Positions 1-64,000 of a stretch of 64,000 nt of DNA are shown piece by piece. The notes beneath the pieces are model-generated. The model made no database searches, had not been told where the DNA came from, and saw nothing but the letters and a program-made list of their open reading frames with translations. Position 1 is the stretch's first letter, and each line of letters opens with the position of its first letter. The stretch is from an uncultured Gemmiger sp. (GTDB taxonomy: Bacteria; Bacillota; Clostridia; Oscillospirales; Ruminococcaceae), in contig CALXHS010000027.1 in assembly GCA_944388165.1 (NCBI GenBank), positions 7,957 through 71,956 of the forward strand, read 5' to 3'. A program made the translations under genes and the position numbers.

Positions 1-343
1 TGTAGGGCGCACGCTTGGAAGGAAAGTCGCCGCCCTCCCAGGTGGTGTGCAGCCACACCACCGGCTTGGCGGGAAGCATCTCTTCCCGCTGGGGCAGAAG
101 GACGTCGGCGTAATCATCAAATTTGGTCAGAGGCACCATGGTGCGGAACTCTTCCACGTTACGGGGCACCCCGTTCCTGAACAGCCGCTGCCCCAACGGA
201 CAGGCGGCCATCAGCTCCACCTGCTCCATGACCAGGCGCTTCTGGATCTGCATGTATTCCGGCAGACTCAGGTCCAGAAAACCGCAGTATTCCTGCCAGA
301 CCTCGGCGGCCGGGCATTGTTTCAGTTTTTCCTCAAAGGTCAT
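1..343 (-). CDS. GH3-family (acyl-acid amido synthetase-like) protein, N-terminal part; gene runs off the window start
   Basis: Reverse frame is open from the ATG at 343-341 to base 1; it is absent from the ORF track because there is no stop in the window. My translation is MTFEEKLKQCPAAEVWQEYCGFLDLSLPEYMQIQKRLVMEQVELMAACPLGQRLF...VPLTKFDDYADVLLPQREEMLPAKPVVWLHTTWEGG. RBS AAAGGGA lies upstream. Family call is from memory of bacterial GH3 N-termini. Confidence 0.5.
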   Translation of the reverse strand, partial: MTFEEKLKQCPAAEVWQEYCGFLDLSLPEYMQIQKRLVMEQVELMAACPLGQRLFRNGVPRNVEEFRTMVPLTKFDDYADVLLPQREEMLPAKPVVWLHTTWEGGDFPSKRAPY

Positions 344-372
344 GGTCGGACATCCCTTTTCCAGTTTCTTTT

Positions 373-966
373 TTACTTCGGGGTGCGCAGGGTGTGCAGG
401 CAGCGGCGCAGGCTGCCGGGTGTGGGGATAAACCGGGGCGTGGCGGCACGGTAGGCCGTGTACCCCCGGATGCTGCGGGGAAAGACGGTTTCCCCCTGCC
501 AGGCGGCATAGGCGGCGTCCAGCAGGGTGAAAAGCACAAAGGCAAGACCCAGGGCCCAGCCGCCCAGGGCGCCCCACAGGCAGGCGTAAAACCCGCCCAG
601 GAACAGAACCCCGGGGTGGCGGCACAGGGCGAACACGCCGGTGTCCACCAGGGGCCGCAGTTCATCTTTTTGGGCGGTGGCGGCGCTGCTGCCGCCCGCC
701 GGCAAAGCAAAAAACAGGGTATAGATCAGAAGCAGAAGCATGAGGGCACTGCCCGCGAACCAGAACAGCGAACCCGGTCCCGGCGGCGCGGTGCGCCAGC
801 GGCGGACCAGCAGGGCGGCGGTGGCGGCGATGAGCAGCGCCCCGCCCAGGGGAAAGAGCAGCCCCGCGCCCCGGCGGCCCCGGAGCACCTGCCCGTAGTC
901 GGACAGGACCATCAGCCCGAAGGCCAGGGCGCCCAGCCCCAGCCACACAAAATCCGGGGCGGTCAT
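373..966 (-). CDS. Polytopic membrane methyltransferase-like protein (isoprenylcysteine carboxyl / phospholipid methyltransferase family)
   Basis: 197-aa ORF with several hydrophobic segments. C-terminal motif LCRHPGVLFLGG resembles the RHP(x)Y motif of ICMT/PEMT-type enzymes. Its start overlaps the DegV stop (ATGA at 963-966). Confidence 0.5.
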   Translation of the reverse strand: MTAPDFVWLGLGALAFGLMVLSDYGQVLRGRRGAGLLFPLGGALLIAATAALLVRRWRTAPPGPGSLFWFAGSALMLLLLIYTLFFALPAGGSSAATAQKDELRPLVDTGVFALCRHPGVLFLGGFYACLWGALGGWALGLAFVLFTLLDAAYAAWQGETVFPRSIRGYTAYRAATPRFIPTPGSLRRCLHTLRTPK

Positions 967-1817
967 TTCTGCAGGAAGGCCAGGCCCAGACAGCCCGCCC
1001 CGGTGTAGATGCCGATGACGGCCCCCACCCAGCCGATGGTGATTTTTGCGGCGGGGTCGATGGCCAGGATACGCCCGGCCACCTGCTGGGCCAGTTCTTC
1101 CCGGTCGGCGTGGAAGAGATAGACCTCCCCGCCGTAGACGGCTTTTTCCCGGTAGAGGTCCACCACCCGGTCCACGGCGCGGTCAAAGCCGCGCACGATG
1201 CCGATATCGCTGACCAGACCGTCCCGGAAGACCAGAATGGGCTTGACCTTGAGCAGGTCGGCGGCCAGTACCCGGATGGCCCCGGCGCGGCCGCCCTTGC
1301 GGGCGTTGGCCAGGGATTCCATGGCGAAATAGACCCCCACGTGGGGACGCAGTTCCTCCAGCTTTTCCACGATCCGGGCGGCGGTCAGGCCCTGGGCCGC
1401 CAGGCGGGCGGCTTCCTTGACCAGAACGGCCAAACCGTAGGAGACCTGCTGGGAATCATAGACGGTGACGGGGGTGGAAAAGCCCTGCTCTTCCAGCAGC
1501 TTTACGGTGCTGCGGGCGGTGTTGCAGGAACCGGACATCTTGCTGGTCAGGCTGATATACAGCAGTTCGGTACAGCCCGGCACGGCGGCCGCCACGCGGA
1601 AAGCCTGCATGAACTGGTCCAGATTGGGGTGGGCGGTTTTGGGCAGCTCCGCACAATCGGCCAGGCGATGGTAGAGGGTGGGCGGATCGATCTCGATATT
1701 GTTGCGGTACTGCTCCGTGGGGCTGAACGCGATAAAATCAGAGATGATGGTAATGCCCAGTTCTTTGGCCTGCTGCGAGGTGAGATCGCAGGCAGAATTG
1801 GTCAAAATATGTACCAT
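963..1817 (-). CDS. DegV family fatty-acid-binding protein
   Basis: The track ORF 963..2114 is over-extended. The internal ATG at 1817 (MVHILTNSACDLTSQQAKELGITII...) follows RBS AAGGAG and gives 284 aa with typical DegV length and N-terminus. Confidence 0.8.
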   Translation of the reverse strand: MVHILTNSACDLTSQQAKELGITIISDFIAFSPTEQYRNNIEIDPPTLYHRLADCAELPKTAHPNLDQFMQAFRVAAAVPGCTELLYISLTSKMSGSCNTARSTVKLLEEQGFSTPVTVYDSQQVSYGLAVLVKEAARLAAQGLTAARIVEKLEELRPHVGVYFAMESLANARKGGRAGAIRVLAADLLKVKPILVFRDGLVSDIGIVRGFDRAVDRVVDLYREKAVYGGEVYLFHADREELAQQVAGRILAIDPAAKITIGWVGAVIGIYTGAGCLGLAFLQK

Positions 1818-2224
1818 CCACCACAACTCCTTTATCTTGATAAAAAACAGGAATGCTTGCTTTTCGGGACGATAAACAGGCATTTTTTGTCTGCCGAAAG
1901 GGCAGACGGGATCTACTCTATTATGCACGCGGAAGCGGGAAGTTGTCAAGAACTGTGCGGTGGGGCAAAGACCGGGAAATCGGCCTGCAAGGGCACTATT
2001 GATAGGCGTGTGCGCGCAAGAAATTGTGCCTTTGACCCCGGGAAAGACCCACTCCCCGGTCAATTTGCACAAGGGGGCGGGGCAAAGGGGGTGGTCTGGG
2101 CGTCTGAACGCCAAAAAATAGATCTAAATCAATTTGGCAAGGCAAGATGCGTGCCCTGCCTTGCCCACCGTCCGGGTTTGTGTTATCATGGGAGAAATAT
2201 TCCGGACAAAGAGGTGTCTGACTG

Positions 2225-2773
2225 ATGGAACTGAAAAATCCGAAGGCGCGGCGGGTAATGGCCGCGGGCTGTGTGTGCGGGCTGCTGGGCAGCCTGGCCC
2301 TGCCCTGGAACCTGGTAAGCTGCGTGCTGTTTGCGCTGTCTTCGGCGGTGCTGGCGGCAGGCTGCCTGATGCTGCGGAGCGTGGGCGCCGGGTATCTGCG
2401 GGCAGCCAAGCCTGCGGTGGCGGGGGCGGTGGCCTTCGCCCTGGGGACCGTTCTGGACGGGGGCAGCCTGTTCCAGATGCTGGTGGTGGCCGGTGCGGCC
2501 CTTTTGTACTTTGTGGTGGCCTACTACGCCGACGCGGTGATGGAAGAGACCGGGACCAAGGTGTCCCGGGGCGGCGCGCCCCGCCCGCCCAAGGCGGCCA
2601 TCCGGTTTGAATATGCCGCCGGTATGTTCGTGCTGGCCCTGCTGGTGGGGGAGATGCTGCCCGCCATCGTGAACTTTGCCAAGGTGGTGGCCATGATCTC
2701 CATGGGCGTGGGCTTTGTGCAGCTGGCACAGTTCATGCTCAGCGGTCCCCGCAAGGAGGACAACGCCGGGTAA
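2225..2773 (+). CDS. Hypothetical integral membrane protein
   Basis: 182-aa ORF with about five hydrophobic helices. TTGCCC-17-TATCAT promoter-like element just upstream. No recognisable family. Confidence 0.5.
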   Translation: MELKNPKARRVMAAGCVCGLLGSLALPWNLVSCVLFALSSAVLAAGCLMLRSVGAGYLRAAKPAVAGAVAFALGTVLDGGSLFQMLVVAGAALLYFVVAYYADAVMEETGTKVSRGGAPRPPKAAIRFEYAAGMFVLALLVGEMLPAIVNFAKVVAMISMGVGFVQLAQFMLSGPRKEDNAG

Positions 2774-2844
2774 GCCGGAAACAGAAAAATCAAAACGGAC
2801 CCCTTCGGAATGCCTGTGCGGCTTCCGAGGGGGTCCGTTGTCGT

Positions 2845-4896
2845 TTATTCGTCCAGGTCAAAGTCCCCGGGCAAAAGCAGGTCCAGGGGCGCGCCGGGGT
2901 CCGCCACCAGGCGGCGGGACTGGTTCAGGATGGCCCGTTCCAACGCGTTGCGGGCCATGCGGCCGTTGCCTGCCTTGGCGGCATCCTCCGCCTGACGGCG
3001 GGCAAACCAGGTCTTGAGGGGCATGGCGCATCCTTCATCCAGGCGGTAGCCCTTGGAGGCGGCCAGGCTGCCCAGAATGGCCCACAGCTCGTCGGCGGTG
3101 TAGTCAGGAAATTCGATCTGGTTGGGGAAGCGGCTGGCCAGGCCGGAGTTGGCGGCCAGGAAGGTCTGCATCTCATGGGTGTAGCCCGCCAGGATCACCA
3201 CCAGGTCGTTGCGGTGGTCCTCGATGCCTTTCACCAGGGTGTCGATGGCTTCCAGGCCGAAGCTGTCCTCACCGCCCCGGTAGAGGCTGTAGGCTTCGTC
3301 GATGAAGAGCACGCCGCCCAAGGCGCTGCTGATGACCTGATTGGTCAGGGGGGCGGTGTGGCCCACATACCGGCCCACCAGGTCGGCCCGGCCCACCTCC
3401 ACCAGCTGGCCGCCCCGCAAAGCGCCGATGGCTTTCAGGTACTTGGCCAGGATGCGGGCGATGGTGGTCTTGCCGGTGCCGGGGTTGCCGGTAAAGATCA
3501 TATGCATGTTGATGTCCGCCACCGGCATGCCCTGGGCCTTGCGCCGCTGCTGGGCCTGCACGTTTTTGGCGATGTCCCGCACAAAAGTCTTGACTTCATC
3601 CAGGCCCACGATGCGGTCCAGTTCCGCCTCTACGGCTTCCACATCCCCGCGGTACTGCTGGGGCAGCAGAGCCAGCAGGTCGAAGGCTTCGCCCCCGTTC
3701 ACCGCGGCAAAGACCCGGCCTTCCCGCACCGTCAGCACGGCAGGGGTGCCCTCAGCGGGGTTGGCGTCGGAAGAAAGGACGTATTCCGCCAGAGCGCGGA
3801 AGAGCAGGTCGGCAAATTCCCGCATGGAGGTCATGCCGCCCCGCTTGCCGTACTGGGCGGCCAGGTAATCCCGCATATCCGCCCCCATGGAGAGGGTCAG
3901 TCCGCACCGGGTCTTGGCCTTCTGGGCCAGGAAATTCAGTTCCCGGGCGGCGATGGCGGCCAGACTTTCGGGGGTGAAGGGGTCGGTGCGGCAGATATCC
4001 CCGGCCAGGGCGTCCACGAACCGGGCGCCGAACCGGTCGGCCAGGGCGGCCTCGTCCTTCTCGGAGAAAAAGACGAAATACTTGCCCCCGGCGTTCAGTT
4101 CACCCACCGCGCCGGGCGCCAGGGCGGTGCCCACATCCACCAGGATGCCCCGCTGCAGCACATACCGGCTGGTCAGGGCCAGGGTTCCGTCCATGGCCAG
4201 GTCGGCCAGCATGTTCAGATAGGAGGAGGCGCAGGCTTCGTAGTGGTCAAAGGCCAGCACCTCGGCAGGGGATTGCAAAGCCGCGTACAGGTCCTGCAGA
4301 AACAGCTTTTCCTGGGCGGGACCGGGGTAGAGGGAAAGGTCCATGGTCTCGATGTCGGGGTTTTTCAAAAGTCCCCGGTCGGCCATTTTCCGCACCACAC
4401 ACCGCAGGGTGTAGTGGCGGCCTGTGCCTTCCGGCCCGCAGAGGAGCATGGGGCCCCGGGCGCGCTGGGCGTCGTCGGTGCCCATGACGAAAGGGCGGCG
4501 GAAGGCCTTGACCACATCCGCCACAAAGGCGTCCTGGCCCAGCACCTCGGTGCGCACCTCGGCGGCCAGACCCTGGAACCCGGCGCCCCGGGTGGGGGCG
4601 GGAGCCGGAGTCGGCTGGGCGTTGTTCTGCAAAAGGCCGTCGCTGCGCAGGTTGCGGGTCAGCTCGCTGCTCATGCGGCGGACGTTCTCGGCGGTGGAAG
4701 CCGCGGCTTTGTCCACCGCGTCCAACGCGTCGGCGGCAGCCCGGCTGCGTTTGTTCCCGGCGGCCAGGGCGTCCAGCTGGGCCTGCATGTCGGCCAGGCT
4801 GGCAGCGGCCGCATCGGCCTGTTCCTTGTCCGGGCGGGAGCGGCCGTTGCCCATCAGACCACGAACCCAGGCGTCGTATCCGTCCTCAATGCTCAT
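2845..4896 (-). CDS. Tandem AAA+ ATPase (SpoVK/CbxX-like); first module degenerate, second intact
   Basis: Intact Walker A FTGNPGTGKTTIARILAKY and Walker B VLFIDEAYSL in the C-terminal half. Upstream module has a degenerate P-loop, LLCGPEGTGRHYT. Start set at MSIEDG (ATG 4896), preceded by GAGGAGG; it overlaps the upstream gene's stop by 11 nt. Confidence 0.8.
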   Translation of the reverse strand: MSIEDGYDAWVRGLMGNGRSRPDKEQADAAAASLADMQAQLDALAAGNKRSRAAADALDAVDKAAASTAENVRRMSSELTRNLRSDGLLQNNAQPTPAPAPTRGAGFQGLAAEVRTEVLGQDAFVADVVKAFRRPFVMGTDDAQRARGPMLLCGPEGTGRHYTLRCVVRKMADRGLLKNPDIETMDLSLYPGPAQEKLFLQDLYAALQSPAEVLAFDHYEACASSYLNMLADLAMDGTLALTSRYVLQRGILVDVGTALAPGAVGELNAGGKYFVFFSEKDEAALADRFGARFVDALAGDICRTDPFTPESLAAIAARELNFLAQKAKTRCGLTLSMGADMRDYLAAQYGKRGGMTSMREFADLLFRALAEYVLSSDANPAEGTPAVLTVREGRVFAAVNGGEAFDLLALLPQQYRGDVEAVEAELDRIVGLDEVKTFVRDIAKNVQAQQRRKAQGMPVADINMHMIFTGNPGTGKTTIARILAKYLKAIGALRGGQLVEVGRADLVGRYVGHTAPLTNQVISSALGGVLFIDEAYSLYRGGEDSFGLEAIDTLVKGIEDHRNDLVVILAGYTHEMQTFLAANSGLASRFPNQIEFPDYTADELWAILGSLAASKGYRLDEGCAMPLKTWFARRQAEDAAKAGNGRMARNALERAILNQSRRLVADPGAPLDLLLPGDFDLDE

Positions 4897-5989
4897 GGGA
4901 TTCCTCCTCACTGCGCGGTGCGCTCTTGACGGTGATGCGGTAGAAATTCTTCACGCTGCAGCCGGCGCGGCCGCCGCCCGCACAGGCGCAGGCACACGCA
5001 CAGCTGGAAACACAGGCGCAGGCACAGCCTCCGCCGCTGCCACGGCCCGCGCCGCCGCCCCGGAAGGACCCGCCCCCCGCGCGGAAAGAAGGCGGGGGCG
5101 TGGTGGGACGGTAGCCCTGGGGCGGCACTGCCCCGGGAGCCAGGTGGATGGTGCGGATGCCGTTGGTGTACCAGCGGCGGTCATTGCGGCCAAAGCCGCC
5201 CCGCCACCGGGGCCGCACGGCGATATCCCAATAGATGGCAAACCCCACAAAGCCGAAGAAGAGCAGCATCATCAGGGCGACAGCCAGGTCGTCGTCGCCG
5301 CTGCCTTCGGAAGGCAGCATCTCGGTGGACGGGTCATACACGGCGGTGACCTCGGCGGGCACCTGCACCCGCACGGTGGCCTTCTCCCCGTGGTCCATGG
5401 GGCCGAAGGTCCAGACATAGTAGCCGTCTTCCAAAGTCTCGGTGTCGGCGGACATGCCTTCAGAGGCCTTCCAGCGGATGGTCAGTTCCTGCACTTCCAG
5501 GTCGTCAAACCAGCCGGGGGTGAACAGATAGGTGGCGGTGCCGTCATCAGACAGAGTGTACAGATGGCTCTGGTGCACCCGGAAAGAGAACTGCACCTGG
5601 CTTTGCTGCCCTGTCTGGGCGGCGTAGTCCGGGGCGTAATAACGCCGCACAAAGGTGATGCGGGCGAAGGTGTTGCCGTCCTCCGTCTGAGAGCGCACAC
5701 CGGAAACGGTGTCCGGGGTCAGGTTCTCGAAGCTGTCCACCTGGTCGTTGGCCAGGCCGATCTTCACCCAGGAAAGGGGTTCGTCGGCGCTGCCGCCGAT
5801 GACCTCCCAGTCGATGTCATAGGTGATGTCGGCGCTGCCATCCTCCCGGGGATCCACGGTGACAACATAGGAATTGATGCGGTCCAGGTCGCCGCTGTCT
5901 GCCAGGGCGGCGGGGGCAGCCAGCAGGGCCAGCAGCGCCACCGCCAGCAGGGCGGTCAGGCGGCGGGCCCGGAAAATCAGATGTTTCAT
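4886..5989 (-). CDS. Single-pass membrane protein: signal peptide, DUF2207-like ectodomain, TM helix, cytoplasmic Gly-rich and Cys-Ala repeat tail
   Basis: The track ORF 4886..6469 is over-extended; start taken at MKHLIFRARRLTALLAVALLALLAAPAALA (ATG 5989). Ectodomain begins INSYVVTVDPREDGSADITYDIDWEV. TM helix is LAVALMMLLFFGFVGFAIYW. Tail is GGGSFRGGGAGRGSGGGCACACVSSCACACACAGGGRAGCS. ATGA overlap with the radical SAM gene stop. Confidence 0.65.
   Translation of the reverse strand: MKHLIFRARRLTALLAVALLALLAAPAALADSGDLDRINSYVVTVDPREDGSADITYDIDWEVIGGSADEPLSWVKIGLANDQVDSFENLTPDTVSGVRSQTEDGNTFARITFVRRYYAPDYAAQTGQQSQVQFSFRVHQSHLYTLSDDGTATYLFTPGWFDDLEVQELTIRWKASEGMSADTETLEDGYYVWTFGPMDHGEKATVRVQVPAEVTAVYDPSTEMLPSEGSGDDDLAVALMMLLFFGFVGFAIYWDIAVRPRWRGGFGRNDRRWYTNGIRTIHLAPGAVPPQGYRPTTPPPSFRAGGGSFRGGGAGRGSGGGCACACVSSCACACACAGGGRAGCSVKNFYRITVKSAPRSEEESHEH
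4958..5026 (-). other. Coding segment for the Cys-Ala repeat (8 Cys in 23 residues) in the cytoplasmic tail
   Basis: Codons for CACACVSSCACACACAGGGRAGC counted back from the stop at 4886. The plus strand reads as gca/aca/ggc repeats. Confidence 0.8.
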
Positions 5990-7374
5990 GGGGTGTCCTC
6001 CTGCAAGGGGGTCTCGCCCAGGGGGCAGGTGTGCAGCATCTTGGCGCTCTGGCGGCGGATGTTGCGGCAGGGGGCGGCGTTCCAGATGCGCCGCCAGGGC
6101 TGGTGCAGGATGTTGCCCAGACCCGGGCCGCACAGCCAGCTCTGGCAGGGCAGCACGGTGCCGTCCGGCGCAATGGCCATGTTGGAGAGGCAGGCCCCGC
6201 AGCTGGGCACCTGGGTGAAGCCCAGTTCCCGCAAAGTCCCGTCCTTCAGCCAGCCGGGGCTGGTAAAGTCCAGTTCCATGCCGTGGGCATCCGCAAAGGC
6301 CCGGGCCTGCCGCAAAGTCTCGGTGAGCTGGGCGGTGGTCAGGCGGGTGCCCCGGCTTTCGGGGGTCTGGGCGCTGCCCGCGGGGATGAGCCCGCTGCAG
6401 GTGGCGTACCGGATGCCCAGTTCGTGGGCCAGGGCCAGGGTGGCGGCATAGTCCTTGTTCAGGCTGCACAGGGGGGTGTTGATGCTCACATTCAGCCCGG
6501 CGGCCAAGGCGTTGCGGATGCCGGCGATGGTGTCGGCGTAGCCGGGGGCTCCCACCAGGGTGTTGTGGATGGATTCTTCCGCCGAATACAGGGTGACCTG
6601 CACGCTGTCCAGGCTGGCTTCGTGAAGATCATGGCACAAAGCGCTGGTGAGCATGCGGCCGTTGGTGTTCAGCCGGGTGACGAACCACTGGGCGGCGTCC
6701 ACCAGCTTCACCAGGTCGTGGCGCAGGGTGGGTTCGCCCCCGGTGAAGGTCAGCTGGGGGATGCCCGCGGTGCGGCATTTCTGGATGACGGCCAGCCACT
6801 GGTCGGTGTCCAGCTCCTCGGTCTCGCCGTAGGGCTGGCGGGCGGCGTAGCAGTGCAGGCATTTCTGGTTGCAGTGCCAGGCGCCGTCCTTGACCATGGC
6901 GCTGATGAGCAGGTCCATGCGGTGGGGGGCCGCCATGTGGCGGGCATAGGCCCCCAGGTCCATGGGCTGGACTTCCGCTTCGGGCGTTTCGCCCCGGGCA
7001 ATGGCAAACAGGGAGTCCAGCATGGATCGCAGGTCGGCGGCGATCTGTTCCGGCGGGGTGCGCTTGTAGACGGCGGCGGTGGCCTTCACCGCGTCGTCGG
7101 CGGCCTGCTGCCATTCCTCCTCCCCAATCTGGCTGCCCTCATAGGGGCGCAGGGCTTCCATGAGGTTTGCAAGAAGAATGGCCCAGGAAACGCTCAGGGG
7201 CAGGATGTCCCGCCCGTTGAGGATGGCCACAAAAGGCACGTCGGTGTGCTGGTGGCGGCTGGGCACCAGATGGATGCGCACCGCACCGGGACCATCGGGG
7301 TCCAGGGTGACGTGGCAGACGCCGTCCAGGTGACGGCGGAGAAACTGGGTCTCGGCCCGGCTCAAAAGCGGCAT
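5986..7374 (-). CDS. Radical SAM enzyme with C-terminal SPASM-type auxiliary cluster domain and about 150-aa N-terminal extension
   Basis: CxxxCxxC motif CNQKCLHCYA. GGEPTL SAM-binding motif (FTGGEPTLRHD). C-terminal Cys cluster CGACLSNMAIAPDGTVLPCQSWLC...CRNIRR...HTCP. RBS AGGAGGG before ATG 7374. Confidence 0.85.
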   Translation of the reverse strand: MPLLSRAETQFLRRHLDGVCHVTLDPDGPGAVRIHLVPSRHQHTDVPFVAILNGRDILPLSVSWAILLANLMEALRPYEGSQIGEEEWQQAADDAVKATAAVYKRTPPEQIAADLRSMLDSLFAIARGETPEAEVQPMDLGAYARHMAAPHRMDLLISAMVKDGAWHCNQKCLHCYAARQPYGETEELDTDQWLAVIQKCRTAGIPQLTFTGGEPTLRHDLVKLVDAAQWFVTRLNTNGRMLTSALCHDLHEASLDSVQVTLYSAEESIHNTLVGAPGYADTIAGIRNALAAGLNVSINTPLCSLNKDYAATLALAHELGIRYATCSGLIPAGSAQTPESRGTRLTTAQLTETLRQARAFADAHGMELDFTSPGWLKDGTLRELGFTQVPSCGACLSNMAIAPDGTVLPCQSWLCGPGLGNILHQPWRRIWNAAPCRNIRRQSAKMLHTCPLGETPLQEDTP

Positions 7375-7495
7375 GAGATACCCTCCTGTATGATATTCAA
7401 AAGGTGGGCGGACCGCGGCGGCACGCCCGGAAAAATCAAGGTTGCAGTATGAGGCTTATTATATCACACAACCGTGGCCAGAACAAGGCAACTGC

Positions 7496-7536
7496 CCAAC
7501 AAACAAAAACACCCGCCCGCGGTGTGCGGACGGGTG
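7496..7536 (-). terminator. Rho-independent terminator downstream of prfC
   Basis: Reverse strand reads CACCCGTCCGC-loop-GCGGGCGGGTG followed by TTTTTGTTTGTT. Confidence 0.7.
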
Positions 7537-7548
7537 CAAAGGCTGTGA

Positions 7549-9162
7549 TCAGAAGGTGAGGTTGCCGAATTCGGACAGGCGCAGCTCGCTGTTGTGCTCC
7601 TGGGCCCAGTTGATGCTCCAGGGGCTGCCGAAGAGCAGCAGGCGGTTGCCCTTCAGGTCCTCGATGGGGCGGGTGTCGCTGGTGATGTCCAGGGTCTTGG
7701 GGTCCAGCTCATCGTTGGAGTTCAAGATCCAGCGGATGTATTCGTAGGGCAGGGTCTGCAGGCGGATGTCCACGTTGTACTCGTTTTTCAGGCGGTACTC
7801 CAGCACTTCCAGCTGCAGTACGCCCACCACGCCCACAATGACCTCTTCCATGCCGGAACCCAGGTCGCGGAAGATCTGGATAGCGCCTTCCTGGGCGATC
7901 TGTTCCATGCCCTTGACGAACTGCTTGCGCTTCATGGTGTCCACCTGGGTGACCCGGGCGAAGTGCTCGGGGGCGAAGGTGGGAATGCCCGCAAAGCGCA
8001 CATGCTGCTTGCCGGTGCACAGGGTATCGCCGATGGAGAAGATGCCCGGGTCAAACAGGCCGATGATGTCGCCGGCATAGGCTTCGTCCACAATGGCCCG
8101 GTCGTCGGCCCTCATGGTGGTGCCGGTGGCCAGCTTGATGTTCTTGTTCTCCTGCACATGGAAGGCTTCCATGCCGCGCTCGAACTTGCCGGAACAGATG
8201 CGCACAAAGGCCACGCGGTCCCGGTGGTTCTTGTTCATGTTGGCCTGGATCTTGAAGATGAAGCCGGAAAATTCCGGCCGGGTGGGGTCCACCAGCTCCC
8301 CGGTCTCGGAATCCTTGCGGGGCAGCGGGGTGGGGGTCAGGCGCAAAAAGTCCCGCAGGAAGGGTTCCACGCCGAAGTTGGTCAGAGCGGAACCGAAGAA
8401 CACCGGGGACAGCTCGCCGCGGTGCACCGCTTCCAGGTCGAATTCCTCCGCGGCGCCGTCCAGCAGTTCGATGTCGTCGGCCAGGCGCTGGTGGTTTTCG
8501 GTGCCGATGAGCTCGTCCAGGGCGGCATCGCCCAGGCTGGCTTCGATCTCATCCACCATCCGCACGCCGTTGGCGCGGCCGTCGCCCTCAAAGGCCAGGA
8601 CCCGGCGGCTGGCACGGTCAAACACGCCCTTGAAGCCCTTGCCGCAGCCGATGGGCCAGTTCATAGGATAGGTCTTGATGCCCAGGATCTCCTCGATGTT
8701 TTCCATCAGTTCAAAGGGATCACGGGCTTCCCGGTCCATCTTGTTGATGAAGGTGAAGATGGGGATATGGCGCAGGGTGCAGACCTTGAACAGCTTGATG
8801 GTCTGGGCTTCCACGCCCTTGGCGGCGTCGATGACCATGACGGCGGAGTCCGCCGCCATGAGGGTGCGGTAGGTGTCCTCGGAGAAGTCCTGGTGGCCGG
8901 GGGTATCCAGAATGTTGATGCAGCGGCCCTGATACCGGAACTGCAGCACCGACGAAGTGACCGAGATACCGCGCTGCTTTTCAATATCCATCCAGTCGGA
9001 CACCGCATGCTTGGCGCTCTGCTTGCCCTTGACCGAACCGGCGGTCTGGATGGCGCCCCCGTACAGAAGCAGCTTTTCGGTCAGGGTGGTTTTACCGGCG
9101 TCGGGGTGCGAGATGATCGCAAATGTGCGCCGGCTTTCGATTTCTTCACGCAAAGAAGGCAT
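7549..9162 (-). CDS. prfC: Peptide chain release factor 3 (translational GTPase)
   Basis: 537 aa. N-terminus RRTFAIISHPDAGKTTLTEKLLLYGGAIQ...DWMDIEKQRGISVTSS, DTPGHQDF and NKMDR GTPase motifs. Length and sequence are typical of RF3. Confidence 0.92.
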   Translation of the reverse strand: MPSLREEIESRRTFAIISHPDAGKTTLTEKLLLYGGAIQTAGSVKGKQSAKHAVSDWMDIEKQRGISVTSSVLQFRYQGRCINILDTPGHQDFSEDTYRTLMAADSAVMVIDAAKGVEAQTIKLFKVCTLRHIPIFTFINKMDREARDPFELMENIEEILGIKTYPMNWPIGCGKGFKGVFDRASRRVLAFEGDGRANGVRMVDEIEASLGDAALDELIGTENHQRLADDIELLDGAAEEFDLEAVHRGELSPVFFGSALTNFGVEPFLRDFLRLTPTPLPRKDSETGELVDPTRPEFSGFIFKIQANMNKNHRDRVAFVRICSGKFERGMEAFHVQENKNIKLATGTTMRADDRAIVDEAYAGDIIGLFDPGIFSIGDTLCTGKQHVRFAGIPTFAPEHFARVTQVDTMKRKQFVKGMEQIAQEGAIQIFRDLGSGMEEVIVGVVGVLQLEVLEYRLKNEYNVDIRLQTLPYEYIRWILNSNDELDPKTLDITSDTRPIEDLKGNRLLLFGSPWSINWAQEHNSELRLSEFGNLTF

Positions 9163-9254
9163 ATTTCCATTAACTCCTTGTTTCTCTTGGCAGTGACGGC
9201 GAATGGAACTCGGTCACATGGGGGCACACTCCTCTATTCTATACATACCTTTCT

Positions 9255-9283
9255 ATCATACCCTGTTTTTGGCCGGATTGCAA
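9255..9283 (-). promoter_or_regulatory. Sigma-A-type promoter candidate for prfC
   Basis: Reverse strand TTGCAA-17 nt-TATGAT, about 90 nt upstream of the prfC start. Confidence 0.45.
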
Positions 9284-9357
9284 CGAATTTTTACATCTGC
9301 GGGCCGGAAAAATGCCCCGGAGCGCCTTGGACGCCGGGGCGGGGTATGCTATAATGG

Positions 9358-10236
9358 TCAAAGGTCCTGTCCGCCGGGCTTTTTCAGCACGAAACAGGGC
9401 AAAGGCGCTGTGGGCGCCCAGTTGGCGAACTCGCACACCAGCACGGTGTACCGGGTCAGGGGCAAGGACCGGAAAAATTCCAGCACGGCCTGTTTCTCGT
9501 CACTGCCGATGACCTTGCCGCTGTACAGCACCGCCGCCAGCACGCCTCCGGGTTTCAGGGCGTCCAGCGCCGCCTGCAGGGCGGGCAGGGTGCTTTCGGT
9601 GCCGGAATGGATGCTGTGGTCCGCCCCCGGCAGCCAGCCGAAGTTGAACACCGCTCCGTCCAGGGAGGCCGGCGGCACCAGATGCCCCAGGTCCTTGTGG
9701 TCGCAGACGATGGCCCGGCCCACCTGATGCAGGCCGTTTTCCGCCAGCAGGCGGTTGGTGGCTTCCACCGCCGCGGGCTGGATGTCCAAAGCCAGCACCC
9801 GGCCGTTGGGGGCGGCTTTGCGGCAGAGGAAAAGAGTGTCGTGCCCGTTGCCGCAGGTGGCGTCCAGGAACGACCCGCCCGCGGGCAGGTTGTCGGACAA
9901 AAAGCGGTGGCACAGTTCCACGGCGGTGAGGTCGGGGGCGCGCAGCCGCTGCCAGGACCCGTCCGCCGACCCGGTGGGGGTAAAGCCGAACTTGTGCAAA
10001 AGGGAAGCCGCCGCCGCGGATTCCGGCGCGGGGACCAGGAACCGGCTGGCGGTCTGACGGGAAAAACCGTCGTTGCGGCGCAGTACTTCCCGCAAAAGAT
10101 AGCTGCCGTAGCCCCGGCCCCGCCACTGGGGATTCACGGTGAACAGGGTGATCTGCCCATCTTCCAGCTCGGCCTGGCCGATGAGGATGGACTCTTTATA
10201 TAAAAGATAGCGGCTGCCCTGCTGTGTGACCTGCAT
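9358..10236 (-). CDS. Fusion protein: short GNAT acetyltransferase domain + class I SAM-dependent methyltransferase (YtqB-like)
   Basis: N-terminal acetyl-CoA motif QWRGRGYGSYLL. C-terminal FLDATCGNGHDTLFL (SAM-binding GxGxG-like) and VFNFGWLPGADHS, typical of the YtqB/rRNA-methylase-type family. RBS AAAGGAG. Confidence 0.65.
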   Translation of the reverse strand: MQVTQQGSRYLLYKESILIGQAELEDGQITLFTVNPQWRGRGYGSYLLREVLRRNDGFSRQTASRFLVPAPESAAAASLLHKFGFTPTGSADGSWQRLRAPDLTAVELCHRFLSDNLPAGGSFLDATCGNGHDTLFLCRKAAPNGRVLALDIQPAAVEATNRLLAENGLHQVGRAIVCDHKDLGHLVPPASLDGAVFNFGWLPGADHSIHSGTESTLPALQAALDALKPGGVLAAVLYSGKVIGSDEKQAVLEFFRSLPLTRYTVLVCEFANWAPTAPLPCFVLKKPGGQDL

Positions 10237-10327
10237 GAAACGGCTCCTTTCAGCGTAAATCTGTCCTTAGAATACGGCGGCACGGGCCTTTTTGTCAAGG
10301 GCGCAGAAACCGGTCGTGTAAACGGCA

Positions 10328-10367
10328 TTTCACATTTGTTTCACGGTGAAGATAAACCAATTTCACA
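10328..10367 (+). promoter_or_regulatory. Three phased TTTCAC(A/G) direct repeats upstream of the htrA-like gene (candidate response-regulator site)
   Basis: Repeats start at 10328, 10339 and 10361 (11-bp and 22-bp phasing), immediately upstream of a TATACT -10 hexamer at 10377-10382. Confidence 0.35.
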
Positions 10368-10465
10368 ATTCATGGATATACTGGGTACCAAGCTCGAAAC
10401 AAAGAGCCGGGGGCGGCATTTCGCCCAACCCGTGTATTGGAATAGATTAAAGGAGTGCATAAAAC

Positions 10466-11944
10466 ATGAGTGAGTACGATTACTCGGGTCTGTACAACCA
10501 GAACCCGCAGAATACCCCGCCTCAGAACAGCGGGGAGTCCGGCGGATATCCCAACGTGGGCAGCAGCGGCATGAACACCGCCAACACCGCCCGCACCGAC
10601 TTCACCAGCCAGGAACAGCCCTCGGCCCAGAGCCAGGACAACGGTCACAGCGCGGGCAGCGCCCATACCGGGTACAGCTATAACAGCCAGGACAACGGTC
10701 CCGCAGGCCCCGGCGGCCCCAACGGCCCGGTGAACGGCTACGGCGCTCAGCCCGAACCGCCCCAGCCCCCCCGCCGCAAAAAGGGCGGCAAGACCGGCCT
10801 GCGTGTGCTGGCCGGTGTGGGCGTGGTGCTGCTGGGCTTCGGCGGCGGTATGCTGGGCACCGTGGCGGGCACCCGCTTGGGCCTGAACGGCAGCCAGGTG
10901 GTGGTGCAGCAGGTCCAGCGTGACGAAAACGCCACCGCTTCCGCCCAGGGCAGCGCCGACGGCAACAGCCTGTCCATGGCAGAAATTGCAGCCAAGGTGC
11001 AGCCCAGCGTGGTGGCCATCACCACCGAGCAGATGGTCAGCACCAACAGCTGGTTCGGCAGCTATGTACAGAGCGGCGCAGGTTCCGGCGTCATCATCAG
11101 TGAGGACGGCTACATCCTGACCTGCGCCCACGTGGTGAACGGCGCTTCCAACATCACGGTGCAGCTTTCCGATGATACCGAATACACCGCCAGTGTCGTG
11201 GGCCTGGATACCTCCACCGACGTGGCGGTACTGAAGATCGAAGCCACCGGCCTGAGCGCCGCCACTCTGGGTGATTCCGATACCCTGGCGGTGGGCGAGC
11301 TGGCTGTGGCCGTGGGCAACCCCCTGGGTACCCTGAGCGGCACTGTCACCAACGGCATCATCAGCGCGGTGAACCGTTCGGTGGAAGTGGAAAGCAATGA
11401 AATGAGCCTGATCCAGACCGACGCGGCCATCAGCCCGGGCAACTCCGGCGGCGGCCTGTTCAACGGCCAGGGCGAACTCATCGGCATTGTCAACGCCAAG
11501 AGCGGTTCCACCACCGATACCGGCGAAGCCACCAACGCCGAAGGCCTGGGCTTTGCCATCCCCATCAACACCGCCATGGACATTGCCCAGGATCTCATTG
11601 AGAACGGCTACGTGAAACGCCCGGCTCTGGGTGTGACCGTGGTCACCGTCACCCAGGACAACGCCATGCAGTTCGGTGTGTCCAACTACGGCGTGTATAT
11701 CTACCAGATCACCCCGGGCAGCGGCGCGACCAACGCCGGTCTGCAGGTGGGCGACCGCATCATCGCCATTGACGACAATTCCGTTTCCGAGAGCAGTGAC
11801 CTGACCGGCTACCTGCAGCAGAAGGCTGTGGGCGACACCGTCAACCTGCAGATCGAGCGCGACGGCAAGATGGCCACCTATCAGATGGTGCTGGGCGAAG
11901 GCGGCAACACCACGGCTTCCACCACCGAGAACGCCGCGGGCTGA
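10466..11944 (+). CDS. htrA: HtrA/DegP-family (S1C) serine protease with Pro/Gly-rich N-terminus, TM anchor and C-terminal PDZ domain
   Basis: Catalytic motifs TCAHVV (His), DVAVLKI (Asp) and GNSGGGLFN (Ser). PDZ-like C-terminus GLQVGDRIIAIDD. RBS AAAGGAG. Confidence 0.88.
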   Translation: MSEYDYSGLYNQNPQNTPPQNSGESGGYPNVGSSGMNTANTARTDFTSQEQPSAQSQDNGHSAGSAHTGYSYNSQDNGPAGPGGPNGPVNGYGAQPEPPQPPRRKKGGKTGLRVLAGVGVVLLGFGGGMLGTVAGTRLGLNGSQVVVQQVQRDENATASAQGSADGNSLSMAEIAAKVQPSVVAITTEQMVSTNSWFGSYVQSGAGSGVIISEDGYILTCAHVVNGASNITVQLSDDTEYTASVVGLDTSTDVAVLKIEATGLSAATLGDSDTLAVGELAVAVGNPLGTLSGTVTNGIISAVNRSVEVESNEMSLIQTDAAISPGNSGGGLFNGQGELIGIVNAKSGSTTDTGEATNAEGLGFAIPINTAMDIAQDLIENGYVKRPALGVTVVTVTQDNAMQFGVSNYGVYIYQITPGSGATNAGLQVGDRIIAIDDNSVSESSDLTGYLQQKAVGDTVNLQIERDGKMATYQMVLGEGGNTTASTTENAAG

Positions 11945-11970
11945 ACCGGACCCTGATCCCATAATATAAG

Positions 11971-12016
11971 AAAACCCCCGGCACGAAGCAGAGGCTTCGT
12001 GCCGGGGGGTTTTAGT
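11971..12016. terminator. Bidirectional rho-independent terminator between convergent genes
   Basis: CCCCCGGCACGAAGC-agag-GCTTCGTGCCGGGGG, flanked by an A-run on the left and a T-run on the right. Confidence 0.8.
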
Positions 12017-12036
12017 TTGCAGAAAAAGGGGAAAAA

Positions 12037-13467
12037 TCAGAAGTTGTGGTTTTCGATGAGCTTGCGGCCCATGAGCACGCCCATGACCGAAGCCATCATC
12101 AGGCCGCGGGTCCAGCCGGAGGAGTCGCCCAGGCAGTGGAGGTTGGCCACGTTGGTCTCCAGGTCGGTGTCCATACGGACCTTGTTGGAATAGAACTTCA
12201 ATTCGGGGGAATAGAGCAGGGTCTCGGGGGCGGCAAAGCCGGGCACCACATGGTCCACCATCTTGATGAACTCGATGATGTTGACCATGGCGCGGTAGGG
12301 CATGGCGGCGGTGATGTCACCGGCCACGGCGTCCTTCAGGGTGGGGCGGACGTTGGACCGGGCCAGTTCCTGGGGCCAGGTGCGCTTGCCGTTGAGGATG
12401 TCGCCGTAGCGCTGCACCAGAATGTGCCCGGCGCCCAGCATGTTGGTCAGTTCGCCCACCTTCTGGGCGTAGGCGATGGGCTGGTTGAAGGGCTCGGTGA
12501 AGTTGTGGCTGACCAGAATGGCCAGGTTGGTGTTGTGGCTCTTCAGGTCCTTGAAGCTGTGGCCGTTGACCACCGCCAGGTCGTTGTCGTAGTTTTCCTG
12601 GGCAACAAAGCCGCCGGGGTTCTGGCAGAAGGTGCGGACCTTGTTCTTCCAGGGATTGGGGTAGCCGATGAGCTTGCCTTCATAGAGAACGTTGTTGATG
12701 GTCTCCATGATCTCGTTGCGGCATTCCACACGCACACCGATGTCCACGGTGCCGGGACGGTGGGCGATGTGATGCTCGGCGCAGATCTTTTCCAGCCAGT
12801 CGGCGCCCCGGCGGCCGGTGGCGATGACCACCTGGCGGGCGGTGATCTCCACCGCTTCCGCTTCCGGCTTGCCGGTGCGGCGTGCCACCACGCCGCGGCA
12901 GACATCGCCGTCCAGCAGGATGTTGTCGCACTCGGTGTCGAACCACATCTCCACGCCCTTGGCGGCCAGATAGTTCTGGATGTTCAGGTAGAGCTGCTGG
13001 GCTTTCTCGGTGCCCAGGTGGCGGATGGGGCAGTCCACCAGCTGCAGGCCGGCCTGGATGGTGCGCTTGCGGATCTCTTTGATCTCGGTGCCTTCATACA
13101 CGCCCTCCACATGGGGGTCGGCGCCGAATTCCAGGTAGATCTTGTCGGTGTAATCAATGAGTTCCTGGGCAAAATCTTCCCCGATCAGTTCGGGAAGTTC
13201 GCCGCCCACCTCGCGGGAGAGGGACAGCTTGCCGTCCGAAAAGGCGCCCGCGCCGGAAAAACCAGTGGTGATGGCGCAGGTGGGCTTGCAGTTGATGCAG
13301 TGGCCCACTTCGGCTTTGGGGCAGTGGCGGCGCTCCACCGGTTTACCCTTTTCAATGAGCAGGATCTTGAGATCCTGGGGCTTGCTGCTCTTGCGCAGCA
13401 GTTCCAGGGCGGTGAAGATACCGGCAGGGCCGGCGCCGACGATGATAAGATCGTACTGGTTTTGCAT
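12037..13467 (-). CDS. NAD(P)/FAD-dependent oxidoreductase (COG2509-like FAD-dependent protein)
   Basis: 476 aa. N-terminal dinucleotide fold YDLIIVGAGPAGIFTALEL. RBS AAAGGAGA. Confidence 0.75.
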   Translation of the reverse strand: MQNQYDLIIVGAGPAGIFTALELLRKSSKPQDLKILLIEKGKPVERRHCPKAEVGHCINCKPTCAITTGFSGAGAFSDGKLSLSREVGGELPELIGEDFAQELIDYTDKIYLEFGADPHVEGVYEGTEIKEIRKRTIQAGLQLVDCPIRHLGTEKAQQLYLNIQNYLAAKGVEMWFDTECDNILLDGDVCRGVVARRTGKPEAEAVEITARQVVIATGRRGADWLEKICAEHHIAHRPGTVDIGVRVECRNEIMETINNVLYEGKLIGYPNPWKNKVRTFCQNPGGFVAQENYDNDLAVVNGHSFKDLKSHNTNLAILVSHNFTEPFNQPIAYAQKVGELTNMLGAGHILVQRYGDILNGKRTWPQELARSNVRPTLKDAVAGDITAAMPYRAMVNIIEFIKMVDHVVPGFAAPETLLYSPELKFYSNKVRMDTDLETNVANLHCLGDSSGWTRGLMMASVMGVLMGRKLIENHNF

Positions 13468-13509
13468 GGGGAACGGGTCTCCTTTTGTGTATGAAATGAT
13501 AAAGCAGAA

Positions 13510-14148
13510 TCAGTTCTGCGATTCGGCGGAATGGGCGGGTTCCTCTTCGGCGGGGGCTTGGCCTTCCCCGGCGGTATCCCCGGCGGACAGGGCGGCTTCG
13601 GCGGCCTTGTCCAGATCATGGAGCATCATGGCGGTGTAGATGGTGCACCCGGCGTTGAGCACGCCTTCCAGGATCAGCAGCAGGCCGCACAGCCAGATGG
13701 CATCCACCGGCCAGGAAGCGAAGGGCTGCATGATGAGGATAATGCCCGCGATGCCGGTGACAAAGCCCAGCAGCATCAGCACCCACCAGCGCTGGCCCTT
13801 GCGGCGCACCAGCTGCCAGGCGCTCTGTTCCCGGGCACCGCCGTCCACCAGCAGGAAAAAGCCGAACACCACCGGCAGCACCCACTCTACAAAGTCGGGG
13901 CGCAGCAGGGCAAACAGCCCCAGGGCCAGGGTGACCACCCCGCCCAGCAGGGTGAAGGCGGCGGCAAAGCCCTTTTCCTTGTTGCGGGAATACCGCCACA
14001 GATTGCGGGCACCGGTGAGGGCGATGAGCACCCCGAAAGCGGCGCAGATCCAGGGCAGGCTGGCGGCGGGGGCGGCCAGCAAAGCCAGACCCAGCACAAA
14101 GTACAGCACACTGAGCACCAGCATGCCGGTGCGAAGATTGCGAAGCAT
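13510..14148 (-). CDS. DUF308/HdeD-like membrane protein
   Basis: 212 aa with six hydrophobic helices and repeated xxGxxxxxxG helix pattern (VLYFVLGLALLAAP, LLGGVVTLALGLFALL) as in HdeD-family proteins. RBS AGGAGG. Confidence 0.6.
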   Translation of the reverse strand: MLRNLRTGMLVLSVLYFVLGLALLAAPAASLPWICAAFGVLIALTGARNLWRYSRNKEKGFAAAFTLLGGVVTLALGLFALLRPDFVEWVLPVVFGFFLLVDGGAREQSAWQLVRRKGQRWWVLMLLGFVTGIAGIILIMQPFASWPVDAIWLCGLLLILEGVLNAGCTIYTAMMLHDLDKAAEAALSAGDTAGEGQAPAEEEPAHSAESQN

Positions 14149-14171
14149 GGAAAAGACCTCCTTGCAAAGCG

Positions 14172-15548
14172 TCAGGCCGGGACGGTCTCGCTGCGCATGG
14201 GGCGGATGATCTTGTTATAGCACACCCGCTGGAAGATGACGCACAGGGTCAGGGCCACCACTTCCGCGATGGGGAAGGCCCACCAAACCAGTTCCACCCG
14301 TCCGGCCAGGCTGAGCAGCCAGGCGGTGGGCAGCAGCACCACCAGCTGACGGATGATGGACACCCACAGAGCCAGCACGCCGTGGCCCAGGGCCTGGAAG
14401 TAGGCGGAAGAAATGACGTTGAAGCCTGCCATCAGGAAGGAAATGGAGATGATGCGCAGCGCCACCGTGCCCAGGCTGAGCATGTCCGGGCTGGCGTTGA
14501 AGATGCTCAGCATCACCCCGGGCAGGAACTGCCCGGCCAGGAAGCCCAGGACCATGATGCTCACCGCATAGATGACGGCCAGACGCTTGGTGCCCAGGAT
14601 GCGCTCGGGCTTGCGGGCGCCGTAGTTGTAGCTGACGATGGGGACCATGCCGTTGTTCAGCCCGAACACCGGCATGAACACAAAGCTCTGCAGTTTGAAG
14701 TATACCCCGAAAACCGCCACAGCCGTGCTGGAGTAGGCGATGAGGATGGCGTTCATGCCGAAGGTCATCACGCTGCCGATGGCGTTCATGGCGATGGAGG
14801 GGATGCCCACCTGATAGATGCGGCGGATGGTGCGCCCGTTGGGGCGGAAGCTGCGCAGGGAGATCTGCACGTCCTTGTTATACAGGAAGTGCAGGGTCAG
14901 GGCCGCGGCAGCACCCACAAACTGGCCGATGACGGTGGCTACGGCGGCACCGGCGGCTTCCAGCCGGGGCACGCCGAACAACCCGAAGATGAACACCGGG
15001 TCCAGCACGATGTTGGTCACCGCGCCGATGAGCTGGGTGGTCATGGCAAAGGTGCTGCGGCCGGTGGACACCAGGATCTTTTCCATCATGCACTGCACGC
15101 AGCAGCCCAGGCTGAAGATGGTGCAGATGCTCAGGTATTCGGTGCCGTAGCGGGCGATGAGAGGGTCGGTGGTCTGGGCGTGGATGAAAGCCCTGGCGCC
15201 GAACAGACCGAAGATCAGGAAGCCGATGGCGCTGCACACCGCCAGGAACAGGCCGTTGGCGGCGGCGCGGTCGGCTTCTTCGTGGTTTCCTTCGCCCAGG
15301 TTCTTGGACAGATAGGCATTGACGCCCACCGCCGTGCCCACCGCAAAGGCGATCAGCAGGTTCTGGATGGGGAAGGCGAGACTGACGGCGGACAGGGCCG
15401 CTTCGTTGACGTAGGAAACGAAGATGCTGTCCACCACGTTGTACAGCGCCTGCACCAGCATCGAGATCATCATGGGGATGGCCAGCGAAAGCAGCAGGGG
15501 GTTCAGCGGTTCGGTGCCCATACGGGCGGCGGAAACGGACTTGCTCAT
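14172..15548 (-). CDS. MATE family efflux transporter
   Basis: Start trimmed to MSKSVSAARMGTEPLNPLLLSLAIPMMISMLVQALYNVVDSIFVS, a characteristic MATE N-terminus. 458 aa, about 12 TM segments. The track start at 15632 would overlap the upstream gene. Confidence 0.85.
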   Translation of the reverse strand: MSKSVSAARMGTEPLNPLLLSLAIPMMISMLVQALYNVVDSIFVSYVNEAALSAVSLAFPIQNLLIAFAVGTAVGVNAYLSKNLGEGNHEEADRAAANGLFLAVCSAIGFLIFGLFGARAFIHAQTTDPLIARYGTEYLSICTIFSLGCCVQCMMEKILVSTGRSTFAMTTQLIGAVTNIVLDPVFIFGLFGVPRLEAAGAAVATVIGQFVGAAAALTLHFLYNKDVQISLRSFRPNGRTIRRIYQVGIPSIAMNAIGSVMTFGMNAILIAYSSTAVAVFGVYFKLQSFVFMPVFGLNNGMVPIVSYNYGARKPERILGTKRLAVIYAVSIMVLGFLAGQFLPGVMLSIFNASPDMLSLGTVALRIISISFLMAGFNVISSAYFQALGHGVLALWVSIIRQLVVLLPTAWLLSLAGRVELVWWAFPIAEVVALTLCVIFQRVCYNKIIRPMRSETVPA

Positions 15549-15550
15549 GC

Positions 15551-16153
15551 TTAAACGGATGCCTCCATTGCCTTGGCGGCCTGAACGATCAGCTGCGCGC
15601 AGGCTTCGCGGCCCAGCGCGGCGTTCAGGCACAGGTCGTAATTTTTCGCCTCGCCCCAGCGGTTCTCGGTATAATAGTTATAGTAGCTGGCGCGGGCGCG
15701 GTCGTGCTTGGCCAGGGTGGTCTCCCACAGGCGGTCGGGCATATCCTTGGCGCCGGGGCGGTTCTTGGCGGTCTGGATGCGGGAATCCAGCGGAGCGTAC
15801 ACAAAGGTGCGCAGCACGTTGGGGCGGTCCCGCAGGACATAGTCGCCGCAGCGGCCCAGGATCACGCAGGAACCCTGCTGGGCCAGCTCTTTGATGACAT
15901 TGGACTGCAGGATGTACACCTGATCCGCCAGGGGCATGGTGTTGCCCATCATGTACAGGCTGTAGATCAGGCTGCCGCTGCGCTGGTTTTCGCTGGCGGC
16001 GATGGCCTCTTCGGTCAGGCCGCTCTTTTTCGCAGCCAGAGAGATCAGCTCCTTGTTGTACAGGGGCACACCCAGAAGGTCCGCCACCCGCTGTGCGATC
16101 TCGCTGCCGCCGGAAGCATATTCACGTGCCATTGTGATGACCAGGGGTTCCAT
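15551..16153 (-). CDS. Cytidylate-kinase-like family protein (P-loop NTPase fold)
   Basis: Real ORF is the last 200 aa of track ORF 15551..17731: MEPLVITMAREYASGGSEIAQRVADLLGVPLYNKELI...RCGDYVL, typical of the AAA_18/cytidylate-kinase-like group common in Clostridia. Confidence 0.7.
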   Translation of the reverse strand: MEPLVITMAREYASGGSEIAQRVADLLGVPLYNKELISLAAKKSGLTEEAIAASENQRSGSLIYSLYMMGNTMPLADQVYILQSNVIKELAQQGSCVILGRCGDYVLRDRPNVLRTFVYAPLDSRIQTAKNRPGAKDMPDRLWETTLAKHDRARASYYNYYTENRWGEAKNYDLCLNAALGREACAQLIVQAAKAMEASV

Positions 16154-16363
16154 AAAATCCACCTCACAGTTCAAATTTGGGGGCGGGGACCCGGCGAAGG
16201 GCCGCACCACCCCCACTATACTCATTATAACGGTGCGCCCCGCAAAAAACAAGGGCAAGTCCTGCCAATTTGCACCATGCCGCCCGGTGGGGTATAATGG
16301 GGGCAAACCTGCCCCAAAAGCCGGAAACACGGGGCAAAAAACCGACGAAAGGTGGAACGTTTT

Positions 16364-17350
16364 ATGCCGCTGAAACTTGCTGTTCTGTCCACCAGCCGCA
16401 TCGTGGTGGAATTCATGGCCCATGTGGCCGAAATGCCCGAAATCGAAGTCGCCGCCCTGTGCTGCCGCCCCCAGAGCGAGGAAAAGGCCAAAGCCATGGC
16501 CGCCGAGTACGGCGTGCCCCGGGTCTTTACCGACGAGGACGCCTGCTACGCCGCGGGCGGCTTTGAGGCGGTGTATATCGGCACCGCCAACCATCTGCAT
16601 TATGCGGCTGCCAAAAAGGCCCTGGAAGCCGGCTACCATGTGATTTTGGAAAAGCCCTTCACCGCCACCGCCGCCGAAGCCCGGGAACTGTTTGAACTGG
16701 CCGACCGCAAGGGGGTCATCCTCTTTGAGGCCATCACCACCCCCTACCTGCCCGCCTACCGCTTCTTGCAGGAGCAAATGGCCGCCATCGGCCCGGTGCG
16801 GGGAGCCATGGCCAGCTTCTGCGCCCGCAGCGCCCGGTACGACGATTACCTCAAGGGCATCTGGAACACCACCTTCGACCCGGCCTGCAACGGCGGCGCC
16901 CTCAATGATATGAACGTATACAACCTGCACTTTTTCTGGGGGCTGCTGGGCATGCCGGAATCCTGCGAATACCGGCCCAGCCTGGGGCCCAACGGCATCG
17001 ACACGGCGGGCACCGCCCTGCTGTATTACCCGGATTTTTGTGCCGCCTGCCTGGCTGCCAAGGACAGTGAAAGCGAGAAGTTCGCCAGCATCCAGGGCCC
17101 CGGCGGCTACCTGGTGGTCCACGGCGGCACCAACAGCCTGGATGAGGTCTACGGGATGATGGGGGGCATCCGGGGCGGCGGAACCCGCGTGGATGCACCC
17201 CGGGCGGACCGTCACCGCATGGCCTATGAGTTTGCGGAATTTGGGCGTATCGTGGCTGAGAAGGACACCGCTGCCGAGGCGGAAGCCCGCACCCGCACCC
17301 TGGCGGTGATGGAATTGCTGGAGAAACTGCACGCCGGGGACGGACAGTAA
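16364..17350 (+). CDS. Gfo/Idh/MocA family oxidoreductase
   Basis: MPLKLAVLSTSRIV...AKKALEAGYHVILEKPF (EKP motif). ATG 16364 is preferred over GTG 16352 because GGTGG lies 8 nt upstream. Confidence 0.8.
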   Translation: MPLKLAVLSTSRIVVEFMAHVAEMPEIEVAALCCRPQSEEKAKAMAAEYGVPRVFTDEDACYAAGGFEAVYIGTANHLHYAAAKKALEAGYHVILEKPFTATAAEARELFELADRKGVILFEAITTPYLPAYRFLQEQMAAIGPVRGAMASFCARSARYDDYLKGIWNTTFDPACNGGALNDMNVYNLHFFWGLLGMPESCEYRPSLGPNGIDTAGTALLYYPDFCAACLAAKDSESEKFASIQGPGGYLVVHGGTNSLDEVYGMMGGIRGGGTRVDAPRADRHRMAYEFAEFGRIVAEKDTAAEAEARTRTLAVMELLEKLHAGDGQ

Positions 17351-17450
17351 ACCGACCCGCTTTTTAACAGTTTTGCACAAGAATTGTGGAAAACCTGGTC
17401 CATTGGCCAAGAAAAAGCGACAAAGATGAACGGAATGTGAACAAAAACTC

Positions 17451-17479
17451 TTGACCCGGCGGCACCGCTGTGCTAGCAT
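17451..17479 (+). promoter_or_regulatory. Promoter candidate for the ammonium transporter gene
   Basis: TTGACC-17 nt-TAGCAT. Confidence 0.4.
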
Positions 17480-17495
17480 GGGGACAACAAAGCAA

Positions 17496-17546
17496 AGGCA
17501 AAGGCGCCGGACGGTAACCCACCGTCCGGCGCCTTTTGCTTTTTGA
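17496..17546 (+). terminator. Strong intrinsic terminator hairpin inside the amt leader (candidate attenuator)
   Basis: GCAAAGGCGCCGGACGG-taaccca-CCGTCCGGCGCCTTTTGC followed by TTTTT. It lies between the predicted promoter and the amt start at 17577. Confidence 0.6.
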
Positions 17547-17576
17547 TTTGAACTTGCAAGAGGGGAGACATGAGTT

Positions 17577-19292
17577 ATGTACAATTCCGCAGACGTGACC
17601 TGGACGCTGGTAGCGGCGTTTATGGTCTTTTTCATGCAGGCGGGGTTCGCTTTGTGCGAAGCGGGCCTGACCCGTGCCAAGAACACGGGCAACATCCTGA
17701 TGAAAAACATGATGGACTTTTGTATCGGCACGCCCTGCTACTGGCTGGTAGGCTTCGGCGTGATGTTTGCAGGGTCCGGTGCCCTGATCGGGGGCTTTGA
17801 CCCCTTCATCCGGGGCAGCTACGATTTCGGCAGCCTGCCGGTGTGGGTGTATGTGGTGTTCCAGACGGTGTTCTGCGCCACCGCCGCCACCATCGTGTCC
17901 GGCTCCATGGCCGAGCGCACCAAGTTCAGCGCCTACTGCCTGTACTCCGCAGCCATCAGCCTGATCGTTTATCCCATTTCCGGCCACTGGATCTGGGGCG
18001 GCGGCTGGCTGGCCCAGCTGGGCTTCCATGATTTCGCCGGTTCCACCGCCGTGCACTTTGTCGGCGGCGTCACCGCCATGCTGGGCGCCTGGATGCTGGG
18101 TCCCCATATCGGCAAGGACGACAAGGACGGCAAGCCCCGGGCCATTCCCGGCCACAACATGACCGCCATGGCGCTGGGCGTCTTTATCCTGTGGTTCTGC
18201 TGGTTCGGTTTCAACGGCGGCTCCACCGTTTCCATGACCGGTGACGAAACCATGATCTCCGCCGGCCTGATCTGCTTCAACACCAACCTGGCGGCCGCCC
18301 TGGCCACCGTGGCCGCCCTCATCGTCACCTGGCTGCGCTACGGCAAGCCGGATGTGTCCCTGACCTTCAACGGCGCTCTGGCCGGTCTGGTGGCCATCAC
18401 CGCCGGCTGCGACCAGGTGGACCCCTACGGCACCGCCATCATCGGCATCGTTGCCGGTGTGCTGTGCGTCTTCTCGGTGGAATTCTTTGACCGCATCGCC
18501 CGCATCGACGACCCTGTGGGCGCCGTATCCGTCCACTGCGTCAACGGCGCCTGGGGCACCCTGGCCGTTGGCCTGTTTGCCACTGACGGCGGTGTGTTCT
18601 ACGGCGGCGGCTTCGCCCGCCTGGGCGTGCAGGCCCTGGGCCTGGTCAGCGTGGCGGCCTGGGTCCTGGTGAGCATGTTCATCATCTTCAGCCTCATCAA
18701 GAAGTTCGTTGGCCTGCGGGTGACCGAACAGGAAGAGATCGACGGTCTGGACAGCCATGAACACGGCCTGACCAGCGCTTATGCGGGCTTTGCCATCAGC
18801 GACGCCAGCTATGCGGATCTGTCGGTGAACGAAAACACCGACCTGGGCCAGAGCGATCTGGAAAAGGCCAGCCCCGCCCAGGTAGCGGCGGCCGTCAAGG
18901 TGCAGAAGGAAGAACCTCTGCCGGCGGAACTGGATTCCGGTATGCACAAGGTGACCATGATCGTCAAGCTGGCCAAGTTCGACGAACTGAAGCGCGCCCT
19001 GAACGCGGTGGGCGTCACCGGTATGACGGTGACCCAGGTCATGGGCTGCGGCCTGCAGAAGGGCAGCGGTGAAAAGTACCGCGGCGCCGAAGTGGACGCC
19101 ACCCTGCTGCCCAAGGTCAAGGTGGAAGTGGTAGTGAGCAAGATCCCGGTGGATAAGATCATCGAGGCGGCCACCAAGGCGCTGTACACCGGTCATATCG
19201 GTGACGGCAAGATCTTCGTCTACAACGTGGCCAAGGTGGTCAAGGTCCGTACCGGCGAGGTGGACTACGACGCCTTGCAGGACGTGGAATAA
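17577..19292 (+). CDS. amt: Ammonium transporter (Amt) fused to a C-terminal P-II (GlnK/GlnB-like) domain
   Basis: N-terminal Amt signature FMVFFMQAGFALCEAG and about 11 TM segments. The last 115 aa (MHKVTMIVKLAKFDELKRALNAVGVTGMTVTQVMGCGLQKGSGEKYRGAEV...GDGKIFVY) form a complete P-II fold with a T-loop YRG. Confidence 0.88.
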   Translation: MYNSADVTWTLVAAFMVFFMQAGFALCEAGLTRAKNTGNILMKNMMDFCIGTPCYWLVGFGVMFAGSGALIGGFDPFIRGSYDFGSLPVWVYVVFQTVFCATAATIVSGSMAERTKFSAYCLYSAAISLIVYPISGHWIWGGGWLAQLGFHDFAGSTAVHFVGGVTAMLGAWMLGPHIGKDDKDGKPRAIPGHNMTAMALGVFILWFCWFGFNGGSTVSMTGDETMISAGLICFNTNLAAALATVAALIVTWLRYGKPDVSLTFNGALAGLVAITAGCDQVDPYGTAIIGIVAGVLCVFSVEFFDRIARIDDPVGAVSVHCVNGAWGTLAVGLFATDGGVFYGGGFARLGVQALGLVSVAAWVLVSMFIIFSLIKKFVGLRVTEQEEIDGLDSHEHGLTSAYAGFAISDASYADLSVNENTDLGQSDLEKASPAQVAAAVKVQKEEPLPAELDSGMHKVTMIVKLAKFDELKRALNAVGVTGMTVTQVMGCGLQKGSGEKYRGAEVDATLLPKVKVEVVVSKIPVDKIIEAATKALYTGHIGDGKIFVYNVAKVVKVRTGEVDYDALQDVE

Positions 19293-19317
19293 AGCGATTC
19301 ACTCTCAGCAGTCATAG

Positions 19318-19360
19318 AAAGGGCGGGACCCCGTTTGTGCGGCGGGGCCCCGCCTTTTTG
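19318..19360. terminator. Bidirectional terminator between amt and corA
   Basis: GGGCGGGACCCCG-loop-CGGGGCCCCGCC followed by TTTTT. Confidence 0.7.
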
Positions 19361-19361
19361 G

Positions 19362-20246
19362 TTATAACATGCCCTGGCGGCGGAAAAACAGCAGTTCCGC
19401 CGCCACCAGCACCAGGCAGGCGGCGGCCACCGCTGGGTAACCCCAGGCAGCATTGGGGGCCAGCATGCTGTCAAAATTCATGCCGTACCACCCTGCCACC
19501 AGACTCAGGGGCAGAAAGAGGGTGGTCACCACCGTGAGCATGGTCACCACCCGGTTCTGCTCCAGCTCGATGCGGGACTGGTACACCTGCCACAATTGCA
19601 GGATGTATTCCCGCAGGGTCTCAGCTTCGTCCCGCAGGCGGGCGGCCCGGGTGGTGGCCCGCTGCCAGGCCGCCCGCTCCGCCCGGGTCAGCATCCGGGG
19701 GGCGTCGGCCTGCAGTTCGTCCCCCAGCAGCACCAGCTGGGCATAGGCCCCGTGCAAAGCGGCCAGGGTGCGGCGCTCGGTCATGACGGTGTGCTCAAAT
19801 CCCCGGATGTGCCCGGCGGCCAGGGCTTCCTCCAGGGCGTTGAGCCGCTTTTCCAGCGCCTGCAATACCAGGGCGTCGGCTCCCATATGCTGTTCCAGCA
19901 TGGCCAGCAGTACCCCGGCGGGGGAGGCGGGGGCCGCCGCCGGCAGGCCGGGGGTCAGGGGCGGGGCGCTTTCCGGTGCGGGGATCAGGTACAGCCCGGC
20001 TTCGGTCAGACAGAAGCAGAACCGCAGAGGTTCGCCCCCGGTGGGCAGGCGGATGGTGCCCTGTACGCAGTCCCGGTAGGCGGCCGCCCGGCAGTAGCGG
20101 ATGTTTTCCAGTGCGGCGGACAGGGCTTTGCGGTGGGGCAGACCGGGGCAGCGGGGCAGTTCTGCGGGGGTGAGCAGAAAAACGCTGCCCTGGGGCCCGG
20201 TCGCCGTATGCAGCCGCCCGGCGGCGTCCAAGCGGTATCGGCGCAT
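19362..20246 (-). CDS. corA: CorA-family magnesium/cobalt transporter
   Basis: 294 aa. C-terminal two TM segments with the GMN signature (VAGWYGMNFDSM). Confidence 0.85.
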   Translation of the reverse strand: MRRYRLDAAGRLHTATGPQGSVFLLTPAELPRCPGLPHRKALSAALENIRYCRAAAYRDCVQGTIRLPTGGEPLRFCFCLTEAGLYLIPAPESAPPLTPGLPAAAPASPAGVLLAMLEQHMGADALVLQALEKRLNALEEALAAGHIRGFEHTVMTERRTLAALHGAYAQLVLLGDELQADAPRMLTRAERAAWQRATTRAARLRDEAETLREYILQLWQVYQSRIELEQNRVVTMLTVVTTLFLPLSLVAGWYGMNFDSMLAPNAAWGYPAVAAACLVLVAAELLFFRRQGML

Positions 20247-20351
20247 GAGGGGATGTCTCCTTTCCTGCGGGTTTTGGGAAAGTATGGCCTTGTGGCGGCG
20301 GGCTTAATCCCGGAAATACGCATACCGGCCTGAAAACCGCATATACTGGCC

Positions 20352-20840
20352 ATGGGTGATGCTGTTATGCGCAAAAAAGGGTGGAAAAATGTGGCCTTCT
20401 GGATCATCGTGACCGAGGCCGTGGGAGCGTTTTCCGGCTGGCTGAGCCGGGGCGGGGCGGAATTCTATGCCCGGCAGATCCGCAAACCGCCGCTGTCGCC
20501 GCCGGGGATCGTCTTTCCCATCGTCTGGACGGTGCTCTATGTCCTGATGGGATACGGCGCGTCGGTCATCGACCGCAGCCCGGAATCCGAGGCGCGCACC
20601 AAGGCACTGACTGTGTATCTGGTGCAGCTGGGCTTCAACTTCTTCTGGAGCCTGATCTTCTTCAACGGGCAGTGGTACGGGTTTGCCTTCCTCTGGCTGG
20701 CGGCGCTGTGGGCGCTGGTGTTTGTGATGATCCGCCGGTTTGAAAAGGTGGACGCCATCGCCGCAAAACTGCAGTGGCCGTACCTGGTCTGGCTGACTTT
20801 TGCGGGGTATCTCAACCTGGGTGTGTGGATCCTGAACTGA
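20352..20840 (+). CDS. tspO: TspO/MBR family tryptophan-rich sensory protein
   Basis: Five TM segments. Motifs KPPLSPPGIVFPIVWTVLYVLMGY and FFWSLIFF are typical of TspO. Start is uncertain (ATG 20352 or 20367; no clear RBS). Confidence 0.8.
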   Translation: MGDAVMRKKGWKNVAFWIIVTEAVGAFSGWLSRGGAEFYARQIRKPPLSPPGIVFPIVWTVLYVLMGYGASVIDRSPESEARTKALTVYLVQLGFNFFWSLIFFNGQWYGFAFLWLAALWALVFVMIRRFEKVDAIAAKLQWPYLVWLTFAGYLNLGVWILN

Positions 20841-20888
20841 AAAAAGAGAAACAGCGGGGCGGCGGACAAAAGTCCGCCGCCCCGCTGT
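20841..20888 (-). terminator. Terminator hairpin shared by tspO and the convergent GNAT gene
   Basis: 17-bp stem ACAGCGGGGCGGCGGAC-aaaa-GTCCGCCGCCCCGCTGT. The T-run is on the reverse strand. Confidence 0.7.
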
Positions 20889-21398
20889 TCAATGCTGCGC
20901 AGGCAGGTGTATTTCCATTTTTCGTTCCAGAAGAGGGCCGCTGCCCTGGGTGATGCCGGTATCCCGGAACCCCTGGGCGCGGTAAAATTCCATGGCCCGG
21001 ATGTTGCTTCCAAGCACCCACAGGGCGGCGGTGGTGTACCCTTGGCTGTGGAGGGTGTCCAGGGCGGTGTGGAGCAGCTGGGCACCGATGCCCTTATGCT
21101 GGGACTTTTGCAGCACATACAACCCCACGACCTCACCAGGAGTGGGAGAAGGCGCTTCGCCCCGCCAGGGACCGTGGCCGCAGAAGCCCACGGTTTCCTC
21201 TTCCAGCACGGCTACGAAAATATTGCGGCAGCCCTCCCGCCGGAAAATGCCCACACTGCGTTCCTCAGACAGGTGGGACATGATCTCGCCGGGGAGCAGT
21301 CCGGTGTAGGTTTCCTGCCAGGCGTGAAAGTGTACCCGGCCGATGGCTTCGGCGTCGCTTTCTGCGGCGGGTCGGATGAGGAGGGAGGGAATGCGCAT
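20889..21398 (-). CDS. GNAT family N-acetyltransferase
   Basis: Start trimmed to MRIPSLLIRPAAESDAEAIG. Acetyl-CoA motif QKSQHKGIGAQLL. 169 aa. Confidence 0.8.
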   Translation of the reverse strand: MRIPSLLIRPAAESDAEAIGRVHFHAWQETYTGLLPGEIMSHLSEERSVGIFRREGCRNIFVAVLEEETVGFCGHGPWRGEAPSPTPGEVVGLYVLQKSQHKGIGAQLLHTALDTLHSQGYTTAALWVLGSNIRAMEFYRAQGFRDTGITQGSGPLLERKMEIHLPAQH

Positions 21399-21423
21399 GG
21401 GAACGGGCTCCTTTCTGCAAGGC

Positions 21424-22581
21424 TTACTTTTCCGGCACCAGGGTGCAGACGGTCTCCAGATGTTCCGTGTGAGGGAACAGATCCACGGGCTGGAAGCCTG
21501 TGGCCTGCCAGCCCCGGCGGGTGAAAAGGGCGATGTCCCGGGCCAGGGTCTCGGGGTCACAGCTCACATAGACGATGCGCTTGGGGGCCATGGCGGTGAC
21601 GGCGGCGATGAACTCCGGCGTGGTGCCCGCCCGGGGCGGGTCGAGAAAGACCACGTCGGGGCGCAGGCCCTCTTTGGCGGCCTGCACGATCCATTCGGTG
21701 GCATCGGCGCAGAAGAACCGGGCGTTCCTGATGCCGTTGCGGGCGGCGTTGGCGGCGGCATCCCGCACAGCGGCGGGGGTGCGTTCCACCCCGATGAGCC
21801 GCCCCGCTCCAGCGGACACGGCGCACAGTCCGATGGTGCCGGTGCCGCAGTAGGCGTCCAGCACTGTCCCCTTGCCGGTGAGAGCGGCGGCTCCCATGGC
21901 CTTGTTGTACAGCACCTCGGTCTGGGCGGGGTTCACCTGGTAAAAGCTGGAGGCCGAGATGGAAAACTTCAGCCCGCACAAGGTATCCAGGATATGCCCC
22001 GGCCCGTACAGCACCCGCACATCCTTGCCCAGCACCGCGCTGGTGTGGCGGGGATTGCAGTTGTGCACCACCGTGGTGACCCAGGGGGCCGCCTTGCGCA
22101 GAGCCGCCACAAAATTGCGGCTGCCGGGCAGACGGTCAGAGGCGGTGACGAGCACCACCATCACCTGCCCCGTGTGCACGCCCCGGCGCACCAGGACATG
22201 GCGCAAAAGGCCGGTGCCCCGGTCCTCGTGATAGGCGGGCCAGCGGCAGGCGCGGGCGGCGTCCACGGCGGCTTTCAGCGTCTGGTTGAGAACTTCGTCC
22301 TGCAAAAGGCAGCCTTCCTCCGGCATGGGCAGCACGCGGTGGGTACCCGCGGCGTAGATGCCCGCCTGCAGCCCGTCCCACCCCTGAGTGAAGGTGGCAA
22401 TGGCCTTGTTGCGGTAATGCCAGGGGTCTGCCTGGCCCAGAATGGGCGCGACGGGGGCGTAACGCTCCAGGAGGGCCCGGGCTTTCTGCTGCTTTTGAGC
22501 CAGCTGCTCCTCATAAGGCAGGTGCAGCAGGGGACAGCCGCCGCAGCTGCGGGACTGCAAGGGACATTTCCGGGTGGACAT
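21424..22581 (-). CDS. 23S rRNA (uracil-5-)-methyltransferase, RumA/RlmD family
   Basis: Start trimmed to MSTRKCPLQSRSCGGCPLLHLPYEEQL (Fe-S Cys cluster of the RumA family). SAM motif VLDAYCGTGTIGL. C-terminal VYVSCDPETLARD...FPHTEHLE. 385 aa. Confidence 0.85.
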   Translation of the reverse strand: MSTRKCPLQSRSCGGCPLLHLPYEEQLAQKQQKARALLERYAPVAPILGQADPWHYRNKAIATFTQGWDGLQAGIYAAGTHRVLPMPEEGCLLQDEVLNQTLKAAVDAARACRWPAYHEDRGTGLLRHVLVRRGVHTGQVMVVLVTASDRLPGSRNFVAALRKAAPWVTTVVHNCNPRHTSAVLGKDVRVLYGPGHILDTLCGLKFSISASSFYQVNPAQTEVLYNKAMGAAALTGKGTVLDAYCGTGTIGLCAVSAGAGRLIGVERTPAAVRDAAANAARNGIRNARFFCADATEWIVQAAKEGLRPDVVFLDPPRAGTTPEFIAAVTAMAPKRIVYVSCDPETLARDIALFTRRGWQATGFQPVDLFPHTEHLETVCTLVPEK

Positions 22582-22704
22582 AAGGCAACTTCCTTTATAT
22601 ATAAGGTACAGGCAAGGGGGGCTTGCCGCATATGGTATACTGTTTGTAGAAGCAGTTTTCCGGCCCGGGCCATGCCCGCGCCGCTTATACGGAGGGATAC
22701 GAAT

Positions 22705-23325
22705 ATGAATGTTTTGCTCATCAACGGCAGCTCCCACGCCCACGGCTGCACCGACGCCGCCTTGCAGGAGGTGGCCAAGGCCCTGAACGCCGACGGCATC
22801 GAGACCACCATCTTCCACATCGGGGCGGCCCCGGTGGGGGGCTGTGTGGGCTGCGGCGGCTGCGCCAAGGCCGGGCAGTGCGTCTTTGGCGGTCCGGTGG
22901 CCGACGTGGTGCCTCTGGCTGAAAAGGCCGACGCCTTTGTGTTCGGCGCGCCGGTGCACTATGCCACCGCGGCGGCGGGGATGCTGGGCTTCATGCACCG
23001 TCTGGCGTACAGCGCCGGGCGGACCCTGCGCCACAAGCCGGCGGCCATCGTGACCAGCGCCCGCCGCGCCGGTACCACCACCAGCCTGGAAGCCCTGGAA
23101 AAGGTGCCCCAGTTCTATGAGATGCCCCTCATCAGCTCCACCTACTGGCCCATGGTCCACGGCAGCAACGCCGAACAGGCCTGGCAGGACGAGGAGGGCA
23201 TGCAGATCATGCGCAATCTGGGCCACAACATGGCCTGGGTGCTGAAGTGCATCGAGGCGGGCCGCGCCGCGGGCATCGAGCCCCCGGTGGCGGAAAACAC
23301 CCTGCGCACCAACTTCATCCGCTGA
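22705..23325 (+). CDS. Flavodoxin-like fold FMN reductase / iron-sulfur flavoprotein family protein
   Basis: Real ORF is the last 206 aa of track ORF 21343..23325: MNVLLINGSSHAHGCTDAAL...CVGCGGC...FGAPVHY, typical of the NADPH-dependent FMN reductase family. Confidence 0.75.
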   Translation: MNVLLINGSSHAHGCTDAALQEVAKALNADGIETTIFHIGAAPVGGCVGCGGCAKAGQCVFGGPVADVVPLAEKADAFVFGAPVHYATAAAGMLGFMHRLAYSAGRTLRHKPAAIVTSARRAGTTTSLEALEKVPQFYEMPLISSTYWPMVHGSNAEQAWQDEEGMQIMRNLGHNMAWVLKCIEAGRAAGIEPPVAENTLRTNFIR

Positions 23326-23335
23326 ATCTTACAGG

Positions 23336-23362
23336 CAAGGCCGGGGAATTTCCCCGGCCTTG
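23336..23362. terminator. Hairpin between convergent genes (probable bidirectional terminator)
   Basis: CAAGGCCGGGG-aattt-CCCCGGCCTTG. Flanking T/A runs are weak. Confidence 0.5.
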
Positions 23363-23372
23363 TCTGTATCTG

Positions 23373-23945
23373 TCAGGCCGCAGAGTCTTCCGTCAGCAGG
23401 GTGGCGGCGCTTTCCGGCGTCTGACCGGTGGGGAACACCCCTTGCAGCAGGGCCACGATGTGGTCGGTGTCGGCAGAATGGGTCATGGAGGAGACATAGA
23501 CGGTGAGACCGTTGTCATAAGTGACCTCGGCAAAAACGGCCTGGTAGCTGCCGCAGTCGTACCGCACCGCCTTGGTCTGAGCGCTGGGCACGGTGAACTC
23601 CATCTCGTATTCCAGGGCGGTGGTCTCGGCGGTGAGTTCCTCCCCGGACTGGGCCAGGAAATCGGTGTAGCTGTCGGTGACCTGGAGCAGCACCGCCGTA
23701 TAGTTGAAGCTGGTGCCGCACATCAGGCTGACGGTGTCCTCCTGGGGTTCGGTGGGTTCTTCCCAAACGCTGGTGTCGTAGATCACCGACACGCCGTTGG
23801 AACCGTCGTACTGCTGGTAGGCGGCTTCTTCTTTGGAGGCGGTCTCGCTGCCGTAGAGGTAGGACATGAAGTCCCCGAAGGAACAGGCGCTCAGGCTCAG
23901 AGCCAGCCCGGCGGCCAGCAGGGACAGGAGGATTCTGTGTTTCAT
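23373..23945 (-). CDS. Hypothetical lipoprotein
   Basis: MKHRILLSLLAAGLALSLSAC has a signal peptide plus lipobox (LSAC). 190 aa, acidic. RBS AAAGGAAAGGA. Confidence 0.65.
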   Translation of the reverse strand: MKHRILLSLLAAGLALSLSACSFGDFMSYLYGSETASKEEAAYQQYDGSNGVSVIYDTSVWEEPTEPQEDTVSLMCGTSFNYTAVLLQVTDSYTDFLAQSGEELTAETTALEYEMEFTVPSAQTKAVRYDCGSYQAVFAEVTYDNGLTVYVSSMTHSADTDHIVALLQGVFPTGQTPESAATLLTEDSAA

Positions 23946-23965
23946 GGAAAATGATCCTTTCCTTT

Positions 23966-24472
23966 TTATATGAAGCGGAACCAGAGTAGAAAGCCCACCC
24001 AGGAGGCTGCCGCGCCGAAGAACAATCCGGCCAGTACATCGCTGATATAGTGCACCCCGCACAGCACCCGGGTCAGGGCGATGACTGCTGCCAGCAGGCT
24101 CAGAACCAGGGCGGGCAGAGGCGAGACCCAGGCGGCCGCCGCCGCAATGCAGGCCGCCGAAAAGCAGTGGCGGCTGGGAAAACTCTGGCCTTTGGTATCC
24201 TTGGGGAAGAGGGGGGCAAAGCCCAGGGTCTCATAGGGGCGGGGACGGTTGATGGCCCGGCGCACCCCGGTGCCCAGCAGGAACACCACGGCGGGCACCG
24301 CCAGGAAGGGCCACAGCAGCGGGTCCCGCAGCCACAGAAGCCGGGCGGCCAGGGCGGCATACAGCAGGTACACCGCCGCTACCCCGCCCACCGAGGCGGC
24401 GCGCAGGACTTTTTTGGCAGCGGGGCGGGCGTTGAACCAGGCGAATACCGCCCGGTAGCGGTCTGCGGTCAT
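23966..24472 (-). CDS. PAP2-family phosphatase (undecaprenyl-diphosphatase-like)
   Basis: PAP2 motifs KDTKGQSFPSRH and RVLCGVHYISDVLAG. Membrane protein of 168 aa. Confidence 0.8.
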   Translation of the reverse strand: MTADRYRAVFAWFNARPAAKKVLRAASVGGVAAVYLLYAALAARLLWLRDPLLWPFLAVPAVVFLLGTGVRRAINRPRPYETLGFAPLFPKDTKGQSFPSRHCFSAACIAAAAAWVSPLPALVLSLLAAVIALTRVLCGVHYISDVLAGLFFGAAASWVGFLLWFRFI

Positions 24473-24555
24473 GGCGGGCCTCCTTTTGGCAAAATCCGGC
24501 AGGGCACATCACCCCATTATATAAGGTAAGTCAAGGATACCATCCCCCGGGCGGC

Positions 24556-24584
24556 TTGTCAAACCGGGGGACGGCGGGTATAAT
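24556..24584 (+). promoter_or_regulatory. Promoter candidate for the O-antigen-ligase-like gene
   Basis: TTGTCA-17 nt-TATAAT. The track's TTG start at 24556 is this -35 box. Confidence 0.5.
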
Positions 24585-24621
24585 AGGCCCAGAATCTTTT
24601 GCACAAAGGGGGCCGGGCCGG

Positions 24622-25956
24622 GTGTTCGGATTTGCAAACGGGCTGCTGCTGGCGTTGTTTGCGGCGGCCATATGGGACCTGGGGCAGGCATGGACTGCCC
24701 AGGCGCCGGGAACAGGACGGCTGCGCCGGGCGCTGACCGGACTGTGGCGCAATGACCACTATCTGTTCGGCAGCTGGGGCAACCCCTGGCGCGGCAAGGC
24801 CGGGGCGGTGTGTTTTGCGGTGGGTCTGGCCGCCTACGAGGTCAGTGTGGCCTTCTGCAACAGCATGGCCCGGGATGCCTGGCCCTGGGCACAGGGGGTG
24901 CTTTCCCCAGTGCTGGACTGGGTGGCCTTCCTCTGTTTCGGGGCGAAGATCCTCTTCGGCACCCGGTATACCTGGCGCAGTCTGGGCGTGGCCGGGGCAC
25001 TGTATTTCATTGCCCGGTGGGTATATTTCAACTGTCATAACATCTGGTGGCTGGGACTGGTGGTGGCAGTGCTGGCCGCCAAGGACCTGCCCCTGGAAAA
25101 AGCCCTGAAAACCTTCCTGATTGCGGGAACGGCGGCCATCCTTCTGGTGGTGGGGCTGAACTATGTGGGCATGCTGCCCCCTGCGCCGGGTCTGGCAGCG
25201 GAACGCAACCTGGACGAGATCCGGGGCACCTACGGCTACGGCCATCCCAACACCTTCGGCGGTCTGGCCTTCGGCCTGGTCATGGCCTTCGCCATGCTGC
25301 GGGCGAAAAAGCCCCGGTGGCTGGATGCCGGTATCGTGGCGGCGGTGGGGGTGTTCCTCTACAAAGGTCCGGCCTGCCGCACGGCGGCCTTGTGCTGCTT
25401 CGGGCTGGCGGTGCTGCTGATCTGGTGCCGTCTGCGCCGGGCAAAGCCCATGCCCCGGTTTGCCGCGCCCCTGTGCACGGCGGTGGTGCCCGCCCTGGCG
25501 GCGGTGAGTTTTCTGCTGCCATTGCCCATGGTGAAAAACGGCCCCTGGTGGTCGGATTTCGGCCCCGAATGGATCGCTAAGCTGGATGATCTGCTCACCG
25601 GGCGGCTGTCCCTGGTGTGGATCGCCTACCGGGTGCTGGATGTGAAGATCGCCGGGCAGATGCTGCCCGACTGGCCCGCCCTGGACAACAGCTTTGTGTT
25701 CACCCTGTACCAGTTCGGCCCGGTGGTGGCGGTGCTGCTGGCGGTGCTCACCGGCTTTGCTCTGTGGGGCTTTGCCCGGCGGGGCGGCCGGGTGGAGGTG
25801 TGCTGTCTGCTGGCCATGCTGGTGTATGCCTATATGGAATGCCAGAGCTTCCACCTGACCACCAACCCGGCGGCGCTGCTGCTGGCGGGGGCGGTGTTTG
25901 CCCAGGCGCCCCGACAGTGGACGGGGGTGTACGGGGCCTTGCCCGAAAAGGAATAA
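24622..25956 (+). CDS. O-antigen ligase/polymerase-like (Wzy_C-type) polytopic membrane protein
   Basis: Start moved to GTG 24622 (VFGFANGLLLALF), downstream of the promoter and RBS AAAGGGGG. More than 10 TM segments with a central loop RGTYGYGHPNTFGGLAFGLV resembling the O-antigen ligase family. Confidence 0.6.
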   Translation: MFGFANGLLLALFAAAIWDLGQAWTAQAPGTGRLRRALTGLWRNDHYLFGSWGNPWRGKAGAVCFAVGLAAYEVSVAFCNSMARDAWPWAQGVLSPVLDWVAFLCFGAKILFGTRYTWRSLGVAGALYFIARWVYFNCHNIWWLGLVVAVLAAKDLPLEKALKTFLIAGTAAILLVVGLNYVGMLPPAPGLAAERNLDEIRGTYGYGHPNTFGGLAFGLVMAFAMLRAKKPRWLDAGIVAAVGVFLYKGPACRTAALCCFGLAVLLIWCRLRRAKPMPRFAAPLCTAVVPALAAVSFLLPLPMVKNGPWWSDFGPEWIAKLDDLLTGRLSLVWIAYRVLDVKIAGQMLPDWPALDNSFVFTLYQFGPVVAVLLAVLTGFALWGFARRGGRVEVCCLLAMLVYAYMECQSFHLTTNPAALLLAGAVFAQAPRQWTGVYGALPEKE

Positions 25957-25964
25957 ACAAAAGG

Positions 25965-26000
25965 GAAAGCGGCGTCCGCATGGCGGACGCCGCTTTTTGT
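25965..26000. terminator. Bidirectional terminator
   Basis: AAGCGGCGTCCGC-atg-GCGGACGCCGCTT followed by TTTT, with an A-run upstream. Confidence 0.8.
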
Positions 26001-26052
26001 ATGGAGAGTAAAGGGAAAGATTTAGGGAATTGTCAGGGAAACAGGAACCGGC

Positions 26053-26430
26053 TTACAGGTCGGTCTTCCACAGGCCGTGCAGGTTGCAGTAAGCGTAGAC
26101 GGCCTTGGGGGCTTCGCCTTCCGCCAGAGCGAAGGTGGCGGTGGGGGCGGTGTCGGGGGCCAGGTTCTTGACGGAAAAGCCCTTGTCGGTCTCCAGAAGG
26201 ACCCACTCGATATAATGCTCGGGAGTCATGGGATGGACCACGCTGCCCACCTGGACTTCCACGGTGCGGCCGTTGACGGTGACGGCGGGGACGTGCTTCT
26301 CAAGAGCGGCGTCCACGCTGCCGGCAACCAGCAGGTCCATCTTCTGCCCGCAGCAGAAGACAGGCACGTTGGAGTCGTGGAGCATGGTGATGATGTTGCC
26401 GCAATGGGCGCAGCGATAAATCTTGATCAT
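26053..26430 (-). CDS. dfx: Desulfoferrodoxin (2Fe superoxide reductase)
   Basis: 125 aa: MIKIYRCAHCGNIITMLHDSNVPVFCCGQKM (desulforedoxin-like Cys4 site), then EKHVP...HPMTPEHYIEW...YCNLHGLW (neelaredoxin site). The track ORF 26053..27345 is over-extended. Confidence 0.9.
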   Translation of the reverse strand: MIKIYRCAHCGNIITMLHDSNVPVFCCGQKMDLLVAGSVDAALEKHVPAVTVNGRTVEVQVGSVVHPMTPEHYIEWVLLETDKGFSVKNLAPDTAPTATFALAEGEAPKAVYAYCNLHGLWKTDL

Positions 26431-26554
26431 GGTAAAAACCTCCGTTTTTTGGTAATAGTGTGATCGCGGCGGCGCCGCGTATGGTTCCGAATCAGTGCAG
26501 GGGGCTTGGTGCCGTCCCTGTGCCTTTAGTATACACGGTTTTGCTGCAAAAGTA

Positions 26555-26572
26555 TTGTTGCCGTGACAACAA
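26555..26572. promoter_or_regulatory. Degenerate 18-bp palindrome in the dfx / nifU-like divergent region
   Basis: TTGTTG-ccgtga-CAACAA. Outer arms resemble the clostridial Rex half-site TTGTTAA. A weak call. Confidence 0.25.
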
Positions 26573-26638
26573 AATAAAAATCTTTTTCCGCATCGGCGAA
26601 CAAAACGCCAAAAACCGCAAAAGTTGGGTCGATACACC

Positions 26639-26667
26639 TTGAAAATTGCCAGGCAGGGACGTATAAT
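26639..26667 (+). promoter_or_regulatory. Promoter for the NifU-like/GGGtGRT operon
   Basis: TTGAAA-17 nt-TATAAT. Confidence 0.55.
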
Positions 26668-26675
26668 AAAAATGG

Positions 26676-26693
26676 CTGTGAATGAATTCACAA
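26676..26693. promoter_or_regulatory. Rex-type operator (redox-sensing repressor box)
   Basis: cTGTGAA-TGAA-TTCACAA matches the TTGTGAA-N4-TTCACAA Rex consensus at 17 of 18 positions. It is centred about 15 bp downstream of the -10 hexamer. Confidence 0.55.
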
Positions 26694-26745
26694 GGCGTGC
26701 GCCGGCCTTCGGCATGCGCACAATACAGGCAAAGGAGAGAAAATT

Positions 26746-27447
26746 ATGACCTACTCTGCACAAGTCGAACACATGTGCCCCATCGCCAAAGGCCCGAAGC
26801 ACGGCCCCGCGCCCATTCCGGAAGAGGGCGAGTGGGTAAAGGCCTATAAGATCGAGGACATCAGCGGCTACACCCATGGTGTGGGCTGGTGCGCCCCCCA
26901 GCAGGGCACCTGCAAGCTGAGCCTGAACATCAAGAACGGCATCATCGAGGAAGCTCTGGTGGAGACCATCGGCTGCTCCGGCATGACCCATTCCGCCGCT
27001 ATGGCCGGCGAGATCCTGCCCGGCAAGACTATCCTGGAAGCTCTGAATACCGACCTCGTCTGCGACGCTATCAACGTTGCCATGCGCGAACTGTTCCTGC
27101 AGATCGTCTACGGCCGCAGCCAGACCGCTTTCTCTGAAGACGGCCTGCCCATCGGCGCCGGCCTGGACGACCTGGGCAAGGGCCTGCGCAGCATGACCGG
27201 CACCATCTTCTCCACCAAGGCGAAGGGCGTGCGTTACCTCGAACTGACCGAGGGCTACATCCTCAAGACCGCCGTTGACGCCAACGATCAGGTCATCGGC
27301 TATCAGTTCGTCCGCCTGGGCAAGATGATGGAAGACATCCGCCACGGCGTTGACCCGAAGACTGCGTACGAGAAGAACATCGGCACCTATGGCCGCTTCT
27401 CCGCCGAGCAGGGCGCTGTCAAGTACATCGACCCGCGCGAAGAATAA
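26746..27447 (+). CDS. NifU/IscU-N-terminal-like iron-sulfur scaffold-like protein (partner of GGGtGRT protein)
   Basis: 233 aa. Conserved Cys in GWCAPQQGTCKL and IGCSGMTHSAAMAGE, laid out like an IscU-type scaffold. RBS AAAGGAGAG. Confidence 0.65.
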   Translation: MTYSAQVEHMCPIAKGPKHGPAPIPEEGEWVKAYKIEDISGYTHGVGWCAPQQGTCKLSLNIKNGIIEEALVETIGCSGMTHSAAMAGEILPGKTILEALNTDLVCDAINVAMRELFLQIVYGRSQTAFSEDGLPIGAGLDDLGKGLRSMTGTIFSTKAKGVRYLELTEGYILKTAVDANDQVIGYQFVRLGKMMEDIRHGVDPKTAYEKNIGTYGRFSAEQGAVKYIDPREE

Positions 27448-27467
27448 GACAGGGAGGTAAAATCTAT

Positions 27468-28463
27468 ATGGCTACTTTTGAATCTCAGGAGCGCCGCATG
27501 CCCAAAATCAACGAGTGCCTGAAAGCCAACGGCCTCGAATCCCTGGACGCCTGCAACGAGCTGCTCCTTTCCAAAGGCATCGACTGCGACAAGATCATCC
27601 GCGGCGTGCAGCCCATCTGCTTCGATAACGCTGTCTGGGCTTACACCCTGGGCACCGCCATCGCTGTCAAGCGCGGCCTGAAGAACGCTGCCGACTGCGC
27701 CGCCGCCATCGGTGAAGGCCTGGAAGCCTTCACCATCCCCGGCTCCGTTGCCGAACAGCGCCATGTCGGCCTGGGCCACGGCAACCTGGGCGCCATGCTG
27801 CTGCATGAAGACACCCATTGCTTCGCCTTCCTGGCCGGCCACGAATCCTTCGCCGCCGCCGAAGGCGCCATCGGCATTGCCCGTACCGCCAACAAGGTCC
27901 GCAAGACTCCTCTGCGCGTCATCCTGAACGGCCTGGGCAAGGACGCTGCCATGATCATCAGCCGCATCAACGGCTTCACCTATGTGCAGACCGAGTTCGA
28001 CTTCAAGACCGGCGAGGTCAAGGTCGTCAACTCCACCCCGTACTCCGACGGCGAGCGCGCTGCTGTCAAGTGCTACGGTGCCAACGACGTTCTGGAAGGC
28101 GTGGCCATCATGAAGATGGAAGGCGTGGAAGTTTCCATCACCGGTAACTCCACCAACCCCACCCGCTTCCAGCACCTGGTCGCCGGTACCTACAAGAAGT
28201 GGGCTCTGGAAAACGGCAAGAAGTACTTCTCCGTTGCTTCCGGCGGCGGCACCGGCCGTACCCTGCACCCCGACAACGTGGCTGCCGGCCCGGCTTCTTA
28301 CGGCCTGACCGACTCCATGGGCCGTATGCACGGCGACGCCCAGTTCGCCGGCTCTTCCAGCGTGCCTGCTCACGTTGAGATGATGGGCCTGATCGGCGCC
28401 GGCAACAACCCCATGGTCGGCATGACCGTGGCTTGCGCCGTTGCGGCTTCTCAGGTCGATTGA
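27468..28463 (+). CDS. GGGtGRT family protein (conserved, function unknown)
   Basis: 331 aa containing the eponymous motif SGGGTGRT (codons 28242-28262). RBS AGGGAGG. Confidence 0.8.
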   Translation: MATFESQERRMPKINECLKANGLESLDACNELLLSKGIDCDKIIRGVQPICFDNAVWAYTLGTAIAVKRGLKNAADCAAAIGEGLEAFTIPGSVAEQRHVGLGHGNLGAMLLHEDTHCFAFLAGHESFAAAEGAIGIARTANKVRKTPLRVILNGLGKDAAMIISRINGFTYVQTEFDFKTGEVKVVNSTPYSDGERAAVKCYGANDVLEGVAIMKMEGVEVSITGNSTNPTRFQHLVAGTYKKWALENGKKYFSVASGGGTGRTLHPDNVAAGPASYGLTDSMGRMHGDAQFAGSSSVPAHVEMMGLIGAGNNPMVGMTVACAVAASQVD

Positions 28464-28496
28464 TCTGATGCCACAGCGCTGATACGCTGAACCTTA

Positions 28497-28540
28497 CCCC
28501 CGTCTGCCCCTTTGGGCCGGCGGGGGTTTTTGTGTTTTTT
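28497..28540 (+). terminator. Rho-independent terminator after the GGGtGRT gene
   Basis: CCCCCG...GCCC-ttt-GGGC...CGGGGG followed by TTTTTGTGTTTTTT. Confidence 0.75.
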
Positions 28541-28605
28541 CGTCCCAGCGCGGTCCCTGAGCAAATGGCCGGAAAATGCCCCGGATTTTTGGCGCTTTTG
28601 CTGTG

Positions 28606-28634
28606 TTGATTCCCAACCGTTTTGGATGTATACT
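28606..28634 (+). promoter_or_regulatory. Promoter for the Fe-alcohol dehydrogenase gene
   Basis: TTGATT-17 nt-TATACT. Confidence 0.5.
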
Positions 28635-28645
28635 GAAACCATAGA

Positions 28646-28663
28646 TTGATAAAAGTTTATCAA
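28646..28663. promoter_or_regulatory. Perfect 18-bp palindromic operator (Rex-box variant?)
   Basis: TTGATAA-AAGT-TTATCAA. It differs from the clostridial Rex box TTGTTAA-N4-TTAACAA by one symmetric substitution per half-site. It starts 12 bp after the -10 hexamer. Confidence 0.45.
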
Positions 28664-28801
28664 ATATGTCCAAATTGTGACTGACTTTTGTCAATTTTGT
28701 GCCGGGCGCCCCCCAAGCACGCCCGGCACTCCGATGGGGGGCATCCCCACCCGAAATCATATGTGTACGGGCGTTGACCCGATCAAAAGGAGGTAATTCC
28801 C

Positions 28802-30019
28802 ATGGCTAGATTTACTCTGCCGCGCGATCTGTATCACGGCAAAGGCGCAATGGAAGCGCTGAAGACTTTTGAAGGCAAGAAGGCCATCATCTGCGTCGGC
28901 GGCGGCTCCATGAAGCGTTTCGGTTTCCTGGACAAGGCGGTCGGCTACCTGCAGGAAGCCGGCATGGAAGTGAAGATCTTTGACGGCATCGAGCCCGACC
29001 CCTCTGTGGAGACGGTCATGCGCGGTGCGGCTGCCATGGCGGAGTTTGAGCCTGACTGGATCGTGGCCATCGGCGGCGGTTCTCCCATCGACGCGGCCAA
29101 GGCCATGTGGATCAAGTACGAATACCCCGACATCACCTTCGAGGAGATGTGCAAGGTCTTCGGTATTCCCAAGCTGCGCCAGAAGGCCCATTTCTGCGCC
29201 ATTTCTTCCACCTCCGGCACCGCTACCGAGGTGACGGCCTTCTCCATCATCACCGATTACGCCAAGGGCATCAAGTATCCCATCGCGGACTTTGAGATCA
29301 CCCCCGACGTGGCCATCGTGGACCCCGAACTGGCCGAGACCATGCCCAAGAAGCTGGTGGCCCACACCGGTATGGACGCCATGACCCATGCCATCGAGGC
29401 GTATGTATCCACCGCCAACTGCGCTTACACCGATCCTCTGGCCATCTTTGCCATCCGCATGATCCAGAACGACCTGGTGGGCAGCTACAACGGCGATATG
29501 GCCAAGCGCGACGCCATGCATGACGCCCAGTGCCTGGCCGGTATGGCTTTCTCCAACGCGCTGCTGGGCATCGTGCACTCCATGGCCCACAAGACCGGCG
29601 CGGCCTTTGCGGATTACGGCGCCCACATCATCCACGGTGCGGCCAACGCCATGTATCTGCCCAAGGTCATCGCCTTCAACGCCAAGGACCCCGTTGCCAA
29701 GGCCCGTTACGGCGTCATCGCCGACGAGATGAAGCTGGGCGGCTCCAATGACGACGAGAAGGTCAAGCTGCTGATCGAGTATCTGCGCGGCATGAACGAC
29801 GACCTGAACATCCCCCACGGCATCAAGTTCTACGGCGCGGACAGCTATCCCTGCGAGCAGGGCTTCGTGCCGGAAGAGGTCTTTCTGGAGCGTCTGCCCG
29901 AGATCGCCAAGAACGCCATCGGCGACGCCTGCACCGGGTCCAACCCCCGTCAGCCCAGCCAGGAAGAGATGGAAAAGCTGCTGAAGTGCTGCTACTACGA
30001 CACTGAAGTGGACTTCTGA
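28802..30019 (+). CDS. Iron-containing (group III) alcohol dehydrogenase
   Basis: 405 aa. GGGS(P/M)ID motif (AIGGGSPIDAAKAMW) and His-rich metal site (HTGMDAMTHAIEAY, HSMAHKTG). RBS AAAGGAGG. Confidence 0.88.
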   Translation: MARFTLPRDLYHGKGAMEALKTFEGKKAIICVGGGSMKRFGFLDKAVGYLQEAGMEVKIFDGIEPDPSVETVMRGAAAMAEFEPDWIVAIGGGSPIDAAKAMWIKYEYPDITFEEMCKVFGIPKLRQKAHFCAISSTSGTATEVTAFSIITDYAKGIKYPIADFEITPDVAIVDPELAETMPKKLVAHTGMDAMTHAIEAYVSTANCAYTDPLAIFAIRMIQNDLVGSYNGDMAKRDAMHDAQCLAGMAFSNALLGIVHSMAHKTGAAFADYGAHIIHGAANAMYLPKVIAFNAKDPVAKARYGVIADEMKLGGSNDDEKVKLLIEYLRGMNDDLNIPHGIKFYGADSYPCEQGFVPEEVFLERLPEIAKNAIGDACTGSNPRQPSQEEMEKLLKCCYYDTEVDF

Positions 30020-30041
30020 TCCCTGTACTTATCAACCAAAC

Positions 30042-30090
30042 CCAGACCGGGCGCTCCGCTGTATGGCGGGGCGCCTGGTTTTTTGTTTTT
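30042..30090 (+). terminator. Rho-independent terminator after the adh gene
   Basis: CCAG..GGGCGC.CCGC-loop-GCGG.GCGCC.TGG followed by TTTTTTGTTTTTT. Confidence 0.75.
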
Positions 30091-30091
30091 T

Positions 30092-30274
30092 GGCAGACGA
30101 AAGTCTGCCCGTCTTTCTTTTTTGTTGGTTGCTTCTTGGTAGACGGCAGTCTGCCGGGGAGTTGTCGCTTTTTGCCGCCAAAAAGCGACGGAAAAACCGC
30201 CGCATCGGAACGGCGGGCCCTTTTCGCTTCCTTTTCGGGCACGAAAAGGAAGGAGTAAACGGCTGCCAGCCGTT
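30092..30274. repeat. Array of six consecutive stem-loops in a non-coding gap
   Basis: GGCAGAC-gaaa-GTCTGCC (30092-30109). GGCAG-t-CTGCC (30145-30155). GTCGCTTTTTG-ccgc-CAAAAAGCGAC (30164-30189, 11 bp). CCGCCG-N8-CGGCGG (30197-30216). CTTCCTTTTCG-ggca-CGAAAAGGAAG (30227-30252, 11 bp). AACGGCTG-c-CAGCCGTT (30258-30274). Confidence 0.6.
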
Positions 30275-30379
30275 ATCCCGGCAGCAACACGGCAACCCCT
30301 CCGGGGGACAGACCTTCCAAAGTCCGCTTTATGACCATCATGCTATGATAGGATAAAAATAGCAAGAACTCCTGCGGAC

Positions 30380-30416
30380 TTGACAGAAAATCGAAAACAA
30401 GATAATCTGAATTCAG
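30380..30416 (+). promoter_or_regulatory. Promoter of the XRE/ImmA pair with an overlapping 10-bp palindrome
   Basis: TTGACA-17 nt-TAATCT. The perfect palindrome CTGAATTCAG (30407-30416) overlaps the -10/+1 region and is a candidate auto-operator. The track's TTG start at 30380 is the -35 box. Confidence 0.5.
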
Positions 30417-30448
30417 AAATATCACTGCCGCCCAAAGGAGCCGCCGCC

Positions 30449-30817
30449 ATGAATGCCATGTACGAAAATATCCTGGAACTCTGCCGCCGTGACGGCATGA
30501 ACGTCACCCAGATGTGCCGCCAGCTGAAGATCCCCCGCAGCACCCTGTCGGAACTGGGGTCCGGGCGCACCAAACAGCTGACCCTGAAACATGCCGCTCC
30601 CATTGCGGAATTTTTCGGGGTGAGCATCGCCCAGCTGGCAGGGGAGGAACCCCTTCCCGCCGACCCCACCCAGCCCGCCCCGGCGGACGATCCTGCCCTG
30701 CTGGACGAGCCCATCGCGGCCTACGAAAACTGCAAGCGATATTTGACCGAGGACGACAAGGCCGACATCGCCACCCTCATCCGCCTGCGGGCGGAGATCA
30801 ACCGGGGGCGGCGCTGA
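30449..30817 (+). CDS. XRE-family helix-turn-helix transcriptional regulator (phage repressor-like)
   Basis: Start at MNAMYENILELCRRDGMNVTQMCRQLKIPRSTLSELGSGR (HTH_3 pattern) after RBS AAAGGAG. 122 aa. Confidence 0.8.
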   Translation: MNAMYENILELCRRDGMNVTQMCRQLKIPRSTLSELGSGRTKQLTLKHAAPIAEFFGVSIAQLAGEEPLPADPTQPAPADDPALLDEPIAAYENCKRYLTEDDKADIATLIRLRAEINRGRR

Positions 30818-30846
30818 CCGCCTTGCTCCTTGGGGAAAGGATTCCC

Positions 30847-31281
30847 ATGCAACACGACCTGGAAAGCACTGTGGCCGAACTGGAACGGGAGGACATCTGC
30901 GTGATGGACTGCCCTCTGCGGGCAAACCGCTGTCTGGCCCTGGAAAAGGGGCGGCTGGTGGGGGTGGATTCCCGCCGGTTCGACACCCAGGCCGAACTGC
31001 GCACTGCCCTCATCCATGAGGACGGGCACTTTGCTTCGGGGGCCTTCTACACCGCTTACAGCCCCTACCAGCTCAAAGCCCAGGCGGAACGCCGGGCGGA
31101 CAAGGCCGCTGTGCTGAAATACCTGCCTTATGCCGAGCTGGCCGCCCGTCTGCGGGCCGGGGATACCCCCGCCGAAGCGGCGGAATATTTCTGCGTCACC
31201 GAAGCATTTCTGCGCAAAGCCTGCGAATTGTACCGGGAAATGGGCAAATCCTTCGGCGGAAACGACGCTGAACCGCTTTGA
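30847..31281 (+). CDS. ImmA/IrrE-family zinc metallopeptidase (anti-repressor protease-like)
   Basis: 144 aa with HExxH motif (LIHEDGHFASG). It sits immediately downstream of the XRE gene, which is the classic ImmR/ImmA arrangement. Confidence 0.7.
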   Translation: MQHDLESTVAELEREDICVMDCPLRANRCLALEKGRLVGVDSRRFDTQAELRTALIHEDGHFASGAFYTAYSPYQLKAQAERRADKAAVLKYLPYAELAARLRAGDTPAEAAEYFCVTEAFLRKACELYREMGKSFGGNDAEPL

Positions 31282-31305
31282 ATTTAAGGCGGGATATGCT
31301 ATAAT
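31278..31305 (+). promoter_or_regulatory. Promoter candidate for the aminotransferase/isomerase/ABC exporter genes
   Basis: TTGAAT-16 nt-TATAAT. Confidence 0.45.
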
Positions 31306-31355
31306 ATAAAGAACTCATGTTTTTTGCCGGCTTGGCCGGAGAAGGAGGTGCGCGG

Positions 31356-32453
31356 GTGCGTATCCTGGCAAACGATCTGAAACGGCAGTATGATCTGCAC
31401 GCGCCGGAATATGAAGCCAAGGCGCTGGAAGTGCTGCGGGGCGGCTGGTACATTCTGGGCAAAGAGGTGGAAGCCTTCGAAAAAGAATGGGCCGCCATGG
31501 TGGGCACCAAATACTGCGTGGGCCTGGCCAGCGGCCTGGACGCCCTGTGGATCGCCTTCCGGCTGCTGAACATCGGCCCCGGGGACGAGGTCATCGTGGC
31601 CGCCAACGCCTACATTGCCTGTGTGATGGGCATTACCATCAACGGGGCCACCCCTGTCTTTGTGGAGCCGGACGAATACGACAACATCGACGCTTCCCGC
31701 ATCGAAGCTGCCGTCACCCCCCGCACCAAAGCCATCCTGGCGGTGCATCTCTACGGCCAGAGCTGCGATATGGACGCCATCGGCGCCGTGGCGAAGAAAC
31801 ACGGCCTGAAGGTGGTGGAGGACTGCGCCCAGAGCCACGGCAACCACTGGCACGGCCAGGTGGTGGGCAGCTTCGGGGACGCGGGCTGTTTCAGCTTTTA
31901 CCCCACCAAGGGCTGCGGTGCTTTCGGGGACGCAGGCTGCCTGACCACCAACGACCCTGACCTGGCCGACCGCTGCCGGGTGTTCCGTAACTATGGCAGC
32001 CGGGTGCGCTACCAGAACGAGGTGGTGGGCGCCAACAGCCGCCTGGACGAGCTCCAGGCCGGGCTGCTGCGGGTGAAACTCACCCACCTGGAAGAGTTCA
32101 ACGCCGAGCGCTGCCGTCTGGCCGCCCGGTACGACGCCGAACTCACCAACCCTTGCCTGCAAAAACCCAAGATCCGCCCCGGCGCGGACAGCAGCTGGCA
32201 CCAGTATGTGGTGCACCTGCCCGGCTGCCGGGACCGCATGGCGGAGTATCTGAAAGAAAAGGGCATCGGCACCATCATCCACTATCCCATCCCGCCCCAC
32301 CTCAGCCAGGCGTATGCCTGTCTGGGCCACAAGAAGGGGGATTTCCCCATCGCCGAACGGTATGCCGATGAGGTGCTCAGCCTGCCCATGTACAACGGCA
32401 TGACCGAGGAAGAGCAGGGGTATGTGATCGACGCCATCAATGCTTTCTGCTGA
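31356..32453 (+). CDS. DegT/DnrJ/EryC1/StrS-family PLP-dependent sugar aminotransferase (FdtB/QdtB-like)
   Basis: GTG 31356 ([13 protein letters not shown]...) follows GAAGGAGG. The track ATG 31317 lies only 12 nt after the -10 box. Motifs include [12 protein letters not shown], the active-site region [16 protein letters not shown] and [12 protein letters not shown]. Confidence 0.85.
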
Positions 32454-32470
32454 TTACAAGGTGTAATATT

Positions 32471-32905
32471 ATGAATAAAAACGACAGCGCGTATTTCATT
32501 GAGTTCGCCGAACACGGGGACGAGCGGGGCAACCTGGTGGTGGTGGAAGGGGAACGGGACGTTCCCTTTGCCATCCAGCGGGTGTTCTACATCTACGGTT
32601 CCGACACCGATATGGTGCGGGGCCAGCATGCCAACCGCAAGACCCAGTTCGTGCTCATCAACGTGGCGGGGCAGAGCAAGGTCAAGGTGATGGACGGCCT
32701 GGGCAACGAGGCGGTCTTCTGCCTGAACCGCCCCCGCACCGGGGTGTACATCCCCACCATGGCGTGGAAGGAAATGTACGATTTCAGCCCCGACGCGGTG
32801 CTGCTGTGCCTGGCCAGCGAGCACTATGACGAGAGCGAATACATCCGGGATTTTGATGCCTTTGAGGCGGAGATCCGGGCCAAAAACCCCGGATACCAGG
32901 GCTGA
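32471..32905 (+). CDS. fdtA: WxcM/FdtA-like cupin: NDP-4-keto-6-deoxyhexose 3,4-ketoisomerase
   Basis: 144 aa: FIEFAEHGDERGNLVVVE...PFAIQRVFYIYG...RGQHANRKTQFVLINVAG, typical of FdtA/QdtA isomerases. Confidence 0.75.
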   Translation: MNKNDSAYFIEFAEHGDERGNLVVVEGERDVPFAIQRVFYIYGSDTDMVRGQHANRKTQFVLINVAGQSKVKVMDGLGNEAVFCLNRPRTGVYIPTMAWKEMYDFSPDAVLLCLASEHYDESEYIRDFDAFEAEIRAKNPGYQG

Positions 32906-32927
32906 AACGCAGGAGGGAAGCAGGACC

Positions 32928-33725
32928 ATGCCACAACGGATGGACCAGTACAAAAGCATGGCCGGGCATTTTGTGCAGTACCGGCCGCTGATCCGGGAAC
33001 TGGTGACCCGTGATCTCAAGGTCAAGTACCGCCGCAGCTTTCTGGGGTATGTGTGGAGCATCCTCAACCCGCTGCTGATGATGACGGTGCAGACCATCAT
33101 CTTTTCTTATATGTTCCGCACCGACATCCCCAACTATCCCCTGTACCTGATCTGCGGCAACACCCTGTTCACCTTCTTCAACGAGAGCGCCAACATGGGC
33201 ATGGTGTCCATCCTGTCCAGTTCCTCTCTGATCAAGAAGGTGTACATCCCCAAATACATCTTCCCGCTGAGCCGCGTCACCTCCAGTTTCGTGACCATGG
33301 GCTTCAGTCTGGCGGCGGTGCTGCTGGTCATGGTGTTCACTCGGTCGCCTTTCTACTGGACCATCTGCCTGTTCTGGGTGCCGCTGGTGTTCCTGTTCCT
33401 GTTCTGCTGCGGCATGGTGCTGGCGCTGTCCGCCCTGACGGTGTATTTCCGGGATATGCAGTATCTCTTCGGCATCGTGACCCTGGCGTGGATGTACGCC
33501 ACGCCCATTTTCTACCCCATCGAACAGCTGCCCGGCTTTGCCCAGAATCTGATGAAGTTCAACCCCATGTACCACTTCATCAACCTGTTCCGCAACCTTG
33601 TGATGTACGGCAATATCCCCGGTCCCAACACCTGGATCGCCTGTGCGGTATCCAGCGGGGCGATGCTCTGCCTGGGGCTGTGGGTATTCCGCAAACTGCA
33701 GCGCAACTTTATCCTGTATATTTAA
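32928..33725 (+). CDS. ABC-2 type polysaccharide/teichoic-acid export permease (Wzm/TagG-like)
   Basis: Start ATG 32928 after AGGAGGGAAG. LVTRDLKVKYRRSFLGYVWSILNPLLMM is the signature N-terminus of ABC-2 glycan exporters. Six TM segments. Confidence 0.85.
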   Translation: MPQRMDQYKSMAGHFVQYRPLIRELVTRDLKVKYRRSFLGYVWSILNPLLMMTVQTIIFSYMFRTDIPNYPLYLICGNTLFTFFNESANMGMVSILSSSSLIKKVYIPKYIFPLSRVTSSFVTMGFSLAAVLLVMVFTRSPFYWTICLFWVPLVFLFLFCCGMVLALSALTVYFRDMQYLFGIVTLAWMYATPIFYPIEQLPGFAQNLMKFNPMYHFINLFRNLVMYGNIPGPNTWIACAVSSGAMLCLGLWVFRKLQRNFILYI

Positions 33726-33736
33726 GGGGGACCCCG

Positions 33737-34498
33737 ATGGAAGGCAACATGCCGCCCGTGGTGGTGGACGTCGACCATGTTTCCATGCGCTTCAACCTGG
33801 CGCAGGAAAAGACCGAAAGCCTGAAAGAGTATCTGCTCAAGATGGTGCGCGGTCAGCTCATGTTCAATGAATTCTACGCCTTGAAGGATGTGTCTTTCAA
33901 GGTGCGCAAAGGGGAATCGGTGGCCCTCATCGGCCGCAACGGTTCCGGCAAGAGCACCATGCTCAAGGTGGTGGCGGGGGTCATGTACCCCTCTCAGGGG
34001 GCGTGCACCGTCAACGGCAGCATTGCGCCCATGATCGAGCTGGGCGCCGGTTTCGACATGGACCTCACCGCCCGGGAGAACATCTATCTGAATGGCGCCG
34101 TGCTGGGCCATGACCGGGCCTATATGGACGAACACTTCAAGAACATCGTGGATTTCGCCGAACTGTGGGATTTCATCGATGTGCCGGTGAAAAACTTCTC
34201 CTCCGGCATGGTGACCCGCCTGGGCTTCGCCATTGCCACCGAAGTCACCGCCGACCTTCTGGTGGTGGACGAGGTGCTGGCGGTGGGCGACTTCATGTTC
34301 CAGCACAAGTGCCTCATGCGTCTGAACGAGATGCTGGAAAAGGGCACCACCCTGCTGTTCGTGAGCCACAGCTCGGAGCAGGTGCGCATGCTGTGCAAGC
34401 GGGCTGTGTGGCTGGACCACGGTGTGATCCGCGGGGACGGCCCTGCCGACGAAGTCTGCACCATGTATGAACAGGCCATGCGGAACGGGGAAGCCTGA
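33737..34498 (+). CDS. ABC transporter ATP-binding protein (Wzt/TagH-like, short form without a C-terminal glycan-binding domain)
   Basis: Walker A GRNGSGKST, signature FSSGMVTRLGFA, Walker B LLVVDEVLAVGD. 253 aa. Confidence 0.88.
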   Translation: MEGNMPPVVVDVDHVSMRFNLAQEKTESLKEYLLKMVRGQLMFNEFYALKDVSFKVRKGESVALIGRNGSGKSTMLKVVAGVMYPSQGACTVNGSIAPMIELGAGFDMDLTARENIYLNGAVLGHDRAYMDEHFKNIVDFAELWDFIDVPVKNFSSGMVTRLGFAIATEVTADLLVVDEVLAVGDFMFQHKCLMRLNEMLEKGTTLLFVSHSSEQVRMLCKRAVWLDHGVIRGDGPADEVCTMYEQAMRNGEA

Positions 34499-34618
34499 TA
34501 ACACCCAAGCCGCCCGAAGGGGCGGCTTTTGCCTTTGCACGCCCTTGCATTTGCCCGGGGGCCGTGGTACAGTATTTACCAAACATTTCCCCCGCGAAGT
34601 TGAACAGAAAGGAATCCT

Positions 34619-36169
34619 ATGGAGGAAGTCAGAAAAAAGATCAAGAACCTTCTGCAGTTTGTCTTCAGCCGCCTGGTGGTCACCATGCTGCTGCTTTTGC
34701 TGCAGGTGGTCTGGATGTTCGTGCTGTTCCATGAACTTACCGCCTACGCGGACTGGATCAACTTTATCTGCCTGTTCATCAGCATCATCATGTGTGCGGC
34801 CCTCATCCGCCAGGATTCCACCGTGCCGGAATTCAAGATCAGCTGGATGGCCCTGTTTATGATCATGCCGGTACAGGGCGGGCTTCTGTATCTCATGTGG
34901 GGCGACCACCGCCCCGCCTACCGCCTGCGCCGCAAGCTGGAAAAGGCCAGCAAACGCATCGGCCCTCTGCGCACCGACGCCCCCGCCCCCTACGTGGCCC
35001 TGGAGGCCACCGACCCCCGGGCGGCCCGGACGGCGGCTTATCTGCGGGAAAAGGCCCGATTCCCCCTGTACGGGGACACCGACGTGACCTATTATCCCTC
35101 CGGCGAGGCCATGTTCCCCGCTATGCTGGCTGCCATGGAAAGCGCCGAACAGTACATTTTTGTGGAATTCTTCATCATCGCCCAGGGCCAGATGTGGGAC
35201 GCGGTGCATGACGTTCTCAAGCGCAAGGCCGCCCAGGGGGTGGACGTGCGGCTGATCTACGACGACGCCGGCAGCGTTACCCGCCTGCCGGTGGGATACT
35301 GGCGCAAGCTGGAGGAGGAGGGCATCCGTGCTTTGCCCTTCAACCCCTTTGTGCCCATGGTCAACCTGGTGATGAACAACCGCGACCACCGCAAGATCCT
35401 GGTGGTGGACGGCACGGTGGCCTTCACCGGGGGCATCAACCTGGCGGACGAGTACATCAACCGCATCCGGCGGTTCGGCCACTGGCGGGACGCTGGTGTG
35501 CGGCTGCGGGGCCCGGCGGCCTGGAGCTTCGCCACCATGTTCCTGGAATTCTGGACCGCCAACCGCCCCCAGAGCGACGAGCGGGCGGTGCCACGGCCGC
35601 AGCCGCCCCGGGGCATCGAGCACACCGGGCTGGTGCAGCCCTTCTGTGACACCCCGGTGGACGACGAGTGCGTGGCCAAGAATGTGTATCTGGAGATGAT
35701 CAACCAGGCCCAGCGGGAACTGTTCATCACCACCCCTTACCTGATCCTGGACAACGACATGCTCACCGCCCTCTGCCTGGCTGCCAAGCGCGGGGTGGAT
35801 GTGCGGGTGTACACCCCCGCCATCCCGGACAAGAAGAGCATCTACCAGCTCACCCGCAGCTATTTCCCGGTGCTGATCCGGGCGGGGGTGAAGATATTCA
35901 CCTACACCCCCGGCTTCCTCCACAGCAAGAACTGGCTGTGCGACGGGCGTATCGGCGCGGTGGGGTCCATCAACCTGGACTACCGCAGCCTCTACCTGCA
36001 TTTTGAGTGCAGCGTCCTGCTCTACGGCTGCAAGGCCCTGGAGGACCTGCGGGCGGACATGCTGGACATTGAGGAAAAGAGCCACCTGGTGGACCTGAGC
36101 GAATGCCGCACCGGCTGGTTCGGCACTCTGCTTTCCGCTGCTCTGCGCCTGCTGGCGCCCCTTTGCTGA
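34619..36169 (+). CDS. cls: Cardiolipin synthase (two PLD/HKD domains)
   Basis: 516 aa. N-terminal TM pair. First HKD motif HRKILVVDG; second-domain FLHSKNWLCDG. Typical Cls length and layout. Confidence 0.85.
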   Translation: MEEVRKKIKNLLQFVFSRLVVTMLLLLLQVVWMFVLFHELTAYADWINFICLFISIIMCAALIRQDSTVPEFKISWMALFMIMPVQGGLLYLMWGDHRPAYRLRRKLEKASKRIGPLRTDAPAPYVALEATDPRAARTAAYLREKARFPLYGDTDVTYYPSGEAMFPAMLAAMESAEQYIFVEFFIIAQGQMWDAVHDVLKRKAAQGVDVRLIYDDAGSVTRLPVGYWRKLEEEGIRALPFNPFVPMVNLVMNNRDHRKILVVDGTVAFTGGINLADEYINRIRRFGHWRDAGVRLRGPAAWSFATMFLEFWTANRPQSDERAVPRPQPPRGIEHTGLVQPFCDTPVDDECVAKNVYLEMINQAQRELFITTPYLILDNDMLTALCLAAKRGVDVRVYTPAIPDKKSIYQLTRSYFPVLIRAGVKIFTYTPGFLHSKNWLCDGRIGAVGSINLDYRSLYLHFECSVLLYGCKALEDLRADMLDIEEKSHLVDLSECRTGWFGTLLSAALRLLAPLC

Positions 36170-36186
36170 CAAACCGATCAAAACCT

Positions 36187-36221
36187 TCCCCCGGCGGAAA
36201 TCCTCTGCCGGGGGATTTTTG
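36187..36221 (+). terminator. Rho-independent terminator after cls (left boundary of the phage-like cluster)
   Basis: CCCCCGGC-loop-GCCGGGGG followed by ATTTTT. Confidence 0.75.
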
Positions 36222-36253
36222 ATGCCCGGAGAAAAATGGTTCGATTTTTATAC

Positions 36254-36282
36254 TTGACAACGTATGGTTGTTGCGCTATACT
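36254..36282 (+). promoter_or_regulatory. Near-consensus sigma-A promoter in front of the phage-like cluster
   Basis: TTGACA-17 nt-TATACT, 54 nt upstream of the first gene of the cluster. Confidence 0.6.
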
Positions 36283-36335
36283 GCATTTACAGAAAACAGT
36301 AACGATGCTCAAGGAGAGACAGCAAAGGAGGAGCT

Positions 36336-36788
36336 ATGACCAATCGGGAAAAAATCAAGTGGCTGGAACAATACCGGCATGAGCAGAGCCGTCTGCGGCT
36401 GCTGTGCACCGAACTGGATGCCTTGCGTGCCCAGGGGCGGGAGGTCTGCCGGGTGCGGGAGGACAGCGGAGAGGCGGAAATGCCCCAGTGGCTTGCCAAA
36501 GACCTGGCCCAGGCCCGGCAGGATATGGAAGCCCAGGCCGCCCGGTGCCTGCTGCTGCGCCGCCGCATGGTGAAAGCCATTGCCCGGCTGGAGGACGAGC
36601 GCCAGCGGGAGGTGCTCTGCCGCCGCTTTTTGCAGGGGCAGACCGCCGCGGAAGCCGCCGATGAGATGGGAGTGGTGCCCCGGCGGGTGGAACAGCTGCA
36701 GACCGAAGGGGTGCGCCGTCTTGCCATTGAATTGCAGGAAACCGGAACGGAAAACGCGCAAAAAGCGCGGCTGCGGGGGACGTTATAG
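36336..36788 (+). CDS. Sigma-70 region-4-like / ArpU-type phage late transcription regulator
   Basis: 150 aa. C-terminal HTH ERQREVLCRRFLQGQTAAEAADEMGVVPRRVEQLQTEGVRRLA resembles sigma region 4. Position directly upstream of the terminase genes is typical of phage late regulators. RBS AAAGGAGG. Confidence 0.65.
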   Translation: MTNREKIKWLEQYRHEQSRLRLLCTELDALRAQGREVCRVREDSGEAEMPQWLAKDLAQARQDMEAQAARCLLLRRRMVKAIARLEDERQREVLCRRFLQGQTAAEAADEMGVVPRRVEQLQTEGVRRLAIELQETGTENAQKARLRGTL

Positions 36789-36873
36789 GATTTCGGGGCT
36801 TTTTCGTTTCTTTTTCTTACAGAATACGGTAACGTTTTGTTGAACTTTCGGGGCGTGACGTGGTAGGCTAAGG

Positions 36874-37086
36874 ATGCGGAAAGGGGGATGGACCATGCAG
36901 GAGGATATCACGCCCGACCGGGTGCTGGATGAACTGGCACACATCGCCTTTGCCGACCTGCGGGGCAGCGATCTGCCGGTGAAGGCGGCGGACAAGCTGC
37001 GGGCGCTGGAAATGATCTACCGCTACCTGGGCATGGGGGACGGCGCGGGCAGCGACGAGGGGGTGGTCATCGTGGACGGGGACTGA
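36874..37086 (+). CDS. Terminase small subunit, C-terminal-domain-only (63-70 aa)
   Basis: RVLDELAHIAFADLRG...KAADKLRALEMIYRYLGM matches the C-terminal part of P27/Terminase_2-type TerS. No room for an N-terminal HTH domain, since only 85 nt separate it from the upstream gene. Alternative start ATG 36895 after GGGGGA. Confidence 0.6.
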   Translation: MRKGGWTMQEDITPDRVLDELAHIAFADLRGSDLPVKAADKLRALEMIYRYLGMGDGAGSDEGVVIVDGD

Positions 37087-37125
37087 TCTCCCGCAGGAAA
37101 GGAGGAAAGATTCATCCGAGTACGT

Positions 37126-38358
37126 TTGAAAGATGTGGTCGCCCCGGTGTTCTGGGGCGTTCACTGTGAGGTGCGCCGGGGCGAGGTGCAGGAACTGCTG
37201 ATGAAGGGCGGCCGCGGCTCGGGCAAATCCAGCTATATTTCCCTGGAAATCATCCTGCAGCTGCTGCGCCACCCGGATTGCCACGCCGTGGTGCTGCGCA
37301 AGGTGGGCGGCACCATGCGTTCCAGCGTCTATGCCCAGATCTGCTGGGCCATCGCTGCCCTGGGACTGGCAAGAAAGTTCCGGTGCACCGTCAGCCCCAT
37401 GGAGTGCACCTACCTGCCCACCGGGCAGAAGATCCTTTTCTTCGGCCTGGACGATGCGGGCAAACTCAAGAGCGTGCGGGCGCCTTTCGGGTATATCGGG
37501 CTGGCCTGGTTCGAGGAACTGGACCAGTTTGACGGCCCCGAGGAGGTGCGCAGCGTGGAGCAGAGCGTGTTCCGGGGCGGCGGGTTCAGCCTGGCCTTCA
37601 AGAGCTTCAACCCGCCCGCCATGGGCCGCAGCTGGGTCAACCGCTACGCCCTGGAAACCAAACCGGGGCGGCGGGTGCTCCACTCCACCTACAAGGACCT
37701 GCCGCCCCACTGGCTGGGACCCCGGTTTCTGGCGGACGCCGAACACCTGAAACAGGCCAATCCGGTGGCCTACCGCCACGAATATCTGGGCGAGGTGGTG
37801 GGCAGCGGCGCGGCGGTGTTCGACAACCTGAAGCTGGAACCCATCCCGGAGCAGACCATCGCGGCCTTTGACCGGCTGTACCATGGGGTGGACTGGGGCT
37901 GGTACCCCGACCCCTGGGCCTACAACGCCGTGTCCTACGACCCGGGGCGGCGGGTGCTCTACATCTTTGACGAGCTCACCCGCAACCGCACCCCCAACCG
38001 AGACACCGCCAAACTGCTGCTGGACCGGGGCATCGGCGGGGACGAGGGCGGCTGGCTGACCGCGGATTCCGCCGAACCCAAAAGCTGTGCCGACTACCGG
38101 GCGTTCGGTCTGCCCTGCCGGGCCGCCCGCAAGGGGCCCGGCAGTGTGGAACAGAGCATGAAATGGCTGCAAAGCCTGCATGCCATCGTCATTGACCCCG
38201 CCCGCTGCCCCCACACCGCCGCCGAGTTCGCGGCCTATGAGTACGAGCGGGACCCACGCACAGGCACGGTGCTGCCCGGCTACCCCGATGTGAACAACCA
38301 CCACATCGACGCGGTGCGGTATGCGGTGGAAAGTGTCTGGCGGCGGCGGGGCAGCTGA
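37126..38358 (+). CDS. Terminase large subunit (PBSX-type)
   Basis: 410 aa. Walker A KGGRGSGKSS, Walker B-like GLAWFEELDQF, C-terminal nuclease region NHHIDAVRYA. TTG start; GGAGG lies about 20 nt upstream, so the exact start is uncertain. Confidence 0.88.
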   Translation: MKDVVAPVFWGVHCEVRRGEVQELLMKGGRGSGKSSYISLEIILQLLRHPDCHAVVLRKVGGTMRSSVYAQICWAIAALGLARKFRCTVSPMECTYLPTGQKILFFGLDDAGKLKSVRAPFGYIGLAWFEELDQFDGPEEVRSVEQSVFRGGGFSLAFKSFNPPAMGRSWVNRYALETKPGRRVLHSTYKDLPPHWLGPRFLADAEHLKQANPVAYRHEYLGEVVGSGAAVFDNLKLEPIPEQTIAAFDRLYHGVDWGWYPDPWAYNAVSYDPGRRVLYIFDELTRNRTPNRDTAKLLLDRGIGGDEGGWLTADSAEPKSCADYRAFGLPCRAARKGPGSVEQSMKWLQSLHAIVIDPARCPHTAAEFAAYEYERDPRTGTVLPGYPDVNNHHIDAVRYAVESVWRRRGS

Positions 38359-38375
38359 CAACAAAGGAGGAAGGA

Positions 38376-39722
38376 TTGAAGAGTTTTCTGGAACAGGCCT
38401 TCGGCCGGTCGGACGTCACCGGACCGGCCATGCACGGGGCCATCCGTGAATGGTTCGACCTGTATTTCGGCCGGGCCGCCCCGGGGGAGGACCCCTCCGG
38501 CCGTCTGCCGGTGCTCATTGTGGACAAGCTCTACCGGGCCGTCTTTGCGGAATACGAGACCCGGCTGGAGGGCACCCCCTGGATGCAGGCCAACCTGCGG
38601 GCGCTGAACGCCGTGCGCCGCCGCGCCCTGCAAAGCGCCCTGGTGGGGGGCGAATGTCTGCTCAAGCCGGTGCTGTGCGGCGGCGGGTTTGATTTTGTGC
38701 CGGTGCGCCGGGACTGCTTTGCCCCCCTGGCCCGGGATGCCCACGGCCGGTTGCAGGCGGTGGGCACCATGGAACTGCTGGCCCGGGGACCACGCCGGTA
38801 CGCCTTGCTGGAACGGCGCAGCGCCGGGGCGGATGGGCTGTGCATCGAGACCCGTCTCTTTGAGCTGGCGGGGGAGACCCTGGGGCGGGAAGCCCCCCTC
38901 TCCGCCCTGCCCGAGACCGAGGTCCTGCGCCCCACCCTGCTGCTGCCCGGCGTGCCCGGGGTGGGGCTGGCCACTCTGCGAACCCCGCTGCTCAACTGCG
39001 TGGACGGCGGCCCCGAGGCGGTGGCTGTCTTTGCCCCGGCGGTGGGGCTTATCCACAGCCTGGGGCGCACCGAACACCAGCTGCGCCGGGAATTTGAGAA
39101 CGGCGCCGCCCGGGTGTTTGCTTCGGAGGATCTGCTGGAACAGGATGCCTCCGGCCGCCGTGGTCTGCGGGACGACCTCTTCGTGGGCCTGCCCGACGAC
39201 CCCGCCAACCTGGGGGTGACGGTGTACAGCCCCGCTTTGCGGGAACAGAGTTATCTGGCCCGCAAGCAGGACATTCTGCGGGGGTGCGAGAGCCTGATCG
39301 GGCTGAAACGGGGGCTGCTCAGCGAGGTGGAAGCCACCGAGCGCACCGCCACCGAGGTGACCGCCAGCACCGGGGACTATGACCTGACCATCCGGGATTT
39401 TCAGGCCATGTGGGAGGAGGCTCTGCGGGAAGCCCTTTCCTTGTGTGACGCCCTGGGCCGGGCCTACGGCCTGTGCAGCGGCGCGCCCTTTGACCCGGAC
39501 ACCGCCCTGTCCCTGGACTGGGGAGACGGGGTGCTGTATGACCGTACCCGCACCTGGAACGAGTACCTGGACATGGTGGACGGCGGCCTTCTGCGCCCCG
39601 AACTGGCCCTGGCCTGGTATTTCGGGCTCCCCCACGAGACCGAGGCCGATCTGGCCGCGGTACGTGAGCGGTATATGCCTGGCGAAAAGGAGGTGAAAAC
39701 GGATGGAACCCAAGCAGAATGA
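38376..39722 (+). CDS. Phage portal protein
   Basis: 448 aa, directly after TerL. TTG start 5 nt after AAAGGAGGAAGG. Size and position are typical of an SPP1-like portal. Family not verified by search. Confidence 0.75.
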   Translation: MKSFLEQAFGRSDVTGPAMHGAIREWFDLYFGRAAPGEDPSGRLPVLIVDKLYRAVFAEYETRLEGTPWMQANLRALNAVRRRALQSALVGGECLLKPVLCGGGFDFVPVRRDCFAPLARDAHGRLQAVGTMELLARGPRRYALLERRSAGADGLCIETRLFELAGETLGREAPLSALPETEVLRPTLLLPGVPGVGLATLRTPLLNCVDGGPEAVAVFAPAVGLIHSLGRTEHQLRREFENGAARVFASEDLLEQDASGRRGLRDDLFVGLPDDPANLGVTVYSPALREQSYLARKQDILRGCESLIGLKRGLLSEVEATERTATEVTASTGDYDLTIRDFQAMWEEALREALSLCDALGRAYGLCSGAPFDPDTALSLDWGDGVLYDRTRTWNEYLDMVDGGLLRPELALAWYFGLPHETEADLAAVRERYMPGEKEVKTDGTQAE

Positions 39723-39870
39723 ACCCACGGCCCCCGCGCCCTACGCGGCGGGCACCGGCACGGCGGCTATGCTCCCCGGCAGAGAAGCCCTGGACCGCAT
39801 GAACTACCGGGAGCGCCTGGCCCTGAAGCACAGCGATCCCGCCACCTACGAACAGCTGCGCCGCGGCTGA
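39703..39870 (+). CDS. 55-aa protein between portal and capsid genes (possible minimal scaffold remnant)
   Basis: Not in the track (under 60 aa). ATG 39703 lies 7 nt after AAGGAGGTG. MEPKQNEPTAPAPYAAGTGTAAMLPGREALDRMNYRERLALKHSDPATYEQLRRG. Overlaps the portal 3' end by 20 nt. Confidence 0.55.
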   Translation: MEPKQNEPTAPAPYAAGTGTAAMLPGREALDRMNYRERLALKHSDPATYEQLRRG

Positions 39871-39898
39871 ACCAACCACATCTGAAAGGAGAAAACAC

Positions 39899-40756
39899 AT
39901 GGCAGATATGACCACCAAACTGGCGGACCTCATCGACCCCGAAGTCATGGGCGACATGGTGAGCGCCCGCATTCCCAAGAAGCTGCGCGTTGCCCCCTTT
40001 GCCAAGGTGGACGACACCCTGGTGGGCGTGCCCGGCGATACCATCACCGTGCCCGCCTACGGCTACATCGGCGACGCCGCCGACGTGGCCGAGGGCGCTG
40101 AAGTGGCCATTGAAAAGATGACCACCTCCACCCGCAAGGCCACCGTGAAAAAGGCCATGAAGGGCATCAGCCTCACCGACGAGGCGGTGCTCTCCGGCTA
40201 CGGCAACCCCGTGGGCGAAGCCAACACCCAGCTGGCCCTGTCCATCGCCGCCAAGATCGACAACGACTGCATGGATGCCCTGCAGGGTGCCAGCCTGACT
40301 TACGACGGCAGCAGCGGCACCATCAGCTATGCAGGCATCGTGGACGCGCTGGACCTGTTCGAGGAGGAACAGGGCAGCGACAAGGTCATCTTCGTCCACC
40401 CCAAGCAGGTCACCCAGCTGCGCAAGGACCCGGATTTCCTCTCCGCCGACAAGTACCAGGCCGGCGTCGTGGTCTCCGGCGAGATCGGCATGGTGGCCGG
40501 CTGCCGGGTGGTGCCTTCCAAGAAGGTGCCCCTGGTGGATGAGGACGCCAACTACTCCTGCCCCATCGTCCGCCTGGAAAGCGACCCCGAGACCGAGGAC
40601 GAGATCCCGGCCCTGACCATCTACCGCAAGCGTGAGGTCAATGTGGAGGCGGAACGCAAGCCCAAGATCCGTACCACCGAGATCACTGCCGACGAATTCT
40701 ATGTGGCGGTGCTGTCCAACGAAGCCAAGGTGGTGCTGGCCAAGTTCAAGGTGTGA
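39899..40756 (+). CDS. Major capsid protein (N4-gp56-like family)
   Basis: 285 aa. MADMTTKLADLIDPEVMGDMVSARIPKKLRVAPFAKVDDTLVGVPGDTITVPAYGYIGDAADVAEG...LTDEAVLSGYGNPVGEANTQLALSIAAKIDND closely follows the pattern I recall for this capsid family. RBS AAAGGAGAA. Confidence 0.85.
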   Translation: MADMTTKLADLIDPEVMGDMVSARIPKKLRVAPFAKVDDTLVGVPGDTITVPAYGYIGDAADVAEGAEVAIEKMTTSTRKATVKKAMKGISLTDEAVLSGYGNPVGEANTQLALSIAAKIDNDCMDALQGASLTYDGSSGTISYAGIVDALDLFEEEQGSDKVIFVHPKQVTQLRKDPDFLSADKYQAGVVVSGEIGMVAGCRVVPSKKVPLVDEDANYSCPIVRLESDPETEDEIPALTIYRKREVNVEAERKPKIRTTEITADEFYVAVLSNEAKVVLAKFKV

Positions 40757-41136
40757 GAGGGGGCGTCGCCTTGCCGGACTACGCTTTTTATACCGATGCC
40801 TACCTGGGGGAGGACATCCCCGAAGCCGACTTCCCCCGGTACGCCAAGCGGGCCGCCGCCAAGCTGGCCCACTATAACCAGGTGTTCCGGGTGACGCCCC
40901 GGGAGGGCATCCCCGACGCCGAGGACAACGCCCTGTGCGCCATCGCCGACGCCATGTATGAGTTCGACGCCGAGGACAGCCGCCGGGGTCTGGCTTCCGC
41001 CAGTGTGGGCTCGGTGACCGAGACCTACACCGCCCCGGCGGAACTGTCCGCCACTACCCTCTATCTGCGGGAAGCCTATTTCCGCCAGGTGGCCGGGGAC
41101 TTCCTTCTCATGCGGCGGGGGGTGCGCCATGGGTAA
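40753..41136 (+). CDS. Head-tail connector/adaptor protein
   Basis: 127 aa (GTG overlapping the MCP stop; alternative TTG 40771 after GAGAGGGGG). Position and size are typical of a gp6-like adaptor. Confidence 0.55.
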   Translation: MRGGVALPDYAFYTDAYLGEDIPEADFPRYAKRAAAKLAHYNQVFRVTPREGIPDAEDNALCAIADAMYEFDAEDSRRGLASASVGSVTETYTAPAELSATTLYLREAYFRQVAGDFLLMRRGVRHG

Positions 41137-41545
41137 GGAACTGGCCTTTCCCCTCTGCGCCCAGACGGTCACCCTCTACCACCCCGACCCGGACAGCGAG
41201 ACTGTCACCCGCACCCTGGTGGCGGGGGTGTTTCTGGACCGGCGGGTGAAGATGAATTTCACCGAGACAGGCTGCCAGGCCGCCCAGGCTTTTCTGCTGG
41301 TGATTCCCGCCGCGGCGGGGGAGCCCGGGGATGCCTATACTCTGGAACCGGGGGACCGGGTGTTTGAAGGCAGCGGGCCGGAACTTTCCTGGCAGGAATG
41401 GCCGGAATTTCTGCCCGCTTTGCGGGAGGGCATCTGCTGCGTGCAGTACGTGGACCCCAAGAAGGTGCGGGGACGGTTCAGCCACCTGGAAGCGGGCGGC
41501 TGGTGGACCCGGTCCGGCAGCGGGGCTCACAGCCTGACCAACTGA
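41129..41545 (+). CDS. Phage head-closure / structural protein
   Basis: 138-aa ORF overlapping the previous gene by 8 nt. Call rests on position only. Confidence 0.5.
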   Translation: MGKELAFPLCAQTVTLYHPDPDSETVTRTLVAGVFLDRRVKMNFTETGCQAAQAFLLVIPAAAGEPGDAYTLEPGDRVFEGSGPELSWQEWPEFLPALREGICCVQYVDPKKVRGRFSHLEAGGWWTRSGSGAHSLTN

Positions 41546-41556
41546 GGAGGGAAACC

Positions 41557-41991
41557 ATGGAGGAATACCAGCTCAAGACCCTGTGCGACTGGCTGCGCAC
41601 CGCCCCCGCCCTGGCCGGGGTGAAAAAACTGTGGGTGGACGGCGCCCCGGCGGTGCCGGGCACGGCAGGGCTCTTCCCGGCGGGGGTCCAGGTGACCCAG
41701 CGCCGGGTGAACCTGCTGGGGGAAGTGCGGGAAAAATGCCGGGCTTCCTTCACCCTGCGGCTGGTGCTGCCCTACGGCGGCAGCCGTGCCCGGGAAAATG
41801 CCGCCCTGCTGCTGGAACTGCAGCGCTGGGTTCTGGAAGAAAGCGCCGGGGGACGGGCGCCGGTGTTCGGCAACGCCGACACCCAACAGGAACGCCTGAC
41901 CGCCGCCGACGCCAAGCTGGAAAAGACCGGCGACGAGGGCACCGCCGTCTACGCTGTGCAGCTGAAAGCCGAATACACCATCCAGTACTGA
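41557..41991 (+). CDS. Phage tail-completion / neck protein
   Basis: Start ATG 41557 after GAGGAGGG. 144 aa. Call rests on position. Confidence 0.5.
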   Translation: MEEYQLKTLCDWLRTAPALAGVKKLWVDGAPAVPGTAGLFPAGVQVTQRRVNLLGEVREKCRASFTLRLVLPYGGSRARENAALLLELQRWVLEESAGGRAPVFGNADTQQERLTAADAKLEKTGDEGTAVYAVQLKAEYTIQY

Positions 41992-42007
41992 AAGGAGAGA
42001 GAACGGT

Positions 42008-42493
42008 TTGAAGATCGAACGCAAATACATGGCCCACTACCTGAACGCGGCTTTCTCGGAAGAAGAGAGCGAGTATTGCCGCCTGGGCGCCGACCTGGAG
42101 GAATATTCCCCGGAACTCAGCGCCAATGTGGAAAAAAAGACCAACATCCTGGGTCAGACCTCGGTGGTCATCGACAGCTACCAGAAGCAGGGTGAGGTTT
42201 CCCCTTACTACGCCGAGAAGGACGATCCCCTGTTCGCCAAGCTGCAGGCCATCATCGACGGCGACCTGGTGCTGGATCAGCTCAAGACCGACATGGTGGA
42301 GGTCAAGCTGTGGGGCGACGAGGGCGACGGCGCCTACCCCGCCGTGAAGGAGGAAGTGTATGTGGAGATCGTCAGCTACGGCGGCGACACCACCGGCTAC
42401 CAGATCCCCTTCAACGTCCACTATACCGGCGTGAAGACCGCCGGTACCTTCAATGTGAGCACCAAGACCTTCACCCCCACCCCGGCGGCGTAA
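42008..42493 (+). CDS. Major tail protein (siphovirus tube)
   Basis: 161 aa. Position before the chaperone/tape-measure genes. MAHYLNAAFSEEESEYCRLGADLEEYSPELSANVEKKTNILGQTS resembles TP901-1/phi13-type tube proteins. TTG start after AAAGGAGAGAG. Confidence 0.7.
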   Translation: MKIERKYMAHYLNAAFSEEESEYCRLGADLEEYSPELSANVEKKTNILGQTSVVIDSYQKQGEVSPYYAEKDDPLFAKLQAIIDGDLVLDQLKTDMVEVKLWGDEGDGAYPAVKEEVYVEIVSYGGDTTGYQIPFNVHYTGVKTAGTFNVSTKTFTPTPAA

Positions 42494-42541
42494 AGTCCCC
42501 GGGGCGGGCGGGTGGGAAACACAAAGGAGCGTGATTTTTCG

Positions 42542-42994
42542 ATGCACAAACTGCTGGTGGATACCGGTGTGGAGGAATTCGAGGTCAACGGGCGGGGCGT
42601 GCTGCGCGTCAACCCCGGGGACCCCAACATCTACCACCGTTTTTTCGCCGCCCGGGAGGAACTGACTGCCCTGGACGAGGAACTGGTCCGGCGCAGCGCC
42701 GAACTGCCCGGCGGGGGCCAGGGGGGCGAATCCCTGGACCTGCTGGCGGAGTATGACCGCCGGGTGAAGGAACTGCTGAACCGGGTGTTCGGTGCGCCCA
42801 ACGATTTTGATGTGATTCTGGACGGAGTGAACCTGGCGGGGGTGGGGGTCAACGGCCGCCGCGTGGTGGAAAACCTGCTGGACGCCCTGGCCCCCGTACT
42901 GCAGGAAGGCGCCCGGCGCACGGTGCAGGCCACCGCCGCTGACGCTGTGGCCGCGGCGGAGGCCGCCCGCGCCGCCCGGGGCGAAGAGGCATGA
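42542..42994 (+). CDS. Tail assembly chaperone
   Basis: Start ATG 42542 after AAAGGAG. 150 aa, acidic. Lies between the tube and tape-measure genes. Confidence 0.6.
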   Translation: MHKLLVDTGVEEFEVNGRGVLRVNPGDPNIYHRFFAAREELTALDEELVRRSAELPGGGQGGESLDLLAEYDRRVKELLNRVFGAPNDFDVILDGVNLAGVGVNGRRVVENLLDALAPVLQEGARRTVQATAADAVAAAEAARAARGEEA

Positions 42995-43563
42995 CCGGCT
43001 GGGACCTGCCCCGCAGCGTGCGGGTAGGGGGGCGGGACTGGGCGGTGCATGCGGATTTCCGGGACGTGCTGGATGTCATCGGCTGGCTGGACGGGGCCCA
43101 AGGGGAGACCCTGCTGCCCGAAGAACGCTGGTATGTGGCCCTGGCCCTGTTTTACCGGGATTTCCCCCAAATGCCCGAGACCTGCCGCCCCGAAGCTGCC
43201 CGAAAGCTGGCGGAATTCATCGCCGGGGGACGGGCGGAAAGCGGCCCGGCGGGGCCCCGGCTGCTGGACTGGCAGCGGGACGCGCCCCTCATTGCGGCGG
43301 GGGTGAACCGGGCCGCCGGGTGCGAGGTGCGGGCTTTGCCCTTTGTGCACTGGTGGAGCTTTCTGGGGTGGTTTTCCGCCATCGGGGAAGGCCCCCTGGC
43401 CACGGTGGTGGCCATCCGGGACAAGCTGCGCCGGGGCAAAAAGCTGGAACCCTGGGAACTGAGTTACTACCGTGCCCACCGGGACCAGGTAGATCTGCGC
43501 CCCGCCCGCAGCGCCGCCGAACAGGCGGAACACGACCGTCTGCTGGCCCTGGTGGGCGGCTGA
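42991..43563 (+). CDS. Bacteriophage Gp15-family protein (second tail chaperone-like)
   Basis: 190 aa. ATGA overlap with the preceding gene. RDWAVHADFRDVLDVIGWL...ERWYVALALFY...WWSFLGWF resembles the Gp15 family found upstream of tape-measure genes. Confidence 0.6.
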   Translation: MTGWDLPRSVRVGGRDWAVHADFRDVLDVIGWLDGAQGETLLPEERWYVALALFYRDFPQMPETCRPEAARKLAEFIAGGRAESGPAGPRLLDWQRDAPLIAAGVNRAAGCEVRALPFVHWWSFLGWFSAIGEGPLATVVAIRDKLRRGKKLEPWELSYYRAHRDQVDLRPARSAAEQAEHDRLLALVGG

Positions 43564-43578
43564 GAGAGGGGGAACGAT

Positions 43579-45405
43579 TTGGCAAGAACCATTGTATTTG
43601 ATGAGACCATGGACGGGATGCAGCAGCGGGTGGGCACCCTGCAGGACAGCCTGCAGGGGCTGGACGCCGCCCTGCGCACCGCCGAGACCGGCGCCCGCCG
43701 TGCCGCTGCCACCACCCAGGGATTGCGGGCGGCCTTTGTGCACGCAGCGGCCCCGCTGACCGACACCCTGAACCCGGCTCTGACCGAACTGAACAGCCTG
43801 ACCGGGGCCCTGGGCGGCCGCAGCGGCGCCGTCAAAGCCGCCGCCGGTCTGGACCAGGTGGAACAGGCGGCATCCTCGGCGGTCAAAAGCACCGCCAAAG
43901 CGGTGCGCACCCTGGCGGGCTTTGACGAGATCATCCGCCTGGGGGCGGCTTCGTCCTCGTCCAAAAAGAGCGGCTCCGGGTCCTCCGGCAGCAAGAAGGA
44001 CAGCGGCAAGGAGACGGAACAGGCGGTGAGCAGCGCCCGCGGCGTGCTGGATACCCTGAAAGGGGCACTGGATGCCTTCTGGGCTTATCTGCGGTCCTAT
44101 TACGCCCCGGCGATCCTTTCCTGGAGCGCCGCCTGGAACCGCATGAGGGAAGCTGCCCTGGCCGCCTGGGGGCCGGTGAGCGAAGCCGCCCGGGAACTGT
44201 GGCAAGGCACCCTGGTGCCCCTGGGCAATTACTTGCTTACCGAATTCCTGCCCGGGCTGGTGAACAGCTTTTCCCTGGCTTTGTGGCCGGTGGTGGGCGG
44301 TCTGGGGGCTGCCGCCGTCACTGCCCTGGGCAACGCCTTCGTGTGGCTGGCTGATGTGGCGGGCCAGGCGGTGGACGGGGTCATCCGCCCGGCGCTGGAA
44401 AGCGTCCAGACCGTCTGGTACGCCATGATGCAGGCGGTCTACAACGCCTGGCAGGCCTACGGCCAGCCCATCTATGCGGGCATCATCGCGGCGGCGGACA
44501 ACCTGTGCGGCGTTCTGAACAACCTGTGGACCGGGACTCTGCTGCCCATCCTGCAGGGGGTTCTGCAGCAGGTGAGCGCCCTGTGGCAGGAGTGTCTGGT
44601 GCCCCTGTTCGCCGACTTTACCATGTATCTGGGCTCCGCGGCCACCTTGCTGCTGAACCTGTGGAACGAAGTGCTGGCCCCGCTGCTCCAATGGCTGACG
44701 GCGGCGTTCGGCCCGGTGGTCACCCAGGTGTGCCTGGCCATCAGCGGCGCGGTGACCACCGCCGTGGGGGTGATCGCAGGGCTGATGAGCACCTTGCTCA
44801 CCGCCATGCAGGGGATGGCGGATTTCCTGTCCGACGTGCTGTGCGGCCGCTGGGAGGATGCCTGGAACGGCATGGCCGACACCGCCGCCCGGGTGTGGGA
44901 GCGCATCACCGGCACCATCCAGACGGCCATTTCCGGGCTGCAGGAGCTGGTGGGCGGGTTTGTTTCCGGCATTGTGGAGGCCGCCCAGACCGCCCTGAAC
45001 GCCCTGGGACAGCTGGGCGGAACCGCGGTCAGCGGGAAGGTTCCTTCCTCCTACTATGGGCAGAGCCGAACCTTCAGCGTCATGCCCTCGCTGCCCCAGG
45101 GGGCGCTGCAGGTGCCCGCCCTGGCACGGGGTGCGGTCATTCCGCCCAACCGGGAATTCCTGGCGGTGCTGGGCGACCAGAAACACGGTAGCAATGTGGA
45201 AGCCCCCCTGGCCACCATCCAGCAGGCGGTGGCGGAGACCATGCAGGATATGGCCGAAGGCGAACAGGCCGCCTTGAACCAGGTCAGCGCATTGCTGCGG
45301 GAGATCCTGGGGGCGGTGTACGGCATCCGGGTGGGGGACGAGGTCATCGGCCGGGCCGCCCAGCGCTACCAGACCCGGCAGTCCGTGATCACGGGAGGTT
45401 ACTGA
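43579..45405 (+). CDS. Tail tape measure protein
   Basis: 608 aa. Ala/Leu/Gly-rich helical sequence with hydrophobic central segments. Canonical position. TTG start after GAGAGGGGGAA. Confidence 0.8.
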   Translation: MARTIVFDETMDGMQQRVGTLQDSLQGLDAALRTAETGARRAAATTQGLRAAFVHAAAPLTDTLNPALTELNSLTGALGGRSGAVKAAAGLDQVEQAASSAVKSTAKAVRTLAGFDEIIRLGAASSSSKKSGSGSSGSKKDSGKETEQAVSSARGVLDTLKGALDAFWAYLRSYYAPAILSWSAAWNRMREAALAAWGPVSEAARELWQGTLVPLGNYLLTEFLPGLVNSFSLALWPVVGGLGAAAVTALGNAFVWLADVAGQAVDGVIRPALESVQTVWYAMMQAVYNAWQAYGQPIYAGIIAAADNLCGVLNNLWTGTLLPILQGVLQQVSALWQECLVPLFADFTMYLGSAATLLLNLWNEVLAPLLQWLTAAFGPVVTQVCLAISGAVTTAVGVIAGLMSTLLTAMQGMADFLSDVLCGRWEDAWNGMADTAARVWERITGTIQTAISGLQELVGGFVSGIVEAAQTALNALGQLGGTAVSGKVPSSYYGQSRTFSVMPSLPQGALQVPALARGAVIPPNREFLAVLGDQKHGSNVEAPLATIQQAVAETMQDMAEGEQAALNQVSALLREILGAVYGIRVGDEVIGRAAQRYQTRQSVITGGY

Positions 45406-45406
45406 T

Positions 45407-45781
45407 ATGCGCAGCAAAGTGGATTTTTATCAGGTGGACGGCCTGCCCATGCCTGCCCCCGACGCCGAACCGGAATTCAGCTTTTCCGACCTGGACGCCA
45501 GCGATTCCGGCCGGGATGAGAGCGGCGTCATGCACCGAATCCTGGTGCGGGAAAAGGTGGGGACCTGGAGTTTTACCTATTCCCACCTCACCGACGAAGA
45601 ACTGGCCTATCTGCGGGGGCTGTTTGCGGGCAAGGCCCAGTTCAGCTTTACCCACCCGGTATTTGGGGCCAGCGGCGCCACCGAGACCTGTACCGCCTAC
45701 ATGAGCCAGTACAGCGCCGTGTGGAAAAGCCAGCGCACCGGGCTGTGGCGGAATTTCAATTTCAAGATCATTCAGTGCTGA
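45407..45781 (+). CDS. Small distal-tail-like protein
   Basis: 124 aa, directly after the tape measure (1-nt gap). RBS GGGAGG. Call rests on position. Confidence 0.5.
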   Translation: MRSKVDFYQVDGLPMPAPDAEPEFSFSDLDASDSGRDESGVMHRILVREKVGTWSFTYSHLTDEELAYLRGLFAGKAQFSFTHPVFGASGATETCTAYMSQYSAVWKSQRTGLWRNFNFKIIQC

Positions 45782-45791
45782 GGAGGGGACC

Positions 45792-48587
45792 ATGCTGAAA
45801 CACAAGCTGCTGCTGGCGGACGGCACTGTCCTGACCAGCGGCGAAAGCACCGGCAGCGCCATCCGCAGCGTGACCCTGACCGAACAGGTCAACAGCGGGG
45901 ATGACCTGTGCCCCGGGGCGGCCTGCGCCGCCTGTGCCGAGATCGAACTGTGGGTGCCGGAAAACAGCCTGCCCATCGCCCAGGGGGAAACGCTGACCCT
46001 GGTGCGGGTGGATACCGCCGCCGGGACCGAGACCCCCGCCGGTGTCTTTCTGGCGGAAAAGCCCACCCGGACCAGCGCCAACGTCTGCACCATCACCGCC
46101 TATGACCGGATGACCCTGTTTGACCGGGACATGACCCAATGGCTGGAAGAAAAACAGGGGGATTTTCCACTGACACTGGCCCGTTTTGTGGAAAACCTCT
46201 GCGCTGCCTGCGGGGTAATGCCGGAACCGGGCACCCTGGATAGTCTGCCCAACGGCGGGTATGAGATCCGCCCCTTTACAGCGGACAGCATCACCGGGCG
46301 GCAGCTGCTGCAGTGGGCGGCCCAGGCGGCGGGTCGGTTTGCCCGCATGACGCCTTCGGGCAATCTGGAACTGGCCTGGTATCCGACGGAAGGCGGCATG
46401 CCGATGGTGGCTGCCCCGCAGGAAGGCATTGTCCCGGCGGGGGTGCGGCTTTCCGGTTCAGTGCTGCGCACGGCGGCAGGGCAGGTGTGGCGCATTACCC
46501 AAAAGACCGGGTATTACCTGCAGGACTCGCTGCGGTATGAGGATTACGACACCGCACCGGTGGACAAGGTGCAGCTCAAGCAGAGCGAGGCCGATGTGGG
46601 GGTGATCTGGCCCCCGGAGGAAACGGGGGACAACGCCCTGGTCATCAGCGGCAACCTGCTGTTGACCACCGACAGCGCCGCCCGTCTGGAACCGGTGGCC
46701 CAAACCCTGTTTGAGCAGATTTCCCGGGAAAGCTACACTCCCTTGCAGCTGACCCTGCCGTTTGACGAAGCCATCCGCCCAGGGACCCGCCTGGATGTGG
46801 TGGACCCCTATGGGCAGGTCCGTCACACCCTGGTGATGAAACGGACGGTGAGCGGCCAGACCATGCAGCTGGAAAGCACCGGCCATGCCCGGCGGGATTC
46901 TACCCTTGCGGTGAACCGGCAGTCCTACAAGGATCTGCAAGGCAAGGTGATGGAGATGCAGACCACCGTGGACGGCCTTTCCATCAACGTACAGCAGGAT
47001 TTCCCGGGCAACCGGCTGGAAAGCGTCAACTGGCGCAGCGGGCATTCCGGCAGCACGGCAGGGGGCAGCGTCGTCCTCAACGGCCGCCACGCCGTTTTGC
47101 AGGGGGACGGCACCGGCAGCTGCGGTGCGGTGGTGGAGATCCCGGATGAATTTCTGGACCTGATGCCCGGGGCGGACCTGGACTTTACGGTGCAGTACCG
47201 GGTCACAGCCCCCATCACCATTCTGGACCCGGAGGTGCTGGGAGCCTACATCCGGGCCTTTGCGGATTATGAGGAGGACGGCAGCCAGAAATACGTCTGG
47301 GCAGAACTGGTACGGATCGCGGATGGGGAAAATCCGGCAGCGGAATGCGGCTGGACCACGGTTTCCGCCCGGATGCGCGTACCCTCGGTGCCACTGAAGC
47401 GCATCTACCTGTTTGCCAACATCCAGTCGGGCACCGGCACCCTGGAGGTGGAGGAACCCGGGGCACAGATCACCTCCGCCAAAATCACCGCCCTGCGCCT
47501 GAGCGCCGGGGCGGCGGAACTGTCCAGCGCCCGCATCGCCCTCACCGGCATGGTGGAGTTTAACGACCTGGAAGAAAGCGGCCGCACCGTCATCAACGGC
47601 GGCAACATCACCACCGGCACCGTGCGCAGCAGCAACGGCGCTTTGACCATCGACCTGGACAACGCCGCCCTGGTAGCGGGCAATAATGCCGATCTGCGGG
47701 CGGGTTCGGCCACCAGTTACACCAAGTTCCTGTGGAACGGCTTCAACAGCTATACCGACGGGGAACTGCGTTCCGGCATCGAAAATAACTGGACCTGGTT
47801 CAACCGCACCCTGACGGCTCTGTTCTCCACCTCCGGCCTGACCGGCGTGGGGTACAAGAACGCCGCCGGACAGCTGCAGATGGGATATACCTATGACCCC
47901 TATTCCGACATTCAGAGCGGGTTCGTAAATTATCTGAATGGCGCCACGTATTGTGCGGGTACCAGCAAGGCTATTATTCAACGAGCCAGCTCTGAGCTGT
48001 ATCTGGAAAACAATGTGGGCGGCAGCAATGACTCGTTCCTCATCGCACAGGGGGACGCTACCCGTCTTTACGGAACGGGGTTTTACGTGCAGGGGGATAT
48101 TTCTTGCGGAGGAGCCAAGAACCGGATCGTGGGAACCAACTTTTACGGAAAGCGCGCTCTCAATGCAATGGAAAGCCCGACACCCTTGTTTTGCGACAGC
48201 GGCAGCGGCCGTCTGGACGATACCGGCCTCTGCATGCTGACCATCCATCCGATACTGGAAGAATGCCTGGACCCTTATGCCCGGCCGCAGTGGCTGGTCT
48301 CCGGGGCGGCACCGGGCTTCTGGGTGGAAAAGAAGGACAGGGCAGTGCTGGTCCACGGCCCGGCCGGAGCGGATTTTGACTGGATCCTGCTGGCGCCGCA
48401 GCGGGGATATGCCGACTGTTATGCCGATCCTGTACCCGACTTGCCGTATATCCCCGATGGTGAGGGGAACGCGGAGCTGGACATGGTGGCAGAGCTGTCT
48501 GTCCGCCGCACCCGGGAATTGGATGGCCTGACCGACGCAGTGGCAGCTGAATGGGCACAACTGGAAGAAATGGAGGAATCTGCATGA
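45792..48587 (+). CDS. Large tail tip / host-specificity protein
   Basis: 931 aa. Position after the tape measure and distal-tail genes. RBS GAGGAGGGG. Confidence 0.65.
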   Translation: MLKHKLLLADGTVLTSGESTGSAIRSVTLTEQVNSGDDLCPGAACAACAEIELWVPENSLPIAQGETLTLVRVDTAAGTETPAGVFLAEKPTRTSANVCTITAYDRMTLFDRDMTQWLEEKQGDFPLTLARFVENLCAACGVMPEPGTLDSLPNGGYEIRPFTADSITGRQLLQWAAQAAGRFARMTPSGNLELAWYPTEGGMPMVAAPQEGIVPAGVRLSGSVLRTAAGQVWRITQKTGYYLQDSLRYEDYDTAPVDKVQLKQSEADVGVIWPPEETGDNALVISGNLLLTTDSAARLEPVAQTLFEQISRESYTPLQLTLPFDEAIRPGTRLDVVDPYGQVRHTLVMKRTVSGQTMQLESTGHARRDSTLAVNRQSYKDLQGKVMEMQTTVDGLSINVQQDFPGNRLESVNWRSGHSGSTAGGSVVLNGRHAVLQGDGTGSCGAVVEIPDEFLDLMPGADLDFTVQYRVTAPITILDPEVLGAYIRAFADYEEDGSQKYVWAELVRIADGENPAAECGWTTVSARMRVPSVPLKRIYLFANIQSGTGTLEVEEPGAQITSAKITALRLSAGAAELSSARIALTGMVEFNDLEESGRTVINGGNITTGTVRSSNGALTIDLDNAALVAGNNADLRAGSATSYTKFLWNGFNSYTDGELRSGIENNWTWFNRTLTALFSTSGLTGVGYKNAAGQLQMGYTYDPYSDIQSGFVNYLNGATYCAGTSKAIIQRASSELYLENNVGGSNDSFLIAQGDATRLYGTGFYVQGDISCGGAKNRIVGTNFYGKRALNAMESPTPLFCDSGSGRLDDTGLCMLTIHPILEECLDPYARPQWLVSGAAPGFWVEKKDRAVLVHGPAGADFDWILLAPQRGYADCYADPVPDLPYIPDGEGNAELDMVAELSVRRTRELDGLTDAVAAEWAQLEEMEESA

Positions 48588-48784
48588 AGAAACTGACGGC
48601 ATTTACCGTGCACACCACCGCCGAAGGCAAACGCTGTGCCTATATGTACAGCGTCATCGACGCCGACGGCAACATCACCGAGAGCAACCGCCGCGCCAAC
48701 TGCGTGCTGCTGGACGAGACCGCCCTGGCGGCGGTGGCGCAGCTGGAAGGCTTTCTGGCCGACCGCCTGGCAGCGGAAGAATAA
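48584..48784 (+). CDS. Small phage protein (66 aa)
   Basis: ATGA overlap with the preceding stop. RBS GGAGGAA. MKKLTAFTVHTTAEGKRCAYMYSVIDADGNITESN... Confidence 0.5.
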   Translation: MKKLTAFTVHTTAEGKRCAYMYSVIDADGNITESNRRANCVLLDETALAAVAQLEGFLADRLAAEE

Positions 48785-48805
48785 CGGCCGGGAAAGGAGC
48801 GGAGC

Positions 48806-49666
48806 ATGGCAGAAACGCAGACCTATTACGACAGCACCCTTACCGGTGAAGAACTGGATGCGGCCCTGAAAAAGCTGCCCCAGGTGGACCAGGCTGTGGA
48901 ACAGTCGGCCCAAAACGCTCTGCTGGCCAAAAGCTGGGCGGAAGGCGGCACCGACCTGCGGGCGGATGAGGAGATCCACAACGCCAGATACTGGTGTTCC
49001 CAGGCCCAGACCATCACCCAGGGGGCCCTGGGCTGGTACGCGGACGCAAACCAGCTGCGGGCGGCCTGTCCCCAGGGCAGCAACGGTCAGTGGGCTATTG
49101 TAGGCACCACCGATACCATCTGGACCTGGGACAGCGATACCGCTGCCTGGGTGGATACCGGGGCACAGATCGACCTGTCCAACTATTACACCAAGCCCCA
49201 GGCTGAAGCACGGTTCCAGATGCCGGTGGGATATATCTTCGACTGGGCACCGGTGGAAGGGCAGGACATTGATTTGTCCACGCCGGAAAAGGTGGCGGCA
49301 CACTTCGGTTACGGTATCTGGAAGGAACTGAACGGGGTGTTTACCTTTGCCCGCGATGAGAACCATGAGGCAGGCAGTGTCGGCGGCGAGGAGACCCATG
49401 CGCTGACTGTGGAAGAACTGGCGGCTCACGGGCATACGGGAATGGAGCACCAGGCAGGCAAGTTTATGACATTCTCCGGCTCGGCTGGAGAATACAGCAA
49501 TGTTTCCCGGGTGAACGTGCAAGGGGCAGAAAAGGGAACCGGCACAGCTACATGGCAATGGGTCAGTATGCGCTGGACAGATACGATCGAGAATACCGGC
49601 GCCGACCAGCCTCATAACAACATGCCGCCTTATCTGGCGGTATACAAATGGCAGCGCATTGCCTGA
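48806..49666 (+). CDS. Tail fibre protein with C-terminal phage tail-collar (MdpB-like) domain
   Basis: C-terminal motifs GGEETHALTVEELAAHGH and QPHNNMPPYLAVYKWQR are characteristic of the tail-collar domain. Confidence 0.75.
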   Translation: MAETQTYYDSTLTGEELDAALKKLPQVDQAVEQSAQNALLAKSWAEGGTDLRADEEIHNARYWCSQAQTITQGALGWYADANQLRAACPQGSNGQWAIVGTTDTIWTWDSDTAAWVDTGAQIDLSNYYTKPQAEARFQMPVGYIFDWAPVEGQDIDLSTPEKVAAHFGYGIWKELNGVFTFARDENHEAGSVGGEETHALTVEELAAHGHTGMEHQAGKFMTFSGSAGEYSNVSRVNVQGAEKGTGTATWQWVSMRWTDTIENTGADQPHNNMPPYLAVYKWQRIA

Positions 49667-49678
49667 GGAGGAAACAAT

Positions 49679-50341
49679 ATGAGATTGCAGAACGGAGAGG
49701 TACTTCTGTGTTGGCCGCTGGCGCTGCATGTGCTTACGGCGGGGTACTTTTACAGCGACGGCAGCCGGCACGAAGCCATCGACCTGCGTACCAACCAGGG
49801 AGGCAGCGTCGTCAAGCCGGTATATGCGGCGGAGGACGGCACCGTGGACTGGACCCAGGAATGGGACGGCCATACCAAGACGGGCATGCAGAGCTACGGC
49901 ACGGCGCTGCTGCTTCGCCACCAGGAATATGGGGGCGTGGCCCTGCAGACCCGCTACGCGCATCTCTCCCGGTTGTGTGTGGCCAAGGGCGATGCCGTGA
50001 AAGAAGGCCAGCTCATTGGTTATACCGGGGAAACAGGGAACGTGTCCGGCGCGCACCTGCATTTTGAGGTGCTGCTGGGCGGTACCCGCCGCAACCCGCT
50101 GGTATGGCTGGATGATGACTTCACCACCGCCAACAGCGGCGTCTATACCTACCAGCCCGGGGAATGCGCTGTGGTGCGCCCGGCGGAAGAACTGCCGGAC
50201 GGAGATGCCCGCCTGCAGACCATTACCATCGGCCCTGTGAGCCAGGGGGACGCTGATGCCATCCTGGCCCTGTGCAAAGAGCGGGAACTGGACAAGCTGG
50301 GGCTGTACCGCTCGGCCTGGGCGGATGAGACTGCGGGGTGA
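49679..50341 (+). CDS. M23-family metallopeptidase (probable endolysin)
   Basis: HxxxD (SRHEAIDL) and HxH (GAHLHFEV) zinc motifs. 220 aa with an extra C-terminal domain. RBS GAGGAGGAA. Confidence 0.8.
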   Translation: MRLQNGEVLLCWPLALHVLTAGYFYSDGSRHEAIDLRTNQGGSVVKPVYAAEDGTVDWTQEWDGHTKTGMQSYGTALLLRHQEYGGVALQTRYAHLSRLCVAKGDAVKEGQLIGYTGETGNVSGAHLHFEVLLGGTRRNPLVWLDDDFTTANSGVYTYQPGECAVVRPAEELPDGDARLQTITIGPVSQGDADAILALCKERELDKLGLYRSAWADETAG

Positions 50342-50658
50342 TGGCGGTGGAAACATGGCCGGAGATCCTGACGGCGGTGCTGCCGCTGCTTACGGCCTTC
50401 TGCGGCTGGGCGGCTGCCCGGCTGACCCGCAGCCGCAAGGAGGAAAAGGCTTTGCGGGACGGGGTCAAAGGGCTGCTGCGGGCCAAGGTCATCGACCTGG
50501 GGCTGCACTACATTGATGAACAGGCGGTGCCGCCCTATGGGGTGGAGACCTTGCGCAGCTGCTACGACCCGTATATGGACCTGGGGGACGGTGATCCTTC
50601 GGTGACCCATATCATGAAAAAATGCGAAAGCCTGCCGGTGCGTTCCGGCAGCGATTGA
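50341..50658 (+). CDS. Membrane-anchored phage protein (N-terminal TM; lysis accessory?)
   Basis: ATG 50341 overlaps the M23 stop (TGATG). N-terminal helix WPEILTAVLPLLTAFCGWAAA. 105 aa. Confidence 0.5.
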   Translation: MAVETWPEILTAVLPLLTAFCGWAAARLTRSRKEEKALRDGVKGLLRAKVIDLGLHYIDEQAVPPYGVETLRSCYDPYMDLGDGDPSVTHIMKKCESLPVRSGSD

Positions 50659-50671
50659 AAGGAAAACGTAC

Positions 50672-50860
50672 ATGGAAGAATTCTGGCAGAATCTGGCGGC
50701 CCTGCTCAAGGTGAAAACCATTGTGACCCTGGTGGTCATCGCGGTGTTTGCGGTGCTGGCCCTTACGGGACAGTTGCAGCCGGATACCGTTATGACCATT
50801 GTCACCATGGTGGTGGCGTTCTATTTTGGTACCCAGAACGGCCGGCAGAGGAAGGTGTGA
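50672..50860 (+). CDS. Holin-like small membrane protein
   Basis: 62 aa with two hydrophobic helices and a charged C-terminus (QNGRQRKV). Last gene before the terminator. Confidence 0.6.
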   Translation: MEEFWQNLAALLKVKTIVTLVVIAVFAVLALTGQLQPDTVMTIVTMVVAFYFGTQNGRQRKV

Positions 50861-50861
50861 G

Positions 50862-50897
50862 AAAAGCGGAGAGCCCGGACGGGCTCTCCGCTTTTGG
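50862..50897 (+). terminator. Rho-independent terminator (right boundary of the phage-like cluster)
   Basis: AAAGCGGAGAGCCC-ggac-GGGCTCTCCGCTTT followed by TGG. Confidence 0.7.
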
Positions 50898-51065
50898 TCG
50901 GCAGTGACATGATTGTGGAAGATGGTAAGGTTGCACAAGAATCCGGGTGGGATTTCTCATAGGGAAAAGAGGAAGCCCTCTTGACGGTACCGGGGCGGAT
51001 TGGGTATCATAAGGCAAGAGGAAACAGGCCGCGCTGCGGCTAAAAGAATGGGGGATTACTGCAAG

Positions 51066-51302
51066 ATGACCAAGCAGGAACTGAAAGAGATCCTGGCGGA
51101 ACAGTTCAGCTGCGATGAAAGCGAACTGACCCCCGCCACCACCTTGGCAGAACTGGGAGCCGACCACGAAGATTTGATCGAACTGGCCTGGCAGCTGGGC
51201 GAAGCCATCGGCACCGAAGTGGATGAGGGCCGCCTGGCAGAGGTGGAGACCCTGGAGGAACTTTGGAAGCTGGCCAGGGAACTGGAAGAAGAAATGGAAT
51301 AA
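51066..51302 (+). CDS. Acyl-carrier-protein-like protein with His in place of the phosphopantetheine Ser
   Basis: MTKQELKEILAEQFSCDESELTPATTLAELGADHEDLIELAWQLGEAIG aligns with the ACP helix-II motif LGxDSLDxVEL, but the Ser codon is CAC (His). Alternative upstream starts at 51000 and 51048. Confidence 0.55.
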   Translation: MTKQELKEILAEQFSCDESELTPATTLAELGADHEDLIELAWQLGEAIGTEVDEGRLAEVETLEELWKLARELEEEME

Positions 51303-51330
51303 AGTTCTGCCGCGCGGGCAAATCAATAGC

Positions 51331-51373
51331 AAAAAAGCCGTTCCCCGATATGGTTGGGGGACGGCTTTTTTTG
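51331..51373. terminator. Bidirectional terminator
   Basis: AAAAAAGCCGTTCCCC-loop-GGGGACGGCTTTTTTT. Confidence 0.8.
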
Positions 51374-51420
51374 GGTAAGGTCATGTCTCAAAGGGAATGC
51401 AGGTAGGAAAAGCTATGTAG

Positions 51421-53115
51421 TTATTTGAGTAGTTTCTTAATCGTTTGCTTTACTTTCCGTTTGAGAGGGTTCGCAGGCAAGACGTTTTCGCCGAGAATCG
51501 CTTGAAAAGCGTCATATTCATTTGCGTCAGATACAAAAATCTCAAAAAGTATAGGCTTGTCAGAGTCAGACAGGAAGGAGTCCATTTGTGCGTTAAATTC
51601 CTCTTTGGTGCGTGCAGAACGGTATTCAAATCCGCATGTGTTTGCCCATCCCTCGGCATTCTTAAAATGTCCGGAAGCACAGATATATCGATCCCGGGAT
51701 TTCCGATCACAAGGACTCAGTTTGAACTCGGTGCCGCCGTTATTGTTTACAAGAAGGATGCGAAGATTATTTTTGATATGCCGAATACCGAGGGAATTCA
51801 TATCATAGTAGAAGGCCAGGTCCCCAACAATCATTAAGGAGAGATGCTCCGATTCCACACTTTGACCTATACAAGCGGAAAGGCCGCCATCAATACCAAA
51901 AGCTGCGACGTTGGAATAGCAGATAATGCTGGAATCTAGGGGGAAAAGACTCCATACGCGCAGGGAATTGAGAATGGAAAAATACATGGTGGAACTTTTC
52001 GGGACAAAGCGGTGCATGGTTTGAGCAACATAAAGGTTGGAAAAAGGCAAATCTACATCGGTCTTTTGTGAGTCGACCAAGGCTTTCCATTTTTCATAGT
52101 AGGAGTGCTCGCAGGAAGCATCGCTGCTGTATGTCTGGAAAAAGGCTGAAATACTGCATTCAAAAATCTTGGTCAGCTTATCATAGGTGTCTACTACGTT
52201 GCCGTCCTCACAGACACGCCAGTGCTCTACGCCGGTCACTTTTGCGGAAGAGAGTTTTCCATAAAACGGATAGTCTCCGGTTTGTCCACCGATGGAAATC
52301 AAGATATCCGGGGCGTAGCCAGAGACAAAGGTATCAATCGCCATGGCAGTCAAGGCAAGATTCCCGGCAACCGTATAACGTCCGTGGTAGTTGGACAGCA
52401 AGTTGACGTAAACCATGGCATTATGGCAGGTACAGAACCGTTCGATAGCTTGTTGATCTTTTGTGCAGAATGGACGGTGCTCACCCACCACAATCATGAT
52501 TTTTTTGCCAGTCAGAGAGACTTCAGGAAGCCCTGTGTCCATACTGTAACGATTTACGGCACGGATGGAGGGTGTAAACTCATCCAGCGTGAAGTCTAGC
52601 CAGGGGATACACAGCTGAACAGGGCCGGTGCCGCGATGTGTCAATTCCAGAATTGCCTCGTTGATCAGCCTCGTGCTGTGGAGATAATCGTTTTCATCCC
52701 GGATAAAGGGAACTTCAATGGTCTTCTTTACACAGTCTTTCGGTAAGGAGCTTTGATGAGGGGCCTGCATGTACTCCTGATATAAAAAGCGAGGATGCTT
52801 TTCCATCGTTACCGCAAGAATCGGCACTTTTTTGTAAAAGGCTTCGGTCAATCCGGGAACATAGTTTCTGGTAGCCTGGGCACTTGTGCAGGAGGTGACA
52901 ATGATTTCGCCGGTTTGCAAGTAAAGCCCAATGGCAAAATACATGGCGCTGCGTTCATCTACTATGGAATAGCAGGTAAAGAAAGGATCATCCTGAACAG
53001 CGTTGATAAAAGGGATATTGGTGGTGCCGGGATTGATTACTATGTGACGTATATTGGCTTTCTTTAACAAGGTTACTAAGATTTTTATATTTTCAAAGTT
53101 CGAAAATAAGGCCAT
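51421..53115 (-). CDS. Thiamine-diphosphate-dependent enzyme, MenD-like N-terminal signature
   Basis: 564 aa. NIRHIVINPGTTNIPF...IVDERSAMYFAIGLYLQTGEIIVTSCTSAQATRNYVPGLTEAFYKKVPILAVT parallels the MenD pattern (PGSRS...DERS...TSGTA.AN..PA..EA...P). C-terminal ThDP-binding GDLAFYYDMNSL...VNNNGG. AT-rich gene. Confidence 0.7.
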   Translation of the reverse strand: MALFSNFENIKILVTLLKKANIRHIVINPGTTNIPFINAVQDDPFFTCYSIVDERSAMYFAIGLYLQTGEIIVTSCTSAQATRNYVPGLTEAFYKKVPILAVTMEKHPRFLYQEYMQAPHQSSLPKDCVKKTIEVPFIRDENDYLHSTRLINEAILELTHRGTGPVQLCIPWLDFTLDEFTPSIRAVNRYSMDTGLPEVSLTGKKIMIVVGEHRPFCTKDQQAIERFCTCHNAMVYVNLLSNYHGRYTVAGNLALTAMAIDTFVSGYAPDILISIGGQTGDYPFYGKLSSAKVTGVEHWRVCEDGNVVDTYDKLTKIFECSISAFFQTYSSDASCEHSYYEKWKALVDSQKTDVDLPFSNLYVAQTMHRFVPKSSTMYFSILNSLRVWSLFPLDSSIICYSNVAAFGIDGGLSACIGQSVESEHLSLMIVGDLAFYYDMNSLGIRHIKNNLRILLVNNNGGTEFKLSPCDRKSRDRYICASGHFKNAEGWANTCGFEYRSARTKEEFNAQMDSFLSDSDKPILFEIFVSDANEYDAFQAILGENVLPANPLKRKVKQTIKKLLK

Positions 53116-53166
53116 GAAAACCTCCTGGTTAAAGTTCGTATGTAACGTGTGTAAAAGGCAGAAAAA

Positions 53167-54693
53167 CTAATGTTTTGCTAAAAGGTTACGCAGACGAGTA
53201 AAAAGATCACGGGCAGCACGTGTCCGACAGGTAAATAGGAAAAAGAAAAGGTTGTACAAGATAGCGAAAAGAAATATACGGATTAGAAAACCTATAAAAC
53301 CAGAAGTTAAAAAAAGGTGAGAACCATGATAGGCTAATAGGGTGGTTATAATAATGATAAAAATATAGCGTAAGTACAATAAAAAATATTCTATAACACT
53401 TGTGTTAAACATGCGCTTATAGATAGAAACAGGATCATAGAGTTCATAGGTCAATGAGCGGGCTATAGTAGAAGCCCAAAGAATACCGGCCAACCCAAAG
53501 CGGAGCCCTAGAACCACATCCAACACTATATTCAAAACAGAAGCAACAATGGGAATATAGGCTCCATAAGTGAACAACCCGGCGGTGTTGCGGAAAGTAA
53601 AGCAGGGATAATGCATGTTGGCCACATAGTAATAAACACAGGCGGCCAGAACAGCGTCGAATCCGATTATGTATTGTTCTCCCAGCCAGATTTTGATCAG
53701 CTCCGACAGAAAGACACATAGACCGGAGGCGGTGAACCCATAAAACCAGGCATTCACAAAGAGCATTTCCCCAAAAACGGCATGCTTTTTTTCCGGAGTG
53801 CTGGCTGCGTTCAGATTGCCTACGCTGGCCACCACCGAGTTCATGATCTGTGCGCCAACAGTTTTGAAAACATTGACCACCATTTTATAGTTGTCGTACA
53901 GACCGACAGTAGCTACATTTATCAAAAGAGAAATAAAAATTGAGTCGGTGCCTTCAACCAGGACACTCCCGACTTTGTATACAACCAGCGCTTTGATATT
54001 GCGTACGATTTCAGAAAGCTCGGCTTTGGGCAGGGGGTCAACATCCTTTTCCGTCAGGAAGGGATACATTTTGTTGGCCTGATGAGACACAAACAGATTG
54101 TTGGCCAGGGTGCCCAGCACCACAATGATCAGATACGGCAGGAACTGATGGGTCCAGAGCAGAAACAGAGATTGTATCAGGACCTGCGCTGCATAAAAAA
54201 TCTGCTGAAAAATTTCGATGAGATAACTTTTTTGGTCCGCAATGATCAGCGATTTTTTATAAGCGTAAAAATATGAAAGAACGCTGTTGAGCAGGTACAA
54301 GCAGTACAGAACGGTGATGTTTTCCCGGACATAATCCACTTCGCCGACGATCATGTGCAGAAAGGGGATCATGCACAGGCCCAGCGCTGCAATGGAAAAG
54401 CCGATAATGCGGTATGACTGCGCATATAAACGCATCAGAGACTTGATCTTGGCAACGTTTTTTTCGGCAAGCGGTTTATAGAGACTGAACACCATCGCAT
54501 TGCCGATGCCCAGCTCCGCAAGGGAGAGGACGGTCAGAATGTCGGTGAAAAGGCCGTTGACGCCCAAATACTCGGCGCCCAGGACTTTGATGAAAACCGT
54601 GCGTCCCACAAATCCAATCAGGTTTTTCAGGATCTGCATGGCCAAGGTCACCGAGGCATTGCGCATTACATATTCACTTCTGGAAGGGGCCAT
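53167..54693 (-). CDS. wzx: Oligosaccharide flippase (Wzx, MOP superfamily)
   Basis: 508 aa, at least 12 TM segments. N-terminus NASVTLAMQILKNLIGFVGRTVFIKVLGAEYLGVNGLFTDIL is typical of Wzx. AT-rich. RBS GAGGTGA. Confidence 0.8.
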   Translation of the reverse strand: MAPSRSEYVMRNASVTLAMQILKNLIGFVGRTVFIKVLGAEYLGVNGLFTDILTVLSLAELGIGNAMVFSLYKPLAEKNVAKIKSLMRLYAQSYRIIGFSIAALGLCMIPFLHMIVGEVDYVRENITVLYCLYLLNSVLSYFYAYKKSLIIADQKSYLIEIFQQIFYAAQVLIQSLFLLWTHQFLPYLIIVVLGTLANNLFVSHQANKMYPFLTEKDVDPLPKAELSEIVRNIKALVVYKVGSVLVEGTDSIFISLLINVATVGLYDNYKMVVNVFKTVGAQIMNSVVASVGNLNAASTPEKKHAVFGEMLFVNAWFYGFTASGLCVFLSELIKIWLGEQYIIGFDAVLAACVYYYVANMHYPCFTFRNTAGLFTYGAYIPIVASVLNIVLDVVLGLRFGLAGILWASTIARSLTYELYDPVSIYKRMFNTSVIEYFLLYLRYIFIIIITTLLAYHGSHLFLTSGFIGFLIRIFLFAILYNLFFFLFTCRTRAARDLFTRLRNLLAKH

Positions 54694-54697
54694 GCAA

Positions 54698-55903
54698 TCA
54701 CCTCGACAGATTCAGGCAGGACAAAATGGTATCGGAAAGAATGGATTCCATGCGGTCATAGCGTTCTTCCACCAACCCCATGGAGGCAGCCGCTTCTTCC
54801 TGCAGGCGGCACCGATTCTGCAGCAACTCCATAGTCTGGGACAAAGCTTCCTGCGTGGACAAGGTGCGCAGGTCCAGAACGTGGTCATATGCCACGGCAT
54901 GAAACACGCCGGCAAATTTCTGGCTGTATGCGGTGGGAATGGTGGCAACACCGGCGGAAAAGGCGGCAATGGTGGCGTGCATCCGCGCGCCGATGAACAC
55001 ATCCATACCGGCAATGCAATTCTTGGCCTGGATGGGGGTTTCGAAGGCATCGTGCACCACCACGCCGGGAATGCTGCGGAAAGAGGCAACGCCGTCCTGG
55101 CCCACATGGGGAATCAGGTGAACTTCATAGCGGGCGTCGGCAGTGAGCGTTTGCAGCAGCGAGAGGATGTATTGGTCATAATCCGTTTTCAGCGGCGTGG
55201 AAAAGGGAGTGCCTTCTGTTTTCTGCCGGACCAGCAGACCGGAAGGGTTGACGCCCACCCGAATGGGTCGAGGGGCACCGGAGGTTTCGGTCCGGGAAAA
55301 AGGCAGGCGGAAAGCCAGGTCGGTTCCGGTATGGATCTCGGCGTGGCAAAATTCCTTCAGGCAGCGGGCGGAATCTTCGTCCCGGGAGATGACAACCGCC
55401 GCCTGCTCTACGATGTGCTGGACCCGCTGCCGGTATTTTGCATCAGAGAAAGGACCGTAGGTCTGAGGCCCCAGCAGCAGAGGAATATGCAGGCGCAGTG
55501 TCCATTCTTTGGCCATGGTCAGCTGTACGAAGCGCTCCCGACCATAAAGATCAGTAAAACTGTCGCCTTGGGTCAGGTCAATGACCAGACGGCAAGAAGA
55601 AAGAAGGCGCAGCATCCGCAGATTCTGCGGCATGGATTTGATGCTGCGCTTGATGTTGGGCCAGTCATAGGGGTCCCAATAACCGATGGGAGCAGGGCAG
55701 ACGCGGGACGGTTCAATGGAGAGCTGTTCACACAAGAGACGGTATTTGGCCGGATCTTGGTGATACTCAAAAATAATATAGCGGAAGGTCTGACCGCTGC
55801 GCTGGGCTATCCGCTCCAGCATGGCAAGCAGAGAATAAGTCAGGGCTACACAACCCATGTTTTCGTTGGAGACAAGGGCTCCCATGATTCCAATTGGTAT
55901 CAC
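54698..55903 (-). CDS. Polysaccharide pyruvyl transferase family protein
   Basis: 401 aa. GTG start after AGGAGG. NMGCVALTYSL...DLTQGDSFTDLYG...ISRDEDSA pattern resembles WcaK/CsaB-type pyruvyl transferases. Confidence 0.7.
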   Translation of the reverse strand: MIPIGIMGALVSNENMGCVALTYSLLAMLERIAQRSGQTFRYIIFEYHQDPAKYRLLCEQLSIEPSRVCPAPIGYWDPYDWPNIKRSIKSMPQNLRMLRLLSSCRLVIDLTQGDSFTDLYGRERFVQLTMAKEWTLRLHIPLLLGPQTYGPFSDAKYRQRVQHIVEQAAVVISRDEDSARCLKEFCHAEIHTGTDLAFRLPFSRTETSGAPRPIRVGVNPSGLLVRQKTEGTPFSTPLKTDYDQYILSLLQTLTADARYEVHLIPHVGQDGVASFRSIPGVVVHDAFETPIQAKNCIAGMDVFIGARMHATIAAFSAGVATIPTAYSQKFAGVFHAVAYDHVLDLRTLSTQEALSQTMELLQNRCRLQEEAAASMGLVEERYDRMESILSDTILSCLNLSR

Positions 55904-55940
55904 TGTTTGACCTCCTGGGATTGCTCAAGGCTGTTTTGCT

Positions 55941-56828
55941 TTAAACCGGCATCCGCCCGGTGCGGCCTTTCAGAAAATCCACCGCGCCCCGCCATTCGCC
56001 GTAGCTGCGCCCTTTGTGGTGGCCTAGTGCCGCCGCCGCCAGGCAGCAGGCGCCGCCCTTGATGGCTGCCAACGTCCCGGCAAAGCGCCGGTAAGCCGCC
56101 GAACGCCCCCGGCAGCGAAGGGCCAGGGTGTTGCGGGTGATGTAATACACCGACAGCATCCCCCCGGCGGTGCCGCCCGCCTTGTGATGCAGCACAGCGC
56201 CAGGCAGATACCACATGGGCACCCCTGCGTCGGTCAGGCGGATGCAGTAGTCCACATCCTCGCAGTACATGAACAGATCCTCGTCCAGATACCCTACCTT
56301 TTCGATCACGGCGCGGGGCAGCATCACACAGCAGAAGGTGATGAACCCTACCTGCTTTTTCTCAGAAAAGGAGGGGCCGTCCTTGGCATGACCGCCCAGG
56401 TGCACCACCTGGCCGGTTTTGCGGTCCAGGGTGCCGCCCGCAAACCAGATCTCATCCGGCGGGTCCATGAACAGCATTTTGGGACAGCTGACCCCATCCG
56501 GCGGTGTCTGCTGCAAAAGGACTTCCAGCATGTCCGGTTCACAGGTTGTATCATTATTCAGCAGCATCACCCAGTCGGCGCCATCTTCCAGCGCCCGGCG
56601 GATGCCCACATTGTTCACCGCCGCAAAGCCCAGATTCTGCTTCTGCGGCAGAAAAACCACATTATCATCCAAAGAACCGCGCAGCCGTTGTACAGAATCG
56701 TCTGTGGAAGCATCGTCCAGCAGGATGACTTCAAAATCCCGGCAGGTCTGGCGGCGCAGGCTTTCCAGGCAGACCAGGGTATCCTGCCAGCCGTTATAAT
56801 TTGAAATGACGATCCCGACTTTCGGCAT
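55941..56828 (-). CDS. Family 2 glycosyltransferase
   Basis: Start trimmed to MPKVGIVISNYNGWQDTLVCLESLRRQTCRDFEVILLDDASTDDS (GT-A DxD context). 295 aa. Confidence 0.85.
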   Translation of the reverse strand: MPKVGIVISNYNGWQDTLVCLESLRRQTCRDFEVILLDDASTDDSVQRLRGSLDDNVVFLPQKQNLGFAAVNNVGIRRALEDGADWVMLLNNDTTCEPDMLEVLLQQTPPDGVSCPKMLFMDPPDEIWFAGGTLDRKTGQVVHLGGHAKDGPSFSEKKQVGFITFCCVMLPRAVIEKVGYLDEDLFMYCEDVDYCIRLTDAGVPMWYLPGAVLHHKAGGTAGGMLSVYYITRNTLALRCRGRSAAYRRFAGTLAAIKGGACCLAAAALGHHKGRSYGEWRGAVDFLKGRTGRMPV

Positions 56829-57026
56829 AGGGTTCTCTTTCCTTTCGATCTCACAAATCACAATTTTCAATATCACAAAACAGTGCATCTGTAAACAGTT
56901 TCAGTCTACCATATCATAGGTCAGAATTCAACAAAGGCGCGAACTGAAAAAAATTCCTGCTCATTGTAAAAATCCGCCGAATATGGTAGAATCAAAAATA
57001 AGCATGCAATGCAGGAAGGTGACAAT

Positions 57027-57803
57027 ATGAAAGTAGTGATCCTGGCCGGCGGATTCGGCACTCGCATCAGCGAAGAGAGCGTTCTGAAACCCAAACCCAT
57101 GGTGGAGATCGGCGGTAAGCCCATCCTCTGGCATATTATGAAAGGGTACGCCCATTACGGGTATACTGATTTCATTATCTGCGCCGGATACAAACAGGAT
57201 GTGATCAAGCAGTATTTCTTTGATTACTACCTGCATAATGCTGACGTGTCTTTTGATCTGGCCACCAACTCCATGCAGGTGCTGAACTCCCACGCGGAAC
57301 CCTGGAAGGTCACGGTGGTGGATACCGGACTCAATACCATGACCGGCGGGCGCATCAAGCGCATCCGACCCTATGTGGGGGAAGAGCCCTTCATGCTGAC
57401 CTACGGCGACGGTGTGTCCAATATCGATTTCAACGAGCTGGAACGCTTCCATCGTGCCCACGGCAAGGCTGTGACCATGTCCAGCTACAATGTGGGCCAG
57501 CAGTTCGGTGTGCTGGACGTGGATGAAAACGGCCTGGTCACCGGTTTCCGGGAAAAGCAGGAAATGGACGGCAGCATGATCAACATCGGCTTCATGGTCT
57601 GTGATCCCACCATCTTCGATGTGATCGAAGGCGACGACACCGTGCTGGAGAAAAAGCCGCTGGAGACTCTGGCGGCCCAGGGCCAGCTGCAGAGCCGCTG
57701 CCATGGCGGATTCTGGAAGTGTATGGACACCGTGCGTGACAAAAATCAGCTGGAAAAACTGTGGGCGGAGGATAAAGCGCCCTGGAAAGTGTGGAACGAC
57801 TGA
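57027..57803 (+). CDS. rfbF: Glucose-1-phosphate cytidylyltransferase
   Basis: MKVVILAGGFGTRISEESVLKPKPMVEIGGKPILWHIMKGYAHYGYTDFIICAGYK...GGFWKCMDTVRDK. The full-length pattern matches RfbF/DdhA. 258 aa. Confidence 0.9.
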   Translation: MKVVILAGGFGTRISEESVLKPKPMVEIGGKPILWHIMKGYAHYGYTDFIICAGYKQDVIKQYFFDYYLHNADVSFDLATNSMQVLNSHAEPWKVTVVDTGLNTMTGGRIKRIRPYVGEEPFMLTYGDGVSNIDFNELERFHRAHGKAVTMSSYNVGQQFGVLDVDENGLVTGFREKQEMDGSMINIGFMVCDPTIFDVIEGDDTVLEKKPLETLAAQGQLQSRCHGGFWKCMDTVRDKNQLEKLWAEDKAPWKVWND

Positions 57804-58864
57804 TGCTGGATCTGGAATTTTTCCGCGGTAAACGGGTGTTCGTCACCGGGCACACCGGCTTCAAGGGCACCTGGCTTTGCCGGATGCTTACGGGGGCGGG
57901 AGCTATCGTTACGGGCTACAGCCTGACCCCGCCCACTGACCCGGCTCTGTTTGAGATGGCCGGGCTGGAAGGCAGAATGACCAGCGTCATCGGGGATATC
58001 CGGGACCTGGATGCCCTGAAAAAAGCCTTTGACGCCGCCGCGCCGGAGATCGTTCTCCATCTGGCGGCACAGCCCATCGTGCGGGACAGCTACAAGGATC
58101 CCCGCTACACCTACGAGACCAATGTGATGGGCACGGTCAATATTTTGGAGTGTGTGCGCACCGCGGGGGTACCCCCGCGTTCAGTCGTGAATATCACGAC
58201 TGATAAGGTCTATGAGAATAAAGAATGGCACTGGGGCTACCGGGAAAACGAGCCGCTGGACGGATATGATCCCTACTCCAACAGCAAGAGCTGTTCGGAA
58301 CTGGTGACCCACAGCTATAAATGCAGCTTTCTGGACGGTATGGGGGTGGCGGTGTCCACGGCCCGTGCCGGAAACGTGATCGGCGGCGGCGATTTCGCCA
58401 ATGACCGTATCATCCCGGACTGCATCCGCGCCATGGCCAAGGGCGAGGTGATCGGGGTGCGCAACCCCTATTCGACCCGCCCTTATCAGCATGTGCTGGA
58501 ACCCCTGGCGGTGTACCTGATGATCGCCAAGGCCCAATATGAGGACCCCTCCCTGGCAGGATACTACAATGTGGGGCCGGATGACTGCGACTGCGTGACC
58601 ACCGGCAACCTGGTGGACCTGTTCTGCCGCTGCTGGGGTCCCGAAGCCAAGTGGGAGAACAGGGCGGAAGCCAATGCACCCCACGAAGCCAACTTCCTCA
58701 AGCTGGACTGCAGCAAGATCAAGGCAACCTTCGGCTGGCGGCCACGCTGGCATATTGAGGAATGCATGGAGATGACCTGCCGTTTCGGCAAAGTATGGCT
58801 AGCCGGCGGTGACATTCCGGCAGAGATGGATGCGGAGATTGCGGAATTTCTGCGGGGACGCTGA
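57803..58864 (+). CDS. rfbG: CDP-glucose 4,6-dehydratase
   Basis: ATG overlaps the rfbF stop (TGATG). FRGKRVFVTGHTGFKGTWL (Rossmann fold), YSNSKSCSE (YxxxK). 353 aa. Confidence 0.88.
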   Translation: MLDLEFFRGKRVFVTGHTGFKGTWLCRMLTGAGAIVTGYSLTPPTDPALFEMAGLEGRMTSVIGDIRDLDALKKAFDAAAPEIVLHLAAQPIVRDSYKDPRYTYETNVMGTVNILECVRTAGVPPRSVVNITTDKVYENKEWHWGYRENEPLDGYDPYSNSKSCSELVTHSYKCSFLDGMGVAVSTARAGNVIGGGDFANDRIIPDCIRAMAKGEVIGVRNPYSTRPYQHVLEPLAVYLMIAKAQYEDPSLAGYYNVGPDDCDCVTTGNLVDLFCRCWGPEAKWENRAEANAPHEANFLKLDCSKIKATFGWRPRWHIEECMEMTCRFGKVWLAGGDIPAEMDAEIAEFLRGR

Positions 58865-58895
58865 ACGCTAAAGGGAAAAGGGAGCAAGTGCATAC

Positions 58896-60707
58896 GTGAA
58901 GAGCGAACAAAGCAATCTGCGGGAAAAGGCCCGCAAAGCCATCGGATCCCGCTGGTTCTGGTGGGCCTTGCTGGCGGTGGCGCTGGTGGCGGCTGTGGGG
59001 TACCTTCGTGTGACCCTGCTGGCGCCGCTGGGCGGCGACGACCAGCTCAACAACCTGACGGGCTATTATGAAGTGACACACACTTCTGCATGGGAAATAC
59101 TGCGGAGCGAGATGGAAAATAACTGGAAGGCGCTGACCTTGCAGAACAGCCGGTTTTTCCCTTTTTCCAGCCTTCCCAACGTGATCCGGTATTGGCTGAA
59201 AGGTGATATCAGCACATATCGTATGTACATTATTGTGCATACGCTGGTGGACGGGGCGTTGCTGGGAATTCTGGTCAGCAAGGCTACCGGAAGAAAAGGG
59301 CTGGGCGGCGCATTGTTTGCGCTGGCGCCCTTGATGATCTGCCTGTGGAGCGACCATTCCACCAACGGAATGTACAGCTATGAGGCTTTGCCCCAGATGG
59401 CCCTGTTTCCCGCGCTGCTGGCAGGCCTGTGTATGACAGCCCTGCACAAAACCGGGCATATTCGGTGGGCGGTGCTGGGGGCCGTGTGTACTTTTTGGGC
59501 ATGCGGTACCTATGAGATCGGCTATACCTATATCATCATGCTGGGATTCCTGGCGCTTTTGCTGGAGAAGAAGTTCTGGCGGGCGGTGCGCCTGGGCCTG
59601 CCTTTCTTGGCGGGCGAACTGGTTGCACTCTTCTATTATGTGATGAGTTCGAGGTTGAACAGTGGCGGGGGCAGCTATGATGGAGTCACTCTTTCCATCG
59701 AGCCTGGCCGGATCCTGTACACCTGGCTGTGCCAGATGTCGGGGGCGTTTCCCCTCAACACGCTATGGTTTTCGGATGTACATCCAACCAGCTGGACGGC
59801 GGGGGATGTATTCTGGCCTTTTCTGCTGGCAGCGGTCCTGGTTGTTTTTTTTGTGCTGCGGAAACCGGAACTGTCCGGACGGCAGGCTGCGTATCTGTTC
59901 CTGATGGGGCTCGCCATACTGGCGGGACCCGCTTTTCTGATCGCAATGTCTGGCAAATATCAGATGAACGGGTGGGTGTCCACTATCAGCGCTTATATTC
60001 CTGCTGCGGTGGAATCTTTCGGCGTGGCGGTAATGATGCTGGTGATCCTTGCTGTGCTGTTCCAATGGGTCAGGCGCAGGTCGGCTGTTGGAGAGGCAGC
60101 GGTGGCGGTGGCTGTTCTGCTTTGCCTGACAGGCTGCGGAGCATTCCAGCGGGCCGCCACCCGGGAACGCTACGACAACGGCCAGCGGGCCACCTACGAA
60201 TTTCTGGCAGACTGCGTGGAGGCCGGATTGGCGGAGGATGTGCCTGAGGAATCTCCGCTGGTGTGTGAGTTCAACGTGTGGGGCGGTTACAAAGGCGCCC
60301 AGGAGGCATTTTTCCTGCGGTACGGCGATTGCCAGCGCAACGCTTACCATGTGGATGCCTGGGAAGCAGAGCCACAGCCCAATGGAGAACCCATTTACTT
60401 CTTGTGCTACGCCCGGAATTATGAGGGGTATGACATTGCCTGGATGGCGCATGTCACCGATGATATGACCCGCTACGCCGACAGCGTGAAGGTGTACATC
60501 CAGGGCGACAAAGTCCCGGCGGATGCGATCCTGAGTTATATTACCCTGGCAGAGGACGGCACCGAGGTCTGGCACGAGGTGAGTATTGACCAGCTGCCGC
60601 AGACCGAGCCGGATGAAAACGGGGACTATTTTGTGACACTGGAAGATGAAAACATTATCTCCCGACGGATCAGCCTGTGGGCGGCGGAAAATACTGAGAA
60701 AAATTGA
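58896..60707 (+). CDS. Large polytopic membrane protein with C-terminal soluble domain (GT-C-like glycosyltransferase/polymerase?)
   Basis: 603 aa. About 11 predicted helices, then a roughly 190-aa hydrophilic C-terminal domain. GTG start. No family recognised by eye. Confidence 0.5.
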   Translation: MKSEQSNLREKARKAIGSRWFWWALLAVALVAAVGYLRVTLLAPLGGDDQLNNLTGYYEVTHTSAWEILRSEMENNWKALTLQNSRFFPFSSLPNVIRYWLKGDISTYRMYIIVHTLVDGALLGILVSKATGRKGLGGALFALAPLMICLWSDHSTNGMYSYEALPQMALFPALLAGLCMTALHKTGHIRWAVLGAVCTFWACGTYEIGYTYIIMLGFLALLLEKKFWRAVRLGLPFLAGELVALFYYVMSSRLNSGGGSYDGVTLSIEPGRILYTWLCQMSGAFPLNTLWFSDVHPTSWTAGDVFWPFLLAAVLVVFFVLRKPELSGRQAAYLFLMGLAILAGPAFLIAMSGKYQMNGWVSTISAYIPAAVESFGVAVMMLVILAVLFQWVRRRSAVGEAAVAVAVLLCLTGCGAFQRAATRERYDNGQRATYEFLADCVEAGLAEDVPEESPLVCEFNVWGGYKGAQEAFFLRYGDCQRNAYHVDAWEAEPQPNGEPIYFLCYARNYEGYDIAWMAHVTDDMTRYADSVKVYIQGDKVPADAILSYITLAEDGTEVWHEVSIDQLPQTEPDENGDYFVTLEDENIISRRISLWAAENTEKN

Positions 60708-60723
60708 GGAGGAGTCTCAAGGA

Positions 60724-63096
60724 ATGAAACCGGGTGTGAATTTCCGGGCAAACAGCTTCCTGGCGGCCGCTTTGGCGGCACTGGCGGCTATGTGCGCGGG
60801 GTTGTACGGCTTTGCCGCCACGGACAGCAGCAGCCAGCTGATCCGGGTGTATGTCTGTGTGGCGGCCGGGATCTTGCTGCAGATCCTGCTGTACCATATT
60901 TTGGTCCGGCTGCAAAGTAAAGGTTTGAAAGGCCTGCCGGACCGGGTTTGGATCACGGTGCCGGCGGCTGCGCTGGTGATCCTGGCAGGAGGTGCTGCGT
61001 TCTGCAGCCGTTTCCCCACCACCGGCGCCTTCGAGGGGCTGCCCTTCTGGCTCATGCTGGCGGGGGTTCTGGTGTTCTTTTTGGTGCTGTGGCCCTGGCT
61101 GAACCGGCCGGCGGCGGCACAGACGGATTGGCAGGCGTGGCTGCCCATTCTGGGAATTTATCTGTTCTCTCTGGCGTGCTATGTGGCGTTCTGCTATGTG
61201 CCCAACCTGCTCAACGGCAGCGGTCACCAGATCCATCATGTGACTGCGGTCACCCAGAGCATTTATAATGCCGCTTTCAGTGAGCCTTATACGGTCCGCA
61301 CCACTGGTGTGTACGGCCACTATGCCATTTTCTTCTGGCCGTTCCTGCATCTGTTCGGCCATAAGCCGGAAACGATCGCCATTATGCTCACGGTGTGCGG
61401 TGCGGCGGTCCAGACGCTGATCACGGCGCTCCTGCTCAAAACGGTGCGCTCCAAAGCCCTGGTGGTGCTGGCGGTACTGGCCAGCGCAAACTTGACGGCC
61501 AACGGGGAAGACGCCTACCTCCAGGTGTTCCCGCTGCGCCATCTGTGGCCCCTGGCTGTTCTGCTGCTGACGGTCCATTGCCTGCAAAAAGGCGGTTTTA
61601 CGCTGAAACGGCTGGTTATTGGTTATGTGCTGTGCAGCCTGTCCATTGTCTGGAACACAGACAGCGGTCTGGTGACTACGGTTGCTTTTACGGCTTTTGT
61701 GTGGATCTGGCACTGGCAGACCCGCAACCCTTGGGACCGGTCCATGGTCAGGGTCTATGCCGGGACTGTCGCTGGAATGATCGGCGCAGTGCTGGGAATG
61801 ATGGCGATCATCAATCTGTATAATCTTGCCTGCGGCGGCCAGCTCCTTCTGCGGGGCTGCTTCTTCCCGCTGATCGGCGGCGACGGGTATACCCAGATGC
61901 TGGCCGAAAACCTGTTGGACAGTGGGGGCATCGGCTGGCTGCTGCCCATTCTGCTGTTTACGGTCAGCATTTTGCTGGGATTGACTGCCACCACCTGGGT
62001 GCCTGTGGAATCCGGGCAGGATCGGCTGCCCCGCCTGTATCTGCTGGTCTTCGGTGTGATGGGCATCGGACAGAGCTATTACTATTTTAACCGCTCCATC
62101 GCCGGAACCGGCTGTATCCAGCCGTATCAGATCCTGTGCATGGCCCTGTTGGCGTCTTACGCGCTGCCGGTGGGTAAGGAAGCGGCGGACCGGCTGTGGA
62201 AAGGTGTTCGTGCCGGCACCGGTATTCTGATGGTTTTTGCACTGTGCGGGCTTTCCTTTTCTGCCATTGTGGGGGTCGTACCCACCTTGAACAAGCGAAT
62301 CGAAAAGGGAACCTACTCCATGCAATCCCTGCTGGATGTGGCGGCGGAAGTGGAAGCAAAGGTCCCGCAGAATACCTATGCCCTGGGGGACTTTACCCAG
62401 GAGATCTACGCCCAGCTGGGATGGGACCCCGGCTATCACCAGAGAGACGTTTCGGACATTGAATGCAACATCCGGAATGCAAAAGCCAAGAACGATGAAA
62501 CGGCGCTGGCCATGCTGGCTGACGTGAACAGTCAGGATGCGGTGCTGATCCATGCGTGGCAGATGGGGGCGATTCTGGACAACAACGAGCTGGTGCCGGA
62601 ATTCGGCATCCCTTCCAGCGAACCGGTGCTGTACTACTGCACCCGCAACGGCGTGATCCCGTCGGCCTTCGATACCACCGAACTGGGCAAAAACTCTCTG
62701 CCTATCTTCCAGACCAAGTCCACCGGCATCAACCGGCGGGATCAGCATTATGAGTTTGAAACACAACCCTATGCAGATATGCTGCTGTCTGCGGATGAGA
62801 TCGCGCAGCGTGGGTTTACTCTTACAGTGACCGTCACGCCGGATATGTTCGAACAAAACGGCCTGGACGGTTTCACTCTGAACCTGATTCTGGAAGGGCA
62901 GGTCGTCGGCACGTTGGACGCTGCGGTTCCCCAGGAAGAAATCGCGACCCTGCAACTGGACGTTCCCGCAGACCGGATGCCTGCCGTTCCGGAGGATGGC
63001 CTGTATCATGTGGAGCTTGTCTGTGAAAGCGACACCGAACCCAAGAGCGGTGCGGTGATGTACAACCTGACCTACGCCGGAGCCCCGGCCGAATAA
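60724..63096 (+). CDS. Very large polytopic membrane protein with C-terminal soluble domain (function unknown)
   Basis: Start ATG 60724 after GAGGAGGAG. 790 aa. At least 14 hydrophobic segments, then a roughly 250-aa soluble C-terminus. Confidence 0.5.
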   Translation: MKPGVNFRANSFLAAALAALAAMCAGLYGFAATDSSSQLIRVYVCVAAGILLQILLYHILVRLQSKGLKGLPDRVWITVPAAALVILAGGAAFCSRFPTTGAFEGLPFWLMLAGVLVFFLVLWPWLNRPAAAQTDWQAWLPILGIYLFSLACYVAFCYVPNLLNGSGHQIHHVTAVTQSIYNAAFSEPYTVRTTGVYGHYAIFFWPFLHLFGHKPETIAIMLTVCGAAVQTLITALLLKTVRSKALVVLAVLASANLTANGEDAYLQVFPLRHLWPLAVLLLTVHCLQKGGFTLKRLVIGYVLCSLSIVWNTDSGLVTTVAFTAFVWIWHWQTRNPWDRSMVRVYAGTVAGMIGAVLGMMAIINLYNLACGGQLLLRGCFFPLIGGDGYTQMLAENLLDSGGIGWLLPILLFTVSILLGLTATTWVPVESGQDRLPRLYLLVFGVMGIGQSYYYFNRSIAGTGCIQPYQILCMALLASYALPVGKEAADRLWKGVRAGTGILMVFALCGLSFSAIVGVVPTLNKRIEKGTYSMQSLLDVAAEVEAKVPQNTYALGDFTQEIYAQLGWDPGYHQRDVSDIECNIRNAKAKNDETALAMLADVNSQDAVLIHAWQMGAILDNNELVPEFGIPSSEPVLYYCTRNGVIPSAFDTTELGKNSLPIFQTKSTGINRRDQHYEFETQPYADMLLSADEIAQRGFTLTVTVTPDMFEQNGLDGFTLNLILEGQVVGTLDAAVPQEEIATLQLDVPADRMPAVPEDGLYHVELVCESDTEPKSGAVMYNLTYAGAPAE

Positions 63097-63141
63097 ACAG
63101 TGACCGCCCTGACGGGGCGTTCGAAAAACAAGGAGGCACCT

Positions 63142-64000
63142 ATGCAGAAAAACTGGTCCAACGAAGCCGAAGCTCGTGAGCAGATCAAAGAGCTGGTGGC
63201 GCAGTATTACCATGACTTCAAAGAGAAAAAAGAGGAATTCAAGCCCGGCGACCGCATCACCTATGCGTCCCGCGTTTTTGACGAGAAGGAGATGTGCGCC
63301 CTCACCGACGCCACTCTGGATTTCTGGCTGACCACCGGCCGCTTTGCTGATGAGTTCGAGAAGGAATTTGCCAAGTGGATCGGCGTGCGGTTCGCCAACC
63401 TGGTCAACAGCGGTTCCTCCGCCAACCTCATCGCCTTCATGGCTCTGACTGCCCCCGAACTGGGCGACCGCCAGATCAAGAAGGGCGACGAGATCATCAC
63501 GGTGGCCTGCGGCTTCCCCACCACCGTCACCCCGGCGCTGCAGTACGGCGCCGTGCCGGTGTTCGTGGACGTGACCGTGCCCCAGTACAACATCGACGTG
63601 ACCAAGCTGGAAGCAGCTCTGTCCCCCAAGACCAAGGCCGTCATGATCGCCCACACCCTGGGCAATCCCTTCGACCTGAGCGCCGTCAAGGCCTTCTGCG
63701 ATGCCCACAACCTCTGGCTGGTGGAAGACAACTGCGATGCTCTGGGCACCCAGTACACCATCAACGGCGAGACCCGGTTCAGCGGCACCTGGGGCGATAT
63801 CGGCACTTCCAGCTTCTATCCGCCTCACCACATGACCATGGGCGAGGGCGGCTGTGTCTACACCAACGACCCGCTGCTCAACCGTCTCATCAAGAGCTAC
63901 CGCGACTGGGGCCGGGACTGCGTCTGCCCCTCCGGCCACGACAACTTCTGCGGCCACCGCTTTGACGGCCAGTACGGCGAACTGCCTGCCGGCTATGACC
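63142..64000 (+). CDS. rfbH: CDP-6-deoxy-L-threo-D-glycero-4-hexulose-3-dehydrase (RfbH/DdhC, E1), 5' part; runs off the window end
   Basis: Open frame from ATG 63142 (RBS AAGGAGG) to the window end. ...[11 protein letters not shown]...VNSGSSANL...[10 protein letters not shown]...[13 protein letters not shown] (His replaces the usual PLP Lys) ...[16 protein letters not shown] (Fe-S Cys motif). Typical RfbH. Confidence 0.85.

Follow-up and report, generated by a model that had tools for sequence, protein, structure and literature searches.

Within the 64,000-nucleotide window, a contig segment from an uncultured Gemmiger sp., three minus-strand open reading frames were confirmed between positions 2845 and 7374, and every sequence feature reported for them in the initial annotation was found where it had been placed. 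The upstream gene (5986–7374) encodes a radical SAM enzyme of 462 amino acids, for which Pfam, an AF2 model and Foldseek point to an RRE-like N-terminal domain and a reduced SPASM region. The second gene (4886–5989) encodes a membrane protein of 367 amino acids; its reading frame, homologs, AF2 model and Foldseek matches indicate a signal peptide, a DUF2207/ribophorin-like β-sandwich ectodomain, a transmembrane (TM) helix and a cytoplasmic tail. The third (2845–4896), assigned from profile and structure-database matches and lineage-specific by its neighbourhoods, encodes a tandem AAA+ protein of 683 amino acids. As described, the genes overlap: the first two share an ATGA stop/start sequence (5986–5989), and the stop of the membrane-protein gene shares 11 nucleotides, ATGAGCATTGA (4886–4896), with the AAA+ start. 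That start is placed at the ATG at 4896 because GAGGAGG (4903–4909) lies 6 nucleotides upstream and homologs begin MS(I/L)ED; the same two observations disfavour the GTG at 4911.

The upstream boundary of the operon (7375–7537, minus strand), drawn from terminator prediction and sequence reading, contains the prfC terminator (7509–7537), a TGaTATAAT-like element (7458–7466) and an AGGAGG sequence (7382–7387); a promoter scan of the region upstream of the radical SAM gene gave no sigma-70 site. Between the prfC terminator and the radical SAM start lie only two open reading frames, of 25–26 amino acids with one and two Cys residues, and none that encodes a Cys-rich precursor. Nor is a small Cys-rich open reading frame upstream of the enzyme gene conserved across lineages, so that the reported absence of a small precursor gene holds both locally and more widely.

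The radical SAM enzyme carries the CxxxCxxC motif as CNQKCLHC (amino acids 168–175; 6850–6873, minus strand), which supplies the ligands of the radical SAM [4Fe-4S] cluster and is invariant in homologs of at least about 41% identity. Pfam Radical_SAM (66.5 bits) and SPASM (34.6 bits) both exceed their cut-offs, the latter spanning amino acids 392–450. In this C-terminal region (6019–6201, minus strand), the Pfam match and homolog Cys residues single out C392, C395, C410, C436 and C450; the family keeps C392-x2-C395-x14-C410 (with G405-x4-C410), C436, C450, C303 and C326, and more distant homologs retain ECxxCxxxxxCGG-GCP. The canonical SPASM block CX2CX5CX3C is not present in the family. The earlier assignment to the radical SAM enzymes with a SPASM-like Cys cluster therefore stands, but the SPASM region is reduced rather than canonical, and we propose from the predicted fold that the auxiliary-cluster domain is a reduced SPASM or Twitch-like domain.

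The N-terminal extension, first estimated at roughly 150 amino acids, measures about 160. The AF2 model of the enzyme (pLDDT 89.6) predicts an extra N-terminal domain of strands plus three helices, a radical SAM barrel and the reduced SPASM region. Within the extension, approximately amino acids 1–130 (6985–7374, minus strand) form four β-strands followed by three helices, a candidate RRE-like peptide-recognition domain. The best Foldseek matches are SkfB (6efn, 4e-14) and then SuiB (5v1t, 3e-12). Alignments with the RRE-bearing enzymes SkfB, SuiB, TigE and CteB cover 423–490 columns and include the N-terminal domain, whereas those with PqqE and anSME cover about 300–326. In homologs sharing at least 47% identity with the query, the extension conserves H21, T23, P26, R33, H35, P38, N53, G54, P59 and W64. 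The suggested RRE-like character is thus consistent with the secondary-structure layout and with the SkfB and SuiB alignments, but similarity to PqqD/RRE domains is not significant at the sequence level. By sequence, the nearest solved relatives are SkfB (1e-16), followed by PqqE, SuiB, CteB and anSME. The enzyme falls below every curated NCBIfam family cut-off (50 against 300 bits for skfB, 86 against 381 for PqqE and 51 against 265 for the mycofactocin maturase); profile searches thus place it in no family with a known, unrelated substrate, and its nearest solved relatives are peptide maturases.

The membrane protein has more than 2364 homologs. Its signal-peptide-like N terminus ends ALA|DSGD, and a TM helix at amino acids 235–258 (model helix 231–258; 5216–5287, minus strand) is indicated by the AF2 model (pLDDT 79.8) and by the flanking charges, an acidic DDD before the helix and RPRWR..R..RR after it. 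The acidic N-terminal side and RPRWRGGFGRNDRR on the C-terminal side place the tail in the cytoplasm under the positive-inside rule. Homolog comparison defines this juxtamembrane segment (5174–5215, minus strand), whose GGFG/GF motif directly follows the helix and is common to tail-bearing and tail-less homologs. Pfam DUF2207 matches over its full profile (1–171) with E = 0.01, at 16.5 bits against a cut-off of 24.4, and Foldseek returns ribophorin I/Ost1, the M1 aminopeptidase N-domain and LppM. The predicted β-sandwich fold supports a DUF2207-like ectodomain, with the Pfam match below threshold. Of the original description, the signal peptide, single TM helix and cytoplasmic tail are upheld, and the DUF2207 likeness is retained as a sub-threshold match.

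The tail contains a core, CACACVSSCACACACAGGGRAGCSVKNFY (amino acids 322–350; 4940–5026, minus strand), which is recognized by its conservation among homologs and which we propose as the substrate of the radical SAM enzyme. The count of eight Cys in 23 residues proved correct (amino acids 322–344). The core consensus is CACACACA-(GGG/SSG)-RAGC[ST]xK[DNE][FL][YF], in which Ala occupies 470 of the 474 X positions of the CX run and the SSG subtype replaces Tyr with Phe. It is invariant across phyla and across membrane-protein homologs of 45–99% identity, and it is conserved more strongly than either the enzyme (median identity 50%) or the ectodomain (33%). As many as 93 distinct DNA sequences, only 45% identical at third positions, encode one and the same 15-residue core, CACACACAGGGRAGC; its conservation is therefore not due to chance, and strong selection acts on the peptide. 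The AF2 model shows the tail region as disordered (pLDDT <50), and direct reading of the tail found no sulfatase motif (C/S-x-P/A-x-R).

We selected 79 genome loci by the tail, of which 78 were informative (L037 is truncated). In 77 of these 78 species-level loci, the radical SAM and membrane-protein genes are neighbours. It is directly upstream on the same strand, with gaps of 0–208 nucleotides, in 75 of the 79; it overlaps the membrane-protein gene in L071 and lies directly downstream, in reversed order, in L073. L029 is the sole tail-selected locus with no radical SAM gene within 10 kb. The loci span Oscillospiraceae, Lachnospiraceae, Acutalibacteraceae, Bacilli/Acholeplasmatales and bins labelled Eggerthellaceae. 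Conversely, among metagenome loci selected by the enzyme and having at least 1.3 kb downstream, the tail motif follows the enzyme gene on the same strand, at a distance of about 1 kb, in 52 of 56. Co-occurrence outside this genome is therefore wide whether loci are selected by tail or by enzyme. No other gene, protease and transporter genes included, is conserved around the pair across the 79 loci, and there were no matches in viral contigs and no mobility signal. The radical SAM and Cys-tail pair, which belongs to no curated family, is a conserved feature of many gut Firmicutes.

The three-gene cassette initially described is not the conserved unit; that unit is the pair, to which the AAA+ gene has been added in one lineage (10 of 79 loci, all in Gemmiger, Subdoligranulum, Faecalibacterium or Allofournierella). 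The AAA+ protein does have, as noted before, a degenerate first P-loop, GPEGTGRH (amino acids 154–161; 4414–4437, minus strand), in a D1 pseudo-ATPase domain, and an intact second one, GNPGTGKT (amino acids 470–477; 3466–3489, minus strand), in a CbbX/SpoVK/EccA-type D2. The C-terminal half matches CbbX (3zuh, 2e-60), EccA1 (6e-48) and SpoVK (298 bits), and scores below all three corresponding NCBIfam equivalog cut-offs; the N-terminal half matches ClpB weakly, and its homologs conserve GxxGxGRH.

Divergent homologs allow the catalytic motif to be compared with the tail. Where CxxxCxxC is intact, the tail was found by regular expression in 119 informative loci and as the SSG subtype in ten more, and it is present with two homologs only 41–43% identical (P0384/L168 and P0371/L169). 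Where the motif is degenerate (P0387, P0396, P0417, P0392 and P0388), the tail is never present. Motif loss thus coincides with tail loss, which suggests that catalysis and tail go together, a correlation that rests on few divergent lineages, possibly related to one another. Distant homologs without CxxxCxxC still adjoin homologous membrane proteins that themselves have no Cys tail; in L160–162, tail-less ectodomain-plus-TM partners (hhalign 95.9%, E 6e-9) lie beside pseudo-radical SAM genes, and these pseudo-enzymes keep the auxiliary-cluster Cys residues. The existence of tail-less pairs indicates that the pairing is older than the tail, and the pseudo-enzyme pairs that the relationship is at least partly non-catalytic. 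In L144 and L153, a rare arrangement, an intact enzyme accompanies a partner whose tail is Gly-rich and has no Cys. Together with L160–162, these loci indicate that the link between the proteins is not only that of enzyme and substrate.

Because the pair is widely conserved and outside any curated family, the enzyme probably acts on the tail of a full-size protein and not on a small peptide. From sequence and structural models, we put at slightly better than even the chance that this cytoplasmic tail is modified by the enzyme, with Cys thioether cross-links as the most plausible chemistry. The disordered C-terminal tail would take the role of a small RiPP precursor peptide: after docking to the cytoplasmic portion of the membrane protein, the enzyme would use a 5′-deoxyadenosyl radical to alter the invariant core (CA)4-(GGG/SSG)-RAGC[ST]xK[DNE][FL][YF]. 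Cys-to-carbon thioethers like those of sactipeptides or ranthipeptides would bend the chain at the Gly turn and bring the (CA)4 strand back against the RAGC[ST]xK strand, and the product would remain membrane-tethered, with no protease or exporter conserved nearby. The invariance of the core makes the product look like a structural, redox or metal-binding element with a housekeeping role, not a variable antibiotic. In the Gemmiger/Faecalibacterium lineage, the translationally coupled CbbX/SpoVK-type AAA+ protein may act on the same tail. A literature search found nothing on the pair or on modification of the tail.

RiPP products do not typically have an invariant core, and a metal- or cluster-binding site would account for one equally well. 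The tail might accordingly be an unmodified metal or Fe–S site of the metallothionein-like CxC kind, with the membrane protein serving mainly as membrane anchor, partner or regulator for the enzyme and the enzyme acting elsewhere, on another segment of the same protein or on an unlinked peptide or molecule. The tail-less partners that remain paired with pseudo-enzymes keeping their auxiliary-cluster Cys, and the intact enzymes of L144 and L153 whose partners have no Cys motif, are in keeping with such an arrangement, for which the shared GGFG/GF motif could be the docking site. However, the near-exclusive Ala at the X positions (470/474) and the invariant RAGC[ST]xK are much stricter than is usual for CxC metal sites, CxxxCxxC is lost exactly where the tail is lost, which is unexpected if catalysis is aimed elsewhere, and no other candidate substrate gene is conserved nearby; we consider this account unlikely.

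The tail could also be the substrate of other chemistry, which we think rather improbable: a C–C or C–O cross-link of the streptide (SuiB/StrB) type that involves the aromatic residue of K[DNE][FL][YF] together with the invariant Lys or Arg, conversion of Cys to formylglycine as by anSME, epimerization, or a protein-derived cofactor as from PqqA and MftA. SuiB, which forms a Lys–Trp cross-link, is the second-best structural match, anSME and PqqE are matched as well, K, R and an aromatic residue are conserved beside the Cys run, and invariant cores typify cofactor precursors such as PqqA and MftA. Yet sequence and fold comparisons both rank the sactisynthase SkfB first, the conservation of eight Cys would be difficult to account for if sulfur had no role, the Phe of the SSG subtype shows that a Tyr hydroxyl is not required, and formylglycine formation is disfavoured by the missing sulfatase motif. 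That the membrane protein is a giant RiPP precursor, from which the modified tail is cleaved to give a small bioactive peptide for release or export, seems very improbable: the cytoplasmic region does resemble a recognition–linker–core–follower layout and the enzyme has the architecture of a RiPP maturase, but across the 79 loci the pair has no conserved protease or transporter neighbour, the core is invariant across families and phyla, unlike those of secreted RiPPs, a conserved folded ectodomain would be pointless as a leader, and viral matches and mobility signals are absent.

Thioether formation on the tail, the reading that we favour, has its closest parallel in SkfB, the sactisynthase of the Bacillus subtilis sporulation killing factor, which acts on a Cys thiol. 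It is the best match by sequence (6efn, 1e-16) and fold (4e-14, 423 columns), at only about 20% identity. In both enzymes a peptide-binding N-terminal domain precedes the radical SAM barrel, and the C-terminal domain is of the Twitch type, with a single cluster, instead of a full SPASM. SkfA, however, is a small peptide that is secreted and has an operon with protease and exporter, whereas here the Cys sequence is the tail of a 367-residue membrane protein and export genes are not conserved. CteB of the SCIFF system and the other sactipeptide and ranthipeptide maturases AlbA, PapB and RumMC are likewise RRE-bearing radical SAM/SPASM enzymes that are encoded beside Cys-rich substrates in Clostridia and form thioethers. 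CteB (5wgg) matches by sequence and fold, but SCIFF is a peptide of about 45 residues and its maturase has a full seven-Cys SPASM, in contrast to the enzyme here, which lacks CX2CX5CX3C.

Modification of Cys within a full-size protein is known from anSME, a radical SAM/SPASM enzyme (4k36–4k39) that matches by sequence and fold. It has no RRE domain, the roughly 320 aligned columns being the core alone, and its C/S-x-P/A-x-R substrate motif sits in sulfatases, whereas neither motif nor sulfatase neighbour occurs here. In QhpD/QhpC, PqqE/PqqA and MftC/MftA, as proposed here, an invariant substrate core is modified for housekeeping rather than antibiosis; QhpD installs Cys thioethers inside a protein subunit, and PqqE (6c8v) matches by sequence and fold. 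We know of no substrate of the QhpC, PqqA or MftA type that is tethered to a membrane protein.

DUF2207 proteins resemble the membrane protein in their N-terminal β-sandwich ectodomain, TM segment and Gly-rich cytoplasmic C terminus; to our knowledge, canonical members are not paired with a radical SAM enzyme and carry no (CA)4 motif. A literature search found no paper connecting DUF2207 with radical SAM enzymes. For one example, Streptococcus mutans SMU.243, deletion is reported to affect stress tolerance and biofilm formation (PMC10457818). The AAA+ protein differs from CbbX, SpoVK and EccA in its extra N-terminal ClpB-like pseudo-ATPase domain and in the confinement of its gene to one bacterial lineage. 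CbbX remodels Rubisco by engaging its C-terminal tail, which by analogy suggests that the AAA+ protein may act comparably on the tail of the membrane protein.

The locus contains three co-directional genes on the minus strand, downstream of the prfC terminator, which encode a radical SAM protein of 462 aa (5986–7374), a membrane protein of 367 aa (4886–5989) and an AAA+ protein of 683 aa (2845–4896). The overlaps described in the initial annotation, an ATGA shared by the first two genes (5986–5989) and 11 nt shared by the second and third (4886–4896), are real, as are the motifs that it quoted: CNQKCLHC, GPEGTGRH, GNPGTGKT and the eight Cys of the tail. Its statement that no small precursor ORF is present was also correct. 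No plausible one lies between the prfC terminator and the start of the radical SAM gene, and a small Cys-rich precursor with a leader and a core was found neither at this locus nor conserved upstream of the radical SAM gene. Small Cys-rich ORFs located 5′ of that gene were rejected as out-of-frame artefacts, common only to near-identical contigs. No neighbouring sulfatase gene was found in the window, and a GAGGAGG sequence is positioned just 5′ of the AAA+ ATG. Elsewhere, positions 50001–56000 exhibit a GC content of 0.44–0.55, compared with approximately 0.60–0.68 over most of the window; this stretch may be a horizontally acquired island.

The CNQKCLHC sequence is a CxxxCxxC cluster motif (aa 168–175 of the enzyme), and the protein matches Radical_SAM (Pfam PF04055) with 66.5 bits (cut-off 29.5). 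By both measures it belongs to the radical SAM superfamily. Its GGE motif is FTGGEPT (aa 210–216). The SPASM-like Cys cluster reported in the initial annotation stands in part: the SPASM model PF13186 matches aa 392–450 with 34.6 bits (cut-off 21.5) and the first SPASM element, C395-x9-G405-x4-C410, is present and preceded by C392, but the full seven-Cys motif of two auxiliary clusters, CX9–15GX4C–gap–CX2CX5CX3C–gap–C, was not found in the enzyme. The CX2CX5CX3C block is missing from the enzyme and its family, yet is kept in more distant homologs. The Cys residues kept across the family (C303, C326, C392, C395, C410, C436 and C450) indicate that the C-terminal domain is a reduced, Twitch-like SPASM.

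Assignment to a family by HMM, which had been proposed as a check, placed the enzyme in no curated maturase or other NCBIfam family; all 51 families touched remain far under their cut-offs. The best scores are those of NirJ2 (92 bits; cut-off 500) and PqqE (86 bits; cut-off 381). Among the maturases, rSAM_skfB reaches 50 bits (cut-off 300) and StsB 53 bits (cut-off 625), and the mycofactocin and other maturase models are likewise far from theirs, such that Pfam and NCBIfam together yield superfamily or domain matches only. When the family profile was compared with solved structures, SkfB was the top match (1e-16), followed by GDGT-MAS, PqqE, BtrN, MoaA, SuiB, CteB and anSME. A role in a defence system is not supported: PADLOC returned a generic radical SAM match for the enzyme (pVip, ~52 bits, core only) and no defence-specific model, generic AAA matches for the AAA+ protein and no match for the membrane protein.

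An AlphaFold2 model of the enzyme, based on an alignment of 59 homologs, has a pLDDT of 89.6 and a pTM of 0.88. It places four strands and then three helices at the N terminus (aa 20–126), ahead of the radical SAM barrel. Foldseek searches with this model returned SkfB (4e-14) and SuiB (3e-12) on top, with 423–490 aligned columns. SkfB, SuiB and CteB align over their full length, whereas PqqE and anSME, which are without the recognition domain, align over just ~300–326 columns. Because the SkfB and SuiB alignments take in the N-terminal domain, the extension behaves structurally like the peptide-binding domain of RiPP maturases, and the model suggests that it is a probable RiPP recognition element (RRE). 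Profile searches with the N-terminal domain found no RRE in the PDB, and similarity to PqqD was not significant (Pfam; E = 0.07 in 1 of 20 members).

Neither Pfam nor NCBIfam gives a significant match for the membrane protein. Its score against DUF2207 (PF09972) is 16.5 bits, under the threshold of 24.4 (E = 0.01), with coverage of profile positions 1–171 of 172; the function of DUF2207 is given as still unknown in PMC10457818. The protein carries a cleavable-looking signal peptide and one transmembrane helix (aa 235–258). Because the helix is flanked by acidic residues on its N-terminal side and by RPRWRGGFGRNDRR on its C-terminal side, the positive-inside rule would place the tail in the cytoplasm, and hence within reach of a radical SAM enzyme. 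The structural model consists of a well-predicted β-sandwich ectodomain, the transmembrane helix, a short β-hairpin region and a disordered tail. Folds similar to that of the ectodomain occur in ribophorin I/Ost1, the N-domain of M1 aminopeptidases and LppM. The cytoplasmic linker is longer in partners of the Lachnospiraceae type, and many of their tails carry a conserved ...SSPNTY(V/I)RV.V..VP... segment ahead of the Cys run. At one homologous locus (L013:10001-11182), aa 270–290 of the protein, in this linker, give a weak zinc-ribbon match (Zn_ribbon_3, E 4e-4).

The eight Cys of the tail lie between residues 322 and 344. All 95 unique tails have CACACACA as the eight residues that precede the Gly turn, and this is followed almost without exception by GGG-R-A-G-C-[ST]-x-K-[DNE]-[FL]-Y. 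The total number of Cys per tail varies from 5 to 10, and Ala occupies 470 of the 474 X positions of the CX run. A second subtype, CACACACA-SSG-RAGC[ST]VK[DE]FF, occurs in a Lachnospiraceae subgroup (loci L033, L063, L066, L068, L070, L072 and L074–L078). It has SSG for GGG and FF for FY (FY is kept in L072), and it is preceded by SSCA repeats. Ten Lachnospiraceae loci that had been read as having no tail in fact bear this variant, which fell outside the search pattern. With the SSG subtype included, what stays invariant is (CA)4, a single Gly, RAGC, K and a pair of aromatic residues; the subtype shows that neither the GGG nor the Tyr is strictly required.

This conservation resides in the peptide. 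As many as 93 different DNA sequences encode one identical 15-residue core, with third-position identity of 45% and all six Arg codons in use. The peptide is thus constant under free codon variation; selection acts on the peptide rather than on a DNA or RNA repeat, and a DNA-repeat artefact was rejected as the origin of the core. The ectodomain, by comparison, has diverged to a median identity of 33% (enzyme, 50%), and some tail-bearing partners are undetectable by tblastn with the query ectodomain. In viral contigs, an unbiased scan for the tail motif gave 0 matches, and direct reading of the tail did not reveal the sulfatase-type motif C/S-x-P/A-x-R.

Co-occurrence of the enzyme and the tail was assessed from both sides. 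Tail patterns were scanned over GTDB with each species represented by one genome. Of the first 600 matches, at least 482 had no confirmed relationship to the query, and 79 loci with relatives of the membrane protein constitute the tail-selected set. A radical SAM homolog lies directly upstream on the same strand in 75 of the 79, with alignment gaps of 0–208 nt; the two genes overlap in L071 and their order is reversed in L073. Once L037, which is cut at the gene start and is not informative, is set aside, the radical SAM gene adjoins the tail gene in 77 of 78 loci. The only tail-bearing homolog with no radical SAM gene within 10 kb on either side is L029 (9997–10813); its close relative L010 has a normal pair. 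The enzyme-selected set, 80 metagenome loci identified by radical SAM motifs, is restricted to enzymes 60–73% identical to the query. A tail motif follows on the same strand ~1 kb downstream in 52 of the 56 loci that have at least 1.3 kb of downstream sequence. Two of the exceptions (L108 and L123) have broken or chimeric genes. The other two, L144 (~5400–6351) and L153 (~2330–3306), are Faecalibacterium-like alleles in which an intact radical SAM gene accompanies a Gly-rich tail that ends before any Cys; these natural tail-less variants could serve as controls.

The tail-selected loci derive from Oscillospiraceae, Lachnospiraceae, Acutalibacteraceae, other Clostridia and Bacilli/Acholeplasmatales/Anaeroplasma. 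The pair was also seen in three bins (L030, L031 and L022) labelled, as given, Eggerthellaceae (Actinomycetota) and Candidatus Saccharibacteria, reflecting either horizontal transfer or mis-binning. Some Lachnospiraceae loci (L027, L051 and L054) have one radical SAM gene flanked by two paralogous tail-bearing genes on opposite strands. When neighbouring ORFs of at least 90 aa were clustered across the 79 loci, no third conserved gene, protease or exporter was found around the pair; two clusters that seemed to emerge proved to be artefacts of antisense ORFs in high-GC DNA. The co-occurrence across genomes that the initial annotation had put forward as a test is therefore observed in both sets. 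The Cys-rich sequence encoded beside the enzyme is a protein tail rather than a small peptide. Its three-gene cassette holds for the radical SAM and membrane-protein genes, but the AAA+ gene is present in only 10 of the 79 loci, all from Gemmiger, Subdoligranulum, Faecalibacterium and Allofournierella. The conserved unit thus comprises two genes, to which the AAA+ gene is a lineage-specific addition.

The C-terminal module of the AAA+ protein (P-loop GNPGTGKT, aa 470–477) is of the CbbX/SpoVK/EccA type, with 2e-60 to CbbX. The NCBIfam equivalogs all fall under their cut-offs (spore_V_K, 298.6 against 423; EccA, 245 against 467; CbbX, 242 against 459), and at the level of the domain the sequence homology to these proteins is clear. 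The N-terminal domain is ClpB-like and carries the degenerate P-loop GPEGTGRH (aa 154–161; window 4414–4437). A degenerate P-loop, GxxGxGRH(Y/F), is itself kept in the homologs of L003–L007, L011, L039, L100 and L105, which argues for a maintained pseudo-ATPase domain rather than decay. Most tails of the clade with the AAA+ gene end in an acidic ...E(E/D)xHE(H/S) sequence (window 4889–4909), a possible tag for recognition by the AAA+ protein; Lachnospiraceae tails have basic, K/R-rich ends instead.

More distant relatives link the tail to catalysis. An exhaustive search of 1.84 billion cluster representatives yielded ~138 radical SAM representatives at E ≤ 1e-30, and the genomic context of twelve of them was examined. 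Two numbered homologs, P0384 (locus L168) and P0371 (L169), are 41–43% identical to the query, retain CxxxCxxC and are each followed directly by a membrane protein that belongs to the family, with tails that end ...SSCACACACAGGGRVGCGKRGF... and ...CACVSSCACACAGGGRAGCNAKGF..., respectively. At 29–35% identity the cluster motif is lost, whereas the Cys residues of the auxiliary cluster are retained. P0387 (CxxxCxxY) is followed by an ectodomain-plus-TM protein with a short Cys-free tail, which aligns with the family in hhalign with a probability of 95.9% (E 6e-9). The partners of P0396 (NxxxCxxC) and P0417 (no motif) show a signal peptide, ectodomain and TM helix in the same layout, again with a short Cys-free tail. 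P0392, which has lost the first Cys, adjoins an unrelated small TM/coiled-coil protein, and P0388 (CxxxQxxC) has no partner. This divergent, pseudo-radical-SAM branch of the family, placed just 5′ of homologous ectodomain-plus-TM proteins without the Cys tail, is seen at L160:3991-6111, L161:1031-3130 and L162:2456-4659, in organisms of low (L160 and L161) or moderate (L162) GC content.

Among informative loci with an intact motif, ~131 have the tail and five do not (L108 and L123, broken; L144 and L153, Cys-free; L167, no partner), compared with none and five, respectively, among those with a degenerate motif; the cases are not phylogenetically independent and the numbers are indicative only. 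L163, L165 and the P0394 record, which meet a contig end or have no DNA, are outside these counts. The comparison suggests that radical chemistry is kept in the presence of the Cys-Ala tail and decays in its absence. This would be expected of a tail that is the substrate or, at the least, of a functional coupling between catalysis and tail. The comparison also says that the association of the enzyme with the membrane protein is probably older than the tail and survives without catalysis. Such persistence points to a physical interaction, in which a juxtamembrane motif common to the partners, D/N-x-Y...GF(G), could be the docking site.

These observations lead us to favour, by a modest degree, a reading in which the membrane protein offers the enzyme a binding site in its cytoplasmic part and, in the disordered core of the tail, a target for modification. 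Were the tail the substrate, Cys-to-carbon thioether cross-links would be the likeliest chemistry, a choice that we make tentatively. It is favoured because a sactisynthase is closest to the enzyme both by sequence and by fold, because Cys dominates the proposed substrate and because the layout (a Cys strand, an invariant Gly turn and an invariant RAGC[ST]xK strand) recalls the hairpin topology of sactipeptides. Other chemistry on the same tail, such as a streptide-like Lys/Arg–aromatic cross-link, formylglycine or cofactor formation, seems improbable. The tail might instead be an unmodified metal or Fe–S site, with the membrane protein acting as an anchor or partner. The existence of tail-less pairs, and of intact enzymes beside Cys-free tails in L144 and L153, fits this alternative, but the fixed Ala positions and the correlation between catalytic motif and tail speak against it, and we regard it as rather unlikely. 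Cleavage of the tail and export of the product is very unlikely, given that neither a protease nor an exporter is conserved with the pair in the 79 loci and that the core is invariant.

If the tail is modified by the enzyme, it would stay on the protein and serve a housekeeping role, whether structural, redox or metal-related, because no protease or exporter is conserved and the core is invariant. The CbbX-type AAA+ protein, translationally coupled to the pair in the Gemmiger/Faecalibacterium lineage, may engage the tail, whose end in this lineage is a conserved acidic ...EExHE(H/S). CbbX acts on the C terminus of RbcL, and action of the AAA+ protein on the tail is speculation by analogy. Taken as a whole, the pair could possibly be a permanently tethered, RiPP-like housekeeping module of many abundant gut Firmicutes (Faecalibacterium, Gemmiger and Lachnospiraceae), in which radical SAM cross-links, or a protein-derived redox or metal cofactor, are built directly on the cytoplasmic tail of a receptor-like single-pass membrane protein and, in one lineage, serviced by a dedicated CbbX-type AAA+ remodeller. 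If true, both the post-translational modification and the protein architecture would belong to a class that has not been described.

Literature searches for the tail motif, for DUF2207 with radical SAM and for the pair found no description, and for the motif strings DNA primers were the sole result. The Pfam and NCBIfam models (2025–2026 releases) include none for the tail or the pair, and RefSeq names are generic: the enzyme is a 'radical SAM protein', and the Gemmiger formicilis membrane protein WP_204650527.1 a 'hypothetical protein'. Homologs form at least thousands of 90%-identity clusters among the candidates listed, and one Gemmiger cluster holds 3610 member sequences; the pair is very common in dominant human-gut commensals. 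Its presence in a named species, G. formicilis, makes the hypothesis directly testable. To our knowledge, the substrates considered for RiPP-type radical SAM maturases are almost always small peptides that are released. If the tail is a precursor, RiPP chemistry would extend to membrane-protein maturation, DUF2207-like proteins would gain a first functional handle, and genome mining restricted to short ORFs beside radical SAM genes would miss such substrates.

The enzyme class, and radical SAM maturation of Cys-rich sequences, are known already; what appears to be new is the candidate protein-tail substrate, its proposed permanent membrane tethering, the reduced SPASM and the pseudo-enzyme branch. 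SkfB, a single-auxiliary-cluster 'Twitch' enzyme, is the closest relative and fits the reduced SPASM seen here. As with the sactipeptide and ranthipeptide maturases (SkfB, AlbA, CteB, StsB and PapB), a Cys-rich sequence is encoded beside the enzyme, but their substrate is a small peptide and here the candidate is a protein tail. RiPP gene clusters combine a small precursor with a protease and/or an exporter, none of which was found conserved with this pair. The anSMEs act on sulfatases with C/S-x-P/A-x-R and have no RRE, whereas here that motif is absent and the enzyme has an extra N-terminal domain. The proposed tail system would be closer in spirit to QhpC, PqqA and MftA than to bacteriocins.

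Follow-up and report, generated by a model that had tools for sequence, protein, structure and literature searches.

A phage-derived head–tail–lysis operon fixed in the Gemmiger chromosome as a candidate domesticated, gene-transfer-agent-like locus

The 14.6-kb operon presented here is of phage origin and holds a fixed place in the chromosome of Gemmiger, a gut bacterium; we judge it to be a domesticated particle locus of a GTA-like or PBSX-like kind. It is probably a GTA-like element that selection maintains because the tailed particles it makes, filled with DNA, serve the host. A preliminary description of this DNA had favoured domestication into a particle-producing locus over a prophage in decay, and this proposal is supported by the fixed position of the operon, its intact genes, purifying selection and truncations in both its small terminase (TerS) and its head scaffold.

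Results

The cluster occupies positions 36254-50897 of the window (the whole 64-kb stretch of DNA that was analysed) as a single co-directional operon, whose 20 genes (36336-50860, all on the + strand) were identified as phage head, tail and lysis genes by PHROG and Pfam profile searches (Table 1). Its order is promoter, sigma-70-region-4 regulator (Reg), TerS, large terminase (TerL), portal, 55-aa ORF, major capsid protein (MCP), connectors, tube, chaperones, tape measure, distal tail, fibre, M23 lysin, holin and terminator. The profile assignments agree with the gene order given in the preliminary description from regulator to holin, and gene calls uphold its co-directional run of 20 ORFs from the promoter at 36254 to the hairpin at 50862-50897. 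This hairpin can be seen in the sequence, but our terminator scanner did not list it because its T-run has only 4 T. Translational coupling had been suggested at four junctions; the overlaps at 42991, 48584 and 50338 are true ATGA/GTGA junctions, but the one at 40753 exists only with an alternative GTG start, the gene callers taking 40771. An ORF at 41583-42011 was rejected as an Arg/Gly/Pro-rich wrong frame of the true tail-completion gene.

Host genes flank the operon on both sides, as Pfam domains confirm. The cardiolipin synthase gene cls (coding part 34619-36169) ends in its own terminator at 36187-36215, after which the cluster promoter follows, and the right flank holds a carrier protein and a glycan locus. 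Base composition, described earlier as uniform, is host-like at third codon positions (GC3 0.70-0.88, near host-gene values) but only roughly uniform in GC, which is 0.62-0.68 in the cluster and 0.58-0.62 in the left flank but 0.44-0.55 in the right-hand glycan island. Pfam scans of 40 window ORFs returned no integrase, recombinase, repressor or replication domains, and an HMM/phmmer scan of the whole window in six frames returned no recombinases, in keeping with the absences first reported; likewise, a repeat search found no flanking direct (att) repeats around the cluster, and no tRNA was found beside it.

Table 1. Features of the operon and its left flank (window positions)
Feature	Position	Strand	Evidence
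cls (cardiolipin synthase) and its terminator; conserved left host neighbour	34619-36215	+	PLDc_2 and PLDc domains
P_reg promoter	36254-36303	+	-35 TTGACA 36254-36259; -10 TATACT 36277-36282
Reg, 150 aa, sigma-70 region-4 HTH only	36336-36788	+	Pfam Sigma70_r4 2e-8; phrog_36 transcriptional regulator 1.9e-8
Candidate late promoter	36817-36869	+	box TTACAGAATACGGTAAC 36817-33; -35 TTGAAC 36840-45; -10 TAGGCT 36864-69
TerS, 63 aa, Terminase_2-type, without N-terminal HTH DNA-binding half	36895-37086	+	phrog_51; Terminase_2
TerL, 410 aa, PBSX/Terminase_3 family	37126-38358	+	Terminase_3 5.4e-37; Terminase_3C 2.1e-12; phrog_3717 1.1e-48
Portal, 448 aa	38376-39722	+	phrog_533 2.4e-51; NCBIfam A118-type portal below cut-off
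55-aa mini-scaffold, C-terminal tail of head scaffolding protein	39703-39870	+	alignment to phage-relative scaffolds
MCP, 285 aa, TP901-1 / 'N4-gp56' family	39899-40756	+	phrog_544 3.3e-83; Phage_capsid_4; TIGR04387 5e-55
Three connector genes	40753-41991	+	PHROG profiles and gene calls
Head-tail adaptor	40753/40771-41136	+	phrog_541 5e-13
phrog_3366 protein	41129-41545	+	phrog_3366 1.4e-6
Tail-completion protein	41557-41991	+	phrog_3266 8.5e-7
Presumed tail tube protein, 161 aa	42008-42493	+	phrog_3099 4.8e-48 (family of unknown function)
Two tail-assembly chaperone-like genes	42512-43563 (42512/42542-42994; 42991-43563)	+	phrog_11299; Pfam Phage_Gp15 5e-9, phrog_706 1e-25
Tape measure protein, 608 aa	43579-45405	+	phrog_1535 3.9e-32 and many other tape-measure families
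Distal tail genes	45407-49666	+	phrog_1194, phrog_18190/6616, phrog_18444, tail-fibre PHROGs
124-aa distal tail protein	45407-45781	+	
931-aa tail-tip protein	45792-48587	+	
66-aa distal tail protein	48584-48784	+	
Fibre with Gp10_C domain	48806-49666	+	tail-fibre PHROGs; Pfam Gp10_C 2e-7
Lysis genes	49679-50860	+	Pfam and PHROG
M23 peptidase	49679-50341	+	Peptidase_M23 5e-21
106-aa membrane protein	50338-50658	+	phrog_4105 3e-20
62-aa holin-like protein	50672-50860	+	phrog_13256 3.9e-16
Intrinsic terminator-like hairpin and T-run, closing the operon	50862-50897	+	read off sequence

The same cluster is present in 43 species-level Gemmiger/Subdoligranulum genomes, among them G. formicilis ATCC 27749, in which the cls proteins fall to as little as 60% identity with that of the window. 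The comparison at this locus that the preliminary description called for places cls just upstream in 25 of the 38 species with a readable flank and other host genes there in the remaining 13, and the pairwise divergence of portal tracks that of cls (r = 0.97, rho = 0.80). Close relatives, those with an MCP at 74-99% identity, come from the 43 species genomes, 40 contigs of IMG/VR and about 40 contigs from metagenomes. All carry the same short cluster in a host context, mostly by cls, and none places it within a 35-45-kb prophage; phage-type loci with a full scaffold and a minor head protein occur only among more distant relatives (MCP at most 71%, TerL 65-68%), some on ~40-kb contigs. Core ORFs are intact among orthologues, and against five close species all 20 genes, including those of 55 and 63 aa, have dN/dS of 0.02-0.46, which indicates purifying selection, with cluster dS of 0.2-0.6 vs 0.4-0.5 for the host genes cls and DegT; decay or neutral evolution, which would have spoken against domestication, is thus not what these orthologues display. 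Conservation is strongest for head, portal and terminase, and the distal tail varies most between species, with tail tip and fibre replaced between species and their dS about twice that of head genes. In 10 species terS-terL is missing from the locus and in five all genes from chaperones to fibre are missing; a single MAG is without portal, and in one TerL is split. In part of the lineages the locus may therefore have been divided, given a new role or begun to decay.

Two of the packaging and head genes depart from their phage counterparts. TerS most likely starts at ATG 36895, because the promoter-like site ends at 36869 (a start at 36874 would give 70 aa), and its weak matches to phrog_51 and Terminase_2 involve the C-terminal part only. 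In phage relatives, a profile built from 15 TerS orthologues covers residues 59-110 of one TerS (123 aa) and residues 88-179 of another (~185 aa), and both of these proteins match the full Pfam Terminase_2 model (2e-23 and 2e-40). Relative to ~40-kb phage relatives, the cluster TerS has thus lost its N-terminal DNA-binding half. Similarly, the 55-aa protein (dN/dS 0.06-0.19 vs five close species) aligns over its whole length with residues ~144-191 of 189-193-aa proteins encoded directly upstream of MCP in four relatives (L047, L084, L051 and L046). Of these, L047 and L084 were scanned, and both belong to phrog_194, head scaffolding (2e-22 and 7e-41). A ~190-aa scaffold has thus been cut to its C-terminal 55 aa; the cluster has also lost the minor head protein. 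A TerS lacking the DNA-binding domain and a truncated scaffold are GTA-style changes. TerL, which NCBI names 'PBSX family phage terminase large subunit [Gemmiger sp.]', retains a Walker A motif (GGRGSGKS), WFEELD and nuclease acidic residues that are invariant across 19 species. The MCP shares 42% identity with the major head protein of TP901-1 and matches Gp6 of PDB 9m66 at 1.4e-55. The 161-aa protein, presumed from its position to be the tail tube, is 76-97% conserved across species and had no PDB sequence match. No sheath or contractile-tail genes were found among the profile-annotated cluster genes.

Upstream of reg, TTGACA-17-TATACT (36254-36282) is the best sigma-70-type match of the region (11/12). 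A dyad, ACAACGTATGGTTGT (36257-36271), overlaps its -35 and spacer, and P_reg holds a second dyad-like box, TTACAGAAAACAGTAAC, at 36287-36303. TTGACA-17-TAnnnT precedes reg in 37 of 37 other species, and an exact ACAAC-N5-GTTGT occurs in 33 of 38 promoters (the window counted); the exact dyad occurs once in the window. Reg itself, found in 37 related loci at 29-84% identity, matches region 4 alone of the NCBIfam sigma-70 models, below cut-off, and promoter and dyad are kept even where Reg identity is only ~30%. The 17-nt box TTACAGAATACGGTAAC occurs twice in 64 kb, at the candidate late promoter and in P_reg, vs 0.15 occurrences expected by chance.

Discussion

These features suggest how the operon may work. 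A consensus housekeeping-type promoter with a conserved operator-like dyad would drive Reg, the presumed late-operon activator, and this small sigma-region-4 protein would switch on the weak putative late promoter ahead of terS. Because TerS has lost its DNA-recognition domain, we propose that it and the PBSX-family TerL would load any DNA at hand, that is, the chromosome, by headful packaging. Heads would be built from the TP901-1-type capsid protein with the 55-aa capsid-binding scaffold tail and no minor head protein, and the reduced scaffold and missing minor head protein should yield a head smaller than the T=7 ancestor. Solved or characterised MCP relatives build large heads (TP901-1 genome 37.7 kb; PDB 9m66 lists 7 chains), so the prediction of a small one comes from the scaffold truncation alone. 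Connectors, tube, chaperones, the 608-aa tape measure, tail tip and fibre would complete a non-contractile tail, and the M23 lysin and holin would lyse the producer cell and release particles that may deliver DNA to recipients.

One near parallel is FpGTA of Faecalibacterium prausnitzii, a sister genus to Gemmiger in Ruminococcaceae (Borodovich et al. 2026, PMC12946183). Like the Gemmiger cluster, it lacks replication and lysogeny genes in its head-packaging operon and has a TerS without an evident DNA-binding domain and a capsid protein named 'N4-gp56 family' by NCBI; fragments of 8.4-8.9 kb are reported as packaged in both Faecalibacterium and Gemmiger (PMC12946183). FpGTA differs in being podovirus-like with a tail nozzle (PMC12946183), a distinction drawn from description rather than sequence, in a Prp-like protein between portal and MCP that the Gemmiger cluster lacks, in a TerL named 'Terminase-like family protein' by NCBI rather than PBSX family, and in its two operons (I, 10.5 kb; II, 5.5 kb) ~125 kb apart, whereas the Gemmiger cluster is one operon that includes tube, chaperones and tape measure. 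RcGTA-type elements of Alphaproteobacteria share a ~15-kb head-tail cluster, vertical inheritance, purifying selection and a TerS without a DNA-binding domain; we also count as likenesses a head too small for its own genes, the Gemmiger head size being a prediction, and accessory genes that can sit at other loci. They differ in their unrelated phage ancestry (HK97-like capsid with protease), in regulators (CtrA, GafA) encoded elsewhere rather than within the operon like the presumed Gemmiger activator, and in lysis genes outside the cluster rather than inside the operon.

The structural module is homologous to those of TP901-1/P335-type temperate siphophages and uncultured ~40-kb gut phages. 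TerL and MCP of ~40-kb metagenome contigs, classed as phage-type by their longer TerL-to-MCP spacing only, are 65-68% and 61-68% identical to the cluster proteins. The head regions read (L084, L051, Montmirail, L130/L132) encode a scaffold of 190-210 aa rather than 55 aa, together with either a minor head protein or an ORF of ~490-580 aa at its position; full-length Terminase_2 TerS proteins (L131/L142, L130/L132, Montmirail) and integrases (Montmirail, TP901-1) further separate the phages from the cluster. CpmB of the Staphylococcus island SaPI1 is ~70 aa long, with a C-terminus that imitates the scaffold C-terminus of the helper phage and binds capsid protein to give small capsids. The Gemmiger 55-aa ORF resembles it by analogy alone, not sequence, in being a scaffold C-terminus only; CpmB is, however, a satellite gene working beside a full scaffold, whereas the Gemmiger protein is the sole scaffold-like gene of its cluster.

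PBSX, the defective prophage of Bacillus subtilis, is likewise a chromosomally fixed head-tail-lysis element of a Gram-positive host with the same TerL family, but has a contractile tail, ~28 kb of DNA, and an Xre repressor with SOS control, whereas neither a sheath gene nor a neighbouring Xre-type repressor was found for the Gemmiger cluster. Its small heads package 13 kb of host DNA, and such particles can carry DNA without transferring any, which weighs against a GTA-like reading, as do a Reg encoded within the cluster, with host control putative, the uneven gene content of the locus across species and the 13 of 38 species without cls upstream. The Gemmiger particle might similarly be a bacteriocin against related strains, its host DNA incidental and undelivered, and the TerL family, the resident lysis genes and the fast-changing tail tip and fibre, as arms-race targeting predicts, all fit; the same caveat was raised for FpGTA (PMC12946183). 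We nevertheless regard this as rather unlikely: head, portal and terminase are the genes most strongly conserved, which is hard to explain if the tail alone matters, contractile-tail genes are absent, and fibre diversification is equally expected of a GTA recognising recipients.

Phage origin, the absent lysogeny and replication modules and further losses in some lineages would suit a functionless cryptic prophage that has simply not decayed so far, yet retention in 43 species across such cls divergence, intact ORFs under selection throughout and the conserved promoter and operator make this very improbable. Slighter still is the chance of a phage satellite, such as a capsid-forming PICI, or of a mobile temperate phage with integration and replication genes outside the window. 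Its size of 7-15 kb is in the satellite range, a head-only variant (variant C) is like the PICIs that form capsids and borrow the tails of a helper, and a large serine recombinase lies next to one locus (L034). However, neither in the window nor at other Gemmiger-type loci was an integrase, primase/replicase or AlpA-like gene found within the cluster or next to it; the position by cls is fixed, dS is host-like, att repeats are absent, and the window version has its own complete tail.

The GTA-like reading also meets a published observation. GTA-type packaging of 8.76-8.93 kb chromosomal fragments was reported from virus-like-particle (VLP) sequencing for G. formicilis, G. qucibialis and Gemmiger sp. 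with no locus assigned, and FpGTA homologues were explicitly not found in Gemmiger or Subdoligranulum (PMC12946183); our literature search found no other paper describing the Gemmiger cluster. A smaller head would fit the 8.8-8.9-kb Gemmiger fragments, which are too short for the 14.6-kb locus. At the level of the genus, the operon is the best candidate for the packer of random ~9-kb pieces of Gemmiger DNA into the virus-like particles of human stool.

Results

Gene content and order of the cluster

The window positions 36254-50897 hold a single co-directional block of 20 genes, whose ORFs were translated and then scanned against PHROGs, Pfam and NCBIfam. The analysis confirmed the head-tail-lysis block proposed in the preliminary description, and corrected one ORF that had been read in the wrong frame, the start of the small terminase gene (terS) and the account of base composition. 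The left flank carries genes for cardiolipin synthase (cls), an ABC-2 transporter and DegT, and the right flank carries genes for a carrier protein, a TPP enzyme and glycan synthesis; the remaining genes of the window are housekeeping genes (RF3, an HtrA-like protease, MatE, Amt-PII and CorA).

Positions, matches and selection of window features (dN/dS by Nei-Gojobori, window against five close species)
Feature	Window position	Match or basis	dN/dS
Cro/C1-type HTH protein, 145 aa	30380-30817		
P_reg, promoter upstream of reg	36254-36282	TTGACA-17-TATACT; promoter/terminator scan	
Reg, 150 aa, sigma-70 region-4 HTH only	36336	Pfam 2e-8; phrog_36	
TerS-like protein, 63-70 aa	36874/36895	weak matches, C-terminal part only	
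TerL	37126	Terminase_3 5e-37	0.12-0.19
Portal	38376	phrog_533 2e-51	0.11-0.20
55-aa ORF	39703	no family match	0.06-0.19
Major capsid protein (MCP)	39899	phrog_544 3e-83; TIGR04387 'N4-gp56 family'	0.02-0.06
Head-tail adaptor	40753	phrog_541	
phrog_3366 protein	41129	phrog_3366	
Tail-completion protein	41557	phrog_3266	
Presumed tube	42008	phrog_3099; role inferred from position	0.04-0.07
Two chaperone-like genes	42512, 42991	Phage_Gp15	
Tape measure, 608 aa	43579	phrog_1535	0.31-0.46
Distal tail proteins, 124 aa and 931 aa	45407, 45792		
66-aa protein	48584	phrog_18444	
Fibre with Gp10_C domain	48806	Gp10_C	
M23 peptidase	49679		
Two small membrane proteins	50338, 50672		
Closing hairpin	50862-50897	visible in sequence	
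Glycan genes of lower GC	51400-55000	TPP enzyme, Polysacc_synt flippase, pyruvyl transferase	

Truncation of the small terminase and of the scaffold

The MCP is 42% identical to that of phage TP901-1 and matches 'Gp6' of PDB 9m66, a seven-chain entry, and the TerL shares 49% identity with its counterpart in Blautia phage Montmirail, a phage with integrase, excisionase, minor head protein and scaffold genes. Closer homologues lie on ~40-kb metagenome contigs (TerL 65-68% and MCP 61-68% identical to the window), where TerL and MCP are 4.8-6.2 kb apart, compared with 2.8 kb in the window.

An HMM of 15 TerS orthologues aligns to residues 59-110 of the 123-aa TerS of the related loci L131 and L142 and to residues 88-179 of the ~185-aa TerS of L130 and L132, with KLRALE..YK.LG as the shared motif, and the full Pfam Terminase_2 model recognizes these longer proteins at 2e-23 and 2e-40, respectively. 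The window TerS corresponds to the C-terminal half only of such full-length proteins; the N-terminal helix-turn-helix half is missing, and there is no room for it since the interval between reg and the earliest possible terS start is just 85 bp. As the TerS profile found no match in the PDB even at E = 10, the assignment rests on its alignment to the Pfam-confirmed Terminase_2 proteins of phage relatives; pairwise alignment to the nearest annotated phages, XP41-N3 and Montmirail, gave weak scores only. The predicted product is a small terminase that lacks a sequence-specific DNA-binding domain, a feature by which a gene transfer agent (GTA) is recognized.

A parallel truncation is seen upstream of the MCP. 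Four related loci (L047, L084, L051 and L046) encode a 189-193-aa protein at this position, which in L047 and L084 matches head scaffolding (phrog_194, 2e-22 and 7e-41) and in L084 is preceded by a 484-aa minor head protein (phrog_581) that is absent from the window cluster. From end to end, the 55-aa ORF aligns to the final ~50 residues of these scaffolds, with the common motif ...M(G/N)Y.ERL.LK...P..YE.L, and the CpmB protein of SaPI1 may be an analogue of such a scaffold-derived peptide. Scaled by volume from a T=7 head of ~40 kb, a T=3 shell would have a capacity of about 8-11 kb, and we infer that the particle of this cluster has a small capsid. The same T number (T=3) has been suggested by its authors for FpGTA, the GTA of Faecalibacterium prausnitzii (Borodovich et al., Nat Commun 2026, PMC12946183).

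Distribution, inheritance and selection

Alignment of the MCP against one genome per GTDB species yielded 80 loci, which were then searched with all window proteins by tblastn. The cluster is present in 43 Gemmiger/Subdoligranulum-type species, including G. formicilis ATCC 27749 (L048). In that strain the locus spans about 139.9-153.3 kb of NZ_FUYF01000006.1 and encodes a tape measure of ~503 aa. Upstream sequence of 1.4 kb or more is visible in 38 species, and in 25 of them a cls orthologue is the immediate upstream neighbour; in more distant species this cls is just 60-67% identical to that of the window. Other upstream neighbours are also host genes, encoding RF3/YitT/AAA proteins (sited at 2.8-10 kb in the window), AI-2E transporters, NfeD/Band-7, Rce1-like, PfkB and MFS proteins, and Ca. 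G. stercoravium (L012) has both flanks in common with the window. Scanning metagenomes with a TerL alignment agreed with the genome survey. Five metagenome contigs carry the exact window TerL protein in the same cls-flanked arrangement, and MCP homologues bear the names 'uncultured Gemmiger sp.' (98%) and 'Subdoligranulum sp.' (82%). In IMG/VR, 40 short contigs classed as 'viral' encode an MCP at least 80% identical; all share this architecture and several include cls (loci L086-L125). Fragments of a chromosomal locus are therefore listed there as viral contigs, which will inflate counts of 'prophages' and 'viruses' in gut viromics.

Protein identity of the element genes follows cls identity across 22 loci, with a Pearson r of 0.97 and a Spearman rho of 0.80 for the portal. 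Across the cluster genes dN/dS is 0.02-0.46, and dS is about 0.2-0.6, compared with 0.4-0.5 for cls and DegT. Every core ORF that is not cut by a contig end is full length, and in TerL the Walker A and WFEELD motifs and the nuclease residues do not vary among 19 species. Apparent stops in orthologues proved to be natural stops at alignment ends.

The distal end of the cluster diverges faster: dS reaches 0.7-0.97 in the tail-tip, fibre and M23 genes (window 45792-50341 against L008-L010), as against 0.25-0.45 in the head genes of the same species pairs, and in more distant species these genes are exchanged for unrelated ones. This pattern indicates that the receptor-binding end of the particle genes undergoes recombination or diversifying exchange.

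Search for mobility genes

Pfam and PHROG scans together with a recombinase scan found no integration, replication or lysogeny genes among the 20 cluster genes or in the flanks. The integrases of TP901-1, Javan226 and Montmirail, used as phmmer/HMM queries, detected no recombinase in the window, and neither flanking direct or att-like repeats nor tRNAs were found at the cluster. None of the hallmarks of a temperate prophage was found at the cluster, neither an integrase or recombinase nor a repressor/Cro switch, a replication module or att repeats, and Rfam identified no riboswitch or other RNA family in the window. Among Gemmiger-type loci the phmmer/HMM searches found a single recombinase neighbour, a large serine recombinase (Resolvase, Recombinase, Zn ribbon and DUF4368 domains) immediately upstream of the cluster in one Gemmiger MAG (L034, 1984-4190). 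Homology between L034 and its sister locus L022 breaks ~120 bp upstream of the cluster promoter, and this recombinase probably belongs to an unrelated mobile element inserted beside the cluster.

Two other features of the surroundings deserve mention. The HTH gene 5.5 kb upstream of the cluster sits in a host block that is kept in the closest species (86-99% identical). The glycan genes downstream have a GC of 0.44-0.48 and a GC3 of ~0.5, against ~0.62 and ~0.85 elsewhere, and look like a recently acquired surface-polysaccharide island adjoining the particle locus.

Structural variants among species

Several departures from the window arrangement were observed. Ten species (L016, L018, L019, L023-L026, L029, L044 and L045) pass directly from reg to portal, with terS-terL cleanly missing from the locus. 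Orphan terS-terL pairs occur amid host genes (histidine kinase, BlaR/BlaI-like and others) in L168 (5680-7233), L181 (5775-7233) and L248 (7788-9245), and in L168 and L181 they carry the same late-promoter motif of ATTTC repeats, TTGCAT and an ACAAC-N5-GTTGT dyad (GTAGT in L181). Seen on separate loci, the deficient clusters and the orphan pairs suggest a candidate split, co-regulated system.

A short, head-only variant at the same cls site reads reg-terS-terL-portal-55aa-MCP-connectors-tube-M23-holin and is followed by methionyl-tRNA synthetase (L039-L043, L114-L125 and L170-L179); the chaperones, tape measure, tail tip and fibre are missing, and L040 represents Ca. Cibiobacter/Gemmiger qucibialis. 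The large ORFs after its holin had PHROG matches and were considered as phage genes, which was rejected; the 663-aa ORF is the methionyl-tRNA synthetase, which places the end of the element at the holin.

In two species the distal-tail and lysis block is relocated between terL and portal (L020 4075-8351; L035 3442-8398), and there the promoter dyad lies downstream of the -10 element, not in the spacer. One MAG lacks the portal and 55-aa genes, leaving 375 bp between terL and MCP (L013 9626-10001), and another has TerL split into two frames (L039 7253-8384); either real single-lineage decay or assembly errors would account for the portal loss and the split.

Regulation

The promoter/terminator scan located P_reg and the cls terminator that precedes it. 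A perfect TTGACA, a 17-nt spacer and TAnnnT stand upstream of reg in 37/37 other species, even where Reg is only ~30% identical, and the spacer dyad ACAAC-N5-GTTGT is exact in 33 of 38 promoters, the window counted. A sigma-A-type promoter with a conserved dyad suggests control by a trans-acting regulator, and a candidate activator, Reg, is encoded within the cluster itself. A 17-nt box, TTACAG-N6-GTAAC, has exactly two copies in the 64 kb (0.15 expected by chance), one after the P_reg -10 element and one just upstream of a weak promoter ahead of terS (TTGAAC-18-TAGGCT). Together these elements could form a two-step cascade in which operator-controlled P_reg would drive Reg, and Reg in turn the late promoter.

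A compensatory change at the sixth dyad position, suspected by eye, was rejected on the counts (C:G 16, T:G 11, T:A 4), and no covariation is claimed. The dyad is not a LexA (Cheo) box, from which its half-site and spacing differ. In eight loci (L048, L049, L031, L016, L018, L025, L022 and L030) phased ATTTC repeats ~10-11 bp apart lie upstream of the late promoter, and a terminator-like hairpin with a T-run stands in the leader before terS or portal. This hairpin, absent from the window's species group, hints at antitermination control in the other groups.

Discussion

The locus described here offers a candidate source for a packaging activity already reported from the human gut. Borodovich et al. 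sequenced intact capsid-packaged stool DNA and found GTA-type packaging to be the commonest route of bacterial DNA into stool virus-like particles, mainly in Ruminococcaceae and Oscillospiraceae (PMC12946183). Packaged fragments were 8.4-8.9 kb in Faecalibacterium and Gemmiger, and Table S1 of that work gives 8929 bp for G. formicilis, 8759 bp for G. qucibialis and 8832 bp for Gemmiger sp. (PMC12946183). G. qucibialis is listed there with GTA-type packaging even though its locus is of the short variant. A locus was named for Faecalibacterium only, and FpGTA homologues were stated to be absent from Gemmiger and Subdoligranulum by MMseqs2 clustering, with ATCC 27749 among the genomes examined (PMC12946183). 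Our literature search found no description of a Gemmiger packaging locus. The present cluster occurs in both ATCC 27749 and G. qucibialis (L040). Genus-wide, the head genes share 81-86% identity, which fits a uniform fragment size, and at 14.6 kb the cluster is too long for an 8.9-kb head. On these correspondences, the published Gemmiger packaging may be attributable to this cluster.

The cluster differs in architecture from FpGTA, which is podovirus-like and consists of operon I (10.5 kb) and operon II (5.5 kb), with a Prp-like protein and a tail nozzle (PMC12946183). The Prp-like protein of FpGTA lies between portal and MCP, whereas in the Gemmiger cluster the 55-aa scaffold remnant alone occupies this interval, a tube and tape measure are present, there is no tail nozzle, and the genes form a single operon. 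NCBI gives the MCP the same name in both systems and the TerL a different one. A search with a weak Prp motif found no Prp in the cluster, and no true Faecalibacterium locus was among those recovered by the MCP scan of the GTDB species genomes.

The preliminary description had proposed a domesticated locus rather than a decaying prophage, and intact core ORFs, dN/dS of 0.02-0.46, host-like dS and cls-tracking divergence uphold that proposal. Taken together, the distribution, this divergence, the dN/dS values, the intact ORFs and the recombinase search lead us to dismiss a mobile prophage as well as a neutral remnant; selectively neutral persistence is very improbable, and a satellite or mobile phage is more improbable still. 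A capsid-forming PICI or other satellite is further disfavoured by the full tail module and by the finding of no integrase, AlpA or primase-replicase gene in the cluster or flanks. The main rival, which we regard as unlikely, is a killer particle of the PBSX type. It would account for hypervariable tail-tip and fibre genes with a dS roughly double that of the head genes, and PBSX has a TerL of the same family (Terminase_3 5.4e-37; NCBI name). PBSX, however, has a contractile-tail sheath and an Xre-type repressor, whereas the Gemmiger cluster has no sheath family by PHROG and Pfam and has cls upstream.

We conclude that the cluster is very probably a domesticated, functional particle locus. It is a structural cluster without replication, integration or lysogeny genes that is inherited vertically and kept under purifying selection in its host lineage, as is characteristic of GTAs. 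The domesticated operon would pack host DNA non-specifically into heads of reduced size, and tailed particles would be freed by lysis. The GTA-like account in full, with this cluster as the source of the published Gemmiger packaging, is in our judgement somewhat favoured. A more specific proposal is put forward tentatively, at slightly less than even confidence: the cluster may be the missing 'Gemmiger GTA', a genus-wide siphovirus-type GTA of commensal Gram-positive gut bacteria, domesticated separately from the podovirus-like FpGTA, in which loss of the TerS DNA-binding domain would allow non-specific packaging, a CpmB-like 55-aa capsid-binding peptide would set a ~8.9-kb head, and terminase and tail modules would be movable yet co-regulated via a shared promoter and operator.

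GTAs, PBSX-type elements and GTA-type packaging in Gemmiger are already known. New here are the locus, its fixation across the genus, a siphovirus-type architecture unlike that of FpGTA, the joint truncation of TerS and scaffold, and the modular variants. Few human gut bacteria are more abundant than Gemmiger and its relatives, and the presence of this conserved candidate locus in a cultured type strain, G. formicilis ATCC 27749, makes the packaging question testable. Shortening of the scaffold, paired with loss of the TerS DNA-binding domain, is a simple hypothetical route by which the head module of a T=7 phage may become a small host-serving capsid. If the account is true, a long-tailed Gram-positive lineage would join the very short list of GTAs.
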